A stretch of DNA of 64,000 nt, taken from assembly GCA_964626665.1 (NCBI GenBank), contig CAZVGK010000009.1:1-64000 (forward strand). Reading direction: 5' to 3'. A program made the position numbers and the translations under genes. This document shows positions 1-64,000 of the stretch, one piece after another. The notes below the pieces were generated by a model. That model made no database searches. It was not told where the DNA came from and worked only from the letters and a program-made list of their open reading frames with translations. The stretch's first letter is position 1, and the number at the start of each line of letters is the position of its first letter. The DNA comes from an uncultured Gemmatimonadota bacterium. Lineage in GTDB: Bacteria > SM23-81 > DAOVCL01.

Positions 1-3000
1 GTGCCGGCTTTGGCCGACACCGAGCTCACGGTGATCACGGTTAATGATGTGAATCAACCTCCGGTGCTTGACTCCATTGGCTCCAAGGGTGTTACTGAGG
101 GAGACACCTTGAGTTTTACGGTTAACTCATCTGACCCAGATGGGGACTCACTCATCCTTGGCGCTGGTCCACTCCCTCCAAATGCCAGCTTCACCGATAA
201 TGGTGATGGGACGGGTGACTTTATCTTTACCCCTGACTATACCCAGTCAGGCAGCTATCCGATTACCTTTGTGACTTCTGATGGAGCCTTAGCTGACTCT
301 GAGCTGGTGACGGTTACAGTAAACGAGTGGGGGAACCATTCACCTGTACTTGATTCTATTGGACCGAAGGGTGTTACTGAGGGAGATACACTGACCTTCA
401 CCATTACTTCATCTGATCCAGATGGAGACTCACTTATCCTTAGTGCTGGTCCACTTCCTACTAATGCAAGTTTTGTGGACAATGGTGATGGAACGGGTGA
501 CTTTATCTTTACCCCTGACTTCACCCAGGCAGGCACTCATCCAATTACTTTTGTTGCTTCCGATGGAGCCTTAGCTGACTCTGAGCTGGTGACGGTTACA
601 GTAAACGAGTGGGGGAACCATTCACCTGTACTTGATTCTATTGGACCGAAGGGTGTTACTGAGGGAGATACACTGACCTTCACCATTACTTCATCTGATC
701 CAGATGGAGACTCACTTATCCTTAGTGCTGGTCCACTTCCTACTAATGCAAGTTTTGTGGACAATGGTGATGGAACGGGTGACTTTATCTTTACCCCTGA
801 CTTCACCCAGGCAGGCACTCATCCAATTACTTTTGTTGCTTCCGATGGAGCCTTAGCTGACTCTGAGCTGGTGACGGTTACAGTGAACGAGGCAGGTAAT
901 CAATCGCCCGTCTTAGACTCCATAGGTCCTAAAGCTGTACTCGAAGGGGATACACTAATCTTCTTGGTTACGGCATCTGATCCTGACTTAGATCCAATTA
1001 CCTTAACTGCTATCCCTCTACCTCCAAATGCGAGCTTCACAGACAATGGTAATGGTACTGGTGACTTTACCTTTACCCCTGACTATACCCAGGCAAACAC
1101 CTATGATGTCCAGTTCATCGCATCTGATGGAGCATTAGCTGACGTTGAACTCGTGACTATTACAGTCACAGAGGCAGGGAATCAAGCTCCTGTTCTCGAT
1201 TCCATTGGATCAAAGACTGTCACTGAAGGAGATACACTGACCTTTACCGTTACTTCATCTGACCCAGATGGGGACTCACTCATCCTTAGCACTGATCCAC
1301 TACCTCCAAATGCGAGCTTCACAGACAATGGTGATGGGACAGGTGACTTTATCTTTACCCCTGACTTCACCCAGTCAGGCACTCATCCAATTACTTTTGT
1401 TGCTTCCGATGGAGCCTTAGCTGACTCTGAGCTGGTGACGGTTACAGTAAACGAGTGGGGGAACCATTCACCTGTACTTGATTCTATTGGACCGAAGGGT
1501 GTTACTGAGGGAGATACACTGACCTTCACCATTACTTCATCTGATCCAGATGGAGACTCACTTATCCTTAGTGCTGGTCCACTTCCTACTAATGCAAGTT
1601 TTGTGGACAATGGTGATGGAACGGGTGACTTTATCTTTACCCCTGACTTCACCCAGGCAGGCACTCATCCAATTACTTTTGTTGCTTCCGATGGAGCCTT
1701 AGCTGACTCTGAGCTGGTGACGGTTACAGTAAACGAGTGGGGGAACCATTCACCTGTACTTGATTCTATTGGACCGAAGGGTGTTACTGAGGGAGATACA
1801 CTGACCTTCACCATTACTTCATCTGATCCAGATGGAGACTCACTTATCCTTAGTGCTGGTCCACTTCCTACTAATGCAAGTTTTGTGGACAATGGTGATG
1901 GAACGGGTGACTTTATCTTTACCCCTGACTTCACCCAGGCAGGCACTCATCCAATTACTTTTGTTGCTTCCGATGGAGCCTTAGCTGACTCTGAGCTGGT
2001 GACGGTTACAGTGAACGAGTGGGGAAATCATTCACCTGTACTCGATTCTATTGGGCCAAAGGGTGTTACTGAGGGTGATACCTTGAGCTTTACGGTTACC
2101 TCATCTGACCCAGATGGGGACTCACTTATCCTTAGTGCTGGTCCACTTCCTACTAATGCAAGTTTTGTGGACAATGGTGATGGAACGGGTGACTTTATCT
2201 TTACCCCTGACTTCACCCAGGCAGGCACTCATCCAATTACTTTTGTTGCTTCCGATGGAGCCTTAGCTGACTCTGAGCTGGTGACGGTTACAGTAAACGA
2301 GTGGGGGAACCATTCACCTGTACTTGATTCTATTGGACCGAAGGGTGTTACTGAGGGAGATACACTGACCTTCACCATTACTTCATCTGATCCAGATGGG
2401 GGCTCACTTATCCTTAGCGCTGGACCACCCCCTCCAAATGCCAGTTTCACTGACAATGGTGATGGGACAGGTGATTTTCTCTTCGCACCAGGGTATACGC
2501 AGTCAGGCAGCTATCCGATTACCTTTGTGGCTTCTGATGGGGCATTAGCTGACTCTGAGCTGGTGACGGTTACAGTGAACGAGTGGGGGAATCATTCACC
2601 TGTACTCGACTCCATTGGACCGAAGGGTGTTACTGAAGGAGATACACTGACCTTCACCATCACTTCATCTGACCCAGATGGGGACTCACTTATCCTTAGT
2701 GCTGATCCACTCCCTACTAATGCAAGTTTTGTGGACAATGGTGATGGGACGGGTGACTTTATCTTTACCCCTGACTATACCCAGTCAGGCAGCTATCCGA
2801 TTACCTTTGTGACTTCTGATGGGGCCTTAGCTGACTCTGAGCTGGTGACGGTTACAGTCACCGAGGCAGGTAATCAATCGCCCGTCTTAGACTCCATAGG
2901 TCCTAAGACTGTACTCGAGGGGGATACACTAATCTTCCTGGTTACGGCATCTGATCCTGACTTAGATCCAATTACCTTAACTGCTGTTCCTCTGCCTCCA

Positions 3001-5973
3001 AATGCTAGTTTCACTGATAACGGCGATGGTACTGGTGACTTTATCTTTACCCCTGACTATACCCAGGCAAGCACCTATGATGTCCAATTCATTGCATCTG
3101 ATGGGGCATTAGCTGACGTTGAACTCGTGACTATTACAGTCACAGAGGCAGGGAATCAGGCTCCTGTTCTCGATTCTATTGGACCAAAGAGTGTTACTGA
3201 GGGAGATACACTGACCTTTACCGTTACTTCATCTGATCCAGATGGGGACTCACTCATCCTTAGCGCTGATCCTCTCCCTCCAAATGCCAGTTTTACAGAT
3301 AATGGTGATGGGACAGGTGATTTTCTCTTCACACCAGGCTATACGCAGTCAGGCAGCTATGATATCCAGTTCGTCGCCTATGATGGGGCATTAGCTGACT
3401 CTGAGCTGGTAACGGTTACAGTAAACGAGTGGGGTAATCATTCACCTGTACTTGATTCCATTGGCTCCAAGGGTGTTACTGAGGGAGACACCTTGAGTTT
3501 TACGGTTACTTCTTCTGACATAGATGGGGACTCACTCATCCTTAGTGCTGGTCCACTTCCTACTAATGCCAGTTTCACAGATAATGGAGATGGGACAGGT
3601 GACTTTATCTTTACTCCAGACTTTACTCAGTCAGGCACCTATCCGATTACCTTCGTGGCTACTGATGGGGCATTGGCTGACTCTGAGCTGGTGACTGTTA
3701 CAGTAAACGAGTGGGGGAACCATTCACCTGTACTTGATTCTATTGGACCGAAGGGTGTTACTGAGGGAGATACACTGACCTTCACCATTACTTCATCTGA
3801 TCCAGATGGGGGCTCACTTATCCTTAGCGCTGGACCACCCCCTCCAAATGCCAGTTTCACTGACAATGGTGATGGGACAGGTGATTTTCTCTTCGCACCA
3901 GGGTATACGCAGTCAGGCAGCTATCCGATTACCTTTGTGGCTTCTGATGGGGCATTAGCTGACTCTGAGCTGGTAACCGTCACAGTCACAGAGGCAGGGA
4001 ATCAACCCCCGGTACTCGATTCTATTGGACCGAAGAATGTTACTGAAGGAGACACACTGACCTTTACCGTTACTGTTTCTGACCCCGATCTCGACTCACT
4101 CACCCTATCAGCCACTCCACTACCTCCAAATGCGAGCTTCATAGATAATGGAGATGGAACAGGTGGTTTCCTCTTCACTCCCGACTATACTCAGTCAGGC
4201 AGCTATCCGATTACCTTTGTTGCCTATGATGATGGGGCATTAGCTGACTCTGAGCTGGTAACCGTCACAGTCACAGAGGCAGGGAATCAACCCCCGGTAC
4301 TCGATTCTATTGGACCGAAGACCGTTACCGAAGGGGATACTCTGAACTTCAGGGTATCGGCCACGGATCCAGATGAGACGGTGCCATCCCTGACCGCGGA
4401 GGGGCTTCCTACCAATGCGACTTTAGTCGACTCCGGCAATGGGGCAGGTTCATTCATCTTCACTCCAGATTACACCCAGGCGGGGAGTTATCCGGTAACC
4501 TTTATTGCCTCGGATGGATCATTAGCCGATTCAGAGGTAGTCCAGATCACGGTTAATGAGGTGAATCGGGCACCCGTAGCTGATGCCGGGGCTGATCAGC
4601 TTGGAGTTCAAGCAAATACTTTGGTAACTTTAGATGGGTCCGGATCTTACGATCCGGATGGAGATTCGATAACCTATCATTGGACTCAAGTTAGTGGTCC
4701 CCTGGTGACCCTCTCGGATTCTAACGTTGTTCAGCCTACATTCACTCCAACTATCAAAGGGAGCTATACATTCCAATTGATAGTCAATGATGGCTCTTTA
4801 AACAGCCAACTCGACAGCGTTACCGTATCGGTTAATAACCAACCCCCGGTTGCCGAAGCTGGTCCGGATCAATTGGGAGTGAAAGTCAATATGTTGGTTA
4901 ATTTGGACGGTTCTGGATCTTACGATCTTGATGGTGATTTCTTAAGCTATGAATGGATTCAGATTTCTGGGCCCTCGGTGAGCCTATCGGATTCAACTCT
5001 GGTTAATCCTACTTTCACCCCTATTTCGACCGGAGATTATCTGTTCCAATTGATTGTTAGTGATGGATTTATCTTTAGCCAGCCAGATACCGTCTTGATC
5101 GATGTGCCGGCACCGCCTCAAGCTATTGCTGATCTAATGGCAACAATTTCCGGAGATTTTGTCTCGCTCACCTGGTCGGCAGTCACCAAAGATACATCAG
5201 GTCAGGAAACCCCCATTGATCGCTATGTGATCTACCGGGGGACTAAAGCCTATTTTAATCCAACGTCTTTGGATTCAATAGGTTATACAGATAGCAGCAC
5301 TTTAAATTTTGTGGATTCAAATATTGGAGGAGTGAATGTGGTAGGAGATGTGAGTACCAACTATTATTATGTGACAAAAGTGGTTGATATTTACGGAAAC
5401 TATTCAGATGTTTCCAGTCGAGTAGGAGAATATGACTACGAGATAGTAGTAACTCCAACTACAGATTTTAGTTACATAACTCTTCCATTCACAGGAACTG
5501 GAATAACCGATGCAGATGGTTTGATAGGCTCAATAGGAGCTGCAAATGTTAACAATGTAAACAGATTTATTCAATCCTCTCAGAGCTATGAGGCCAGATT
5601 TGCTGCCGGATATGGGACTAACTTTTCTGTGGAGCCAGGAGGAATATACCAGGTCAATGCTAAGACCCAGACTATTTGGAGCATAGCAGGTGCTATACCT
5701 CCTGCTGACTCAATAAGTTATAGTATTATCACCACTTCCACCACTGATTTTAACTTTATTTCCATACCTTTTGAAGATGAGGATATATACCAAACTGCCC
5801 AGGATGTAATTGATGGTCTACCAGGGGCTTTGAATACCCTTAATAATTTTATACCCTCCTCCCAAAACTGGGAGTCACGCTTTGCGGCCGGTTATGGTAC
5901 TAACTTTGCGGTAAAACCGGGAGGGGTGTACCAGGCGAATGCTAAGGCTTCGGCCACTTTTCCGTCTAACTAA
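1..5973 (+). CDS. Giant Ig/cadherin-like tandem-repeat surface protein, 5'-truncated (16 ~94-aa repeats, 2 PKD-like domains, FN3-like domain, duplicated C-terminal module)
   Basis: Open from the window edge. 16 units of N(H/Q)xPVLDSIG...EGDTL...DPDGD...F.FTPD.TQ.G...F.ASDGALADSE, two NxxPVA(D/E)AG PKD-like units, and two RFAAGYGTNF modules. No CTD. Confidence 0.85.
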   Translation: MPALADTELTVITVNDVNQPPVLDSIGSKGVTEGDTLSFTVNSSDPDGDSLILGAGPLPPNASFTDNGDGTGDFIFTPDYTQSGSYPITFVTSDGALADSELVTVTVNEWGNHSPVLDSIGPKGVTEGDTLTFTITSSDPDGDSLILSAGPLPTNASFVDNGDGTGDFIFTPDFTQAGTHPITFVASDGALADSELVTVTVNEWGNHSPVLDSIGPKGVTEGDTLTFTITSSDPDGDSLILSAGPLPTNASFVDNGDGTGDFIFTPDFTQAGTHPITFVASDGALADSELVTVTVNEAGNQSPVLDSIGPKAVLEGDTLIFLVTASDPDLDPITLTAIPLPPNASFTDNGNGTGDFTFTPDYTQANTYDVQFIASDGALADVELVTITVTEAGNQAPVLDSIGSKTVTEGDTLTFTVTSSDPDGDSLILSTDPLPPNASFTDNGDGTGDFIFTPDFTQSGTHPITFVASDGALADSELVTVTVNEWGNHSPVLDSIGPKGVTEGDTLTFTITSSDPDGDSLILSAGPLPTNASFVDNGDGTGDFIFTPDFTQAGTHPITFVASDGALADSELVTVTVNEWGNHSPVLDSIGPKGVTEGDTLTFTITSSDPDGDSLILSAGPLPTNASFVDNGDGTGDFIFTPDFTQAGTHPITFVASDGALADSELVTVTVNEWGNHSPVLDSIGPKGVTEGDTLSFTVTSSDPDGDSLILSAGPLPTNASFVDNGDGTGDFIFTPDFTQAGTHPITFVASDGALADSELVTVTVNEWGNHSPVLDSIGPKGVTEGDTLTFTITSSDPDGGSLILSAGPPPPNASFTDNGDGTGDFLFAPGYTQSGSYPITFVASDGALADSELVTVTVNEWGNHSPVLDSIGPKGVTEGDTLTFTITSSDPDGDSLILSADPLPTNASFVDNGDGTGDFIFTPDYTQSGSYPITFVTSDGALADSELVTVTVTEAGNQSPVLDSIGPKTVLEGDTLIFLVTASDPDLDPITLTAVPLPPNASFTDNGDGTGDFIFTPDYTQASTYDVQFIASDGALADVELVTITVTEAGNQAPVLDSIGPKSVTEGDTLTFTVTSSDPDGDSLILSADPLPPNASFTDNGDGTGDFLFTPGYTQSGSYDIQFVAYDGALADSELVTVTVNEWGNHSPVLDSIGSKGVTEGDTLSFTVTSSDIDGDSLILSAGPLPTNASFTDNGDGTGDFIFTPDFTQSGTYPITFVATDGALADSELVTVTVNEWGNHSPVLDSIGPKGVTEGDTLTFTITSSDPDGGSLILSAGPPPPNASFTDNGDGTGDFLFAPGYTQSGSYPITFVASDGALADSELVTVTVTEAGNQPPVLDSIGPKNVTEGDTLTFTVTVSDPDLDSLTLSATPLPPNASFIDNGDGTGGFLFTPDYTQSGSYPITFVAYDDGALADSELVTVTVTEAGNQPPVLDSIGPKTVTEGDTLNFRVSATDPDETVPSLTAEGLPTNATLVDSGNGAGSFIFTPDYTQAGSYPVTFIASDGSLADSEVVQITVNEVNRAPVADAGADQLGVQANTLVTLDGSGSYDPDGDSITYHWTQVSGPLVTLSDSNVVQPTFTPTIKGSYTFQLIVNDGSLNSQLDSVTVSVNNQPPVAEAGPDQLGVKVNMLVNLDGSGSYDLDGDFLSYEWIQISGPSVSLSDSTLVNPTFTPISTGDYLFQLIVSDGFIFSQPDTVLIDVPAPPQAIADLMATISGDFVSLTWSAVTKDTSGQETPIDRYVIYRGTKAYFNPTSLDSIGYTDSSTLNFVDSNIGGVNVVGDVSTNYYYVTKVVDIYGNYSDVSSRVGEYDYEIVVTPTTDFSYITLPFTGTGITDADGLIGSIGAANVNNVNRFIQSSQSYEARFAAGYGTNFSVEPGGIYQVNAKTQTIWSIAGAIPPADSISYSIITTSTTDFNFISIPFEDEDIYQTAQDVIDGLPGALNTLNNFIPSSQNWESRFAAGYGTNFAVKPGGVYQANAKASATFPSN
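50..4560 (+). repeat. Intragenic 282-bp tandem repeat array
   Basis: Units nearly identical at DNA level; identical 93-aa antisense ORFs at 537-818, 1383-1664 and 1665-1946 reflect this. Confidence 0.95.
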
Positions 5974-6042
5974 TAGAAAAACGGAATAATTTAGTATAGA
6001 TTTTTTGGGATTTTAAAATATATTAAAAGAGTGGAGGTAAAA

Positions 6043-9000
6043 ATGATGCCGAGGGAAATGTTAATTACAGTGAAAAAGTTGATCAAGGGGGCTTTGAAAT
6101 GGAAGCTTTTGGTATTCTTCTCCCTTTGGCTGTTATTTACTCCTTGGTCAAGGGTTTTTGCCCAGGGAAGTATCACCGGGACTGTGAACAACTCCGATAT
6201 GGGCATTCCTGCTGATAGTGAGGTCACTTTCTGGGGATTCTTGGATGATACAGATGAGGAGATAAGAACCGAGCTTTCGGATGGAGCCGGATACCAGAAC
6301 GGCAACTGGTGGGACGACTTTCAGAACTATGGGACTGAGGCCGCTGGAAATCCGTATGATTATCTTTTCAGCAATCTGATAAATGGTGAGTTCTACCATC
6401 TGGAAGGGTTGATTCCTAACAACTCCTATCAGGAGGAGAATATCGTATTGGCATCTGGTTCCAATCCATCCAAGCCCACTGGGGTGAAAGCAAGGGTCAC
6501 CTCCACTTCCCGGGTGGTGGTAAGTTGGAACAAGGTGGCGGGAATAACCTATCACGTTTATCGGCGTTATACCTCCAGCAATGGTTCTCTTTTTAGATTG
6601 GATGATACTGGTGGGTCATTAGCCAATCCGGGAGTTTCGGATTCCTTCTTTGTGGACAACACCGTGGATGGGATAAACTCTTACACTTACATGGTGATTG
6701 GAGAGGATGCCTCAGGGAACTATGCCCCTCACTCAGATGAGGCAAGCGCCAACTCCTCTGTGCCCACAGCCCCAGTGGTATTAAGTATTTCTCCTGATAC
6801 AGGTCCTACAGCCGGAGGCACTTTTGTGACTATAAAGGGGGAGAACTTTGATGAAAATGGGGTGACGGTGACCATTGGAGAAAACACGGCTTCCAATGTG
6901 GTGGTCAACTCACCCTTTGAGCTTACCTGCTTGACCCCGGCTGGTTCAGCTGGTTCAGTTGATGTGGTGGTCACCAATACTGCTTCAGGTCTGGTCTCTT
7001 CTCCGTTGGTGGGGGGTTTTACCTATTATGTTAACACCCCCCCAGTTGCGGATGCAGGTCCGAATCAGCTGGGAATTATTGCGGGCACTTTGGTAACTTT
7101 GGACGGATCGGGCTCTTATGATACAGACGGTGACCCTTTGAGCTACCATTGGAGCCAGATATCAGGCCCGGGTGTGGTCTTATCAGATAGCAATATCGTT
7201 AACCCTACATTTACGCCCGATACTGGTGGGACCTATTATTTTCAGTTATATGTTGATGATGCAATAGCCTATAGCCAGCCGGATACAGTAATGATCACAG
7301 TGGAGAACCAAGCACCGGTATTAGATCCCATTGGACCTCGGGTAATGGATGAGGGAGATACTTTAGAATTCAGGGTCCATGCCACTGATCCGGATGGAGA
7401 TTCAATCATATTAACTGCTCAGAATACTCCTATGAATTCATCTTTTGTAGATTCGGGGAATGGAGCAGGCTCATTTACCTTCACTCCGGATTACACTCAA
7501 TCTGGCATCTATAATGTGACTTTTATAGCTTCAGATGGTAGTTTAGCGGATTCAGAGGTAGTAGAGATTACGGTGAATAATGTCAACCAGCCTCCGGAGT
7601 TGGCCTCTATTGGGCCGAAGTCTGTCACTGAGGGGGATACATTAAGTTTCCGGGTATCGGCTACGGATCCAGATGGGACCACACCCACATTGAGTGCTTC
7701 ACCCTTGCCTACCAATGCGGCCTTTGTGGACTCAGGGAATGGAGCGGGCTCATTTACTTTCACTCCAGACTTTACTCAGTCAGGCAGCTATCCGATTACC
7801 TTTGTGGCCTCTGATGGGGTATTAGCTGACTCTGAGGTGGTGACCGTCACGGTCAATGAGGTAGGCAACCAGGCACCTGATCTGGTCGATCAGCCAGATA
7901 CGACCATAGTTGAGGGGCAGAATTTGACTTTTACCCTAAGTGCAACCGATCCTGATTTGGACAATATCAGCTATAGTTCTCCAGATCTTCCCACAGGGGC
8001 CACCTTGAATTCTACTACCGGAGTCTTTGATTGGACACCTGACTACACCCAGGCGGGGGTGGACACGGTGACCTTTGTGGCTACAGACGATGGCAGTCCT
8101 GTGCTGGCGGACACCGAGCTAACGGTGCTCACGGTCAATGAGGTAGGCAATCAGGCACCTGATCTGACTGATCAGGCAGATACGACCATAGTTGAGGGGC
8201 AGAATTTGACCTTTACCCTAAGTGCAACCGATCCTGATTTGGACAATATCAGCTATAGTTCTCCAGATCTTCCCACAGGGGCCACCTTGAATTCTACTAC
8301 CGGAGTCTTTGATTGGACACCTGACTACACCCAGGCGGGGGTGGACACGGTGACCTTTGTGGCTACAGACGATGGCAGTCCTGTGCTGGCGGACACCGAG
8401 CTAACGGTGCTCACGGTCAATGAGGTGGGCAATCAGGCACCGGATCTGGCCGATCAGCCTGACACGAGCATAGTTGAGGGGCAGTACTTGACCTTTACGC
8501 TTGTGGCCACCGATCCTGATAGGGATAGTATCAGTTATAGCTCACCTGATCTGCCTACAGGGGCCACCTTGGATGGGGCTACTGGAGTGTTTGAGTGGAC
8601 GCCTGATTACACTCAGGGGGGTGTGGACACGGTGACTTTTGTGGCTACAGACGATGGCAGTCCTGTGCTGGCGGACACCGAGCTAACGGTGCTCACGGTC
8701 AATGAGGTGGGCAATCAGGCACCGGAGTTGGCCTCTATCGGGCCGAAGTCTGTCACCGAGGGGGATACATTAAGTTTCCGGGTATCGGCCACGGACCCAG
8801 ATGGGACTACGCCATCTTTAAGTGCAGAGGATCTGCCTCCTACCAATGCGACCTTTGTGGACTCAGGGAATGGAGCGGGCTCATTCGTCTTTACCCCTGA
8901 TTACACCCAATCGGGGAGTTATAATGTCACCTTCATAGCCTCTGATGGCAGTTTGGCGGACAGTGAGTTGGTGGCCATAACGGTTAACGAGGCAGGAAAC

Positions 9001-12000
9001 CATAGGCCTGATCTGGCTGATCAACCGGACACAACTATATTAGAGGGGCAAAATCTGACCTTTACGCTGCAGACTACTGATCTGGACTTAGATAGCATAA
9101 CTTACAGTTCCCCTGATCTGCCTACAGGGGCAAGCCTTGACTCCGTTAGCGGAACCTTTGACTGGACACCGGACTACAACCAGGCGGGGGCCTATGTGGT
9201 TACCTTTATTGCCACCGATAATGGCAGCCCAGCCCTGGCGGATACTGAGTCCATTCAGATAACGGTAGTAGAATCTGGGGCGAATCACCCACCTATCTTT
9301 ATCTCTACTCCAGATTCAGTGAGCGTTTCGGAGGCGGAGACCCTGATAGTAAGCATCACCGCATCAGACCCTGATGGCAACTCCGTTGTCCTCACTTCAG
9401 GTCCTCTTCCCGTACACTCTTTCTTTACGGACCAGGGTGGTGGGGTAGGTGAATTTACCTTCACTCCTGATTATTACCAGGCAGGGGTTGACACGGTTAC
9501 CTTCTATGCTACCGATGATGGAACACCGCCTATGTCGGGTACCCATAACCTGGTGATTACGGTGGTTGATGTGAATCTGGCTCCAGATGTTTTACCCATA
9601 GATGACCAAACCGTTCCGGAGGGTCAAACCCTCACTTTTACCGTTGTAGCCACGGATTCTACCTCTCCCTCCGGTTCACAGGGTTTGGTCCTCACAGCCA
9701 GCGGGGTTCCTACCAACGCCAGCTTTGCCGATAGCGGCAACGGGCGAGGTGGCTTCTCCTTTACTCCGGATTACAGTCAGGCGGGCGAGGTGGACACGGT
9801 AACATTTGTCTGTATGGATAACGGTAGTCCTCCTCTTTCGAGTTATGAGAAAGTAGTAATCACCGTCACCGAAAGCAACCGACCCCCCTATTTTGTCAGT
9901 TGCCCGGACTGGAAGGCGATGTGGGAGGGAGACACGGTGAGCTTCACAGTAGTGGCCGCTGATTCCGATGGGGATTCCTTGGTCCTGGTCGCCCTCGATC
10001 AAGAAAATCCGGGACACGAATTACCTCCCAACTCTTCCTTTACGGACAATGGGGATGGGACTGCAGATTTTGTTTTTACGCCAGATTTTACCCAATCAGC
10101 TATATACTCCATTGCCTTCAAGGTCAGCGATGGTTACTCCGTGGTAAAGAAGACTGTTCCCATCCAGGTCAATGAGACTGGGAACCATAATCCAGTTCTG
10201 GATCCCATCTTTGCCCCGGCGGTGATGGAAGGTGAAACCCTGACGTTTGCTGTTAGCGGCTATGACCCGGATAAGGATCCAGTCACCCTCTCCGTTATTG
10301 ATACTCTTCCTCCTAACGCGACATTTACTGACTCCGGCAATGGCCTGGGCAGCTTTGTCTTCTCTCCGGATTTCACCCAATCCGGATCATATCCCCTGAC
10401 CTTTGTTATCACGGATAGCTCTTCGGCGGCTGATAGCCAATTGGTGACCATTTTAGTGACGGAAGCTGGGAATCAGCCACCTGTGCTTGATTCTATTGGC
10501 ACGCAGAGCGTAGTGGAAGGGGACACCCTGGCCTTCACGATAACAGCGTCCGATCCAGAAGGCGATTCCCTCTCGCTCTCCGCGGGGAATCTTCCCCAGA
10601 ATGCCAATTTTGTGGATAACGGAGACGGCACTGGGGATTTCACCTTTACCCCTGATTTTACCCAATCCGGGCAGTATGCGGTGACCTTCAAGGCCATAGA
10701 TGATTCGGCTGCCGCCGATAGCGAGCTAGTGCAGATTACTGTTGTAGAGGCTGGTAACCATCCTCCTGTTCTGGGGCATATCGATAACTGGGCCATATAT
10801 GAGGCGGAGACCCTGAATGTCTCTATTACGGCCACAGATGTGGATGAAGACTCCATAACCCTCTCGGCAGCAAACCAGCCGCAGAACTCCACCTTTACGG
10901 ACAACGGCGACGGGACTGGTGACTTCCTGTTTATCCCGGATTATGATCAAGCGGGAATCTATAATATAACCTTCATCGCCAGTGATGGAGTGTTAGCCGA
11001 CAGTGCCGTGATGAGGGTAACGGTGGTTAATGTGAACCGTCCACCAGTCATAGACTCCGTTAGTCCGCAAACTGTGGCTGAAGGGGATAGCCTGGATCTC
11101 CTGGTTCATGCCACCGATCCGGATGCCGACCGATTCTCTTTTGCCGCTGAACAACTACTACCCAACTCCAGCTTTACCGACCATGGCAATGGAAGCGGAT
11201 CCTTTATCTTTGAGCCGGACTATATGCAGGCTGGGAGCGATACGGTGGTCTTCATCTGTACAGATGAGGGCAGTCCTCCCTTGGCAGACACCGAAGTGGT
11301 GGTGATCACGGTTACCGATGTAAATCAGCCCCCTTCTTTTGTTCCTATTCCACCTCAAAGTATATTTGTTGGAGATACCCTGCGCTTTTCGATGGTAGCT
11401 ACTGACTCCACGGATCCAGTGGGGCCCAATCTGGCCTTGACGGTTCTGGATACCTTAGATCACTCCGCCTTTGTGGACAGCGGTGGGGGGATAGGGGGAT
11501 ATGAGTTTGCCCCGGATTCCAATCAAGTGGGGACAGACACGGTTAGATTTGTTTGCACCGATGGAGGGAGTCCACCCCTGGCAGATACGTTGGAGGTAGT
11601 GATAGATATCAGAGCAGTGAATCATCCACCTGTTCTCGACCCAATTGGACCGAGGACTGTTACAGAGGGGGATACAATCAGCTTTACGGTTACTGCTTCT
11701 GACCCAGATGGAGACTCACTCACCCTATCAGTGGGTCCACTCCCCTCAAATGCGACCTTCACAGATAATGGAGATGGTACGGGAGACTTCCTATTCACCC
11801 CTGACTATACCAAGTCAGGCACCTATGAGATCCTTTTTATCGCCTCTGATGGAGCAGTAGCTACCTCTGGTAGGGCATTAGCTACCACCTCCAAGCTCAT
11901 AACTATAGGTGGAGACATGATGGGGATAGGTGACTTTAAGCAAGATGAAGCATTGGCTGACTCCGAGCTGGTAACTATAGATGTGTTGGAGGCTGGCAAC

Positions 12001-12885
12001 CAACAGCCAGTTCTCGATTCGGTTGGCTCCCAGACTGTGGCTGAGGGGGATAGCCTAAGTATTCTGGTTTCTGCATCCGATCCTGATAACGAATTCCCCT
12101 CCCTTTCTGCAGAAGATTTGCCGCCTAATTGCACTTTTGAGGATTATGGCGACGGAACGGGGATGTTTGTCTTTAAGCCGGACTTTATGCAGGCGGGGAT
12201 AGATACGGTACTCTTCATCTGCGCGGATGACAGTGTCCCATCTCTGGCGGACACCGAAGTGGTGGTGGTCACGGTTACCGATGTAAACCAGCCTCCTTCC
12301 TTTGTTCCCATTTCACCTCAAACGGTCTTAATAGGAGACACCCTAAACTTTATCGTTGTAGCTACCGACTCCACGGATCCACACGGTCCCAACCTCACCT
12401 TGATGGTTCTGGACACCCTGAATCATTCCACCGTTGTGGACAGTGGTGGTGGAATGGGGGGATATGAGTTCGCTCCGGATTCCAATCAGGTGAGAACGGA
12501 TACGGTGAGATTCGTTTGCACTGACGGCGGGAGCACACCCCTGGCAGATACACTGGAGGTGGTGATACAGGTCAACTTGGAAACCGGTAGTGATATGGAT
12601 GAGCTGAGTGGTAAGATTCCTAAGGTTTTCGCTCTACATCAAAACTATCCCAATCCGTTTAATGCCCTTACTGTGGTAAGATATGATCTTCCCGCCGATT
12701 GCTGGGTGAAAATCGAGGTTTACGATATTTTGGGACGGAGAGTCGCTACTTTGGTGGATGGGTTAGAAAAGGTTGGCTTTAAGAGGATGAGTTGGGAGGC
12801 TGGATCATTGGCCAGCGGGGTATATTTTTACAGGATAGAGGCTGGAAAGTTTGATGCCGTTCGCAAGATGGTGCTTTTGAAGTGA
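6043..12885 (+). CDS. Giant secreted Ig/cadherin-like repeat protein with FN3-like, IPT/TIG and PKD domains and a CTD
   Basis: GGAGG at 6033 then ATG 6043; signal peptide ending VFA-Q; ISPDTGPTAGGTFVTIKGENF (IPT/TIG); many Ig repeats; [10 protein letters not shown]...RKMVLLK end. Confidence 0.85.
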   Translation: MMPREMLITVKKLIKGALKWKLLVFFSLWLLFTPWSRVFAQGSITGTVNNSDMGIPADSEVTFWGFLDDTDEEIRTELSDGAGYQNGNWWDDFQNYGTEAAGNPYDYLFSNLINGEFYHLEGLIPNNSYQEENIVLASGSNPSKPTGVKARVTSTSRVVVSWNKVAGITYHVYRRYTSSNGSLFRLDDTGGSLANPGVSDSFFVDNTVDGINSYTYMVIGEDASGNYAPHSDEASANSSVPTAPVVLSISPDTGPTAGGTFVTIKGENFDENGVTVTIGENTASNVVVNSPFELTCLTPAGSAGSVDVVVTNTASGLVSSPLVGGFTYYVNTPPVADAGPNQLGIIAGTLVTLDGSGSYDTDGDPLSYHWSQISGPGVVLSDSNIVNPTFTPDTGGTYYFQLYVDDAIAYSQPDTVMITVENQAPVLDPIGPRVMDEGDTLEFRVHATDPDGDSIILTAQNTPMNSSFVDSGNGAGSFTFTPDYTQSGIYNVTFIASDGSLADSEVVEITVNNVNQPPELASIGPKSVTEGDTLSFRVSATDPDGTTPTLSASPLPTNAAFVDSGNGAGSFTFTPDFTQSGSYPITFVASDGVLADSEVVTVTVNEVGNQAPDLVDQPDTTIVEGQNLTFTLSATDPDLDNISYSSPDLPTGATLNSTTGVFDWTPDYTQAGVDTVTFVATDDGSPVLADTELTVLTVNEVGNQAPDLTDQADTTIVEGQNLTFTLSATDPDLDNISYSSPDLPTGATLNSTTGVFDWTPDYTQAGVDTVTFVATDDGSPVLADTELTVLTVNEVGNQAPDLADQPDTSIVEGQYLTFTLVATDPDRDSISYSSPDLPTGATLDGATGVFEWTPDYTQGGVDTVTFVATDDGSPVLADTELTVLTVNEVGNQAPELASIGPKSVTEGDTLSFRVSATDPDGTTPSLSAEDLPPTNATFVDSGNGAGSFVFTPDYTQSGSYNVTFIASDGSLADSELVAITVNEAGNHRPDLADQPDTTILEGQNLTFTLQTTDLDLDSITYSSPDLPTGASLDSVSGTFDWTPDYNQAGAYVVTFIATDNGSPALADTESIQITVVESGANHPPIFISTPDSVSVSEAETLIVSITASDPDGNSVVLTSGPLPVHSFFTDQGGGVGEFTFTPDYYQAGVDTVTFYATDDGTPPMSGTHNLVITVVDVNLAPDVLPIDDQTVPEGQTLTFTVVATDSTSPSGSQGLVLTASGVPTNASFADSGNGRGGFSFTPDYSQAGEVDTVTFVCMDNGSPPLSSYEKVVITVTESNRPPYFVSCPDWKAMWEGDTVSFTVVAADSDGDSLVLVALDQENPGHELPPNSSFTDNGDGTADFVFTPDFTQSAIYSIAFKVSDGYSVVKKTVPIQVNETGNHNPVLDPIFAPAVMEGETLTFAVSGYDPDKDPVTLSVIDTLPPNATFTDSGNGLGSFVFSPDFTQSGSYPLTFVITDSSSAADSQLVTILVTEAGNQPPVLDSIGTQSVVEGDTLAFTITASDPEGDSLSLSAGNLPQNANFVDNGDGTGDFTFTPDFTQSGQYAVTFKAIDDSAAADSELVQITVVEAGNHPPVLGHIDNWAIYEAETLNVSITATDVDEDSITLSAANQPQNSTFTDNGDGTGDFLFIPDYDQAGIYNITFIASDGVLADSAVMRVTVVNVNRPPVIDSVSPQTVAEGDSLDLLVHATDPDADRFSFAAEQLLPNSSFTDHGNGSGSFIFEPDYMQAGSDTVVFICTDEGSPPLADTEVVVITVTDVNQPPSFVPIPPQSIFVGDTLRFSMVATDSTDPVGPNLALTVLDTLDHSAFVDSGGGIGGYEFAPDSNQVGTDTVRFVCTDGGSPPLADTLEVVIDIRAVNHPPVLDPIGPRTVTEGDTISFTVTASDPDGDSLTLSVGPLPSNATFTDNGDGTGDFLFTPDYTKSGTYEILFIASDGAVATSGRALATTSKLITIGGDMMGIGDFKQDEALADSELVTIDVLEAGNQQPVLDSVGSQTVAEGDSLSILVSASDPDNEFPSLSAEDLPPNCTFEDYGDGTGMFVFKPDFMQAGIDTVLFICADDSVPSLADTEVVVVTVTDVNQPPSFVPISPQTVLIGDTLNFIVVATDSTDPHGPNLTLMVLDTLNHSTVVDSGGGMGGYEFAPDSNQVRTDTVRFVCTDGGSTPLADTLEVVIQVNLETGSDMDELSGKIPKVFALHQNYPNPFNALTVVRYDLPADCWVKIEVYDILGRRVATLVDGLEKVGFKRMSWEAGSLASGVYFYRIEAGKFDAVRKMVLLK

Positions 12886-12904
12886 GGCCTAAAAGATCCA
12901 CTGA

Positions 12905-13040
12905 GCCGTCAGATTCCCAAATCTGACGGCAAAGGCCCCAACATCGAGCGGTCAGATGCCCTCATCTGACCGCAGAGGAGGTTGGTGGCAGAATTGGGAT
13001 TTTGCCACCTCTGCTGAGGGGTTCTGCCACCTCGGTTTTG
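12905..13040. repeat. REP-like palindrome cluster, copy 1
   Basis: Hairpins GCCGTCAGAT-N6-ATCTGACGGC, GCGGTCAGAT-N6-ATCTGACCGC and GGTGGCAGAA-N7-TTTTGCCACC. Confidence 0.8.
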
Positions 13041-13142
13041 GTCGTAACTGAAGGGGTATGTCCCCTTTTAAACCACCCCCGACATTACGGAATTACCTGG
13101 GAATTCTGAAATGTATATGAGCCTTTAAGAGCTAAAAAAATC

Positions 13143-13171
13143 TTGACAATTCTATTTGTATTTCGTATCTT
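13143..13171 (+). promoter_or_regulatory. sigma70-type promoter
   Basis: TTGACA-17 nt-TATCTT. Confidence 0.65.
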
Positions 13172-13177
13172 TAAGGT

Positions 13178-13386
13178 ATAAAGTTTTGGGGAGCTGAAGG
13201 CTCTTCTCTTAAAAGTGTATTGTCTCTGTTCTGCTCGTGAGGACAATGACTTCGGTGGACTGGATAGTAAGGAACTATGGGTCAGAAGGAGACAAAGGAC
13301 AAGGTTTACAGTTATCGTCTTTTGCCTGTGAAGTGTGATGGCCGGTCTGCTTAAGAAGGACCTCTTTGAGCAGCTCGGCCTTTTTT
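13178..13386 (+). ncRNA. Candidate structured RNA or attenuator leader
   Basis: Lies between the promoter and a hairpin+T6. Stems TTGTCTCT/GGAGACAA, TTCTG/CAGAA and CTCGTG/TATGGG, with a cUUCGg loop. Confidence 0.4.
13340..13386 (+). terminator. Intrinsic terminator-like hairpin
   Basis: GGCCG..CTGCTT..GAGCAG..CGGCC followed by TTTTTT. Confidence 0.55.
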
Positions 13387-13443
13387 GTAGGGGGTGATTG
13401 TATGAAGAATTCTGCGGAGTAACGGATTTCAAGGAGTTTGGAT

Positions 13444-13518
13444 TCGAGCGGTCAGATGCCCTTATCTGACCGCAGAGGAGGTTGGTGGCAGAATTGGGAT
13501 TTTGCCACCTCGGTTTTG
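13444..13518. repeat. REP-like palindrome cluster, copy 2
   Basis: 68-bp direct copy of 12944-13011 with one mismatch, 500 bp downstream. Confidence 0.9.
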
Positions 13519-13563
13519 AATGTATTATGAAGGCCTTTATGCTTAAAGAGGGGGTGAATAGAA

Positions 13564-16491
13564 ATGGAATTAAGAAGTAAAGTTTGGATGGGGATAGCGC
13601 TCCTCGTAGTCGCGATCTTAATAGGAGCAGCTCAGGGGGAGCAGATAATAAGGACTTTTCCGGCTCCGGGTGGATATCATGCTTATGGTCTTACCTGGGA
13701 TGGCCACAACCTATGGGTAGGTGACGATTTGCATGGTGATATCTATAAGGTTGATCCGGCAGATGGAACAGCTTTGGATACCATCCCCGGAGCGCCGGAG
13801 GCCAACCATGGTTTAGCCTGGGATGGAGAGTACCTATGGGTCTCAGGGGATTATCGCACCGATTACATCTATCAGATTGATACCTTGGGGGTAAAAGTCG
13901 ATTCCATCTTGAATGTTGGGGGTGATTATTCAGGAGGATTAACCTGGCAAGGGGATAGATACCTCTGGGTCACCAGATATTATCCCAATAGCCAGCCTAA
14001 TCTCTTTAAGGTGGATGTGACAAGTGGTTTAGCAGTGGACACCATTCCTTCCCAGGGACTTCAGCCCCAGGGGCTGGCCTGGGATGGGGAGTACTTGTGG
14101 AATGTTCAGGACGACAACGATGACGATCCGGAGAAGGTTTGGAAATTGGATCCGGTCACCGGGGATACCTTGATGTGGTTCTGGGTTCCGGGAGCACCCC
14201 AGTCGGATGCCCGACCCAGGGGACTGACCTGGGATGGGGGATATCTCTGGCTGGTGGCTAACAGCAACCTCTATCAGATTGACCCTTATGGAACAGGAAC
14301 CCCGGAGATTGAGCTTTCAGCGAGTGAGTATAATTTTGGATCTGTGATCATTGACTCGGTAGCTGAGTGGGAGTTGGGTATCTCCAATGTAGGAGGGGCC
14401 GATCTCATAGTGGACAGTCTCGGTTTTGATGATCCGGCCTTTTCTACATTAGAGACCTTTCCGGATACTATCGAGTCTGATTCCACCCATTGGGTTACTA
14501 TCCACTTTTCCCCCGATAGCTATGAAGCCCATTCCTGCACCTTAGCTGTGCATAGCAATGATCCGGTAAGCCCTACTGTTGATGTAAGCTTAACCGGCTT
14601 CGGTATGTTCGCCGAACAGGAGATAGATATATCTACTTCCTCCCATAATTACGGCCTGGTAAGGGTGCAGGGTTCCAAGAGGTGGAAGTTGCATATCCAG
14701 AATCAGGGGGCAAAACCCTTGGAGATCTATAAAGCAGTCTTTGATAAACCGGATTTCTACATCACCGGAGTAGATTTTCCTGTGCTTATCGACTCCCTCC
14801 AGAGCTATGATCTCCCTGTCTGGTTTTCTCCCTCTTATGGGGGAAGTTTCGGCAGTTTAATGACCCTCTACAACAATGATGAGGATGAGGATACCATCTT
14901 TGTTGACCTATCCGGCACGGGAACCCCTGGCCCCTTTGCTCCTGGCGAGGTGCTCTACAGTTTTCAGGCCACGGACGAGTATGATCCATCGATAAAGGCG
15001 GTAAGATCAATTGCCGATGTAAACGGCGATGGGGTGGACGATGTGGTTGCTGGCTCGGAGAACGACACCATCTACTGTTTTAATGGCAACAGCTCAGGTT
15101 CTCCGGATGTCCTCTGGACCTTCGTGACATCTGCCCTTTGGCGAGAGCAGGAGCTTATCAGTGTTCCTGATTTGGATGGGGATGGGGTGGGGGATGTGGT
15201 TATCGGCACCCCCTGGGGTGGAAGGTCAATTATTGCCATATCAGGCAAGACAGGGGAGCAAATCTGGCAACACGATACTCACGAATATGGTGACGGGGGG
15301 TGGGTTTATGAGGTAGCCCTTACTGTGGATGTGGATGATGATGGCCTTCCTGATATACTGGCCGCCGCCGGCGACGATGCTAATGGCAGTGGACCAGGCG
15401 GTGCCTACTGCCTCTCCGGAGCCAGTGGTGGAACGATATGGCACAAAAGGTTGGTCCCTTATGGAACGCATGTTGCCGCTTTTTCCGTCAGGGGAATAGA
15501 CGATATCAACGGCGATGGCATCCCAGAGGTGGCAGTAGGCACTGGGGATACCGATCCCGATGTCCATCGGATTTGGCTGCTCAACGGTGCTACAGGAGAT
15601 ACGATATGGAGCTACATAACGGGGACTGTGGTCTGGTCAGTAGCCCCCATTGCCGATATTACCGGCGATGGGAAGAAGGATATAGTGGCTGGAGCAGGGA
15701 TATCGAGTGGAGCGGTCTATCTATTTGATATTACCTATGGAAGGGTTCCTATCTGGAGCAAGAGTCTGGATGGGGGGGTGGTAAAGCTTGAGGTCTGCTC
15801 CGATGTCAACTCCTCCGGCTATGACGATATAGTTCCTTCAGGTCTTATGTCCACTTTTTACTGTTTAGAGGGCTTGGACGGCGGTTTTGTCTGGAGTTAC
15901 CCCAGTGGGCATATGGCCTTCTCCGCCTCGGTCATACCGGATATAAACGGTGACCATATCCCTGATGTGATTGGGGGTTCTGGATATAATGTGGATTCGG
16001 TCTATTGCTTCTTGGGCAAGACCGGCGAGAGGTTCTGGACATATCCGGCAGGATCTGCGGTGGAGGCAACCGGCTATCTGGGCCATGTTGCGGGAAGCTT
16101 CACCCCTGTTGCCTTGGCTGGCACTAGGGATGGCCTGGTTTTGGCCCTGGCTGGAGGGAATATCGTTGTGCCGGTGGAGGGAGAACAGGTTACCTCTTCG
16201 CTTCCAGAGCATTTTGATTTGCTGCAGAATTATCCAAACCCGTTTAATTCGACTACAGCAATCAGCTATCAGTTGTCAGCGGTCGGTTCCCACCACACCT
16301 CCCTAAAGATTTACAATGTGCTGGGGCGGGAAGTGAAAACTCTGGTGGATAGAGAGCAGCCTGCGGGCAACTATAGGGTTTTATGGGATGGGAAGGATGG
16401 AAAAGGCAGGGAAGTGGCCAGCGGGATCTATCTTTGCCGGTTGAAAACAGAGGAGGCGAATTTGGTTAAGAAGATGATTCTGCTGAAATAA
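13564..16491 (+). CDS. Secreted protein: GLxWDG beta-propeller, two choice-of-anchor-D/ASH-like Ig domains, FG-GAP/PQQ-like propeller, FlgD-type CTD
   Basis: Signal peptide; five GL(T/A)W(D/Q)G..LW repeats; DxxGDGxxD repeats; QNYPNPFN...WDGKD..G..VASGIY. Confidence 0.8.
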   Translation: MELRSKVWMGIALLVVAILIGAAQGEQIIRTFPAPGGYHAYGLTWDGHNLWVGDDLHGDIYKVDPADGTALDTIPGAPEANHGLAWDGEYLWVSGDYRTDYIYQIDTLGVKVDSILNVGGDYSGGLTWQGDRYLWVTRYYPNSQPNLFKVDVTSGLAVDTIPSQGLQPQGLAWDGEYLWNVQDDNDDDPEKVWKLDPVTGDTLMWFWVPGAPQSDARPRGLTWDGGYLWLVANSNLYQIDPYGTGTPEIELSASEYNFGSVIIDSVAEWELGISNVGGADLIVDSLGFDDPAFSTLETFPDTIESDSTHWVTIHFSPDSYEAHSCTLAVHSNDPVSPTVDVSLTGFGMFAEQEIDISTSSHNYGLVRVQGSKRWKLHIQNQGAKPLEIYKAVFDKPDFYITGVDFPVLIDSLQSYDLPVWFSPSYGGSFGSLMTLYNNDEDEDTIFVDLSGTGTPGPFAPGEVLYSFQATDEYDPSIKAVRSIADVNGDGVDDVVAGSENDTIYCFNGNSSGSPDVLWTFVTSALWREQELISVPDLDGDGVGDVVIGTPWGGRSIIAISGKTGEQIWQHDTHEYGDGGWVYEVALTVDVDDDGLPDILAAAGDDANGSGPGGAYCLSGASGGTIWHKRLVPYGTHVAAFSVRGIDDINGDGIPEVAVGTGDTDPDVHRIWLLNGATGDTIWSYITGTVVWSVAPIADITGDGKKDIVAGAGISSGAVYLFDITYGRVPIWSKSLDGGVVKLEVCSDVNSSGYDDIVPSGLMSTFYCLEGLDGGFVWSYPSGHMAFSASVIPDINGDHIPDVIGGSGYNVDSVYCFLGKTGERFWTYPAGSAVEATGYLGHVAGSFTPVALAGTRDGLVLALAGGNIVVPVEGEQVTSSLPEHFDLLQNYPNPFNSTTAISYQLSAVGSHHTSLKIYNVLGREVKTLVDREQPAGNYRVLWDGKDGKGREVASGIYLCRLKTEEANLVKKMILLK

Positions 16492-16510
16492 GGCCAAAGT
16501 AGAAGCTTTG

Positions 16511-16773
16511 GAACACGAATGTCACGAATGGACGAATCTACACGAATAGATAAAGAGATTATAACAGTTCACCACGGAATATAACGAAATTAGACGGAGA
16601 ATTTTTGTCAACCAATCTTTGTAACCCCTGCTCTTTGTGGATGTTATCATCCACAAAGAATTTCTTCCATCAGGGCAGGAGCCCTGACGGCACAGGAACG
16701 GACGTAAGTCTTCAACTTTGCTATTTCTCCTGATCCCTGTAAACTATTCCGGTGTTATTTGTCCATTCGTGGG
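16511..16773. repeat. CACGAAT-repeat element with nested palindromes
   Basis: Left end GAACACGAATGTCACGAATGGACGAATCTACACGAAT; right end TCCATTCGTG; internal palindrome TCTTTGTGGATG-TTAT-CATCCACAAAGA. Confidence 0.6.
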
Positions 16774-16778
16774 ACCTG

Positions 16779-16804
16779 CCCCGCACTTATGCATAAGTGC
16801 GGGG
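16779..16804. repeat. Perfect 26-bp palindrome
   Basis: CCCCGCACTTATGCATAAGTGCGGGG is its own reverse complement. Confidence 0.95.
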
Positions 16805-16869
16805 TGAATGTTCAAGGCTTTATTTATATAGGAAAAGAGAAGGGTAATTTCATAACTCAAGGGGGTAAG

Positions 16870-19800
16870 ATGTTTAAAAGAAGTTTTGCTACGGTGATGT
16901 TGGCCATCCTGGGCTTGATGGCCATAAATGTCTTTTTTGCTGGGGCATCTTTCGCATCTTGGGAGGACGACTTAGAGGTAAACCCTCGGATAAATGTCGT
17001 CCACCTTACGGATACGGATATCAACACTCAGTACTACTTTCTGGCCGCCGTTCCTATGGCGATTTTTCACTACAACGGCAAGGTTTACTCCTCACTGATT
17101 GTTCCGGATGTCCTCTCTGACTCCACGGTGGCTCATATCGTTGATGACTGGAAGGTTTATTTAAATCAGCATTCTGGGGAGAAGAGGCATGCCAACTTCA
17201 TCGGGGGGGTATCATCATCTGTCCAGGATGCTATAAAGTCTAAGTTTGGTATAACCGATGATCAGGATGTGAACATCATTGAGGGAACTCCCATTGAAGT
17301 TGCCAATCAGATTGCGGAGAAAGACTGGAAACACTCCGATTATGTAGTTATTGCTCCCTATGTCTCCTCACCTTCTGATCATACTATAGAGTCCATTTCT
17401 AATGCAGCAGCCATAGCTGCAGTTCTCAATGCTCCACTTCTCTTCGCTTATCCCGATTCTCTCTCCCAGGGGACTTTAACTTCCATAGCCAAAGTTGGGG
17501 CTACCAGTGCGATTTTAGTGGAGATCGACGATGTTTTATCAGATAATGTAAACACTCAGTTGACGAATTCCGGAGTGGGCATACCGGATGACCTGACCAC
17601 AGAGGGCCAAATTGTGACTAAAATGAGGGGACTATCGGGTCATTCCACCCTCTGCGGGATTGTGAACAACTGGCAGAATCTGCCCGCTGCCCTGGCTGGG
17701 GCCAGATATGGGGGGTATGTTCTCTACCTGCCCAGTGGGTTGAATAAGTTGGCAAATAGCCTGCATAGGAGGATAATGGCCGATCCTGAACTACAGAGCT
17801 TCTATAAACTGGCCAAACCTGTGGTTCGCAGGGCGTGGATCAAGCTAAGTGAGGACGAGATTGCCCAGAACTTCTATAATTGGCTGACACCGTTAGGAGG
17901 AGATGACCCCGATACCTTGGAGACGGTGGTCACCTTCGAGCCTCAGGGCACCGGTGGAGGGGACTTGGAGACTACCTTTGATCGAGCTATTACTGGGGAC
18001 TTTTCCGATCTCACCCGTAAAGGGGCCATAACTGGAAGGATGCCCTTGGCTTGGCTGAAAAATATAGCTCTATTGAATAGGACATCAATGTATAGGGCGA
18101 CCATCTTTGCCAATCCCCGGCCCACTCATATTACCCTGGCAATGAACGCCTATGAGGTGCAACATTTGGTGGATGAAGCGGGGGGGAATACCCCACCCGA
18201 TAGCTGGGGGTTGAACCACATAACCAACGAGATGTTTGGCTGGCCTTACCGCGGCTGGTGTGCAGACAACGGCTATTTTCCTTGGGATGACATCCATTCT
18301 AATGCCCCGGATCTATCCCCCATCTTTCCTCCAGGTCCTGGTGATGGCGCTGACCACGACCCAGGGCAATTCGCCTCGTTCCTTAGCGGTGGTTATGAGA
18401 CCCACTTTCATTCGGGTTCTGAGGCTGGAACAGGATCTCATCTGGCACAGCCGGATGTCTCCAATATCGGTTTTGTGCAGGATGCTGAGGATGGTTCAGC
18501 TTTTTTGTATTTCAGTTGTCACGGTGGAGGAACCTCAATTGCTGTGAAGAATACGGACAACGGGATCGCTCAGGATGGCACGGGGGAGGCCTGGGGGGAT
18601 CCCTATTGGCCAGACGACGATGGGAGAACCTATGACGGCAGCGCCGGTGGAAGTTATTCCCAGACAGATTTGGATAATGATCTGACCAATGCTCACGGGA
18701 TGATGGTTGCCTATAATGCCTGTGGGATGGCCAATGGATATATGAATGAGATTGTGCTGGAACATGGTGGGACCGTTTCTATAGGCAGTTACACATCTGT
18801 GAGCTTCTGTGGCTCCGGTTGGTGGTGGAACCTCTGGGTCCATCTGGTTACCCATGAGGGTTACACCGCAGGGGAAGCGGCAGCTTATGCCACGGCGAGG
18901 GAGGCACCTCTCCACACCCCCGCCTCAAAGGGGGTGGATAATACCCTTTATTATGTGGTCTATGGGGATCCCTATACCCCATTTGCTCAAACCGACTGGA
19001 CATCACCCGATCCAGCCCCCATAAATGTAAATTATGGTGGCCATAAGCCGGACAAGCCGGCAAATGAGCTCGCCGGATCTGTTGTTCCCGATACCATCCA
19101 GGTAAATGTTCCCACTCAGGTTGCGGTTACTCTATTGGATTCCTTAGGGGGAGGCATTGATAGCGTCTTAGTAACCATCAGCGGCTGGGGATATTCTGCA
19201 GTGGACACTACAGATACATTAGGGCAGGCTATATTTAACATCACTGCCCCTTATGGTGAGCTCTTGCTGGTTACCGGTGAGAAGGAATCATTTGACACCT
19301 ATCTGGATACTATCTATGTTGTGGGAGCCAGTGATTTCCTCTCTGCAGAGATATCGGCCAGCGTGGCTAGCATTGGATTGACCGATACCCTTGCCCCCTA
19401 CTACGAGGGGGTTATTACTGGAGAATGCAGTGAGTCAGGGTTTACTCTTTTGGCTAAAGGGTGTGAGGTGGATACAAGTACAGTGACCAGTGGGGACTCG
19501 GTTGACCTAGCGGTCACCCCTTACACCACCGGTTCCATCCAGGGGGTGATAGCTAAATCTGGCTTTAACCTCTACCTGGAGAATATCCCGGTAATCAATG
19601 TATATGGCACCCTTTCCGGTGTGGTCATAGACAGTGCCACCTCGGATTCTCTGGCCAATGTTTTGGTTAGAGGTTTTACCCATGGGGCAGATACAAGTTT
19701 GGTTAACCCAATCTTTGAGGAACTCACCGATTCCAATGGTGTCTATTCGGTGGGCTTTGATCTGACAGTGGGAGAGTATGACCTCTATGTGCAACAGTTT

Positions 19801-21975
19801 GGTTACCTTCCCTTTGCGGGGACAGCTATGGTGATGTATGGGGCGACTACCTTTGACATAGCCCTTTCACCAGCTCCCAGCGGCACTGTGTCCGGTACGG
19901 TCTATGAAGAGACTACTATGAAGCCATTAACCGCTACTATTAAGATCTTCCGTAGTGACAATATGGAGCTATATACCATCGTCTATACCGATTCCCTGGC
20001 TGGGGGCACCTATACGGTTGATCTGCCATATTTTACCTACAATTTTAAAGTCACATCCTACTATCACATCCCCTTAAGCCGGGATGTAACTGTTGATCTT
20101 CCCTCCCAAACTCAGGATTTCAAGATGGCCACTAGTATGGGTAACATCTTGGTGATCAACGACGATGATGGTTCCAAAGGCGGGAGGAAAGTCCTCAAGG
20201 ATGGTAGGGTGATTGAGGCTGGGGAGGACAAAAACAAGGTTGGAGAGGCAGCCGATGATATCTTTCGCTATCTATCTGATCTGGGTTATTATGTAGTTCA
20301 AGAGGAGGCGGGCTCCACTGATCCGAACAATTGGCCTAATTATGATATATTGGTGTGGAGCGATGGTGATGATACCCAACCGGTGGCAGATGAGGGTTAC
20401 CGCACCGCACTGGGGGAGTGGGTGGAAAATGGTGGAAAACTCCTCATAGAGGGGGGGGAGGTTGGTTATGATGCGGCGAGCTATCCCGGATATCCAGATT
20501 TTGCCCAGTATGTGCTCCATGTCAGTGGGTGGAGCGGAGATGAATCCGGCAACCTGGTATTGACAAATACTACCCATCCCCTGGCTACTACCCCTAACCA
20601 ACTGCCCAACTCCATTGGGATCTCTTACAATAGTACAGGGGACCAGGATGCTATGCAACCGGCATCTGATGCTTACAATGTCTATGAATGTAAAAATAAG
20701 CCTGGGAATGCGGGTATACTCGTCTACGATGATACCCCCAGCCCCCAGAGTGCTCAAGTTATCTTCTATTGCTTCGACTTTACTGCCCTCTCAGATACTA
20801 TGGTGGCCAAAGAGCTCGTGGAGAATACGGCCAGTTACCTACTGAGCCCGGAGCCTCCTCCCACAGGAGGAATATCTGGGACAGTAGACCTCCTGGGCGC
20901 CGAAGATGATAGCGGCGCTGTTATAACTGCTTCCTGTGGAGGATTTTCCCGCAGTGATACAACGGGATATGGGGGCGATTATCTGATAGGTAGCTTATAT
21001 CCCGGCTATTACCAAGTGAAAGCGCATAAGGATGACTATCAGGATTCAACTCTAACTCAAATTCTGGTGGGGGGTGGCCAGATTACCCAGGATGTTGACT
21101 TAGGACTCTATCCAGTGGTAGTTATCTTCAGCACAGATTTCGATGCCAACAATGGTGGATTTACTGCCCAGGGGGAGGATTGGGAGTGGGGCCTCCCCAC
21201 TTCCGGGCCTGGCTCGGCCCATAGCGGAGCAAAGGTATGGGCTACCAAATTCGCTGGTGACTATTCAAGTAGCTCTGACTCCAAATTGGAATCCCCTTCC
21301 ATAGGTCTGAGTGGGATCTCAGAGGCGAAGTTAGAATTCTGGCACTGGTATTCATTTGAGGGGAGTGCTACCCATTACGATGGTGGCAATGTGAAGATCT
21401 CCGTGGATGGCGGACCGTTTGAGGTGATAACCCCTGAGGAAGGATATGATGGGACAATCTACTCCACCAATGCGGGTATTCCTAACGAAGAGGGATTTGC
21501 CTCACCTTCAGCGGGGAATTTCTGGCATAAGGAGGAGTTCAATTTAACCTCCTATGTTGACCATGAGGTGGTTATCCGTTTTCATTTTGGCAGTGATGGC
21601 TCGGTTACCTATCCGGGATGGTATGTGGATGACTTCAAGGTCTATTATGTGAATCATGAAGTCGGGTTGCGGAGGCATACAGCACAAGGTCAACTGCCTG
21701 AGGAATATTCTCTATCCCAGAACTATCCCAATCCGTTTAACCCAACCACTCTTATCCGCTACGCTCTTCCAGCGGTCAGCAATCAGTTGTCAGCGGTCAC
21801 CTTAGAGGTCTATAACATCTTGGGCCAAAAGGTAGCTACTTTAGTTGATCAGGAACAGAAACCGGGATATTATGATATTGGGTGGGATGCTTCCTCGTTA
21901 TCGAGTGGCATATATTTCTATCGCTTGAATGCCGGGGAATTTAGCCAGACAAGGAAGATGCTTTTGTTGAGGTAA
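16870..21975 (+). CDS. Divergent C25 (gingipain-like) cysteine peptidase with an N-terminal cell-wall-binding-2-like region, carboxypeptidase-regulatory-like domains and a CTD
   Basis: ATG 16870 gives a signal peptide; FSCHGG and AYNACG (His/Cys dyad); [20 protein letters not shown] (CWB2-like); [17 protein letters not shown]. Confidence 0.7.
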
Positions 21976-22000
21976 CTCAAATGATTTTTGAGGGGGGAAA

Positions 22001-25000
22001 ATGAAGAGCTGGAGGATTCTGAGGACGATTTTGGGTCTTGTTTTCCTCTTCCCTTCCCTCCTGTGGGGGGCAAATCTGAGTCTAAAGATAGATTTTGCTT
22101 CTCCCCAGGTGAAGGAGGAAGGGGGATTCCACTTACTTTCCGTGGAGGGTTGTAGGAGCGTTGCCTTTAAGCCCGGCGATCCCATTATCCCGGTGAGAGC
22201 GGTCAAGCTCCTCCTTCCCTGTGGGGAGATGATTCGGGAGATAGAGGTAAAAGCGGGGGAAGAGGTTATCATTCCTGGGTTTTATAAATTAAAACCTGGA
22301 GACTTGAAAGTTCCCATTGGCTCGGCCGAACCATTTCCTGCCATCTCCCCCAATCCGGTCATATATGGGTCTGATGAACCTTACCCAGGGAGAAGAGATA
22401 AGCTGATTGCCATCCAGAGTCTATATGGCTTCAAGATAGCGGTCTTGAACCTCTTCCCGGTGAAATATCTCCCTGCTTCAGGGAGACTTTCCTACTTTCC
22501 CAAGATAGAGATAGAAATATACACCGAACCATCATCTCAGTTTCTCTCCTCTACGGCCAGGATGATGTGCACCGATCCCTTTGCCCTGAGGAGGGTAAAA
22601 ACTCTGGTGGAGAATCCGGAGCTTATCGGGAGTTATTCAGGGTTGAAAGTAAGCCGTTTAGATGAGGGGGAGTCCTATCCCTACTTGATCTTGACCAATA
22701 GTTCCTTAGCACCATACTTTGAGCCTTTGGCCCTCTTCAAGACTCAGAGGGGGATAAGGGCAAAGGTGGTTACCTTAGACCAGGTCTCTGGTTATCCAGG
22801 AGATGATCTGCAAGAGAAGATCCGTAACTTCGTCATCGATGCCTATACAAATTGGGGGACCGTATATCTGCTTTTAGGTGGGGATGATGAGATCGTTCCC
22901 CATCGAGGTTTGTATGACATAGTGAATGAGGATTATCCAGGATATGAAGAAGTTGATTATGATATTCCCGCTGACATCTATTATGGGGGATTAGATGGCA
23001 ATTGGAATACGGATGGGGATGATAGGTGGGGGGAACCGGGGGAAGACGACCTCTTTGCTGAGGTGATAGTAGGTCGGGCGGCAGTAGATTCTCCCACAGA
23101 GGCGGAGAATTTTGTGCAGAAGGTAATCTCCTATCAGAATGCTCCTGTGGTGGTAGATTGCAATCAGGCCTTGATGGTGGGGGAGGATTTAGGGTGGACG
23201 GTCTGGGGGAAGGACTACAAGGAGGAGATCAGGCAGGGGTCCAGCAATTGGGGCTATACCACAGCGGGTTTTCCTCCTGAGTGTAATGTTAGTACCCTCT
23301 ATGACAAGGACGGGTCCTGGACAGCAATGGGTGACCTTCTGCCCCTGTTGAACGGTGGGTTAAATCTGATAAATCATCTGGGGCATGCCAATGTCCTTGA
23401 GGTAATGAAATTTGATGATACTGATATCACCGATGTTAACTGCACAAACAATGGCATAAATCACGGTTTCTACATAATTTATACCCAGGGCTGTTACTGT
23501 AATTCATTTGATAATCGCACTACTTCACCAGGGGTCTATACCAGTGATGCCATTTCGGAGAAGTTTACTACCACCCAAAATGGAGCAGTGGCCTTCATTG
23601 GCAATACCAGATATGGTTGGGGCTCAGGATCAAATACGAACGGCCCCTCTCAGTATTATGATCGCCAATTCTTCGATGCCCTCTTTGGTGAAGGTATCTA
23701 CGAGATAGGGCTTGCTAATCAGGATTCCAAGGAGGACAACAGCGGGTTCATTGACCAAGATGCCCTTAGATGGTGCTATTACGAGGTCAATCTCTTAGGT
23801 GACCCTCAGATGGAGTTATGGACGGCACAGCCTGGTAGCCTTTCGGTTGAGCTCCCATCGTTCCATCCTTTAGGGAGCCCCCAAATCTCGGTCGATGTTC
23901 AAGAGGATAGCGCTCTGGTCTCTATTTCCCGGAATGGCGAACTCTATGGGACAGCCTATTCCTGGCAAGGAGAGGCTGAGGTGAACCTGAATCCCGTGCC
24001 CTCTGATGTAGGAACCTTAGAGGTGGTGGTAACCAGGCACAACTATCTACCCTATTGGGGAGAGGTAGAGGTTCTCCCTGTAGCTAATGTAAGCATTGAG
24101 CCGGAAACCCTCCAGGTAAATGTCCTCACTCAGGTGATGGTCACTGTCTTAGATACAAACGACCTTCCGATGGAGAATGTTGAAGTGATGATCGATGGTT
24201 GGGGACTCAATCCCGCTTGGGTTGACACCACCGATGCCAGTGGGGTGGTTACAGCAGAGTTGAAGCCGGCTTATGGTGAGATACTGGATGTACAGGGGCG
24301 GAAGTTAGAGGAAAGCTATAGACTTTTCTGCGATTCCCTATATGTAATCGGCGCGGAGAGTCTCTCTGGGGTTAGTGTTTGGGCGGAGTGCGATTCCCTG
24401 GGACTTGTGGATAGCTTAGCCCCGTTCTATGAGGGGAAAATCTTTGGAAGTTGTGACCTATATGGATTTGACCTCTTACTCAAGGGGTGTGGTTTGGATA
24501 CATCCATCACAACCCAAGACACCTTGGTTGAACTCTTAGTGACCCCTACCGAAAGCGGGTTTATTCAAGTGGTTCTGGCCGATACCGGGTATACAGTTTG
24601 GCAGGAGGATGTTCCGGTGATTGATGTCTATGGGACACTCAGTGGCTATGTTAAGGATGGAAGTAGTCAGGAAGGGTTAGAGGGTGTGGAGGTCACTGGA
24701 TATGATTCTGAGGAAGATACCAGCCAGGCTGAACCGAGTTTTCAAGTCGTAAGCAATTCCAGCGGTTTCTATCAGGTCTCTGGAGAGCTTCCCGCCAGGC
24801 CCTATGATATCTATTGCTGGGAATTTGGCTATCTCCCTTATGGTGAGACAAAGATGGTGAAGAAGGGGGCCAACAGTTACGATCTTCTCTTAGCTTCTTC
24901 TCCACCAGCCAAGATTTGGGGATATGTGAAGGATAGGGATGGCGGTTTACCATTGGATGCTACGATAAAACTTTACCGCTATGACACCAAGGAGCTCTAC

Positions 25001-26164
25001 CAACAGGTGGAGACGGATACGACCAATGGTGAGTATGAACTAAATGGTTTGCCTTACTTTACATACAAAATCAAGGTTTATGCCTATAATCACATTCCAC
25101 ATAGCGAGATCCTCCTTGTGACTTCAGAAAATCTCAGACGGGATTTTACGTTGGAAGAGACATCCGGAAATATATTGGTGGTCAACGATGATGATGGGTC
25201 AAAGAAAGGGGACTCCAGATCAAGGACAAGAGTTGATAAAAGCCCACATGGGGCGTCGGCAGATTATATGGCACAGCATTTGGAAGGATTGGGTTACTAT
25301 GTCGTCTCTGAAGAAGCCGCTCAAACTGATCCCCTCAACTGGGACGAATACAGCCTGGTTATCTGGTCTGATGGTAGCGATGTAACCCCGGTTGTTGAGG
25401 AAGGATATCGGCAAGGGCTTATTGATTGGGTTAGCTCTGGTGGGAAGCTATTGATTGAGGGGGGCGAGTTGAGCTATGATGCGGCCTCATATCCTCGTTA
25501 CCCCGACTTTTGCCAAGATGTATTACATATCGATTCCTGGGTGGCGGACAGAAGCGGTGATTTAACCCTGGTTGGGGAGTATTCCTCACATCCACTGGTT
25601 ACCCATCCAAATTCTTTGTCCAACACCATTCAGTTTAACTTCGGAAACTACGGTGATCAAGATGCGAGTCAGGCCAGGCCAGATGCCTATGTAGTCTATG
25701 ACTGTGCAAACGAGGAAGGTAAGGCGGGAGTTCTTGTCTATGAAGATGATTCCCAACAACCACAGATCGTCTTCTATAGCTTTGACCTCCTTGCGGTTGC
25801 CGATAGCATTACCAGAAGCGAGTTGCTGGAAAATACCGTCTTTTATCTTTTGACCGGTGGTGAGGTCTCAGTTCCTCAGCAGGTTATGCGATCTACTCCC
25901 AAAAGATACGAGTTGTCTGCAAATTATCCCAATCCCTTTAACCCAACTACCAGGATAAGGTATACCCTCCCTCGGGAGACGAAAGTGAGGTTGGAGGTGT
26001 TCAACATCCTGGGCCAGAAGGTGACGACCTTAGTTGATCAGTTTCAGGAGCCGGGCTACTATAACATTCTTTGGGATGCTTCTTCATTATCAGGTGGGAT
26101 ATACTTCTCTCGCCTGCAGGCTGAGGAATTCAACCAGACGAGGAAGATGATTCTTTTAAAGTAA
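22001..26164 (+). CDS. C25 family (gingipain-like) cysteine peptidase with propeptide and CTD
   Basis: PGDPIIP propeptide; YLLLGGD; NHLGHAN; YTQGCY; FIGNTRYGW; LLGDP; CTD. Confidence 0.9.
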   Translation: MKSWRILRTILGLVFLFPSLLWGANLSLKIDFASPQVKEEGGFHLLSVEGCRSVAFKPGDPIIPVRAVKLLLPCGEMIREIEVKAGEEVIIPGFYKLKPGDLKVPIGSAEPFPAISPNPVIYGSDEPYPGRRDKLIAIQSLYGFKIAVLNLFPVKYLPASGRLSYFPKIEIEIYTEPSSQFLSSTARMMCTDPFALRRVKTLVENPELIGSYSGLKVSRLDEGESYPYLILTNSSLAPYFEPLALFKTQRGIRAKVVTLDQVSGYPGDDLQEKIRNFVIDAYTNWGTVYLLLGGDDEIVPHRGLYDIVNEDYPGYEEVDYDIPADIYYGGLDGNWNTDGDDRWGEPGEDDLFAEVIVGRAAVDSPTEAENFVQKVISYQNAPVVVDCNQALMVGEDLGWTVWGKDYKEEIRQGSSNWGYTTAGFPPECNVSTLYDKDGSWTAMGDLLPLLNGGLNLINHLGHANVLEVMKFDDTDITDVNCTNNGINHGFYIIYTQGCYCNSFDNRTTSPGVYTSDAISEKFTTTQNGAVAFIGNTRYGWGSGSNTNGPSQYYDRQFFDALFGEGIYEIGLANQDSKEDNSGFIDQDALRWCYYEVNLLGDPQMELWTAQPGSLSVELPSFHPLGSPQISVDVQEDSALVSISRNGELYGTAYSWQGEAEVNLNPVPSDVGTLEVVVTRHNYLPYWGEVEVLPVANVSIEPETLQVNVLTQVMVTVLDTNDLPMENVEVMIDGWGLNPAWVDTTDASGVVTAELKPAYGEILDVQGRKLEESYRLFCDSLYVIGAESLSGVSVWAECDSLGLVDSLAPFYEGKIFGSCDLYGFDLLLKGCGLDTSITTQDTLVELLVTPTESGFIQVVLADTGYTVWQEDVPVIDVYGTLSGYVKDGSSQEGLEGVEVTGYDSEEDTSQAEPSFQVVSNSSGFYQVSGELPARPYDIYCWEFGYLPYGETKMVKKGANSYDLLLASSPPAKIWGYVKDRDGGLPLDATIKLYRYDTKELYQQVETDTTNGEYELNGLPYFTYKIKVYAYNHIPHSEILLVTSENLRRDFTLEETSGNILVVNDDDGSKKGDSRSRTRVDKSPHGASADYMAQHLEGLGYYVVSEEAAQTDPLNWDEYSLVIWSDGSDVTPVVEEGYRQGLIDWVSSGGKLLIEGGELSYDAASYPRYPDFCQDVLHIDSWVADRSGDLTLVGEYSSHPLVTHPNSLSNTIQFNFGNYGDQDASQARPDAYVVYDCANEEGKAGVLVYEDDSQQPQIVFYSFDLLAVADSITRSELLENTVFYLLTGGEVSVPQQVMRSTPKRYELSANYPNPFNPTTRIRYTLPRETKVRLEVFNILGQKVTTLVDQFQEPGYYNILWDASSLSGGIYFSRLQAEEFNQTRKMILLK

Positions 26165-26173
26165 GGAGAGGTG

Positions 26174-28879
26174 ATGGAAAGGGGTTGGATTAAGATATTA
26201 AGCTTCTTAGGTCTATTCTTTCTTTTGGCCATTTTGGGTCGGGAGGGCTTAGCGGCTCAGGAAGTTATCGTCTCCCAAATCAAATTCTCCTCGCCAGAGG
26301 AGCTCTCCCGCTTGGTGGAGATGGGGTTGGATATTGATGCCGTTCATAAAGGCTATCTTATAGCCTATTTGAGCTCCCAGGAGTTTGACCTGGTCAAGAG
26401 TAAAGGGTTTGAGATAGTGGAGATCCCCAACTATGCCAAGCTTATGGCAGACAGCCTCTGGGAGGCCACGAAGGATACCAAGAACCAGATGGCTGCCTAC
26501 CACACCTATGAGGAGTTGACTGCAGAGCTTGATTCGATTGCTACTGGCCACCCTGATATTTGCCATTTAGAGAGTATAGGGCACTCAGTCCAAGGGAGGG
26601 AGCTCTGGTTTATGAAGATCTCGGATAATGTTGACCAGGAGGAGGATGAGCCAGAGTTCAAGTATATCTCCACTATGCATGGGGACGAGCCAGTGGGGAC
26701 GGAGTTGCTGATGTATCTGATCAATTATCTGGTGGATAATTATGGGACGGACTCCTTAGTCACCCACCTGGTAAACAACACGGAGATATGGATAATGCCC
26801 CTGATGAACCCGGATGGGAATGCTCTCCATCAGAGGTATAACGCAAATGGGGTGGATTTAAACAGGAACTTCCCGGATCCGATAACCGATTCAACTAACA
26901 CTCCTGAGGGACGAGAGCTGGAAACTCAAGCCGTGATGAACTTTTGCTTTGGACAGAGTTCCGTCTCCTCGGTCAACTTTCACACTGGTGCTCTGGTGGT
27001 TAACTATCCCTGGGACTGTCAGTATACCTTAACTCCGGACAATGACCTGTTTATTGAGATCTCCTTAGTTTATTCCAGGCGCAATCCTCCGATGTATAAC
27101 AGCTCAGAGTTTGACAGTGGCATCACCAATGGTGCCCAGTGGTATGTCATCCACGGTGGAATGCAGGACTGGAACTACAACTGGTTGGCCTGCAATGAGG
27201 TGACCATAGAGCTTTCCAACACAAAGTGGCCCGACGCTTCTACCTTACCCGGATTTTGGGATGACAACCGGGAGGCAATGCTGGCCTATATGGGGCAGTG
27301 TCATCGGGGGATAAGGGGATTGGTTACAGATGCCATTACTGGCCAGCCATTGGCGGCCACGGTGAGCGTCCCCGAGATTGGTAAGGATGTTTACACCGAT
27401 CCAGATGTAGGGGATTATCATCGGATGCTTCTCCCGGGCATCTATACGGTGCAGTTTTCGGCAGATGGATATGTGCCCCAGACATTCTATAATTTGCAAG
27501 TTGTGGCAGATAGCGCAACCCGTTTAGATGTTCAGCTCTGTCAGCCTTTAGTAGGAACCATCTCCGGAACGGTCACGGATTCGGTTACTGGTCAACCCCT
27601 CTATGCCTCAGTAGAAGTTCTGGATTCCGGCGTAGATCCAGTTTATACTGATTCTTTTACTGGTTACTACTCCGTAAATGTCTATCAGGGGACCTATACG
27701 ATGAGGGTATCATCCGATGGATACAGAACGGTAACCAGGGACAGCGTCGTAGTTACTGAGAGTATAACCGAAAACTTCCAGTTAGTGCCTCTACCGGTTC
27801 ATTACTACACTCAGTCAACTCCACTGCCCATACCCGATAATGATGATTGGGTGCAGAGTTACCTCGATGTGCCAGATAGCATCGAGATCGAGGATATAAA
27901 TGTCTTTCTTAGCGTAACTCACTCCTACTTCCCGGATTTAATTATAGACTTAAAATCCCCTCAGGGAACTTCGGTCAGACTTTGGAAGCAAGGTTATGCT
28001 CAGCCGGGAACCTTATCCGGTTGGTTTGATACAGAGATAGAGCCAATAGACAGTATGAGCAACTTCATAGGGGAGAATACCCAGGGCCAATGGGCCTTGT
28101 GGCTTAAGGACTGTGCAGGTGGTGATGTGGGCACACTTAATCTGTGGAAACTGGAGATCTATGGAACAGGTAGCGTTCAGGAAGACAGTGTAGCTCCAGC
28201 AGCTATCAGTGATTTATCCGTTAGTCACATTGATGATACCTCGGCGACCTTGGTGTGGACAGCCCCAGGTGATGATGGAACATCGGGAACGGCAAACATC
28301 TATGATCTCCGCTATTCCCTCACCCCAGTGGGCACTGATACGGTTGGTTGGTGGAATTCAGCTCAGACCGTTTCCGGAGAACCTTCTCCCTCACTATCTG
28401 GGATGTCCGATTCTTGCGCTATCCATAATCTGCTCCCTGATACCACTTATTACTTCGTAATCAAAACAGCGGATGAAGTACCCAATTGGTCAGGTTTTTC
28501 CAATGTGGCCTCAGCCAGGACAACAAATGTTGGTATTGGTGATTTAATTGGAGTTTCTGGGTTGCCTGACCACTTTGCTTTATTTCAAAACTATCCCAAT
28601 CCATTTAATTCAACTACAGCAATCAGCTATCAGCTATCAGCAATCAACAATCAGTTGTCGGCGGACGGCGAACGGCGGATGGCGATTAGTCTAAAGATTT
28701 ACAACATTCTGGGGGAGTTGGTAAGGACTCTGGTGGATGAAGAACAGATGCCTGGTTGCTACTCCATTGTTTGGGATGGAAGGGATAGCAGGGGTGAGGA
28801 TGTCTCCAGTGGAATATTTTTCTACCAGCTTAAAACTGGGAGATTTGTAGAGACTCAAAAAATGGTTCTTCTCCGGTAA
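26174..28879 (+). CDS. M14 zinc carboxypeptidase with regulatory-like, proprotein-convertase P and FN3 domains and a FlgD-type CTD
   Basis: MHGDEP, NPDG, RYNANGVDLNRNFP, NFHTG, GGMQDWNY, TIELS; P-domain DLIIDLKSPQG...GQWAL. Confidence 0.92.
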   Translation: MERGWIKILSFLGLFFLLAILGREGLAAQEVIVSQIKFSSPEELSRLVEMGLDIDAVHKGYLIAYLSSQEFDLVKSKGFEIVEIPNYAKLMADSLWEATKDTKNQMAAYHTYEELTAELDSIATGHPDICHLESIGHSVQGRELWFMKISDNVDQEEDEPEFKYISTMHGDEPVGTELLMYLINYLVDNYGTDSLVTHLVNNTEIWIMPLMNPDGNALHQRYNANGVDLNRNFPDPITDSTNTPEGRELETQAVMNFCFGQSSVSSVNFHTGALVVNYPWDCQYTLTPDNDLFIEISLVYSRRNPPMYNSSEFDSGITNGAQWYVIHGGMQDWNYNWLACNEVTIELSNTKWPDASTLPGFWDDNREAMLAYMGQCHRGIRGLVTDAITGQPLAATVSVPEIGKDVYTDPDVGDYHRMLLPGIYTVQFSADGYVPQTFYNLQVVADSATRLDVQLCQPLVGTISGTVTDSVTGQPLYASVEVLDSGVDPVYTDSFTGYYSVNVYQGTYTMRVSSDGYRTVTRDSVVVTESITENFQLVPLPVHYYTQSTPLPIPDNDDWVQSYLDVPDSIEIEDINVFLSVTHSYFPDLIIDLKSPQGTSVRLWKQGYAQPGTLSGWFDTEIEPIDSMSNFIGENTQGQWALWLKDCAGGDVGTLNLWKLEIYGTGSVQEDSVAPAAISDLSVSHIDDTSATLVWTAPGDDGTSGTANIYDLRYSLTPVGTDTVGWWNSAQTVSGEPSPSLSGMSDSCAIHNLLPDTTYYFVIKTADEVPNWSGFSNVASARTTNVGIGDLIGVSGLPDHFALFQNYPNPFNSTTAISYQLSAINNQLSADGERRMAISLKIYNILGELVRTLVDEEQMPGCYSIVWDGRDSRGEDVSSGIFFYQLKTGRFVETQKMVLLR

Positions 28880-28928
28880 AAAAGTAGGGAGTAATTGTCC
28901 AGACAAATGGAATTGTGTTATTTTGACA

Positions 28929-28957
28929 TTGACAAACGAGAAAAATAAGTGTATATT
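28929..28957 (+). promoter_or_regulatory. sigma70-type promoter
   Basis: TTGACA-17 nt-TATATT, followed by an AAGGAG RBS. Confidence 0.65.
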
Positions 28958-28978
28958 TAAAAGAAAGGAGTGAGAAAA

Positions 28979-31204
28979 ATGCGTTGGAAAATGTCTTTGC
29001 TAATCCTATCTCTTTTAGTTGGTTCCTCGGTGATGGGAACAGAGTTAGAGGAGATAAGGAAGGCTATAAGGGAGAAGGGGGCGAAATGGGAGGCGGCAGA
29101 TACTTGGATCTCCAAGTTGCCACCGCAGGAAAGGAAAAGGTTTCTTGGAGACAATTTGGCTGATGATTTCTCAAAAGCCCCAGGCAAAGAGATCAGAGGG
29201 ACCAAGACCGTTCCTACTGAATTTGACTGGAGGACCAAGGATGGCCACTTCTGGATGACTCCAGTAAAAGATCAGGAGAATTGCGGTGCCTGCGTTGCCT
29301 TTGGGACAGTAGGAGCTTTGGAGGCAAATATAAAGATCCGAGCCGACAACTTCTGGATTATGCCCGATCTCTCTGAACAGCATCTCTTCTCTTGTGCAGG
29401 AGGTGACTGCGGTTATGGGATGTCCGTCTATGCGGGGATGAATTATCTCCTCAATCATGGAACACCAGATGAGGAGTGTCTTCCCTATACTCAGGTGGAT
29501 GACAATTGCAGTGAAACCTGCTCTGATTGGGAGGAGAGAGCTCGGGGGGTAAATACCTGGGGATGGACGAGCAAGACCATCGCAAGCATAAAGCAGGCTA
29601 TCTATGACTATGGACCGGTAGCCGGCCATTTTGATGTCTACGCCGATTTTTTCTCCTACAATGGTGGCGTATATGAGCATACCTCAGGTGGCTACGAAGG
29701 AGGGCACTGTATCACCATAGTTGGTTGGAGTGACAGCTCCCTATGCTGGATCTGCAAAAATAGTTGGGGACCTGGTTGGGGGGAATACGGCCCCTACCCG
29801 GACAGCACCAAAGGTTGGTTCAGGATTAAGTATGGGGAGTGCGAAATTGAATACAAGAAGGCAGCCTGGATGGTCCCCATTATCAAGGGCCCTGATGGGA
29901 TGGTCCTCCATGATACCTGTTTTGGGTTTGTTTTGCTACCGGATTCATCTACCTCTGATACTTTGACTATCTCGAATGTAGGTGATAGTCTAGACTTTTA
30001 TTTAATTCTTAGTCATTCTCAGAATTGGCTCACCCTGGATGTGATAGCAGACACTTTATCGCCAGCTGAGAGTGTCAAAGTTGGTTTTGACATTGCTACA
30101 ACGGGATTGTCCGGAGGAACCTATTCTGATACTATTGAGGTGGCTGCCAGTGACTCTGAAGGGGTAGTGCTCTATCGGATGTATGTTCCAGTGCACTTAG
30201 AGGTTAGTCCGTTGTTTGTAAGGGGAGATTACGATGATACCGGTGATTTAGCCATGCCAGATGCTCTTAATCTTCTGCTTTGGAAATATCATCAACCCGG
30301 TGGAGTGGCACCTCCCTGTGAGGACGCTGCCGATTACGATGATGATGGAAACATTGCTATGCCTGATGCTTTGGGATTGCTTCTTTACAAATATCATCAG
30401 CCTGGAGGGGTTCCTCCAGCTCCACCCTATCCTGATTGCGGTTTAGATTTTACTGAAGATGGGCTTGAATGTGCTACTTATACCCATTGTCTGAAAGCCG
30501 TTAAATCTATGGTTCTCACTCCAACAAGTGTGAAAAAGGCGATTAACAGAGTCAAGGTCAAGAATTGTTATGGGGCCAAGGATGGCTTGGTAGTTGTTCC
30601 TGTGGAGCTTACTAACAAGGCTGAGCTGAGAGGATTTGAGTTTACGGTCAACTACGATCCTGCTCTTGTTACTGCGATAGAGGTTAGAGGTGGAGATGGA
30701 TATGATTTCTTTGCTCCCTGGATAGATAATGAGGCAGGTAAGGTTACCGTTGGCTGTGTTCCTGATATGAGTATGGAGGAGCCATTTGCGGCTGGTCAGA
30801 GGGGAGTAGCTGAGATTGCCTTTAAGGCCAAGGCTGATGCCGGGTTGAAGCTATCTGATGTGGCCTTGTATGGGTCTAAGGCGGAGGCAGTGGATGCTCG
30901 TTGGGTGAATGGGGTAGTGAAGGCAGGAGCAGGGTTACCTAAGGAGTTTGCCCTCAGCCAGAACTATCCAAATCCCTTCAATCCTGTCACTCAGATCAGG
31001 TATGCTCTACCTATGGACTGCCAGGTGAGGCTAGATATCTACAATGTGGTAGGGCAGAGGGTAGCTATTTTGGTAGATGATCATCAAAAGGCTGGATACA
31101 AGGTAGTTAGCTGGAATGCTCAGGATGTGGCCTCTGGTGTCTATTTCTACAAGCTGACTGCTGGCAATTTCACTTCCATCAGGAAGATGGTCTTACTGAA
31201 ATAA
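28979..31204 (+). CDS. C1A papain-like cysteine peptidase with dockerin-like, cohesin-like and CTD modules
   Basis: FDWR, QENCGAC, LSEQ, GGHCITIVGW, WICKNSWG; FVRGDYDDTGD...CEDAADYDDDG; VVVPVELTN...GFEFTVNYDP. Confidence 0.88.
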   Translation: MRWKMSLLILSLLVGSSVMGTELEEIRKAIREKGAKWEAADTWISKLPPQERKRFLGDNLADDFSKAPGKEIRGTKTVPTEFDWRTKDGHFWMTPVKDQENCGACVAFGTVGALEANIKIRADNFWIMPDLSEQHLFSCAGGDCGYGMSVYAGMNYLLNHGTPDEECLPYTQVDDNCSETCSDWEERARGVNTWGWTSKTIASIKQAIYDYGPVAGHFDVYADFFSYNGGVYEHTSGGYEGGHCITIVGWSDSSLCWICKNSWGPGWGEYGPYPDSTKGWFRIKYGECEIEYKKAAWMVPIIKGPDGMVLHDTCFGFVLLPDSSTSDTLTISNVGDSLDFYLILSHSQNWLTLDVIADTLSPAESVKVGFDIATTGLSGGTYSDTIEVAASDSEGVVLYRMYVPVHLEVSPLFVRGDYDDTGDLAMPDALNLLLWKYHQPGGVAPPCEDAADYDDDGNIAMPDALGLLLYKYHQPGGVPPAPPYPDCGLDFTEDGLECATYTHCLKAVKSMVLTPTSVKKAINRVKVKNCYGAKDGLVVVPVELTNKAELRGFEFTVNYDPALVTAIEVRGGDGYDFFAPWIDNEAGKVTVGCVPDMSMEEPFAAGQRGVAEIAFKAKADAGLKLSDVALYGSKAEAVDARWVNGVVKAGAGLPKEFALSQNYPNPFNPVTQIRYALPMDCQVRLDIYNVVGQRVAILVDDHQKAGYKVVSWNAQDVASGVYFYKLTAGNFTSIRKMVLLK
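30575..30951 (+). repeat. 377-bp cohesin-like module, identical to 36391-36767
   Basis: No differences found by eye. Confidence 0.9.
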
Positions 31205-31476
31205 GGGCGAGCCTACCGAGGAGAAAACACTTTGGGTTCCTCGTCCGTGAGGACGTAGTTACATTTTTGTGGCTTGTTTTCCTGCAAGACCAATTTGATA
31301 AACATCTTCTCAATGCGTGATTTCGGCGAATATAAGATTCAAACATTTGTGAGAGAAAAGCAGGAAGTGAGTCAAAGGTGTCCTCTTTGAATCTGGGGGT
31401 GATGTTTATAGGATAAAGGTGGGGTATTGGTCGAGGAGACAAAGACATTTAGCTTTTATATAAGAGAAGGCAAACA

Positions 31477-34400
31477 ATGAAAACAAAGATTCTGTTTGTA
31501 GCTTTGATATCGGTTATGCTTGCCTTACCCTTAGGATTTGGTAAGGTAAATGCACAGCAGTGTGCCGATTCTATGATTGCTTCTAATAGAGAGGGATATA
31601 CCGGTGATACTGGGATAATTGTCCCCATTTATGGCAAGGTTTGTGGCCTAGATATAGGGGGGGATTTAGAGGATTTGGATGGGGTTAGTTTCGCCATGCA
31701 ATATGACACCAGCCTTGTGGTCTGCGACACTATTTTGTATGATGTAAGTGATCCTGTTTATCCAAGTTTTCACGATAGCATTCCCAATCCCTTCTTTTGG
31801 GCCCCTTACATTGACCCTTCTGGCTATGTTACCGTAGGGCTTGCCTTTGCTATGCTGGGAACACCTGACATACCACCCGGCCGTTATCGTATGTTTGATT
31901 TAGTTTTTAAGGTAAAACCGGGGGCTCCTCCGGGGGTTACACCTTTAGACATTGAAGATGGTGTTGGCGGTATGAGGAATGCTTTTACTTATGTAACCAC
32001 TGATGTTTATCCCGAATTGATAGATGGCGATTTTATTGTTCTACCAGATTCTTTAACCTTAATATTTGACCCCTTGCCTCCATATAGATTGGGTGAAGGG
32101 GAAAACCTGGGTGTCGAGGTTACAGCTATTGATCCTAATCCGACCCATTTTGTTACTCTAAGTGCCGCTGGTTTAATGGAGAACATGAGTTTTCCGGAGA
32201 CCAGCGATTTCTTTTTTGCAACTGGCACCTTCACCTTCTATCCAAACCAGTGCCAGGCGGGTGTATATAATGTTGTGTTTTTTGCCGACTGTGACTTTGG
32301 TTGCCATGTAGAAATCCCGGTAACGATGACCGTGGATAACATCAACCGGACTCCGAGACTCGATGCTGGTCCTGATCGAGCTATTATAGCAGGAGATACT
32401 TTGACCTTCACCGTTACTGCCACCGATCCCGATTACTGGGAATGTGGCGATGATACCCTCACCCTGAATGCCACCAGTCTTCCTGGGGCGGCAACTTTTG
32501 TTCAAGACAGCGATACGACAGGCATATTTAGTTGGGTCCCTGATTTAGCAGATACGGGAGAGTATACCGTTATCTTCTCCGTTGAGGATCTTGCTGGTAC
32601 TACCGATAGCGAACCAGTAGAGATTACTGTCTCGCCACACACTCTGGTTATAATGACGATTCCCGATTCTCCTCCGACCACTGTGAATGAAGGATCGGCC
32701 TTGATTTTCGATGTTAGAGCCATTAATTCTTCTTCAGAGCATACGGTGGATCTGTACGCTATTTATTTGCCAGCCAACGCTAACTTTCCTTCTGAAACTG
32801 GTGCTGGCTCTGTGCAATCCACATTCACTTTTAACCCGAATTACTGTCAGGCAGGGAGTGATAGTGTCGTCTTTGAAGCGCATTGTTCTGGAAATCTTAC
32901 CACCACTCGTACGGTGTATCTTACTGTGAACGATATACCCAAGGCTCCAAATATAGAAGCAGGCGGTCCATATAGTGCCAAACCAAATCATCTTTTGACT
33001 TTTAGGGTAATGGCAGCCGATCCAGACCTGAAATGTGGCGATGAGGCCCTCATTTTAAGCGCCCTTAATCTCCCCGGAGGCGTTACCTTTAGCCAGGATA
33101 GCGACACTACGGGAGTTTTCAATTGGATTCCCGTTGAAGCCGATACGGGATCTTACACGGTTACCTTTATCGTCGATGATCACACGGCACTGGCTGATAG
33201 TGATCAGGCTACAATTAAAGTAGTTGTCTATGACTTTGAAGATGTCACCGATGATGCTTTTGTGGGGGATGAAGGGCGAGGGCATGGAGTGGCCTGGGGT
33301 GACTGGGATGGGGATGGGGATCTGGATATTTACATTGTGAATTATAACGAGCCCAATGTTCTTTATCGCAACAACGGCGATGGCACCTTTACGAATGTAG
33401 CTGCGGCCGCTGGTGTTGCTCATGCTGGTGCTGGACACGGTTCGGCTTGGGGAGATTTCGACAACGACGGCGATCTTGACCTTTATGTCACCAATGATGG
33501 GCCAAACATTCTTTATCGCAACAATGGTGATGGTACCTTCACTGATGTTACCAGCACGGCGGGTGTAGGGAACATTGATTGGGGAAGGGGTACCGCCTGG
33601 GGCGATTTTGATAACGATGGTAACTTAGACCTCTACGTTGTTAATAGTTTATCGACTCAAACGAGCGTTCTTTATCGTAACAATGGTGATGGCATCTTCA
33701 CCGATGTTACCAGCACGGCCGGTGTCGAGTTTATGGGAAATGGAAGAGGGGTAGCTTGGGGTGACTGCGACTCCGACGGTGATTTGGATCTATATGTAGT
33801 AAACCATTGGCCAGGGGGAAGTGCTCTTTATCGCAACAACGGTGATGGCACCTTTACAAACGTTGCTAGTTCAGCCGGGGTGGGGAACAATGGGTTGGGT
33901 ACGGGCGTTGCCTGGGGCGATTATGACTCAGACGGCCACCTGGATCTCTCTGTCGTGAATTATGGTGGCTACGGAAACTTCCTGTATCGCAACAACGGTG
34001 ATGGCACTTTCAACGACGTAACCGGGACTGCCGGAGTGGGCCTGGTGGATAATGGATATGGTACTGCCTGGGCGGACTATGATTTAGATGCTGACCTCGA
34101 CCTCTATGTGGTTAACTATCAAGGAGGGCGAAAAGCTTACGGAATTAACATTCTCTATTCTAACAACGGTGACGAAACTTTCTCTGACGCTACCGAAAGG
34201 GCAGGTGTAGGAGATCCTGGCTACGGATACGGAACCGCTTGGGGTGATTACGACGACGATGGTGATTTGGACCTCTATGTGGTGAACCACGATCAAGCCA
34301 ATATTCTCTATCAGAATCAGACTGACAATGTCGACTTCATTAAGGTGGTAGTTGAGGGTGCAGCATATTTAGGTCCCGGGTTTAGCAATAGAGATGGCAT

Positions 34401-37020
34401 GGGGGCCAAGGTTGAGGTTCACCAAGCGGGGACCGAGACTCTACTTGGTTTTAGGGAGGTAAGAGGTGGATCTGGTTACTGTTCAATGAACTCTTTAGAA
34501 GCTGAGTTTGGCTTAGATCACAACTATGCTTACGATCTGAAGGTCACATTCCCTGCAAGTGGTGTGGTCAGGGTTTATTCTAACCTAACCACAGGTCAAA
34601 AAATTCTCGTCTATGAGGAAAGAGCACCATTTGCCTTTTCGCTTATCTCGCCTGCAGATGGAGACACGGCTTGGAGTCTAACTCCGACGATGACCTGGCA
34701 AAGGGCTGTTGATCCTGATCCAGGTGATATCGTCACTTACACTGTTTACTACTCCGAGGATAATACTTTTGCCACCTATGATTCTCTTCCTGATGTCGGA
34801 GATACTACCTGCAGTTTACCGGAACTAACCGATGATACCGTTTACTACTGGAAGGCAAAAGGAAGGGACAATTGGGGCCTGGAGGCCTGGAGTGTTGAGA
34901 CCTTCAGTTTCAATGTCTACTTTCCGGAAGCGCCGAATGCTTTCGATTTACTATACCCTACTGATGGAGATACGATCTATGCTGGCATGGTGACACTGGA
35001 TTGGGAGGAGGCAACCGAACCCGATCCTGGAGATAGTGTCCTTTATACTCTCCATTATAGTATTTCTCCTGAATTTCATCCAGATTCTACAAATATTGTT
35101 GACAGTCTAAGTGAGAGCCAGTATCTCATAGTCTCGGGGTTACCTGACGATGCAAAGATCTATTGGAAGGTGAAGGCCTTTGATATCTTTGGTTTAGAGA
35201 CCTGGAGCAAACAGATCGATTGGAGTTTTTATGTATATACTCCGGAAGCTCCACATACCTTCAGTCTTATTTCACCAGCAGATAGAGATACAGTTTGGAG
35301 TTTCACTCCGACCTTAATCTGGCAGAGGGCCGTTGATCCTGATCCAGGTGATAGCGTCACTTATACTCTCTACTACTCCACAGATAGTGCTTTCGTTGTT
35401 CAGGATTCAGTATCCCCTCTTGCAGATACTACTTGCACATTGCCAATACTGACAGATGACTCTACTTACTACTGGAAGGTAAAGGGAACAGATAATTTTG
35501 GTTTAGAGGCCTGGAGTGTTGAGATTTTTAGTTTCAATGTTTATCTCGTTGAACCCCCTGACTCGTTCGATCTTTTCACTCCAATAGATGGTGATACGGT
35601 TTACGCAGGTATTCCAATTAGGTTAGACTGGGAGGATGCATCGGATCCTGATCCGGGAGATATTATTCTCTACGCCCTGTACTTAAGTTTAAATTCAGAT
35701 TTTTCAGATTCGATGGCGATCGATAGCCTATCAGAGAGTGAATGCACCCTCGATCAGACAAAGGCTTCAACCAAAACTCTCCAAGTTAGAAACCCCGGAC
35801 GCCAAGCCCTCCCAGAAATGAAACTGGAAATGCAAGAGGTGGAGAGTAATAATGCAAGCGAATTTATTGAAAGTAGTTGGAGTATTCCTAAGAGCAACCT
35901 TGATAGCCTGTTAGCTGACACCACCTATTATTGGAAGGTGAAAGCTTATGATAGATGGGGAACTGAGAAATGGAGTAACCAACTGAATTGGAATTTTTAT
36001 GTGCAATTTAGCTCGCTTTTCATCAGGGGTGACTACGACGCAAATGGAGAGTTGGCTATGGCTGATGCCCTTGGGCTTCTAGTGTGGAAGTATCATCAGC
36101 CTGGTGGGGTTCCTCCTCCCTGTGAGGATGCTGCGGATTACGATGACAACGGGGATATTTCTATGGCCGATGCTGTAGGGCTTCTGCTCTTCAAATATCA
36201 TCAGCCTGGTGGGGTTCCTCCTCCACCTCCCTATCCAGATTGCGGGCCCGATCCCACGAAAGATGGTTTGAGCTGTGACAGCTATCCTCCCTGTAATTGG
36301 CCCCCCAAGGCTACCGAGCTTGTAGTATCTTCTCTTCTGGTAAGTGTAGAGGTTGCCCCCAATGTGGTGAAGGTGGGAGATGGCTATCTTGCCAAGGATG
36401 GCTTGGTAGTTGTTCCTGTGGAGCTTACTAACAAGGCTGAGCTGAGAGGATTTGAGTTTACGGTCAACTACGATCCTGCTCTTGTTACTGCGATAGAGGT
36501 TAGAGGTGGAGATGGATATGATTTCTTTGCTCCCTGGATAGATAATGAGGCAGGTAAGGTTACCGTTGGCTGTGTTCCTGATATGAGTATGGAGGAGCCA
36601 TTTGCGGCTGGTCAGAGGGGAGTAGCTGAGATTGCCTTTAAGGCCAAGGCTGATGCCGGGTTGAAGCTATCTGATGTGGCCTTGTATGGGTCTAAGGCGG
36701 AGGCAGTGGATGCTCGTTGGGTGAATGGGGTAGTGAAGGCAGGAGCAGGGTTACCTAAGGAGTTTGCTCTGAAACAGAATTATCCCAACCCATTCAACGC
36801 TATCACCGAGATCAAGTATACTTTGCCAAAGGGTTGTTATGTGGGACTGGAAGTCTATAACGTCTTAGGCCAGAAGGTGGCATGTTTGGTGGATAGGAAA
36901 CAGAAAGCAGGATACAAGACAGCCAGGTGGGATGCGGGGTCTCTCTCCAGTGGGGTCTACTTTTACAGGCTTCAGGCTGGGGATTTTGTGCAGATGAGGA
37001 AGATGGTGCTTTTGAAATAA
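31477..37020 (+). CDS. Secreted scaffold-like protein: cohesin-like, Ig repeats, 7 FG-GAP repeats with ASPIC/UnbV (CRTAC1-like), FN3-like repeats, dockerin-like, cohesin-like, CTD
   Basis: Signal peptide VNA-QQ; seven W(G/A)DxDxDxxLD motifs; NRDGMGAKV..REVRGGSGY; YWKxK units; FIRGDYDANG. Confidence 0.82.
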   Translation: MKTKILFVALISVMLALPLGFGKVNAQQCADSMIASNREGYTGDTGIIVPIYGKVCGLDIGGDLEDLDGVSFAMQYDTSLVVCDTILYDVSDPVYPSFHDSIPNPFFWAPYIDPSGYVTVGLAFAMLGTPDIPPGRYRMFDLVFKVKPGAPPGVTPLDIEDGVGGMRNAFTYVTTDVYPELIDGDFIVLPDSLTLIFDPLPPYRLGEGENLGVEVTAIDPNPTHFVTLSAAGLMENMSFPETSDFFFATGTFTFYPNQCQAGVYNVVFFADCDFGCHVEIPVTMTVDNINRTPRLDAGPDRAIIAGDTLTFTVTATDPDYWECGDDTLTLNATSLPGAATFVQDSDTTGIFSWVPDLADTGEYTVIFSVEDLAGTTDSEPVEITVSPHTLVIMTIPDSPPTTVNEGSALIFDVRAINSSSEHTVDLYAIYLPANANFPSETGAGSVQSTFTFNPNYCQAGSDSVVFEAHCSGNLTTTRTVYLTVNDIPKAPNIEAGGPYSAKPNHLLTFRVMAADPDLKCGDEALILSALNLPGGVTFSQDSDTTGVFNWIPVEADTGSYTVTFIVDDHTALADSDQATIKVVVYDFEDVTDDAFVGDEGRGHGVAWGDWDGDGDLDIYIVNYNEPNVLYRNNGDGTFTNVAAAAGVAHAGAGHGSAWGDFDNDGDLDLYVTNDGPNILYRNNGDGTFTDVTSTAGVGNIDWGRGTAWGDFDNDGNLDLYVVNSLSTQTSVLYRNNGDGIFTDVTSTAGVEFMGNGRGVAWGDCDSDGDLDLYVVNHWPGGSALYRNNGDGTFTNVASSAGVGNNGLGTGVAWGDYDSDGHLDLSVVNYGGYGNFLYRNNGDGTFNDVTGTAGVGLVDNGYGTAWADYDLDADLDLYVVNYQGGRKAYGINILYSNNGDETFSDATERAGVGDPGYGYGTAWGDYDDDGDLDLYVVNHDQANILYQNQTDNVDFIKVVVEGAAYLGPGFSNRDGMGAKVEVHQAGTETLLGFREVRGGSGYCSMNSLEAEFGLDHNYAYDLKVTFPASGVVRVYSNLTTGQKILVYEERAPFAFSLISPADGDTAWSLTPTMTWQRAVDPDPGDIVTYTVYYSEDNTFATYDSLPDVGDTTCSLPELTDDTVYYWKAKGRDNWGLEAWSVETFSFNVYFPEAPNAFDLLYPTDGDTIYAGMVTLDWEEATEPDPGDSVLYTLHYSISPEFHPDSTNIVDSLSESQYLIVSGLPDDAKIYWKVKAFDIFGLETWSKQIDWSFYVYTPEAPHTFSLISPADRDTVWSFTPTLIWQRAVDPDPGDSVTYTLYYSTDSAFVVQDSVSPLADTTCTLPILTDDSTYYWKVKGTDNFGLEAWSVEIFSFNVYLVEPPDSFDLFTPIDGDTVYAGIPIRLDWEDASDPDPGDIILYALYLSLNSDFSDSMAIDSLSESECTLDQTKASTKTLQVRNPGRQALPEMKLEMQEVESNNASEFIESSWSIPKSNLDSLLADTTYYWKVKAYDRWGTEKWSNQLNWNFYVQFSSLFIRGDYDANGELAMADALGLLVWKYHQPGGVPPPCEDAADYDDNGDISMADAVGLLLFKYHQPGGVPPPPPYPDCGPDPTKDGLSCDSYPPCNWPPKATELVVSSLLVSVEVAPNVVKVGDGYLAKDGLVVVPVELTNKAELRGFEFTVNYDPALVTAIEVRGGDGYDFFAPWIDNEAGKVTVGCVPDMSMEEPFAAGQRGVAEIAFKAKADAGLKLSDVALYGSKAEAVDARWVNGVVKAGAGLPKEFALKQNYPNPFNAITEIKYTLPKGCYVGLEVYNVLGQKVACLVDRKQKAGYKTARWDAGSLSSGVYFYRLQAGDFVQMRKMVLLK

Positions 37021-37042
37021 GGCCAAATGACCTCCTCGCCCC

Positions 37043-37071
37043 TTGACAATAAGGGGAAGGTAGTGTAAATT
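37043..37071 (+). promoter_or_regulatory. sigma70-type promoter overlapped by a palindrome
   Basis: TTGACA-17 nt-TAAATT; CCCCTT-GACAAT-AAGGGG straddles the -35. Confidence 0.55.
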
Positions 37072-37098
37072 ATAGCCTATTTAAAACGGGGGGGTCTT

Positions 37099-37938
37099 AT
37101 GCAGCTTACAGAAGTAGGGCAGCGTCTGAAAGATAAAAGTCTGGACGGGCGGTTGTTATGGGAACTGGAGCATGGCTTTGAGCTCTCACCACGGGAAAGC
37201 GGATTAATTGTTGAAACAGTTCGTTCATACTACAGTCAAGCACCAAAGGCTAAAAGTGGTCGGGTGGGTTTATGGGTTGTTAAACTTGATGCCAGTGTTG
37301 GTAAGCCGCTTAATGAATTGCCAAAGGTTCAGGTATGGGTAACGCTGGATGGTGGTCAGGAGGATTTAGAGGCATACCGGTCATACGGTCATGCTGGATT
37401 ACGCAGGCAAAAACTCCTTCGTATTACCGAGGAGATTGTTGATCAGTATGGTATTGCCACCCAGGAGGATTTGGCGCGTCTTTTAGGGACGAGTCTGCGC
37501 ACGATCAGGCGGGATATTACCTACCTACAAGGTCAAGGTTTACAGGTTTTAACCAGAGGGGTATACTCTGACATTGGTCCGTCATTAAGTCACAAAGTAG
37601 TTATTGTGGAGCTGTTTTTATCTGGTTCTGTTTATACGGAGATTTGTCGGAGGACGCGTCATTCTGCAAAAGCTGTAAAGCGCTATGTCAATACCTTTGG
37701 GCGGGTAGTGGCTTTACATGAGCGGGGGATTAAGGCACCAGAGGAGCTGGCCAACTATGCGGGCATCAGCAAGAGGTTGGCCACTGAGTATCTGAATTTG
37801 TATTTCCAGGTTAGCAAGAGGGCAGCCTTTAAGGAACGCATCAAAGAGGTGTTGGAACAACTTTCATCGCGCCCCAGTTATCCAGGTGTAGATAAGACTG
37901 GTATGAAAAAAGGGGGTCTGGTGGAGGCTGGACGATGA
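37099..37938 (+). CDS. DUF1670-like HTH protein, paralog A
   Basis: TQEDLARLLGTSLRTIRRDI (HTH); TRG..DIGPSLSHK; RTRHS..AVKRY. Confidence 0.75.
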   Translation: MQLTEVGQRLKDKSLDGRLLWELEHGFELSPRESGLIVETVRSYYSQAPKAKSGRVGLWVVKLDASVGKPLNELPKVQVWVTLDGGQEDLEAYRSYGHAGLRRQKLLRITEEIVDQYGIATQEDLARLLGTSLRTIRRDITYLQGQGLQVLTRGVYSDIGPSLSHKVVIVELFLSGSVYTEICRRTRHSAKAVKRYVNTFGRVVALHERGIKAPEELANYAGISKRLATEYLNLYFQVSKRAAFKERIKEVLEQLSSRPSYPGVDKTGMKKGGLVEAGR

Positions 37939-38816
37939 AGGGATATTATGGGGATCGTCGAGACCGTTTTGCCAGCCTGGAGAAACGGACTTTCAGAACA
38001 GCTTTGATCCATTTGTTGGAGACCGAATACAAGCTTATTGGCAGTCATCGGGTTCTGGAAGCCCTTTCAGATGATGTTGCACAGCTTCAGCAGGAGTATT
38101 TTCCCTTACGGGAGCGAATTGAAGCTGGGACAATCGCCTGGGTGACCACCAAGAAGACGGTCCGTAAGGCGAGTTACGGCAAACGCACCGAGGACTATGA
38201 AAGTGTGATGGTGTATTTACCGTTGGTTACGCGGGGCGATTTGGATAAACGCGTTTTTGTAAAGGCGGGGACCAAGAACAGCAATTATGTGGTAAATCGG
38301 GAGCGTGATTTGGAGATCATGGCCCGTTTGGTAAAGTCGGCCTGGGATCAGGGTGGTATGATTTCCCAGGCGGAGCTATGCGTACTGATGAATCGCAGCT
38401 TGACGACGATAGGTAAGTACATAGCGGAGTATGAGGCCAGACATCCGGATGACCCCTTACCGTTAAAGGGGTACATCCTTGATCAAGGCAGTCGCCCAAC
38501 GCACAAAGGCATCATCCTGAACCTTTATGAGCAGGGTATAGATCCGACTGAAATTGCGCAACGCACAAACCACGGACTCGATGCGGTTGATCGCTATATC
38601 AAAGCGTATGAGCGGGTAAAGGGTCTTTATAAGAAGGGACTGGATCGTGCTGAGATTAAGAAAGTGACCGGTTTGAGTTTGAAGGTGATTGACGCATATT
38701 TGAGCATAGTGAAACACTTTCATCCATCGGAGGGTAAACCTGATGTGCTTCTGGCAAAAAAAAGACCCTCAAAAGCAAAACCCTCTCAAAAAAAGCGTAT
38801 AGGTCATTTGGCCTGA
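37935..38816 (+). CDS. DUF1670-like HTH protein, paralog B
   Basis: ATGA overlap with paralog A; QGGMISQAEL; DQGSRPTHK; RTNHG..AVDRYI. Confidence 0.75.
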   Translation: MKGYYGDRRDRFASLEKRTFRTALIHLLETEYKLIGSHRVLEALSDDVAQLQQEYFPLRERIEAGTIAWVTTKKTVRKASYGKRTEDYESVMVYLPLVTRGDLDKRVFVKAGTKNSNYVVNRERDLEIMARLVKSAWDQGGMISQAELCVLMNRSLTTIGKYIAEYEARHPDDPLPLKGYILDQGSRPTHKGIILNLYEQGIDPTEIAQRTNHGLDAVDRYIKAYERVKGLYKKGLDRAEIKKVTGLSLKVIDAYLSIVKHFHPSEGKPDVLLAKKRPSKAKPSQKKRIGHLA

Positions 38817-39440
38817 TAGGAAGTAGGCTGGTGTTTCCAGCACGCAGAACCTGAGATTTGTATCTTTCTAAGCGGTTTGTTTTTACAGGAATACGAGGGG
38901 AATCTGCACCGCTGTACTATTTTTGTTGAGTGAAATTGCTGAAGATTGATCGGAAAAATCTTGAAAAAAGCCTTTTTTCTAACATGTTTTGCCATGGCAA
39001 TATTTAATCGACAGCCACTGGATGATTTTGAATTTTGTATCCATTCACCGCTCATCATCCCTGTGAGAAACAGGGGAAAGCCAAATAAGTGGACCAACAT
39101 GGAAAATTCAGCCGAAAGGGAGCTACTATATGTCGAGCGAAACAATTTTGCCTGTGGTTTCTTAACCATCAAAGCTTTTGTTGAAAGGGGGTGAGAAGAC
39201 AATGTGGGAGGTGCGTGATTTCCTTATGAGTCTGATTTTTAACTGGCCTATTGTCGGCAATCCGAAAGGTTAAGCCATACTGAGTGGTAGATTCAAGTCT
39301 TTCCGTGTTGGTCCATTTTTTATGTAATTAAAGAACTGCTAAGATCAGCCCAAATATACATGATTCAATACCTGGTTTCCATCGATTTGGGTGGTTTTGG
39401 AATCGTGGAAGTAGTTGTAGAGGATGAGCAATTGTTACCT

Positions 39441-39704
39441 TTACCCAAAGAGTTTGTCCACTCCCAGAGCAATTCCAGCTCATTCAATGCTGTCACTCAG
39501 ACCAAATATGCTTCGCCTAAAGATTACAAAGTCAAGTTGGGAGTTTACAACGTCTTAGGCTAAAAGGTGGCTACTTTGGTTAATGGTCACCAGAAAGCCG
39601 AATACAAGACCGTCAGGTGGGATGCGGGCTTCCTCTCCAGGGGCATTTACAGATTAAAGGCTGGTGATTTTGCGCAGATGAGGAAGATGGTTTCGCTGAA
39701 GTAA
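39441..39704 (+). pseudogene. Decayed CTD remnant
   Basis: LPKEFVHSQSNSSSFNA...YNVLG*KVATLV...WDAG...RKMVSLK*; in-frame TAA at 39561; NYPNPFN eroded; 6-nt deletion. Confidence 0.85.
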
Positions 39705-39909
39705 AGCCAAAATGTATGAGGAGGACTCCAAAGGGCCCTCTTCTCCTTTTAGTTGAAGACTACCTCGTTGGTTGTCTGTCCACTGGTGATTTATAATGCA
39801 AAGATAGCTAATAGCCAACCTTTGGCGCGAAATTTAAATAAGGAAGCGATTATTAAAACACTTTTCGCTGTCAGTTTTATGTTGCAAATTAAAAACTCGG
39901 GAGGGAAGA

Positions 39910-41904
39910 ATGCGTAACAAATATTCCGTTATATTAAAGGTTCTCTTAGCCTTTTTCGTCCTTACTGTTTGGGTGAATAATGGGTTTCCTGCTGGTGAAG
40001 AGAAATCGGTAAGTTCGCCGGCAAGGGATACCATTGTTCCAGAGTATTCATATGGTTTGGGATATATTCCATTAGCAGGGAAAGTAGATAGTTCACCACT
40101 CATATCCAGCACATATACTGCTCCTTCTTCGTGGGACTGGCGTAGTGCGACATATGATAGCGTTACGGGGGATTGGACAACTATTGCTAAAAGCCAGGGT
40201 GGTTGCGGTAGTTGCTGGGATTTTGCTGCACACGGGGCTTTAGAGGCAATCATAAATGTAAGAAGTAACAACCCTAATCTAGATTTAGACCTTTCAGAAC
40301 AGTACATTCTGTCCTGCTATAGCGGAGGTTGGGGGTGTAGCGGGTCGAATGCCTATTATGCCTACGAGTATATGTATGATCATGGGGGAGCAGTCCCAGA
40401 AACCTGCTTCCCATATTCTGCTGACGATGACATTCCATGCTCTGATAAGTGTGCAAACTGGCAAGATCTGTTTGTCCCAATTTCATACTATGGCTATAGC
40501 TCATCCCCAAGTATAAATGCCATAAAGGATTACATTTATGAATATGGGCCTCTATGCCTCGCTTTTTCTGTCTATGCTGATTTTTACACCGGAAGTTCAA
40601 GTTTCGATGAAAATGGAGTATACCAATATGATGGTGTTAGTGAGTTAAGGGGTGGTCATCAAATAGTTGCTATTGGTTATGAAGATACCCCCGGCAATCC
40701 GAATTATGATGGTTACTGGATTTGTAAGAACAGTTGGGGGGCAACTTGGGGTCCCTGGGGTGACGGATGCTTTGGAATAGCTTATGGCGAATGCGACATT
40801 GAACAGGAAGCCGTATATGTTGACTGTGACCCGCTAAATGGACCATTCTTTGTCCGGGGGGATTATGATGCCAATGGAGACCTAACTATGGCCGATGCCC
40901 TTGGACTTCTGGCTTGGATCTATCATCAACCTGGAGGGGTTGCTCCTGCTTGTGAGGATGCTGCCGATTATGATGATAATGGGGAAATTGTTATGGCAGA
41001 TGCCTTGAGTCTTCTTCTGTTTAAGTATCATCAACCTGGAGGGGTTGCTCCTTCTCCCCCCTATCCGGACTGTGGAATAGATCCCCCAGGGGATGAGCTT
41101 GGCTGTAATAGCTATTCTCCTTGTGCGGGGGGGGGGGAGAGCAGTGTCCCATCTACTCCGATCAGCGTAGAGGATGCTCCCAATTTGGTCAAGGTGGGAG
41201 AGAGCCATTTGGAGGATGGTTTGGTGGTAGTTCCTGTGGGGCTGACCAACGAGGCCGAGCTGAGAGGGTTTGATTTCACTCTCAACTATGATCCTGCAGT
41301 TGTTACAGCGGTGAAGGTAGAAGACGGAGGTGATTGTGATTTCTTTGCTCCCTGGATAGACAATAATAAGGGTAAGGTTACCGTTGGATGTATTCCTGAT
41401 CTAAGTTTGCGGAGACCATTTACGCCTGGTCAGAGGGTGGTGGCTAGGATTAGCTTACGAAACAAGTCTGATGCCAGCTTAGAGCTGTCTGATGTAGCTT
41501 TGTATGGGTTAAAAGCCCAGTTAGTGGACGCACTGTGGGTGGATGGAATAGCCAAGACTGGTGCAGGGTTACCTAACGAGTTTGCGCTCTCTCAGAACTA
41601 TCCCAATCCATTTAATGCAACAACCGTTATTCGTTATTCGTTACCCGTAGATCGTTCCTCTCGCACTACCCTCAAGAGTCTGGAAGAAGGCAGTTCACGA
41701 GCACGAGCTACGAGCCCGATACACGTTCGTTTGGAAGTGTTCAACATCTTAGGACAGAAGGTAAAAACGTTGGTGGATGGAAAACAAACTCCTGGCTACA
41801 AGTCGGTTAGCTGGAGTGCTCAGGATATGGCCTCTGGTGTCTACTTTTACAAGCTGACTGCTGGCGACTTTGCCTCCATCCGGAAGATGATCTTACTGAA
41901 GTGA
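39910..41904 (+). CDS. C1A papain-like cysteine peptidase with dockerin-like, cohesin-like and CTD modules
   Basis: WDWR, QGGCGSCW, LSEQ, GGHQIVAIGY, WICKNSWG; FVRGDYDANGD. Confidence 0.88.
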   Translation: MRNKYSVILKVLLAFFVLTVWVNNGFPAGEEKSVSSPARDTIVPEYSYGLGYIPLAGKVDSSPLISSTYTAPSSWDWRSATYDSVTGDWTTIAKSQGGCGSCWDFAAHGALEAIINVRSNNPNLDLDLSEQYILSCYSGGWGCSGSNAYYAYEYMYDHGGAVPETCFPYSADDDIPCSDKCANWQDLFVPISYYGYSSSPSINAIKDYIYEYGPLCLAFSVYADFYTGSSSFDENGVYQYDGVSELRGGHQIVAIGYEDTPGNPNYDGYWICKNSWGATWGPWGDGCFGIAYGECDIEQEAVYVDCDPLNGPFFVRGDYDANGDLTMADALGLLAWIYHQPGGVAPACEDAADYDDNGEIVMADALSLLLFKYHQPGGVAPSPPYPDCGIDPPGDELGCNSYSPCAGGGESSVPSTPISVEDAPNLVKVGESHLEDGLVVVPVGLTNEAELRGFDFTLNYDPAVVTAVKVEDGGDCDFFAPWIDNNKGKVTVGCIPDLSLRRPFTPGQRVVARISLRNKSDASLELSDVALYGLKAQLVDALWVDGIAKTGAGLPNEFALSQNYPNPFNATTVIRYSLPVDRSSRTTLKSLEEGSSRARATSPIHVRLEVFNILGQKVKTLVDGKQTPGYKSVSWSAQDMASGVYFYKLTAGDFASIRKMILLK

Positions 41905-41974
41905 CTATACTGTATTAGGAGGGGCTTTCTGAATTTCTTGGTCCTGTGAGTATGGTATCTCTATGAAAGATATG

Positions 41975-42010
41975 GCAGAATACCCCCGTTCGTGAGCGGG
42001 GGATGAATGC
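41975..42010. mobile_element. IS200/IS605-like terminal hairpin remnant, no transposase
   Basis: GAATA-CCCCCGTT-CGTG-AGCGGGGG-ATGAATG resembles IS605-type subterminal palindromes. Confidence 0.5.
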
Positions 42011-42300
42011 CATCCGCTTCGGGGATTGCAGGGGGCAGTTCCACCTGCCCCAGGAGTGCCAGTGTTGAGTTGTGCCGAAGTCGGTAGCTCGATGGGGCTT
42101 CATTTTCTTGTCAGGTGAATTCAGTAGGTATCTTTTCAATGGTAAGGTGCATCTAACTCAGAGTCAGGATATTTGTGAAGGTGGGATGGCAAATAAAAAA
42201 ACCAAGTTATTCCCAGCAAACCAGGAGGTGATGCCTGTGGGAAGACAGAAGGGGTTTGGTTTAGCGGGCAAAAACTTTTAACTTTTTATGGGGGTAGGCA

Positions 42301-44607
42301 ATGAGAACCAAAATTCTATTTGCGATTTTGATATCGGCTATGTTGGTTTTGTCCCTGGGACTTGGCAAAACAAGTGCACAGTGTGCCGATTCTATGATTG
42401 CCTCTAATGGGGAGGGATACCCCGGTGATGCAGGGATAATTGTTCCCATCTATGGCCAAGTTTGTGGTCTAGATATAGGGGGAACCTTAGAGGATTTGGA
42501 TGCGGTCAGCTTTGCCATGCAATATGACACCAGCCTTGTGGTCTGCGACACTATTTTGTATGATGTGAGTGATCCTGTTTATCCAAGCTTCTACGATAGT
42601 ATTCCCCATCCCTTCTTCTGGGCTCCTTACATTGACCCCTCTGGTTATGTCACCGTAGGGTTTGCCTTCCATATGCTTGGAGATCCTGACATACCTCCTG
42701 GTTATTATCGGATGTTTGACTTAGTTTTTAAGGTAAAGTCTGGGGCTACTCCGGGGGATACGCCATTAGACATTGAAGATGGAATAGGCGATATAACAAA
42801 TGCTTTCACTTATGTAACCACTGATGTTTATCCCGAGAAAGTTGACGGCAGCTTTACAATTTTGGGTGAGAGCTATGGTGTTATTGCAGGAACAGTTACT
42901 AATGAAGAGACAACGGGGCCTATAATTGGGGCATATGTTACTGCCAATGGATTTTCTGATCAGACAGATACCGAGGGATATTATCTTGTTCCTAACCTCT
43001 CGGTTGGAAGCTATAACGTAGTTGCTTCTGCTATTGGCTTTGAATCAGATACTGTCTCAGAAGTTCAAGTTACAGTCGGTGAAACTACTACAGTCGATTT
43101 TGCTTTAACTCCTTCGGAGTGTGTGAACACTCTTTTCGCTGGCAATGGTTCTGGAATAGGAGGAGATACAGTTGTTATTCCTATTACTGCTATGAACTGT
43201 GGAGAATTAGACGGCTACACAATCAGTTTGTCCTACAACTACAATGAATTGGAGGCAGAAAGAGTAGACACGGCTGGTACAGCAACAGGAGCGGTATCAC
43301 CAGTAGCTCTATTCGAGACCTATTCTTGCCATTTCGGCGATGAGGGATGGGTAGCCATCAAATGTGTGATCAGCGAAGATCATTCAAAGTTCATTCCACC
43401 TGGCCCTAATAATGTTTTGGCCAAGGTCGTGTTTTCAGCCAGGCCTGCTCCTCCCGATACAAGTGATCTGAAATTTAGAATCTATCCTGAAGCTACATGC
43501 CCGGGAACACGCATAGAGAACGAATTCATTTATGGAACCCTTGAATGCAAGCCCAATTTAATCCCTGGTTCCTTCATCACGCTTCCTGCTTTTGTACGAG
43601 GCGATTACGATGGCAATGGTCACTTTTCTATGGTTGATGCGCTCGCTTTATTGGCGTGGGTATATCACCAGCCAGGTAGATTTCCAACCACTTGCATGGA
43701 TGGTGCTGACTACAACGATGATGGGGCTCTATCTATGGCTGACGCTGTTAGCGAGCTTACATGGTTATATCATCAGCCTGGTGGAATGCCACCAGCTCCC
43801 CCTTACCCGACGTGTGGAATAGATCCTACACCTGACGACCCCTTTGAGTGTAGGTGGTATGAACTCTGTATGAGTAATGATAAGGTAATCTATGCTAAAC
43901 CCTCTCCGGTTAACTTTAAGGGCGCTGCGAACAGGGTTGTAGTGGGCCAACAGGCTTCAGTATCTGAGGGGCACAATGTAACTGTTCCGGTGGTTGTGAA
44001 AAATGCGGAGGCACTGGGTGGTTTGGAACTTTCAATTAACTTTGATCCTCAAGTTTTAATCGCTAAATCGGTGGATAATTCTGAGGATTTTGATCTGTTT
44101 TTCCCCGACATAAATAATCGGGCCGGTAGGGTTACGATAGGATGTGTTCCTAGCCTAAGGATGGAGAAAGGATTGCAACCCGGTAACCATCAGATAGCGA
44201 ACGTTACTTTTGAAATTGATGTGAATAAGTTTGAGCAGAGAGTAATTTTAAAGTTATCTGATGTTGCTCTTTATGATTTGGGAGTGAATAGGTTACCTGC
44301 CGAATGGCAAAACGGGTGGGTGAAATCTACTTTATCACTACCTAAGGAATATGTCTTGGAGCAAAACTTCCCTAATCCTTTTAATCCGGTGACTCGGATT
44401 CGGTATGCTTTGCCTCATAACAGTAAGGTGAGATTGGAGATCTACAACATTGTTGGGGAGAGGGTAGCGGTTTTGGTGGATGGACATCAGAAGGCAGGAT
44501 ACAAGGTAGCTAGCTGGAATGCTAAGGATATGGCCTCTGGTGTCTACTTCTATCGGCTGAGGGCGGGTGACTTTACTTCCATCAAGAAGATGGTCGTCTT
44601 GCGGTAA
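42301..44607 (+). CDS. Non-catalytic secreted adaptor: cohesin-like, carboxypeptidase-regulatory-like, cohesin-like, dockerin-like, cohesin-like, CTD
   Basis: N-terminal module shared with 31477, 45029 and 49246; GDTVVIPI...DGYTISLSYN; FVRGDYDGNG; VTVPVVVKN...GLELSINFDP. Confidence 0.75.
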   Translation: MRTKILFAILISAMLVLSLGLGKTSAQCADSMIASNGEGYPGDAGIIVPIYGQVCGLDIGGTLEDLDAVSFAMQYDTSLVVCDTILYDVSDPVYPSFYDSIPHPFFWAPYIDPSGYVTVGFAFHMLGDPDIPPGYYRMFDLVFKVKSGATPGDTPLDIEDGIGDITNAFTYVTTDVYPEKVDGSFTILGESYGVIAGTVTNEETTGPIIGAYVTANGFSDQTDTEGYYLVPNLSVGSYNVVASAIGFESDTVSEVQVTVGETTTVDFALTPSECVNTLFAGNGSGIGGDTVVIPITAMNCGELDGYTISLSYNYNELEAERVDTAGTATGAVSPVALFETYSCHFGDEGWVAIKCVISEDHSKFIPPGPNNVLAKVVFSARPAPPDTSDLKFRIYPEATCPGTRIENEFIYGTLECKPNLIPGSFITLPAFVRGDYDGNGHFSMVDALALLAWVYHQPGRFPTTCMDGADYNDDGALSMADAVSELTWLYHQPGGMPPAPPYPTCGIDPTPDDPFECRWYELCMSNDKVIYAKPSPVNFKGAANRVVVGQQASVSEGHNVTVPVVVKNAEALGGLELSINFDPQVLIAKSVDNSEDFDLFFPDINNRAGRVTIGCVPSLRMEKGLQPGNHQIANVTFEIDVNKFEQRVILKLSDVALYDLGVNRLPAEWQNGWVKSTLSLPKEYVLEQNFPNPFNPVTRIRYALPHNSKVRLEIYNIVGERVAVLVDGHQKAGYKVASWNAKDMASGVYFYRLRAGDFTSIKKMVVLR

Positions 44608-44644
44608 TATAATTCCCAAAGATAGGGAAACAAAAATTATAAAG

Positions 44645-44683
44645 AGGGTAGGGAGAAGTGAATTAACTCCCTACCCTATTTTA
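44645..44683 (+). terminator. Intrinsic terminator
   Basis: AGGGTAGGGAG/CTCCCTACCCT stem followed by ATTTTA. Confidence 0.65.
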
Positions 44684-44817
44684 TAACAAGGAAGTAGCCT
44701 GATTTCTAACCTCTCAGGTTTGACCCAGAAAGAAGTTGATCTATGGTGACTTCCTGCAAGAGATTCCCGATGGCAGTAATCTTGAGGGGTCTCGATCAAT
44801 TTTTTTTAAAAAAATTC

Positions 44818-44846
44818 TTGACATGTGATTAAAGGTTTGCTATTAT
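44818..44846 (+). promoter_or_regulatory. sigma70-type promoter
   Basis: TTGACA-17 nt-TATTAT with a TGn extension. Confidence 0.7.
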
Positions 44847-45028
44847 AGCCAAAAGTAAGGGGAAATTGAAGTACAATCAAAAAAGTAAGGAGGTGATGCA
44901 GGGGTTATATGTGGTTCAAGATGGTTTATTATCGACAGGAGGCAAGGGGATGTATTATAGGGCGCTTTGGAAGGGATGAAAGTGAAACAGCGGTTTAACA
45001 GGCGGTCCTAAAATAAAGGAGTGGTAAA

Positions 45029-46639
45029 ATGAAGGGCAAAAATGTTTTTACAACTGTAGTTTTAGTTGCTTTTGTTTTTCTTTCGGTATTTGTTTCCAAC
45101 GCAAAAGCACAATGTGTAGATTCGATTATTGTATCTGATGCGGTTGGTGCACCGGGTGATACCGGTGTAGTTGTTCCCGTGTATGGCAGAGTCTGTGGCC
45201 TGGATATAGGGGGGAATTTGGAGGATTTGGATGGCGTTAGCTTTGCCATGCAATATGATACCAGCCTTGTGGTCTGCGAGGAGGTTTTGTATGATGTGAG
45301 TGACCCTGTCTATCCGAGTTTTCACGATAGCATTCCCAATCCCTTCTTTTGGGCCCCTTACATTGACCCTTCTGGCTATGTCACCGTAGGGCTTGCCTTC
45401 GCTATGTTGGGAACACCTGACATACCGCCTGGGTATTATCGGATGTTTGATTTAGTTTTCAGGGTAAAGCCTGGGGCTGCTTCGGGGGATACGCCATTGG
45501 ATATTGAAGATGGAGTAGGCGATATAACGAATGCTTTCACCTATGTAACTACTGATATCTATCCGGAGAAGGTTGATGGTGTCTTTACGATAGGGGAATT
45601 TTATGGTTCTATTGTGGGAGTTGTAATGAATGCGGCAACAACTGCTCCTATAAAGAATGTGGCAACTGTTACTGCTGACGGGATTGAATTATCTACCGAT
45701 GCCCAAGGGGAATACTTTATACAGGACCTGCCAACGGGTTCCTATGATGTCGTGGCAACTGCACCCGTCTGTTTGCCAGATACAGCTGAAGGGGTAGTAG
45801 TTAATACAGGTGAGACCACAGTTCTCGATTTCGGCCTAGTTTGCTTAGACTCCCTATGGATGCCGGACAAAATCTGGGGTGGGCGCTGGTTGACTCGTAT
45901 AGTCCCCGTGTATGGTAAGTTTACTGGCTGGCTTGATACTAACGATGTGCTTCAGGACTTAGATGGAATCAGTATTGCTTTCCGATACGATCCTGACTTT
46001 TTGATGGGAGATTCAGTGGTTTATGACATTTCAGATCCTGATGTGCCCTGTTTACACGACAGTATTCCCGAGCCCTGGTTTTGGGGCCCATATATTGACC
46101 CTTCTGGCTGGATCACCGTAGGGGTTGCCTTCGCAATGCTGGGGGAGCCTGATATCCCGCCTGGAAGGTATCATCTATTTGACATCTATTTTCACAAGTT
46201 AGTTGAGGATGAATGGACTGAAGTGGAATTTGCTGATGGAGCTGGAGGTTTGGGAATTGAATTGACTTATGTGACGACTCGGGTTTTCCCTTGGTTTAGT
46301 AATGTTCCCTGTTCGGTTTACACACTCGTAGAGGAAGTTGAAGATGGAGGACTCTTACCCAGTGCCTACTTGTTAGCTCAGAACTATCCAAATCCATTCA
46401 ACCCGAAGACCGGGTTTCTCTATTCCATTCCTCGTCGCTCTATGGTACGATTGGAGATATTCAACCTCTTGGGGGAGAGAATCAAAATTCTGGTTAATGA
46501 GGAAGAGGAGGGCGGGAATTATAAAGTTACTTGGGATGGGAAAGATGAAACAGGTTCCTCTGTAGCCAGTGGGGTTTACCTCTATCGTCTAAGGGCTGAT
46601 GGGTTCTCCTCCACCAGAAAGATGGTACTTTTGAGATAG
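45029..46639 (+). CDS. Non-catalytic secreted protein with two cohesin-like modules, a regulatory-like linker domain and a FlgD-type CTD
   Basis: VPVYG...DLDG.S.A..YD...HDSIP.P.FW.PYIDPSG..TVG.AFAMLG.PDIPPG occurs twice. Confidence 0.75.
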   Translation: MKGKNVFTTVVLVAFVFLSVFVSNAKAQCVDSIIVSDAVGAPGDTGVVVPVYGRVCGLDIGGNLEDLDGVSFAMQYDTSLVVCEEVLYDVSDPVYPSFHDSIPNPFFWAPYIDPSGYVTVGLAFAMLGTPDIPPGYYRMFDLVFRVKPGAASGDTPLDIEDGVGDITNAFTYVTTDIYPEKVDGVFTIGEFYGSIVGVVMNAATTAPIKNVATVTADGIELSTDAQGEYFIQDLPTGSYDVVATAPVCLPDTAEGVVVNTGETTVLDFGLVCLDSLWMPDKIWGGRWLTRIVPVYGKFTGWLDTNDVLQDLDGISIAFRYDPDFLMGDSVVYDISDPDVPCLHDSIPEPWFWGPYIDPSGWITVGVAFAMLGEPDIPPGRYHLFDIYFHKLVEDEWTEVEFADGAGGLGIELTYVTTRVFPWFSNVPCSVYTLVEEVEDGGLLPSAYLLAQNYPNPFNPKTGFLYSIPRRSMVRLEIFNLLGERIKILVNEEEEGGNYKVTWDGKDETGSSVASGVYLYRLRADGFSSTRKMVLLR

Positions 46640-46665
46640 AGCCGAGTGGGAGGTTTGCGGAATCC

Positions 46666-46701
46666 AAAGGGGGAGCAGATTCTTGATTTGCTCCCCCTTT
46701 A
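46666..46701 (+). terminator. Intrinsic terminator
   Basis: AAAGGGGGAGCAGAT/ATTTGCTCCCCCTTT stem. Confidence 0.65.
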
Positions 46702-46744
46702 TGTTGGGTAGTGGAATATTAGCAGAAATATGGCAAAAATAAAC

Positions 46745-46773
46745 TTGACAAAATTTAATGAGTTTAGTATATT
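46745..46773 (+). promoter_or_regulatory. sigma70-type promoter
   Basis: TTGACA-17 nt-TATATT. Confidence 0.6.
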
Positions 46774-47373
46774 TAGTGTTGAATTTGGTTGTATAAACTA
46801 AGAAAGAAGAAGTCATAAGGAACTTGGCTGCTTTCTTAAGGGTGTGGTTCCAATGCCATAATGCGGAGTTGGCGCATTCTCGGTTTCGTAGCTATAAAGG
46901 TAAGAGCCCAAAGGCTAGACAGCGGAAGTGAGGGGATCAATTGGTGGTTCTACCTTGTGATGTTTATACGGTTTAGGCGATAATAAAACTCCCCAGCATA
47001 AGCCCCAAGGGGAAGATCACACAACTCTCCCAGTTGGGAGTGCTCGCCTTTAGGTCTTCCTCGAAGATCTTTGTCTGAGCAAACTCCTTTACGGTTTGAG
47101 CTAATACCTGCGACACCTCTTCTGTTGCTCTATATACCCAGGCCTCACCTTCTGGTCTCCCCTTGAAAAGGACATCCTCAATAGGACCGCTTCAGAGCTG
47201 ATTACTCAAGAAAAACACATAGACTCTCCTCTTAGGGACGCTTCATCCAGGCTATTGGCAAACCTCCTAACCTAAACGTTGTTGCATCATAAGATGGACT
47301 GTTCAAAAATCATGAAGTATGCCGTATTCATATTTAAAGTCTTTATAGGACACGACGAACAAGGAGGAACAAG

Positions 47374-48918
47374 ATGAAAAGGAAGTCTCTCCTGTTGTTA
47401 TTGGTGTCTGCCCTTATCGGCTGGGTAGGATCCTCTGATGCCACAGCCCAGGATATATGCTTTGGTCCCAGCATCAGGGTGAGCGACTCCACCGAAATGC
47501 CTCGGGTTGGTCCTTCCATCGCCGTGGATACTTGCAGCAATATAAATGTGGTCTGGTGGGATTGCCGTGATGGCTTTGAGTCTAAAGACATTTACTTCTC
47601 CAGATCCACTGACGAGGGATTAACCTGGAGCACAAGTGTCAAGGTAAACGATGAATTCCCCGGAAACTGCATAAATCCTTCTTTAGATGTTGATGATTCT
47701 GGCAATCTCTATGTGGCCTGGGAAGACCACCGAAATGGCTCTGACATCTACTTTACCACATCCTCAGATAGCGGAGGGACCTGGACCCATCCCAATGTCA
47801 GGGTAAACGAGCATAGCACAAGAGGGAGCTATAATCCATCTTTAGCCGTAGATGATAACGGAAATATTTATGTAACCTGGACAGACGATAGGAATGGTCC
47901 TTCTGACATCTATTTTGCCAAATCTACAGATGGGGGGAGCACCTGGACCACACCCAATATGAAGGTGAACAGCCCCTCAACTGGCTACCAGCTTCTCTCC
48001 CATGTAGCCGTAGGTGATGGCGGGTGGGTCTATGCTGTCTGGTGTGACAATAGAACCGGGGTTTGGGATGGCTTTTTCTCCATGTCCAAGGACAGCGGAA
48101 GGACATGGTCACCTGATGTGAGGGTCAATGATGATGACCACAGACATGTAGATGACCCCCGTGTGGCAGTGGGCAAGGATGGGGCCATCTATGTTGTCTG
48201 GAAAGTTGGTGGCATCTACTTGGCCAAGTCCACAGACGATGGGGAGACCTGGACTTCTCCCAATATCAAGGTAAACAGTGATTCCTTGGATATGATAGGG
48301 TACTCCCAGCCTTGTATATCGGTAGGTGATAGTGAGAAAGTGTATGTTGTCTGGAGGGCCCGTAATGGACAAGATTACACCACACATATCTATTTTGCCA
48401 TGTCCAGTGATAGCGGCACTACCTGGACAGACCCCGAGATGCGGGTGGACGATAGCCTCTGCATTGCTGGAGAATATCCCTCCCTGGATGTGGACCCCTT
48501 GGGGAATATCTATGTGGCTTGGGATGGGTCGCGCATAACAGTGCACCCAGTGGAGATCTACTTCGCTCTGGGGAAGCCAACAAACACGATCGTTACCGAA
48601 GCACTACCAAATGTCATACCTAAAACATTTAAACTATCTCAGAACTACCCCAATCCCTTTAACCCCACTACAATTATACGCTACACCATTCCAGATAGAG
48701 ATAGAGAGGGGAGACCGCATCGCACCACCCTAAAAGTCTACAACATCTTGGGGCAGGAGATAAGGAAACTGGTCGAGGAAGAGCAGAGACCTGGTTTTTA
48801 TACCATCTGTTGGGATGGAAAGGACTATAATGAAAAAAAAATGGGAAGTGGCATCTATTTTTGCAGGCTTCAGTGCGGTGATTTTGTAGCCACTAAAAAG
48901 GTTGTTCTGCTTAAGTAG
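47374..48918 (+). CDS. Secreted BNR/Asp-box beta-propeller (sialidase-fold) protein with a FlgD-type CTD
   Basis: AAGGAGG RBS; six SxDxGxTW Asp-boxes; CTD. Confidence 0.82.
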   Translation: MKRKSLLLLLVSALIGWVGSSDATAQDICFGPSIRVSDSTEMPRVGPSIAVDTCSNINVVWWDCRDGFESKDIYFSRSTDEGLTWSTSVKVNDEFPGNCINPSLDVDDSGNLYVAWEDHRNGSDIYFTTSSDSGGTWTHPNVRVNEHSTRGSYNPSLAVDDNGNIYVTWTDDRNGPSDIYFAKSTDGGSTWTTPNMKVNSPSTGYQLLSHVAVGDGGWVYAVWCDNRTGVWDGFFSMSKDSGRTWSPDVRVNDDDHRHVDDPRVAVGKDGAIYVVWKVGGIYLAKSTDDGETWTSPNIKVNSDSLDMIGYSQPCISVGDSEKVYVVWRARNGQDYTTHIYFAMSSDSGTTWTDPEMRVDDSLCIAGEYPSLDVDPLGNIYVAWDGSRITVHPVEIYFALGKPTNTIVTEALPNVIPKTFKLSQNYPNPFNPTTIIRYTIPDRDREGRPHRTTLKVYNILGQEIRKLVEEEQRPGFYTICWDGKDYNEKKMGSGIYFCRLQCGDFVATKKVVLLK

Positions 48919-49245
48919 TTGTGAGGAACCAAGATAATAATTCAGGCCCGATAGCCTTTAAGGGTGATCCTGGAGGTGATCAAAATGTGCACCTGAGGGT
49001 CTTCTCTTTCAATCTTTAGCTTTTAACCTCAAGAAGGAGGCACAAGATGACCAGCATAAAGATCTGATAGCATTTTCTCCAATTTTGCGGCAATTGTCTG
49101 TTTTTTAATATAAAGTTAAAACATTTGCAAAGCAGAAAAATGGGCCAAGAGCTCTCAGTGAATCTGGGAGGTGGTGTCTGTGGGAAAACAGTGGAGTATT
49201 GGACAAGTGCGCAAAGGATTTTTAGCTTTTTTAGGAGGAGGAATA

Positions 49246-52200
49246 ATGAAAACAAAGATTCTACTTGCAGTTTTGCTATTGGCTATGCTGGCCTTGCCCT
49301 TAGATACTGGCAGGGTGAACGCGCAGCAGTGTGCCGATTCTATGATTGTCTCTAATGGAGAGGGATATCCCGGTGATACAGGGATAGTTGTTCCTATATA
49401 TGGCAGAGTTTGCGGCCTGGATATAGGGGGGAATTTAGAGGATTTGGATGGGGTAAGCTTTGCCATTCAATATGATACCAGCCTCGTCGTCTGCGAGGAG
49501 GTCTTATATGATGTAAGTGATCCTGTTTATCCGAGTTTTCATGATAGTATTCCCAATCCTTTCTTTTGGGCTCCTTACATTGACCTTTCTGGCTATGTCA
49601 CTGTAGGTCTTGCCTTTGCTATGCTGGGAACACCTGACATACCGCCAGGATATTATCGGATGTTTGATTTAGTTTTTTCCGTTAAACCTGGGGCTACTCC
49701 AGGGAATACGTCTTTAGACATTGAGGATGGCGTTGGCGGTATAACGAATGCCTTCACCTATGTAACCACGGATGTTTATCCGGAGAAGGTTGATGGTGTT
49801 TTTACGATTTTGGCTCATTATGGTGGAGTTTCGGGGATAGTTGAGAATAAGGATACTTCCCAACCTATCTCAGAGGGAGTGGTTAAGATTAGCGGTGGTG
49901 ATTCAACTTTTACTAACTCCAGTGGGTATTATTACCTTGACGCCACTACTGGTCCACACACCGTCATCGCCAGGGCAATGGGCTTTGATCCCGATACGGC
50001 AGAGGTCACAGTTGTAGAGGGAGATACACTCACGGTCAATTTCTCCTTGACCCCTCATTATGGGAGCATTGGTGGAACGGTTGCTGATTCGGAATTTGTG
50101 CATATTTCCGGAGCTGTAGTGACTGCAGGGGGTAAAAGTGATCTCACCAGCGGTGATGGAACATACCAGATCGATAACCTTTTGGTCGGAACCTATACGG
50201 TTACCGCTTCGGCCAGCGGGTATTATCAGAATGTCAAGTCAGGGATTGAGGTTCAGGAGGGGGAGGTAACCACTGTTGATTTCGTTTTGGCTCGCCAGGG
50301 GCTTGCTTCGCCAGTGAATCTGGAGGCTATATCTGAGTTGGATAGCCATGTCCCCCTCAACTGGCAATCGCCCTATTCGGGCATTTCTATTCTCTTGGTG
50401 GATGATGACGGGAGTTCCGGAACCGGATATGCTGATGTCTCAAACTATTTTACCGACGTCTTGGACTCTGCTGGATATTCTTATACACATCTGGAGGTCG
50501 AATATCCTAACAATGGCCCCGATTCAACGGTTTTAAGGGATTATGATGTGGTTATCTGGTTCACCGGGGAGACGGCGGGGAATCATCCAGAAGATACAAT
50601 CACCCCTGATGATGAGGTCAACCTGGCCGCTTATCTCAGATCTGGGGGAACCCTTTTTCTCTCCTCTCAGGATTACTTCAAGGACAGGTATCCCGGTTCA
50701 GGGGCCTTCACTCCCGGGGATTTTCCTTATGATTATCTGCAGGTTGACTCCACCTACCAGGATTACTGGGTCGGACAGACCACGGGCCAGATCTATGGGG
50801 AGGATAACTCAATAGCTCAGGGACTCTGTTTTACTACCCAGGATCCGTTTAGCAGGAAGGATGGGCTGTATGTAGATAGGATTTTTACTCAGGCAGTTGA
50901 ACTCTTAAAGGATAATCCGAGTGAAATTCCAGGTCCTGATCGAGGGATCTGTGCCCTTCAGCATGACAGTGGTGTTTACAGGTTTGTGTTTACCACCTTT
51001 TCTTTCCCTGGCTTGGTCGATTCGTATACACCTTTATGTTCAGGGAGAAGAGTTAGGCTGATGTACAATATCATCCAGTTTCTGGCCCATGGAGAGGTAG
51101 GTGAAGGAGGGCTTCTGTTGAATTATAGCCTCTATCGGGGCGATTCTCCTGGATTTGAGCCTTCACCCTCTAACCTTATAGCTATCTTATCCCCTTGGGT
51201 GACCATTTATGATGATACCTCAGTTACCAATGGACGGACTTATTACTATAAGGTTACTGCAATCTATGAAGGAGGGGAGAGTGATCCTTCCAATGAGGTC
51301 TCGGCAATGCCCTGGGTGGCCCATAACCCCGAGCCATTTAGCCTTCTTAGCCCAGCAGATGGCGATACCGTCTGGCAGCTATCGGCAACCCCGACCTGGC
51401 ATCAGACGACGGATCCCGACCCTGGAGATACCTTAACCTACAGTCTCTTCTGGGATACGGACTCTGCTTTCAGCCATCCGGATAGCTTACCAGGCCTCAC
51501 AGATACCACCGTTGTTATCTCTGACCTTTCCGATGAGACCACTTACTGGTGGAAGGTGAAGGCGGTGGATACCAACACATCCGGCCGATGGAGCGAGGAG
51601 ACATTTAGCTTTACGACTTATTACCCGGAGCCACCGGAGGAGTTCAGTCTCATTTATCCCCAGGATGGGGACACGGCTATATCTTTACTGCCGACTTTAG
51701 CCTGGCATCCAGCCCCTGATCCCGATACTGGTGATAGGATAACCTATTCGCTGATTTATTCAACCCACAATGATTTCTCAGATTCGGTGATGATCCCCGG
51801 GCTGGAGGATACAAGCTATGCCTTTGCGGACAGCCTGCAGCCGGAGACAGACTACTACTGGAAGGCGTTGGCCAAAGACAGGTTTGATCTAATCACCCAG
51901 TGTGCGGCCTCCTATCACTTTACTACTCGTAAGTCCGGTGTGATGGCTATTACTACCCCCGAGTTGCCCAAAACCTATTCCCTTTCTCAGAACTTCCCCA
52001 ACCCCTTCAATCCAGTTACCCAAATTAGCTATGCCCTTCCTAAGCCAGGCGGGGTTAACCTCTCGGTTTACAATATATTGGGGGAGGAGATAACTGCTTT
52101 GATCGATATTCAGCAGGAGCCGGGATATTATCGGGTCGTTTGGGATGGAAGGGACGAATTAGGAAGGGAAGTCAGTTCTGGCATCTATTTCTACAGGCTG

Positions 52201-52248
52201 AGGGCGGGGGATTTTATCTCGGTGAGGAGAATGGTGCTTTTAAGGTAG
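49246..52248 (+). CDS. Secreted protein: cohesin-like, two regulatory-like domains, LLVDDD domain, FN3-like repeats, FlgD-type CTD
   Basis: AGGAGG RBS before ATG 49246; MKTKIL signal peptide paralogous to 31477; ILLVDDDG...YDVVIWFTGE; YYYKVTA and YWWKVKA. Confidence 0.8.
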   Translation: MKTKILLAVLLLAMLALPLDTGRVNAQQCADSMIVSNGEGYPGDTGIVVPIYGRVCGLDIGGNLEDLDGVSFAIQYDTSLVVCEEVLYDVSDPVYPSFHDSIPNPFFWAPYIDLSGYVTVGLAFAMLGTPDIPPGYYRMFDLVFSVKPGATPGNTSLDIEDGVGGITNAFTYVTTDVYPEKVDGVFTILAHYGGVSGIVENKDTSQPISEGVVKISGGDSTFTNSSGYYYLDATTGPHTVIARAMGFDPDTAEVTVVEGDTLTVNFSLTPHYGSIGGTVADSEFVHISGAVVTAGGKSDLTSGDGTYQIDNLLVGTYTVTASASGYYQNVKSGIEVQEGEVTTVDFVLARQGLASPVNLEAISELDSHVPLNWQSPYSGISILLVDDDGSSGTGYADVSNYFTDVLDSAGYSYTHLEVEYPNNGPDSTVLRDYDVVIWFTGETAGNHPEDTITPDDEVNLAAYLRSGGTLFLSSQDYFKDRYPGSGAFTPGDFPYDYLQVDSTYQDYWVGQTTGQIYGEDNSIAQGLCFTTQDPFSRKDGLYVDRIFTQAVELLKDNPSEIPGPDRGICALQHDSGVYRFVFTTFSFPGLVDSYTPLCSGRRVRLMYNIIQFLAHGEVGEGGLLLNYSLYRGDSPGFEPSPSNLIAILSPWVTIYDDTSVTNGRTYYYKVTAIYEGGESDPSNEVSAMPWVAHNPEPFSLLSPADGDTVWQLSATPTWHQTTDPDPGDTLTYSLFWDTDSAFSHPDSLPGLTDTTVVISDLSDETTYWWKVKAVDTNTSGRWSEETFSFTTYYPEPPEEFSLIYPQDGDTAISLLPTLAWHPAPDPDTGDRITYSLIYSTHNDFSDSVMIPGLEDTSYAFADSLQPETDYYWKALAKDRFDLITQCAASYHFTTRKSGVMAITTPELPKTYSLSQNFPNPFNPVTQISYALPKPGGVNLSVYNILGEEITALIDIQQEPGYYRVVWDGRDELGREVSSGIYFYRLRAGDFISVRRMVLLR

Positions 52249-52266
52249 GAGAAATAAGCTCTTTGT

Positions 52267-52449
52267 GAACACGAATAGCACGAATATACAAATTTCACGA
52301 ATGGAAAGGTGATTCATTCATAAAGATCCATTGTTTGAGATAATAAAGGCAGTGTTTGAGGTTCATAACGAATTAGGGTTGGGCTACTCGGAAGGGATGT
52401 ATGAATCCGCTAAAATTCGTGGTATTCGTCCATTGGTGTAATTCGTGTT
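52267..52449 (+). pseudogene. Truncated GxxExxY-family gene between inverted CACGAAT repeats
   Basis: From 52313 reads FIHKDPLFEIIKAVFEVHNELGLGYSEGMYESA; TGA at 52310; ACACGAAT repeats on the left, ATTCGTG repeats on the right. Confidence 0.75.
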
Positions 52450-52490
52450 ATAGAACATACTTCTATAAATGTAGATAGGAGTGGTTCTTT

Positions 52491-52528
52491 AAAAGGCCTT
52501 CTACGCTTGGTTGCAGAGGGCCTTTTTT
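52491..52528 (+). terminator. Intrinsic terminator
   Basis: AAAAGGCCTTCT/AGAGGGCCTTTTTT. Confidence 0.7.
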
Positions 52529-52542
52529 ATTGAAAAACCTGC

Positions 52543-52571
52543 TTGACAGAGGAGGATTTTCTACTTAAATT
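52543..52571 (+). promoter_or_regulatory. sigma70-type promoter
   Basis: TTGACA-17 nt-TAAATT. Confidence 0.6.
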
Positions 52572-52590
52572 AAAAGTTCAGGAATTTCCA

Positions 52591-52786
52591 TTTTTAGACA
52601 GGATTGACAGGGTGATCAGGATTAATAAAACTCGTCCACCAAGGTTACATCTAAGTTAATTAGGACGAGGGAGACATTTCCTGATGTCGCTCAAAAGTGT
52701 GCTGTCAGGAGTTACCTCTTGACATTTCTTACAATAATGGAAGGGACGAATAAAAATCCGGTAAATCCTGTTATCCTGTCAAAAAA
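52591..52786. mobile_element. MITE-like element with GACAGGAT inverted ends, copy 1
   Basis: TTTTTAGACAGGATTGACAGG...ATCCTGTTATCCTGTCAAAAAA; homologous to 54149-54410. Confidence 0.6.
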
Positions 52787-52881
52787 GTCTCGCCGCAGGC
52801 GATTAAATTTAGCTGTCAGATGAGGGTATCTGACAGCGTGGGAATCTAATAATGCAGGATAGCAGATTAGGGAGGTTACCT

Positions 52882-53922
52882 ATGCGAAAATCGAAGTGGG
52901 GGATTTTTGCCCTGGTAATTTTAGCCCTTTTCTTGTTTTTGGGCGGGGCTGCCTGGGGGGCAGAGGATAGCCTGCGGATTATCTATACAGGCAATACGCT
53001 CTCCAATTTAGTCCCCTCTGGGTGAGGTTCCCACCGCTCAGGTGGTCTGGCCCGGCGGGCCAGCTTCATTAAAGAGAAGAGCCCGGAAGGCTACACCCCT
53101 TTGCTCCTCGATGCGGGGGGCAACTTCTCCGGCAGGGGGAAGGGTGCCAAGTTGAAGTCGGAATATCTGGCCAAGATGCTGGCTGTTTTGGACTATGGCG
53201 CCCTCAACTTAAGGAGTGCAGACTTCAGCTTTGGAGAGAAGTTTTTGGCTCGGATAAGGGATAAGTATAGACTTCCCTTTGTCTCAGCCAATATCTACTA
53301 TGGGGATACAAATCGCCCCTTTGCCCATAGGTATCTAATCAAGAGGGTTGGGGGTAATGGTCTCTTGGGATTTAGGTATGGGGGGATAAGGGTGGGGATA
53401 TTTGGCCTCTCCCAGGCTTTCTCCCATAAACCTACCGATTGGCGGGAAAGGGTGGTAGTAGTTAAGGATCCGTTTCGGGAGGCCAAGAGGGTAGTGGCCA
53501 AATTGCGGGGGAGGTGTGATCTGGTAGTCGCCCTGGCCCAGATGGATATGGCCGGATTGAAGGAACTGGCCCAGAAGGTGGAGGGAATTGACCTAATCAT
53601 TGGCGGGGAGAAGGGTAGACAGGGGAAGCCCTTAGAGGTCAATCACACCCTTATCGTGCAACCTGGATCCCGAGGAAAGTATGTTGGTCTCCTCGATCTT
53701 CACCTTAATCTCCAGGGAAGGATAAGCAAATCTCGCGGATCCTTAGCCCTTTTGGACAACAAGATTCCCGACGATAAAAAGATGGCCCAGCTTATTAAGG
53801 AGTATAAGGAGGAGATGAACAAGAAGGCCAAAAGGGAACTGGGTCGGAGAAAGAAGGTTCCTCCCCGGCCCGGAAGAAGAGCCCCTACCCAGCACAGGGG
53901 AGGGATAATCAGAGGGCGATAA
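52882..53922 (+). CDS. UshA/5'-nucleotidase-like probable selenoprotein (346 aa, U48)
   Basis: GGAGG RBS, ATG 52882, signal peptide, IIYTGNTLSNLVPSG-TGA(53023)-GSHRSGGLARRA in frame with the ORF at 53101 (LLLDAGGNF, PFVSANI, GIDLIIGG); hairpins directly 3' of the TGA. Confidence 0.8.
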
Positions 53923-53932
53923 CTTCCAATAG

Positions 53933-53962
53933 AAAAGGCCCCCGCTGGCGGGGGCCTTTTTT
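53933..53962 (+). terminator. Intrinsic terminator
   Basis: AAAAGGCCCCCGC-TG-GCGGGGGCCTTTTTT. Confidence 0.85.
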
Positions 53963-53974
53963 CTAAGGGTCTTA

Positions 53975-54067
53975 GTTGGTGGCAGAACAGGGGTTCTGCC
54001 ACCTCGGGTAGATTCCGTGGTAAATTATCCATTCGTGTAGATTCGTCTATTCGTGTCATTTGTGTTC
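53975..54067. repeat. GGTGGCAGAA palindrome plus an inverted CACGAAT repeat block
   Basis: GTTGGTGGCAGAACAGGGGTTCTGCCACCTCGG belongs to the family at 12981 and 13481; 54031-54067 is a near reverse complement of 16512-16548. Confidence 0.75.
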
Positions 54068-54100
54068 TGTAATCTGTGGTGAATTGTTACGGAAAAACTG

Positions 54101-54129
54101 TTGACATTTTCCGATTTTGCTATTAAATT
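54101..54129 (+). promoter_or_regulatory. sigma70-type promoter
   Basis: TTGACA-17 nt-TAAATT. Confidence 0.6.
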
Positions 54130-54148
54130 TATAGCATAAAAATTTCCA

Positions 54149-54410
54149 TTTTTTGGACAGGATTGACAGGATGATCAGGATAAATAAAACTCGTCTACCA
54201 ATGCTCTCCTTGTGAATGTTACATCTAAGCGAGTTAGGATGTGGGAGACATCTCCTGATGGCGATAATCGAGATCTGGAAACCTCTCCCACAATTCAAAT
54301 GTGCCGCTGGCAGCTGGTTTGAATGTTACAATCCCAATGAGGGTTACAATAATAGACGGGATGGACAGGATGAATAAAAATCCTGTAAATCCTGTTATCC
54401 TGTCAAAAAA
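54149..54410. mobile_element. MITE-like element, copy 2, with a nested TGTGGGAG...CTCCCACA palindrome
   Basis: Same ends as 52591-52786; nested unit at 54240-54292. Confidence 0.6.
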
Positions 54411-54441
54411 GTTCCGCCGTAGGCGGCTAAGTTTTAATGGG

Positions 54442-55530
54442 ATGCGCACCGGTATCGCCAATCTCCCCCTCCATTATGGGAGGGCCCCGCGCTGGCTCTT
54501 TGGCAGGATGGAGGTTCTCTCTCGCCAGATAGCCATCTATGTGATAGGGGAATATGGCCCCCAGGCCTTTCTCAAGAGGCTCTCTGATCCCTTCTGGTTT
54601 CAGGCCTTGGGGGCGGTGTTGGGCTTTGACTGGCATTCCAGTGGCCTGACCACCACCGTCTGTGGGGCGCTGAAGGCCGGGCTTAAGGGGATGGAGGAGG
54701 AGTTGGGGATCTTTGTGGCCGGAGGGAAGGGGGCTGTCTCGCGGCGCACTCCATCAGAGATCATCGGATGGGGGGAGAGGCTTTCCTTTGATCCAGGGAG
54801 GCTGGTCTATGCCAGCAGGATGGCCGCCAAGGTGGACAGCGCTGGGCTGCAGGACGGCTTTCAGATTTATCACCATTCCTTTTTCTTTACCCGGCGGGGT
54901 GATTGGGCGGTGGTGCAGCAGGGGATGAATCCCACCGTCAGGATGGCCCGCAGGTATCACTGGCTGAGCGAGGGGGTGAGGGACTTCTGCTGTGAGCCCC
55001 ATCAGGCCATCTGCTCCGAAAGGGTTGGTTGGGCTTTGAATATGGTCTCCCGCCAGAGCGGCGAGGCCAGAAGGGTGGTGGCCTCCCTGGCTGGGGAGAG
55101 GCCGGAAAAGCTTATACATAATTTGCATTTTTTGCAGAGGCTCGATCTTCCCATCCGCCACCAGATCCTCTTGAAGGACATAAACCCGGAAAGGTTAAAG
55201 AGCATCTTTTTAAGCACTTACGAACAGAAGCCGCAGGGGTTTGAGGATCTTTTGGGAAGGAAGGGGGTGGGGGCCAAGACCATCAGGGCTTTGTCTCTTA
55301 TCTCGGAGCTTATCTATGGGGTGAGCCCTAGCTTCTCTGATCCAGCCAGGTTTAGCTTCACCCACGGGGGGAAGGATGGTCATCCCTTCCCTGTGGACAG
55401 AGAGGTTTATGATGAGAGCATATCCATCCTCCAGAAGGCTCTGGAAAAGGCCATGGTGGATTTTACCCCCAAGAGGGAAGCCCTGAGGAGATTAAATGGT
55501 TTTTGGCAGGGTGTAAGTGGAAAAATTTAA
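54442..55530 (+). CDS. DUF763 family protein
   Basis: MRTGIANLPLHYGRAPRWLF; GFDWHSSGLTT; HGGKDGHPFPV. The upstream in-frame extension is repeat DNA. Confidence 0.85.
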   Translation: MRTGIANLPLHYGRAPRWLFGRMEVLSRQIAIYVIGEYGPQAFLKRLSDPFWFQALGAVLGFDWHSSGLTTTVCGALKAGLKGMEEELGIFVAGGKGAVSRRTPSEIIGWGERLSFDPGRLVYASRMAAKVDSAGLQDGFQIYHHSFFFTRRGDWAVVQQGMNPTVRMARRYHWLSEGVRDFCCEPHQAICSERVGWALNMVSRQSGEARRVVASLAGERPEKLIHNLHFLQRLDLPIRHQILLKDINPERLKSIFLSTYEQKPQGFEDLLGRKGVGAKTIRALSLISELIYGVSPSFSDPARFSFTHGGKDGHPFPVDREVYDESISILQKALEKAMVDFTPKREALRRLNGFWQGVSGKI

Positions 55531-56284
55531 GGAGATAGCCATCGATCTGGCTCAGGCCTCTGGTCAGATGCTTATGGGAAGTTTGGGGAAGGTAAAGGAC
55601 ATAGGCCACAAAGGGGAGATTGATCTGGTTACGGAGGCAGACAGGAGATCGGAGGAGCTTATAGTGGGCAGGCTCAGGGAGGCCTTTCCTCACCACGCCA
55701 TCATAGCTGAGGAGAGCGGTGGGGAGAGGGATGCGGAATACCTCTGGCTGATAGATCCCCTTGATGGCACGACTAACTATGCCCATGGCTTGCCCTGGTT
55801 TACCGTCTCCATCGGGCTGCTCAAAGGGGAGGAGCCCATATTGGGGGTGATCTACAACCCCCCTTTGGATGAGCTTTTCTGGGTGGAGAGGGGGGAAGGG
55901 GCCTGGTTGAATGGGGAAAAGATTGAGGTTTCCTCCACCCCACAGCTCTCCCAAAGCCTTCTGGCCACCGGTTTTCCCTATGACATAAGGGAAAGTAAAG
56001 TAAACAACCTGGACCACTTCTCCCATTTTTCCCTGAGGGCCTTAGCCATCAGGAGAGCGGGCTCTGCTGCCCTTGATCTGGCCTATCTGGCCTGTGGCCG
56101 GTTTGATGGTTTTTGGGAGCTGAAGCTTCACCCCTGGGATATGGCAGCCGGCGCCCTTCTGGTTACAGAGGCGGGAGGAATCATAACCGACTTTAAGGGG
56201 AGCAGATTTGATCCCTTTGGAAAGGAGATTTTGGCCTCCAATGGGAGGATACACAACCAGATGTGGGCTGTGCTAAACAGGTGA
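55517..56284 (+). CDS. suhB: Inositol monophosphatase
   Basis: DLVTEAD, WLIDPLDGTTNYAHG, RRAGSAALDL, WDMAAG. Confidence 0.93.
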   Translation: MEKFKEIAIDLAQASGQMLMGSLGKVKDIGHKGEIDLVTEADRRSEELIVGRLREAFPHHAIIAEESGGERDAEYLWLIDPLDGTTNYAHGLPWFTVSIGLLKGEEPILGVIYNPPLDELFWVERGEGAWLNGEKIEVSSTPQLSQSLLATGFPYDIRESKVNNLDHFSHFSLRALAIRRAGSAALDLAYLACGRFDGFWELKLHPWDMAAGALLVTEAGGIITDFKGSRFDPFGKEILASNGRIHNQMWAVLNR

Positions 56285-56566
56285 CAGTTGACGGGGAACA
56301 GGGCTCAGGATTAAGGATTAAGATAAAACAGCGAAGTGAAAATATGTGGGAGGCATCTCCTGATGCCGATAAAAAGTGTGCTGTCAGGAGTTGCCTCTTC
56401 TGCCAAGAACCCCGTCGGAACGGGGCTGACAGCTCTTGAAAGGTCAGGAGACCTCTCCCACAACTTTGCATTTTCCGAGGATCAGTTTCCAGGGATCAGA
56501 AAAAGTCCGTGGCAACTGATAATTAGCTGACTGCTGACTGCTTACCCCTGATCCCTGTGAACTGTC
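56283..56566. repeat. Nested inverted-repeat element
   Basis: Outer GACAGTTGACGGGGAACAGGG / CCCTGATCCCTGTGAACTGTC; inner TGTGGGAG...CTCCCACA at 56345-56462. Confidence 0.7.
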
Positions 56567-56587
56567 TTTAAACTAAGGAGGATTCAA

Positions 56588-57196
56588 ATGGAGGATATTA
56601 AATGGCTGGGTCATGCCAGCTTCAAGATCAGTGGGGAGAAAATCGTCTATATCGATCCCTGGAAGTTGCAGGGGAAAAATGAGGAGGCAAATATTATCCT
56701 CATCACCCATGACCATTACGATCATTGCTCTTTATCTGATATCGAAAAGCTAAAGGGGAAGGGGACAACTGTTGTCGCTCCCCCTGATGCGGCCAAGAAG
56801 ATAACCGGGGATGTGCGGGTGGTAAAACCAGGCGATGAGCTCATGGTCCAGGGGATAAAAATAGAGGCCTATCCTGCCTACAACCTGGAGAAGGAGTTCC
56901 ATCCGCGAGCCAATGGTTGGGTGGGGTATGTCATTGAGATCAATGGGAGGAGGGTCTACCATGCGGGGGATACGGACCTCATCCCAGAGATGGAAGGGAT
57001 TAAAGCGGATATTGCCCTCCTGCCAGTAGGGGGGACCTATACGATGAATGCCAGGGAGGCGGCCGAGGCGGCCAACAGGATAAAGCCCAAGCTCGCTGTC
57101 CCTATGCACTTTGGCGCTATTGTTGGCTCCTCCAAGGATGCGGAGGAGTTCAAAGCCCTCTGCCAGGTACCGGTGGAGATCTGGAAAAGGAGTTGA
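56588..57196 (+). CDS. MBL-fold metallo-hydrolase
   Basis: WLGHAS, THDHYDH, YHAGDT, PMHFG. Confidence 0.92.
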   Translation: MEDIKWLGHASFKISGEKIVYIDPWKLQGKNEEANIILITHDHYDHCSLSDIEKLKGKGTTVVAPPDAAKKITGDVRVVKPGDELMVQGIKIEAYPAYNLEKEFHPRANGWVGYVIEINGRRVYHAGDTDLIPEMEGIKADIALLPVGGTYTMNAREAAEAANRIKPKLAVPMHFGAIVGSSKDAEEFKALCQVPVEIWKRS

Positions 57197-57197
57197 T

Positions 57198-57452
57198 ATG
57201 GAGGAGAAAATAGGGGTTGTAGAGGATTACTTCGCCCACGTGGGGGTGGCTGGGGTGAGGATCACCCAGGGGAAATTGCGGGTGGGGGGGATGGTTCATA
57301 TCAAAGGTCACACCACAGACCTTACCCTCAAGATCGATTCTATGGAGATCGAGCACAGGAAGGTGGAGGAGGCCGAACCCAATGATGAGGTGGGGATAAA
57401 GGTAGCCGAGAGGGTGAGATCAGGGGATGAGGTCTATTTGGTCACCGACTAG
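57198..57452 (+). CDS. Small translation-elongation-factor-like beta-barrel protein
   Basis: AGGAG RBS; IGVVEDYFAHVGVAG...IKGHTTD...SMEIEH...VGIKV..RVR.GD.VY. Confidence 0.8.
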   Translation: MEEKIGVVEDYFAHVGVAGVRITQGKLRVGGMVHIKGHTTDLTLKIDSMEIEHRKVEEAEPNDEVGIKVAERVRSGDEVYLVTD

Positions 57453-57794
57453 ATGAGGATAGATTCCTACGGATTTGGCCGGATAGTTGTGGGAGGAACG
57501 GCCTATACTTCGGATCTAATTATCTATCCGGAGAGGATAGAGGCTAACTGGTGGAGAAAGGAGGGCCACCTCCTGCAGCCAGAGGACATAGAGGAAGTTG
57601 TGGAGTATAAGCCTCAGACCGTGGTGGTGGGAACCGGGGCCTACGGGCTGATGAAAGTGGCCCCGCAAACAAAGGCCAACCTTAAGCTACGAGGAATTGG
57701 GCTGGTCTGCGAGCCCACTAAGGAGGCCTGTCGGATTTACAACGAGATCTCTGACTCAGAGAAGGTGGTGGCCTGCCTCCACCTCACCTGTTGA
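57453..57794 (+). CDS. Mth938-like (DUF498) protein
   Basis: IDSYGFG, WWRKEGH, VVGTG, HLTC end. Confidence 0.88.
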   Translation: MRIDSYGFGRIVVGGTAYTSDLIIYPERIEANWWRKEGHLLQPEDIEEVVEYKPQTVVVGTGAYGLMKVAPQTKANLKLRGIGLVCEPTKEACRIYNEISDSEKVVACLHLTC

Positions 57795-57797
57795 GCT

Positions 57798-58682
57798 ATG
57801 GGGGATAGAGGATGGGTAAATGAAGGGAATGGTTTCTCCGGGGGGTATTGGTCTGCCCCTCCGGAACCACCTCTGCCTACCTGGAGGTCGGCTTGGAAGA
57901 ATATCCTCCTCTTCTTTCTCACCTTTCTTTCCACCTTTTGGGTGGGATCTGCCTTTTTGGGAGGAGGGCTCTGGTATTGCTTCTCCCTGATGGCCATCCT
58001 TTTGGCCCATGAGTCGGGCCATTGGCTGATGTCCCGCCGCCATGGGGTAAAGGCCTCCCTCCCCTATTTTATCCCCTTTCCCCTTCCCCCCTTTGGCACC
58101 TTAGGGGCAGTGATCAGGATGAAGTCCCCGATGACTACCAGGAAGGCCCTCTTGGATATAGGAGCTGCTGGTCCCTTTGCTGGGCTGGTGGTTGCCATAC
58201 CGGTGACCATCGTGGGCCTTTTACATTCGGAGGTGGTAGAGGGGTCAATTGGGGAGGGGGTCCCCTTGGGGAGCTCCCTCCTCTTTCATCTCCTTATTTG
58301 GCTAGTAAAGGGGCCAATTCCCTCTGGCCAGGAGGTTGTGCTTCATCCTTTGGCCTATGCCGGCTGGGTGGGCCTGTTTGTCACCGCCCTCAACCTCCTC
58401 CCCATTGGTCAGTTGGATGGAGGTCACATTCTCTACTCTTTGATCGGTCAGAAGAGCCTTAAGGTCTTCAAATTAACCTTAGGTGCCTTTGGCCTGATTT
58501 GCATTATCTTTTACCGAGGTTGGTTCCTTTTGATCTTGCTCCTTCTCCTTTTTGGCCTGCGTCACCCGCCGCCTCTGGATTCGGTAACCCCCTTGGGAAG
58601 GAAGAGGGTGGCGGTTGGCCTTCTGGCCTTTGTCATCTTTTTTCTCTGTTTTACCCCCAAACCCTTTCATATGTGGGGATGA
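57798..58682 (+). CDS. Site-2 protease (M50)
   Basis: HESGH; NLLPIGQLDGGH; several TM segments. Confidence 0.9.
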   Translation: MGDRGWVNEGNGFSGGYWSAPPEPPLPTWRSAWKNILLFFLTFLSTFWVGSAFLGGGLWYCFSLMAILLAHESGHWLMSRRHGVKASLPYFIPFPLPPFGTLGAVIRMKSPMTTRKALLDIGAAGPFAGLVVAIPVTIVGLLHSEVVEGSIGEGVPLGSSLLFHLLIWLVKGPIPSGQEVVLHPLAYAGWVGLFVTALNLLPIGQLDGGHILYSLIGQKSLKVFKLTLGAFGLICIIFYRGWFLLILLLLLFGLRHPPPLDSVTPLGRKRVAVGLLAFVIFFLCFTPKPFHMWG

Positions 58683-58884
58683 GAAGATTGCCCTTTTGAT
58701 TCACCGCTGACTGGCGCAGCGCGCGGAGGCTGTAACCAAATAATCAACCGCAAAGTTGCAAATTTACTAGTGCCGTCAGATGAGGAAATCTACCTACTGG
58801 GCGGTACATAATCCCCTAAGTATCAGAGAGTTAAAATTGTAATCGGCCAATCAAAAATCCAGGTTAGAAAGGAGTGATTGAAAA

Positions 58885-59223
58885 ATGACTGAACCCCTTG
58901 AGGTTGATGATAGCAACTTTGATCAGGAGGTCCTGGGGGCTTCGCTCCCCGTCTTGGTCGATTTTTGGGCTGAATGGTGTGCCCCCTGTAAGATGATCTC
59001 CCCCATTGTGGCGGAGATAGGTGATGAGTATGCGGAAAGGCTGAAGGTGGCCAGCCTCAATGTGGATAATAGCCCTATTACTGCTTCCCAATACGGGGTA
59101 ATGAGCATCCCCAGCCTCCTTGTCTTCCAGGGTAGGAAGGAGATAGAGAGGATAGTAGGGGCCCTCTCCAAGGGACATCTTATCTCTAAGCTGGAGAGGA
59201 TATTGGGGAAACATGATCAGTAG
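58885..59223 (+). CDS. trxA: Thioredoxin
   Basis: VDFWAEWCAPCK; SIP. Confidence 0.95.
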   Translation: MTEPLEVDDSNFDQEVLGASLPVLVDFWAEWCAPCKMISPIVAEIGDEYAERLKVASLNVDNSPITASQYGVMSIPSLLVFQGRKEIERIVGALSKGHLISKLERILGKHDQ

Positions 59224-59296
59224 GGAATCTTTTCCTTGACTGCAGGATTCTTTTTTTATATATTAGATGGAACTGATCCCCCCTACAGGAGATGTT

Positions 59297-59782
59297 ATGA
59301 TGCACTTAGTCTCAGTGAGCGGTTTGGCCATAGATATGGGCTCAAATTCCCCAGTTGTGCTTCTTAAGGAGGCCCGGGGGAAGAGGGTTTTACCCATTTG
59401 GATAGGGCCCTATGAGGCAATGGCTATTGCTATGGAGTTGGCTGGGATTGGCTCCAAGCGTCCCCTTACCCACGATCTGATGAAGATGATCATCTCTGGC
59501 CTGGGTGGCAAGATTACCAAAGTGGAGATAACAGAGCTTAAGGAGCAAACCTTCTACGCCCGCATCTGGATCCAACAGAATGATGCCATATTGAATATCG
59601 ATGCCCGTCCCAGTGACTCCATTGCCCTGGCCCTGCGAGAAAAGGCCCCTATCTATGTTGCCTCGGGCGTCTTCGACCTCCACTTGGGTGCAGAGGAAAC
59701 TGAGGAGGAGAGAGCCCGCAACCTAAGGGAGAGGCTGAAGAGGATAAACCCTGAGGAATTTGGGAACTTTTCCTTCTCCTAA
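59297..59782 (+). CDS. Bifunctional nuclease family (DUF151)
   Basis: LPIWIG..EA; RPLTHDL; IDARPSDSIALA; AGGAG RBS. Confidence 0.9.
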   Translation: MMHLVSVSGLAIDMGSNSPVVLLKEARGKRVLPIWIGPYEAMAIAMELAGIGSKRPLTHDLMKMIISGLGGKITKVEITELKEQTFYARIWIQQNDAILNIDARPSDSIALALREKAPIYVASGVFDLHLGAEETEEERARNLRERLKRINPEEFGNFSFS

Positions 59783-59859
59783 GGAACAACATCTCATCCT
59801 GGTTTAAGGGGGGCGATCACTCCGTTTTTGGGGTGGAAAATGCCTCCTTTTCTCTTCTG

Positions 59860-60515
59860 ATGATCAGATCTTTTGTTGATAGATCCCCTCACATTCATCC
59901 CACTGTTTTTGTGGCCTCCGATGCTCAGGTAATTGGCGATGTCTACTTGGGGGAAGGGGTAAGCATCTGGTTTGGAGCTATCCTCCGGGGGGATATAAAC
60001 TACATCCGTATTGGGGAGAGGGGCAACATTCAAGATGGTTGCCTCCTCCATGTAACGGAGGGGGACCCGCTGGTGGTAGGGGATGAGGTGACAGTGGGCC
60101 ACGGAGCCATCCTCCATGGGTGTCGAATAGATGGTGAATTTATAGCGAAGCTTCGAATTTCAGAATATAAAGTACAAAAGTCAAAGTTGCTTTCCCTTGT
60201 AGGGTTAATAGGCAACTCCAAGTCTTTCCATTTTTCAATTTTCAATCTGCAATTTTCAATGGCTGGCTTCAGAAAACTTGACATAAATTTTTAGAAGATG
60301 CTTTATGAAGCCAGCTAGATGGAGCCCAGGTAGGTGAAGACTCTATTGTGGCCGCTGGTGCTCTGATCAGGGAAGGTCAAAGGTTTCCCCCGCACAGTTT
60401 GCTAGCTGGTCTGCCGGCTGTAGTGAAAAGGGAAGTAACAGAAGAGGAATTGCGGGAGATAATTTTCTCTGCCCATCGCTATGAAAATCTGGCCCGGAAA
60501 TACAAAGCTATTTAG
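59860..60515 (+). pseudogene. Gamma-carbonic anhydrase family gene, interrupted
   Basis: N-part LRGDIN..NIQDG..LH..VGHGAILHGC; C-part LDGAQVGEDSIVAAGA...YKAI* (60315-60515) in another frame after ~180 bp of foreign DNA. Confidence 0.85.
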
Positions 60516-62277
60516 GGGTTTACTTCTCCTTGGCCTCTGGGGCTTCTTCGTGACCTCCTCCTGGAGTGGGGAGTCCTCCCAGGAGAGGTTTAACCAGGCA
60601 GTGACCTTGTTTCGGGAGGGGAGGTATCAGGATGCCCTGGATAACTCCCTCCTTTTCTCCCAGGATTACCCTCAGTCTGAGTTCTCTTCGGCCGCCAATC
60701 TGCTGGTGGCCAAATGCTACTATCATCTGGAGCGCTTGCCGCAGGCCATTGCCGCCGGTCAGAGGTTTCTCCAGGAGTATCCCTCCAGTTCTTATTTGAG
60801 CAATGTCCATTTTCTCTTGGGAAACTGTAACTATCTCTTGGGCGATGAAAGGGAGGCGGCCCGCCAATATTTGGCGAGCTTGGAGTTGACCAAGGACAAG
60901 AGGTTACAAGCACTTGCCCAAAAATCCCTCTCCCTACTTCTCTCGGAGGGACTCTCCTTGGAAGATCTTAATTGGTTGAAGGGTAAGGTTAAGCCAGGGA
61001 GAGGGACGGTTATCTTTTTTCTGGGCAAGAGGAGGTTCCAGGTAGGAAACTTTTATGGGGCTGCTCAGATTTTAGAGGAGTATATAAAGGAATTCCCTCA
61101 GGGCCCTTATGTTAAACAGGCGCGTCGTTTACGGGATGAGGCCAAGGAGAAGTTAAAGAGAGTTGTCTATTTGGGGGTGCTCACCCCACTTAGCGGGGAG
61201 TATAAACGCTGGGGGGAGAGCCTGTTACAGGGAATAGAGTTGGCTCAGGAGGAGGCCCATCAGGATGGGGGTTGGATGGTCCAATTAAAGGTAGAGGATA
61301 CAGCGGGTGATCCGGTTAAGGCGGTGCAGGGAGCCCAAACCCTGGCCCAGGGGGGGTGTGTGGCCATCCTGGGACCACTTCTCTCCGGAACGGCAGTGGG
61401 GGCGGCCGCCGTCTCTCAGCTTTTAGGGGTTCCCCTGCTTACCCCTACCGCCTCTCAGAGGGGGTTAGCCTCCTTGGGGAAGTGGATATTTCAGGGGAGT
61501 GTGGGGGCAGAGTGGCAGGGGAGGATGCTGGCTGACTATGCAACCAGGGAACTGGGCCTGAGCAAATTTGCCCTTATTGCCCCCTTGACCTCTTGGGGAA
61601 AAGGAATAAGCGAAAGCTTTATCCAAGGGGTAAGGGAAAATGGGGGGAGTATTTTGGCCCAAAGCTGGTATGAGGAAGGAAGCACCGATTTCAGAGATCA
61701 GTTTAGGTTTATCAGAAAGCTCCTTTTGGCGGAGGTCGACTCGGGGCAAATAGCAGAGGATACCACTAACCTAAGTTTCTACACTCCCCAGGGGAAGCTG
61801 AAACCGCCGGAGGAATGGATACTTAACTTGGATGGCCTATTCATTTCTGCGGATCCTCAGGAAGCGGCTATGATTGCCCCTCAGGTGGCCTTTTATGGCC
61901 TGCGCACCCAGATCTTAGGGGATGGAGGTTGGGGGTCAGAGGAGGTGCGAAGGATTGGGGGGAATTATGCAGAGGGGGCCATTTTGGTCAGCGACTTCTA
62001 TCCTTGGGGGAGGAGTTGGGAGGATTTCCGCTCTCGTTTTGCGGAGAGATTTGGGGTGAAGCCAGACCGGGTGGCAACCCTCTCCTATGATATGGCCTCT
62101 TTGGTCTTGAAAGGTTTGCAGGATGGGGTCAGGGATAGGGACAAATTAAGGAAAAGGCTTTTGGCGGTGAATGATTATCAGGGGGTGGGGGGAAAGATAA
62201 CCCTGTGGGCCGATGGGGAGAATAGCGAGTTGATTATCCTTAGGATAAAGGATGGTAAGATGGTGAGGTTGAAGTGA
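60481..62277 (+). CDS. TPR-repeat plus periplasmic-binding-domain protein (LpoA/LivJ-like)
   Basis: Signal peptide; YPxS TPR repeats; LGVLTPLSG..G..LA; ILGPLLS; YQGVGGKI. Confidence 0.8.
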   Translation: MKIWPGNTKLFRGLLLLGLWGFFVTSSWSGESSQERFNQAVTLFREGRYQDALDNSLLFSQDYPQSEFSSAANLLVAKCYYHLERLPQAIAAGQRFLQEYPSSSYLSNVHFLLGNCNYLLGDEREAARQYLASLELTKDKRLQALAQKSLSLLLSEGLSLEDLNWLKGKVKPGRGTVIFFLGKRRFQVGNFYGAAQILEEYIKEFPQGPYVKQARRLRDEAKEKLKRVVYLGVLTPLSGEYKRWGESLLQGIELAQEEAHQDGGWMVQLKVEDTAGDPVKAVQGAQTLAQGGCVAILGPLLSGTAVGAAAVSQLLGVPLLTPTASQRGLASLGKWIFQGSVGAEWQGRMLADYATRELGLSKFALIAPLTSWGKGISESFIQGVRENGGSILAQSWYEEGSTDFRDQFRFIRKLLLAEVDSGQIAEDTTNLSFYTPQGKLKPPEEWILNLDGLFISADPQEAAMIAPQVAFYGLRTQILGDGGWGSEEVRRIGGNYAEGAILVSDFYPWGRSWEDFRSRFAERFGVKPDRVATLSYDMASLVLKGLQDGVRDRDKLRKRLLAVNDYQGVGGKITLWADGENSELIILRIKDGKMVRLK

Positions 62278-62489
62278 TGGGAGGTATCGACGACGATGTA
62301 GCCCTGAAGATAGTGATGGGGGAGAAGGAGAAGGAGGTGAGCTATCGGGAGCTCTGTCTCTCCAACAACCTCTCTCAGGAGGCATTGGTTAGCCTTCTGG
62401 TCAAGAAGAAGTTGATTGAGCCCAAGGAGCTCCTGGAGGAGATAAAAAGGGTGAAGGAGGAGAGGTACAGACCCCGTTCAGATGGGTAA
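62277..62489 (+). CDS. Small hypothetical protein
   Basis: Overlaps both neighbours; EALVSLLVKKKLI..ELLEEI helix. Confidence 0.7.
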   Translation: MGGIDDDVALKIVMGEKEKEVSYRELCLSNNLSQEALVSLLVKKKLIEPKELLEEIKRVKEERYRPRSDG

Positions 62490-62916
62490 TGGTTCTTCCT
62501 TTGATGGCTCTCTTAGCTGGAGGGTGCATCCCCTGCGCCGGGATTGGCGGGTATCTCTTGGGGTGGCCGCTTTTCTTTTCCTCATCTGGTGGGGTGTCTG
62601 GCTGTGGACCGGGAGCAAACCCCTTACCTTTCTCTCGGTGATCATTATGCTGGTCTCCCTCTCCTCCTTCTTCTTCCCGGTAACTTTCAGCCTGGATGAG
62701 GAATTCATCACGGTGAAATCACCATTTACCACCAAGAGGAAGAAGTGGGGGGAATTTAGGAGCTTTTGGGTGGACAAAAACGGTGTTCTTTTAAGCCCCT
62801 TTGCCCAGAGGTCAAGGTTAGAGTCATTTCGGGGGCTATATATCAGATTTTCCGCGAACAGCGATGAGGTGGTGGAATTTATCCGCCGGAGGTGGCAGGA
62901 GAATGAGCTGGTTTAG
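62482..62916 (+). CDS. Hypothetical membrane protein (2 TM plus soluble domain)
   Basis: Two hydrophobic segments; overlaps neighbours in an operon. Confidence 0.75.
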   Translation: MGNGSSFDGSLSWRVHPLRRDWRVSLGVAAFLFLIWWGVWLWTGSKPLTFLSVIIMLVSLSSFFFPVTFSLDEEFITVKSPFTTKRKKWGEFRSFWVDKNGVLLSPFAQRSRLESFRGLYIRFSANSDEVVEFIRRRWQENELV

Positions 62917-63226
62917 GAAAGCCTTTGCAGTAGAGAAGGGAAACTCTACCTTGACCCCTAAGCAGGAGGAGATCTTAGAGAAACTGGCCAAGAAGGTGGC
63001 CAGATGGCAGATGGGTGTTCCGGCCATAATGTTCTTGGAGACGATAAAGCCCCTGAGCTTTATTGGCAGTCAGGTTCTGGTCTTCCTGGATCCAATAGTT
63101 AAGTCCGTCTTTAACTCCTCCGATTATGACGAGTATACCAAACTAATGGAGGATAGGAAAAATGTGGAGCTTCTCATTCGCAAGATAGAGGATGTAAGTT
63201 CCCCATCCACAGAGAAGGGAGAGTAG
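62903..63226 (+). CDS. Hypothetical protein
   Basis: AGGAG RBS before ATG 62903; PAIMFLETIKPLSFIGSQ. Confidence 0.75.
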   Translation: MSWFRKAFAVEKGNSTLTPKQEEILEKLAKKVARWQMGVPAIMFLETIKPLSFIGSQVLVFLDPIVKSVFNSSDYDEYTKLMEDRKNVELLIRKIEDVSSPSTEKGE

Positions 63227-64000
63227 ATGAAGAAGAAGCCAGAGGGGATAAAGGTCATTTTGGCCACGGACTGTGGTAGCACAACGACCAAGGCTATACT
63301 CATAGAGAAGAAGGGAGAAGAATATAGGCTAATTGTCAGGGGGGAGGCTCCCACAACCGTAGAGGCTCCCTTTGAGGACGTGACTATGGGGGTCCTCAAT
63401 GCGGTAGCTGAGGTGGAGGAGCTATCCGGGAGGAGGCTGCTTACCCCCGAGGGAAAGATAATCTCCCCAGCCAAAGCCAAGGAGGGAGCCGATATCTATA
63501 TCTCCACCTCCAGCGCCGGAGGGGGGCTGCAGATGATGGTGGCTGGGGTGGTGAGGAGTATGACCGCGGAGAGCGCCGAAAGAGCCGCCCTGGGAGCAGG
63601 GGCCATTGTTATGGATGTGATCGCCACCAATGATAAGAGGCTTCCCCATCAACAGATAGAGAGGATAAGACAGCTTAGGCCCGATATGATTCTCCTCTCC
63701 GGAGGTATAGATGGAGGGACAACCACCCATGTGGCCCAGTTAGCTGAGCTTATCTCCGCGGCAGATCCCAAACCCAGGTTGGGAATAGGCTATAAGCTTC
63801 CGGTGATCTATGCCGGCAATGTGGATGCGCGGGATGCGGTGCAGGGTCCCTTGGGGGATAAGACAGATCTGGTGATTGTGGATAACATCAGGCCCGTTTT
63901 GGAGCGGGAGAACCTAAAGCCGGCCAGGGACAAGATCCATGACCTTTTTATGGAACATGTTATGGCCCAGGCCCCGGGTTACAAGACCCTAATGGTCTGG
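63227..64000 (+). CDS. Glutamate mutase L (GlmL)-like ASKHA ATPase, 3'-truncated
   Basis: Missing from the ORF track because there is no stop in the window; ATDCGSTTTKA, APTTVE, TSSAGGGL, LSGGIDGG. Confidence 0.82.
   Translation, partial: MKKKPEGIKVILATDCGSTTTKAILIEKKGEEYRLIVRGEAPTTVEAPFEDVTMGVLNAVAEVEELSGRRLLTPEGKIISPAKAKEGADIYISTSSAGGGLQMMVAGVVRSMTAESAERAALGAGAIVMDVIATNDKRLPHQQIERIRQLRPDMILLSGGIDGGTTTHVAQLAELISAADPKPRLGIGYKLPVIYAGNVDARDAVQGPLGDKTDLVIVDNIRPVLERENLKPARDKIHDLFMEHVMAQAPGYKTLMVW

Follow-up and report, generated by a model that had tools for sequence, protein, structure and literature searches.

A putative lineage-coded cohesin-dockerin network of T9SS cargo proteins in an uncultured Gemmatimonadota bacterium

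A cluster of genes between positions 28979 and 52248 of the window, the 64,000-nucleotide stretch of DNA analysed here, encodes proteins that combine dockerin and cohesin modules with a T9SS export tail (CTD). We favour, with moderate confidence, a non-cellulosomal, lineage-coded cohesin-dockerin network of T9SS cargo which joins diverse surface proteins. An earlier note had described the same cluster as a cellulosome-like complex built around peptidases; several of its module assignments held, while the central place given to proteolysis was overstated.

Gene content and predicted export

The interval contains the following genes.

28979..31204, + strand: gene 28979, C1 papain-family peptidase (741 aa from the ATG at 28979) with Ig-like domain, dockerin, cohA and CTD
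31477..37020, + strand: gene 31477, 1847 aa, with cohB, Ig repeats, FG-GAP/ASPIC propeller, fn3-like repeats, dockerin, cohA and CTD
37099..38816, + strand: DUF1670/HTH gene pair, single copy in the genome
39910..41904, + strand: gene 39910, second C1 papain-family peptidase, with dockerin, cohA and CTD
42301..44607, + strand: gene 42301, with cohB, CarboxypepD_reg Ig domain, cohC, dockerin, divergent cohA and CTD, no catalytic domain
45029..46639, + strand: gene 45029, with cohB, Ig, cohB and CTD, no dockerin
47374..48918, + strand: gene 47374, BNR beta-propeller and CTD, without cohesin or dockerin
49246..52248, + strand: gene 49246, with cohB, Ig domains, alpha/beta region, fn3-like repeats and CTD, no dockerin

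The assignment of genes 28979 and 39910 as papain-like peptidases was confirmed by PF00112 (E 3.6e-40 and 3.9e-39), and the Gln/Cys/His/Asn motifs are in place in both predicted enzymes. In line with the earlier claim, a Pfam scan detected no catalytic domain in the four cohB-bearing genes, gene 31477 included, and 42301 and 45029 are plausible candidates for non-catalytic adaptors. Gene 47374 is syntenic in a relative. The DUF1670 pair is missing from the equivalent position in a relative (L127) and is an insertion outside the system. The M14 gene adjoining the locus carries no dockerin. An assembly artefact was ruled out by a metagenome contig matching window positions 21558-59812 at 99.98-100%. 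A scan for promoters and terminators remained at chance (25 vs 24.9; 15 vs 16.0).

Every gene of the interval except the DUF1670 pair carries its own CTD, a point on which the earlier note did not remark. TIGR04183 exceeded its cut-off in 7/7 CTD genes of the interval, and the modelled CTD (residues 244-329) superposes on the PorU CTD with Z 10.3. Furthermore, SprA_N and PorV are over cut-off in the genome, a PorU-like C25 gene adjoins PorV, and the N-termini of the subunits are signal peptide-like by eye. The TIGR04183 tails together with SprA and PorV support the CTD export proposed earlier, and secretion of the subunits by this route is predicted.

Dockerin and cohesin modules

The dockerins of the window are located as follows.

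30215..30490, + strand: dockerin 1 (gene 28979), two Ca-loop/helix repeats with 21/26 positions identical and a Cys-rich C-terminal extension
36019..36294, + strand: dockerin 2 (gene 31477)
40849-41124, + strand: dockerin of gene 39910
43591-43869, + strand: dockerin of gene 42301

The approximate positions given before for these four two-loop modules proved to be their exact starts, and YHQPG occurs twice in each. A fifth YHQPG gene, on contig C3 of the same genome, had been missed. HMMs built from the window copies retrieved five dockerins (E<=1e-45) and five cohB copies among the 17,580 ORFs of the genome, so the modules are not a chance resemblance. Dockerin identity was borne out by a profile match to the A. 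cellulolyticus ScaB dockerin 4uyp_B (E 2e-5) and by the model, whose residues 1-76 superpose on dockerin 5m2o_B (Z 9.2, rmsd 2.0, 69 aligned). Pfam Dockerin_1 (PF00404) did not reach its gathering score in the window (best E 0.07, 15.4 bits vs 22.9); one relative (P0096) passes it.

The dockerin Ca-loop rule, as given in PMC5590126, places Asp/Asn at positions 1, 3, 5, 9 and 12, with Asn usual at position 9. Positions 1, 3 and 12 fit in 10/10 loops and position 5 in 8/10, whereas position 9 is A/S/T/V in 10/10. The two repeats share 14-22 of 26 positions, a symmetry described as a mark of dual-mode binders (PMC5429695), and P15-P50 and Y25-Y60 covary inside the dockerin. An extension of about 30 residues, rich in Cys, Pro and Asp, follows. 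Relatives in named genomes were not found by a single-sequence scan but by an alignment scan, in which the closest dockerin-only matches came from Planctomycetota MAGs.

Three classes of cohesin-like modules are present.

30551..30928, + strand: cohA of gene 28979, directly after the dockerin, Pfam PF00963 over cut-off
36367..36744, + strand: cohA of gene 31477, protein 97% identical to cohA of gene 28979
41185-41562, + strand: cohA of gene 39910
43939-44331, + strand: divergent cohA of gene 42301
31558..32043, + strand: cohB of gene 31477, N-terminal
42379-42864, + strand: cohB of gene 42301
45110-45595 and 45839-46324, + strand: two cohB copies of gene 45029
49327-49812, + strand: cohB of gene 49246
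43120..43584, + strand: cohC, third cohesin-like module of gene 42301 (broadened cohesin HMM E 3.5e-25, no Pfam match)

The VPV...G.(E/D)...N(Y/F)DP sandwich following each window dockerin passes the Pfam Cohesin cut-off in 4/4 cases, and the predicted structure of cohA matches 6kgc_A with Z 16.2 (rmsd 2.5, 129 aligned). The second beta-sandwich (about 162 aa) is present at all five cohB positions and adopts a cohesin fold in the model: cohB of gene 49246 (pLDDT 95) matches 6kgc_A and 4uyp_A with Z 18.1 (rmsd 2.0, 141 aligned; Foldseek E 4e-9), the first non-cohesin row appearing at Z 10.2. Thus the two cohesin classes postulated before were both recovered, and cohC, which had escaped notice, is a candidate third. 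None of the five cohB copies has any Pfam match, and the Pfam Cohesin gathering score is not reached. Four cohB copies are 78-87% identical, the fifth 44-47%. Although its dockerin has the same code, cohA of gene 42301 shows 37-40% identity to the other cohAs.

Strands 8-3-6-5 are described as the docking face of cohesins (PMC5429695). Among 76 cohA sequences G140 (82%), D164 (89%), F165 (89%), G180 (98%) and D184 (82%) are conserved, and these positions lie on predicted strands 3, 5 and 6, which are part of this face.

Lineage code and homogenisation of modules

YHQPGG had been taken for an unusual dockerin signature. Congeners have other motifs at the same place, and as a functional novelty it was rejected, being found in 0/17 dockerins of four other genomes; judged by sequence, it is a lineage code. 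Orthologues retain 74-89% identity in the cargo, whereas cohesins and dockerins drop to 37-53%: in P0022 the middle part is 74-85% identical and cohB/Doc/cohA 52/49/37%, and P0013 retains 76-89%, yet its cohB only 53%. Median identities within/between genomes are 61/44 for dockerins, 60/36 for cohA, 80/41 for cohB and 63/62 for the CTD control, values that come from few, related genomes, with 10/12 within-genome cohB pairs from this genome. In addition, two genes share an identical stretch.

30575..30951 = 36391-36767, + strand: 377-bp identical stretch from cohA into the start of the CTD

This identity points to a recent event, either conversion or duplication, involving genes whose cargoes are unrelated.

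The same within/between pattern could arise if the genes of a tandem cluster undergo neutral conversion. In a rival reading the modules would be generic, unpaired adhesion or stalk domains whose likeness within a genome arose by such conversion among tandem secreted-protein genes. This would suit the genome, which codes for some 114 CTD proteins among which domains are extensively shuffled; a common fold is no proof of function, Pfam Dockerin_1 stays below its score and no inter-domain covariation was found. Nevertheless, the CTD, as exposed to conversion, lacks any within-genome excess (63 vs 62), conservation is concentrated on the docking face, and a dockerin adjoins a cohesin in 153 distinct pairs. 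We regard generic domains as very improbable.

Arrangement of the tail and pairing in cis or trans

All five YHQPG dockerins, four in window genes and one on C3, are followed by a cohesin and then a CTD. The same order was seen by eye for three dockerins of other type on C2, C20 and C44, and the tail ends 51 of the best 150 of 5,065 representatives (E<=1e-10). The linker between dockerin and cohesin measures about 22 residues (quartiles 21-23 in 54 tails). Dockerin, cohA and CTD were modelled as one compact unit with pTM 0.80, above the maximum of about 0.75 computed for the case that one domain floats free; this unit may use a surface other than the docking face. No PDB chain spanning dockerin and cohesin together was aligned.

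The 1:1 ratio of dockerin and cohA in 5/5 genes, the tight linker length, the compact three-domain model and the movement of the tail as a block, seen in the 377-bp stretch, would also fit a closed intramolecular clasp. Here the dockerin would bind its own cohA alone, and the two, stabilised by Ca2+, would act beside the CTD as a rigid spacer or assist folding; no multi-protein complex would form, and cohB would have another ligand or none. AlphaFold single-chain models do not distinguish binding in cis from domain-swapped binding in trans. Against a clasp, the cluster has two dockerin-less cohB proteins, and relatives have stand-alone secreted dockerins (P0056; L110:544-996) without cohesin or CTD that carry the code of their own lineage; a stand-alone dockerin gene was looked for in the genome of the locus and not found. 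Moreover, in a 1850-aa orthologue cohB changes along with the dockerin at the opposite end, and the repeat symmetry with its covarying positions is kept. In a congener, another Doc-Coh-CTD gene adjoins a three-cohesin CTD gene. The stand-alone dockerins, dockerin-less cohB proteins, repeat symmetry and congener gene pair are signs of use in trans, and we hold an exclusively closed clasp to be unlikely.

Inter-domain covariation (mean-field, 76 tails and 153 pairs) did not rise above shuffled pairing (top z 6.8 and 5.0 vs shuffled maxima 5.3-8.1) in alignments that are too shallow (effective 61 and 136), and therefore lends no coevolution support to any interface. A complex prediction for cohB (49327-49812) with the dockerin of gene 28979 and two Ca scored 0.21 and 0.23 against a mark of 0.32; its controls did not fold, and it is evidence neither way.

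Peptidases and the cellulosome question

In a rival model developed from the earlier note, dockerin-bearing enzymes would sit on cohB adaptors (42301, 45029, 49246, 31477) in a protease complex, with cohA as an X-module-like spacer. Indeed, cohB has a clear cohesin fold (Z 18.1) and is the most homogenised module, with 83% and 77% identity between non-orthologous genes of one genome compared to 39% and 30% for their cohA; both peptidase genes are syntenic with cohB genes in relatives, and similar complexes have been proposed in silico (PMC6461901, PMC8542988). Yet a peptidase is found in only 2/5 dockerin genes and 7/42 related tails, and 21 of the 23 C1/C25/S8 peptidases of the genome have no dockerin. 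The cargoes of the five tails are the two papain peptidases, an FG-GAP propeller protein, an adaptor and a DUF7901 protein. The enzymes have their own CTD, and the docking face of cohA is conserved. The cellulosome-like scaffold did not hold up either: there is no long scaffoldin, and no protein of the genome exceeds three cohesins (three in 42301, two in 45029). Cellulases, hemicellulases and cellulose-binding CBMs were not seen in Pfam scans of the seven proteins. A protease complex is rather unlikely.

Proposed assembly

In the favoured network each subunit would leave the cell through a SprA/PorV-type system by its own type A CTD, and since this exports each subunit separately, none would need a dockerin for anchoring. 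A portable tail of dockerin, linker, cohA and CTD, with folds as modelled, would be fused to varied cargo. The Ca2+-loaded dockerin would rest on its own cohA in a closed monomer and could swap onto the cohA of a neighbour or the cohB of 31477, 42301, 45029 or 49246. Different proteins would thereby be joined into branched and unbranched chains on the cell surface; cohB is probably the preferred trans socket. Gene conversion would hold plugs and sockets to one code per lineage, and subunits would therefore join their own kind. Proteolysis would be one payload among others, not the organising purpose.

A bolder version, which we consider doubtful, is a scaffold-free, self-polymerising surface mesh in which each T9SS cargo bears an export tag as well as a plug and a socket. 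Plug and socket would be closed during export and swap in trans at the surface, and the code kept by gene conversion would let cells recruit, or adhere to, subunits of their own lineage only, a kin-restricted enzyme retention. In this version the dockerin would form a distinct subtype, stapled by disulfides (candidates C35-C86 and C75-C92) and perhaps binding a third metal ion through D37, D43, D78 and D82.

Relation to known systems and significance

By analogy, the locus is a variant on known precedents: the planctosome and Ca. Stygibacter, each in silico, and the self-binding Amy4 (shown). The planctosome of freshwater Planctomycetes, a hypothetical model (Andrei et al. 2019, PMC6461901), likewise has non-cellulosomal cohesin/dockerin modules with peptidases and an adaptor with dockerin and cohesin. 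Its lamin-tail/P-domain anchoring protein, HYR adaptor and M12B/M14 zinc peptidases are absent, by Pfam, from the cohesin/dockerin proteins of the locus, which has C1 peptidases and, per subunit, its own T9SS CTD and cohesin. Ca. Stygibacter, an uncultured anaerobe of the Cloacimonadota, shares dockerin-bearing peptidases (there S8 and C25) and a cohesin protein with conserved CTD, and is described as having a 3,755-aa scaffoldin, which contains cohesins in tandem along with CBM2/3, and enzymes whose dockerins are C-terminal (PMC8542988); the locus has neither long scaffoldin nor CBM, and its dockerin lies inside the protein, ahead of cohesin and CTD. Ruminococcus bromii Amy4, also an enzyme with cohesin and dockerin, binds by its dockerin its own cohesin and those of other proteins, and multimers were proposed; it is one enzyme in a Gram-positive, sortase-anchored amylosome (PMC4611034), whereas the locus, known from genes and models, has an adjacent portable pair on many unrelated cargoes and the T9SS route. 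ANME surface proteins also combine one dockerin with several cohesins, are non-cellulolytic and of putative function, but come from archaea, where they are linked to S-layer and ABC-binding proteins, and have no T9SS tail (PMC9012536). Clostridial type I pairs (PDB 6kgc, 4uyp, 1ohz) and the non-cellulosomal A. fulgidus cohesin (2xdh) share the nine-strand fold (Z 15-18), two Ca-loop/helix repeats and internal symmetry; the locus differs in 14-22% identity, the dockerin extension, the non-Asn position 9 and the lack of cellulase or CBM by Pfam.

In the literature surveyed, peptidase-bearing cohesin-dockerin complexes outside Clostridia were proposed from genomes alone, and searches, mainly of openly accessible main texts, yielded no description of a dockerin-cohesin-CTD tail. 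The 2009 work of Peer et al., said to be the main survey of non-cellulosomal modules, may already include such tandems. Pfam misses this dockerin type and cohB, and such systems are therefore under-counted in uncultured phyla. With five plugs, three putative socket classes and natural code variants in congeners, the locus is a small complete parts list suited to expression and to crossing in a binding matrix. Should the tail polymerise, assembly would proceed without scaffoldin, and new orthogonal tags could be drawn from it for designer complexes. For the organism itself, the secreted proteins that bear the tails are unrelated to one another and include just two proteases, and thus the system is probably a species-specific way of joining surface proteins rather than a dedicated protein-digesting machine.

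Locus and module inventory

The genome has a size of 3.17 Mb and a completeness of 99.65%; the window covers the first 64 kb of its contig C9, and the host phylum is represented by 7 genomes in the searched collection. A PNPF-type C-terminal motif occurs in about 114 ORFs of the genome, and SprA_N and PorV matches lie above the cut-off. Genes in the cluster are arranged in the order M14, C1 (28979), FG-GAP (31477), C1 (39910) and adaptor candidate (42301), followed by a two-cohesin gene (45029), a BNR gene and a cohB gene (49246). This order was found again, piecewise, in four related metagenome loci.

The two-loop modules described in the earlier note were borne out in position: four genes end in a dockerin-like repeat pair, a cohesin directly after it (cohA) and a T9SS sorting domain (CTD). 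A fifth gene with a YHQPG-type tail of this kind, carrying DUF7901 as cargo, is located on contig C3. The second, N-terminal cohesin of about 162 aa (cohB) is present in five copies, all confined to the window cluster, and 42301 contains a third cohesin-like module. Tails of other sequence types occur on three further contigs; those on C2 and C20 were judged by eye, while the dockerin on C44 passes Pfam Dockerin_1. The C2 tail protein has an HExxH motif. A 307-aa ORF on C2 is, by its sequence, a possible membrane anchor.

Features of the genome outside the tail genes of the cluster
Window 1-12885: two very large proteins of Ig/cadherin-like repeats; the first is cut off by the contig start (at least 1990 aa), the second has 2284 aa
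Window 16759-28879: three more CTD proteins upstream, including a 1738-aa protein, gene 22001 (C25, gingipain-like) and an M14 carboxypeptidase
Window 52882-53922, + strand: UshA-like (seleno)protein with an in-frame TGA near the N-terminus
C2:144633-147905, C20:20803-26148, C44:3-1589: dockerin-cohesin-CTD tails of other sequence types
C2:175104-176024: 307-aa ORF, N-terminus resembling a lipobox, C-terminal domain weakly cohesin-like (own HMM, E 5.7e-5)

Neither a dockerin nor a cohesin was found in the three upstream CTD proteins, of which the 1738-aa protein and 22001 have a common C-terminal half. The first Ig/cadherin-like protein ends in a different region of about 300 aa instead of a PNPF CTD, and may rely on its CTD-bearing neighbour. 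Two DUF1670/HTH genes (37099-38816), single copy in the genome, precede a degenerate, stop-containing remnant of CTD-coding sequence (about 39441-39711). The stretch with the DUF1670 pair is absent from the related locus L127, which marks it as inserted DNA that includes the remains of a gene. If the TGA of the UshA-like gene is taken as selenocysteine, a 346-aa frame results (NF041198, E 2.6e-45, under the cut-off).

Fold identity of the modules

A model of the 329-residue tail (pLDDT 92.5, pTM 0.80) was used for structure comparison. Residues 1-76 resemble dockerin (Z 9.2), residues 109-239 type I cohesins (Z 16.2) and residues 244-329 T9SS CTDs including that of PorU (Z 10.3). The cohB model (pLDDT 95) has a cohesin fold with Z 18.1 versus 10.2 for the first non-cohesin row. 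Compared with PDB sequences, a profile of 11 tandems matched the ScaB dockerin (E 2e-5) and the A. fulgidus cohesin (E 1e-3). The Pfam scan detected neither the window-type dockerin nor cohB. Dockerin, cohesins and CTD had been named correctly.

The dockerin has an extension of about 30 residues. C35 (98%), C86 (96%), D78 (93%) and D82 (91%) are conserved among 153 pairs, and the strongest couplings inside the domain, from a shallow alignment, include C35-C86, D37-D82 and D43-D78. Together these point tentatively to a disulfide staple, perhaps accompanied by a third metal site.

Cargo and relatives of the tail

Above the cut-off the genome has 4 C1, 16 C25 and 3 S8 peptidase matches, and only two C1 peptidases among them carry a dockerin. 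Among the best 150 representatives of related proteins, 51 end in the dockerin-cohesin-CTD tail, 5 are of other types and 94 are CTD-less multi-dockerin proteins in which dockerins and cohesins alternate (DCD, DCDCD and longer; e.g. P0028, P0045, P0069), an undescribed-looking family. Cargo was scanned in 42 of 54 tail proteins, the omitted 12 being proteins of this genome itself, orthologues of 42301 and short fragments: seven have a peptidase domain and one a GH5 domain, the others propellers, beta-helices, Ig repeats or no named domain. The tail is cargo-agnostic. The earlier observation is real, but its reading as a protease machine built around peptidases goes too far, with C1 peptidases in two of the five YHQPG-type dockerin genes and peptidase domains in 7/42 related tails.

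Among named genomes, the best full-length tail matches come from MAGs titled Ca. Zixiibacteriota or 'bacterium'; the rest are mostly dockerin-only, in Planctomycetota.

Selected proteins of relatives
P0056 and L110:544-996: small secreted dockerin-only proteins of about 145 aa, each with a single dockerin and a short N-terminal segment that is conserved
L124:2898-9717 (G001): beta-helix-like protein with classical dockerin, cohesin and CTD; immediately after it comes a CTD protein with three cohesins
L026:6761-12943 (G001): RHS-repeat/DUF6443 protein with an internal dockerin-cohesin tandem and about 400 more residues after it

Possible pairing in cis and in trans

We infer export, calcium binding and every interaction considered here. 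For pairing in cis speak the fixed, one-to-one adjacency of dockerin and cohA, the linker of 21-23 residues in dockerin-cohesin-CTD tails (versus 10-11 in CTD-less proteins), the conserved cohA face, and the pTM of the tail model (0.80), which is above the ceiling of about 0.75 calculated for one floating domain. A closed intramolecular clasp would agree with the cis signs, but is unlikely in view of those for trans. For pairing in trans speak the following: the cluster encodes two cohB proteins without dockerin; the dockerin-only proteins P0056/L110 bear the local code, i.e. the lineage motif of the dockerin, one of them directly 5' of a cohB-like gene, and could be caps or competitors of assembly; and a congener pairs a Doc-Coh-CTD gene with a three-cohesin CTD gene, with a different dockerin type. 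We regard a protease complex held together by adaptors only as rather improbable. That the domains do not pair at all is very unlikely. Covariation between domains was uninformative. The mixed signs favour a mixed network, in cis and trans, over these three readings; we prefer it and give it an even chance.

Proposed lineage code and mosaic orthologues

At the position of YHQPGG, congeners have FGVPG/FKVPG or a shorter loop, and the start of helix 1 varies along with the motif. The two repeats of one dockerin vary in concert, with 14-22 of 26 positions identical here. P0022 is 74-85% identical to 31477 over the middle 1,300 residues and 52/49/37% in cohB/dockerin/cohA; P0013 is 76-89% identical to 49246 apart from cohB (53%). 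Both orthologues are mosaics. In the closer orthologues P0003, P0007 and P0008 the code is retained; P0012 and P0023 are distant to a similar degree throughout and therefore uninformative on code switching.

Median identities (%) within/between five genomes were 61/44 for dockerin, 60/36 for cohA, 80/41 for cohB and 63/62 for the CTD, the genomes being few and related and the pairs non-independent. In the nine proteins that have both ends, the identities of cohB, dockerin and cohA inter-correlate (Spearman 0.70-0.73), and CTD identity correlates with none of them. Neutral gene conversion is a possible alternative cause of the within-genome similarity; a 377-bp identical stretch indicates that conversion does happen in the cluster. 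Against a simple self-pairing code stands the cohA of 42301, merely 37-40% identical to other cohAs. A self-polymerising, kin-coded assembly appears doubtful.

Comparison with known systems

The planctosome is a hypothetical model (PMC6461901), the Ca. Stygibacter complex an in silico proposal (PMC8542988), and binding of Amy4 to its own cohesin was shown (PMC4611034). No dockerin-cohesin-CTD tail was found in the accessible portions of the literature; supplements of PMC6461901 and PMC8542988 may show such architectures. Having neither a long scaffoldin nor cellulases, the window system is not a cellulosome, nor does it belong to the planctosome as drawn in PMC6461901. By analogy it would work like the planctosome, Ca. 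Stygibacter and Amy4 complexes, all non-cellulosomal.
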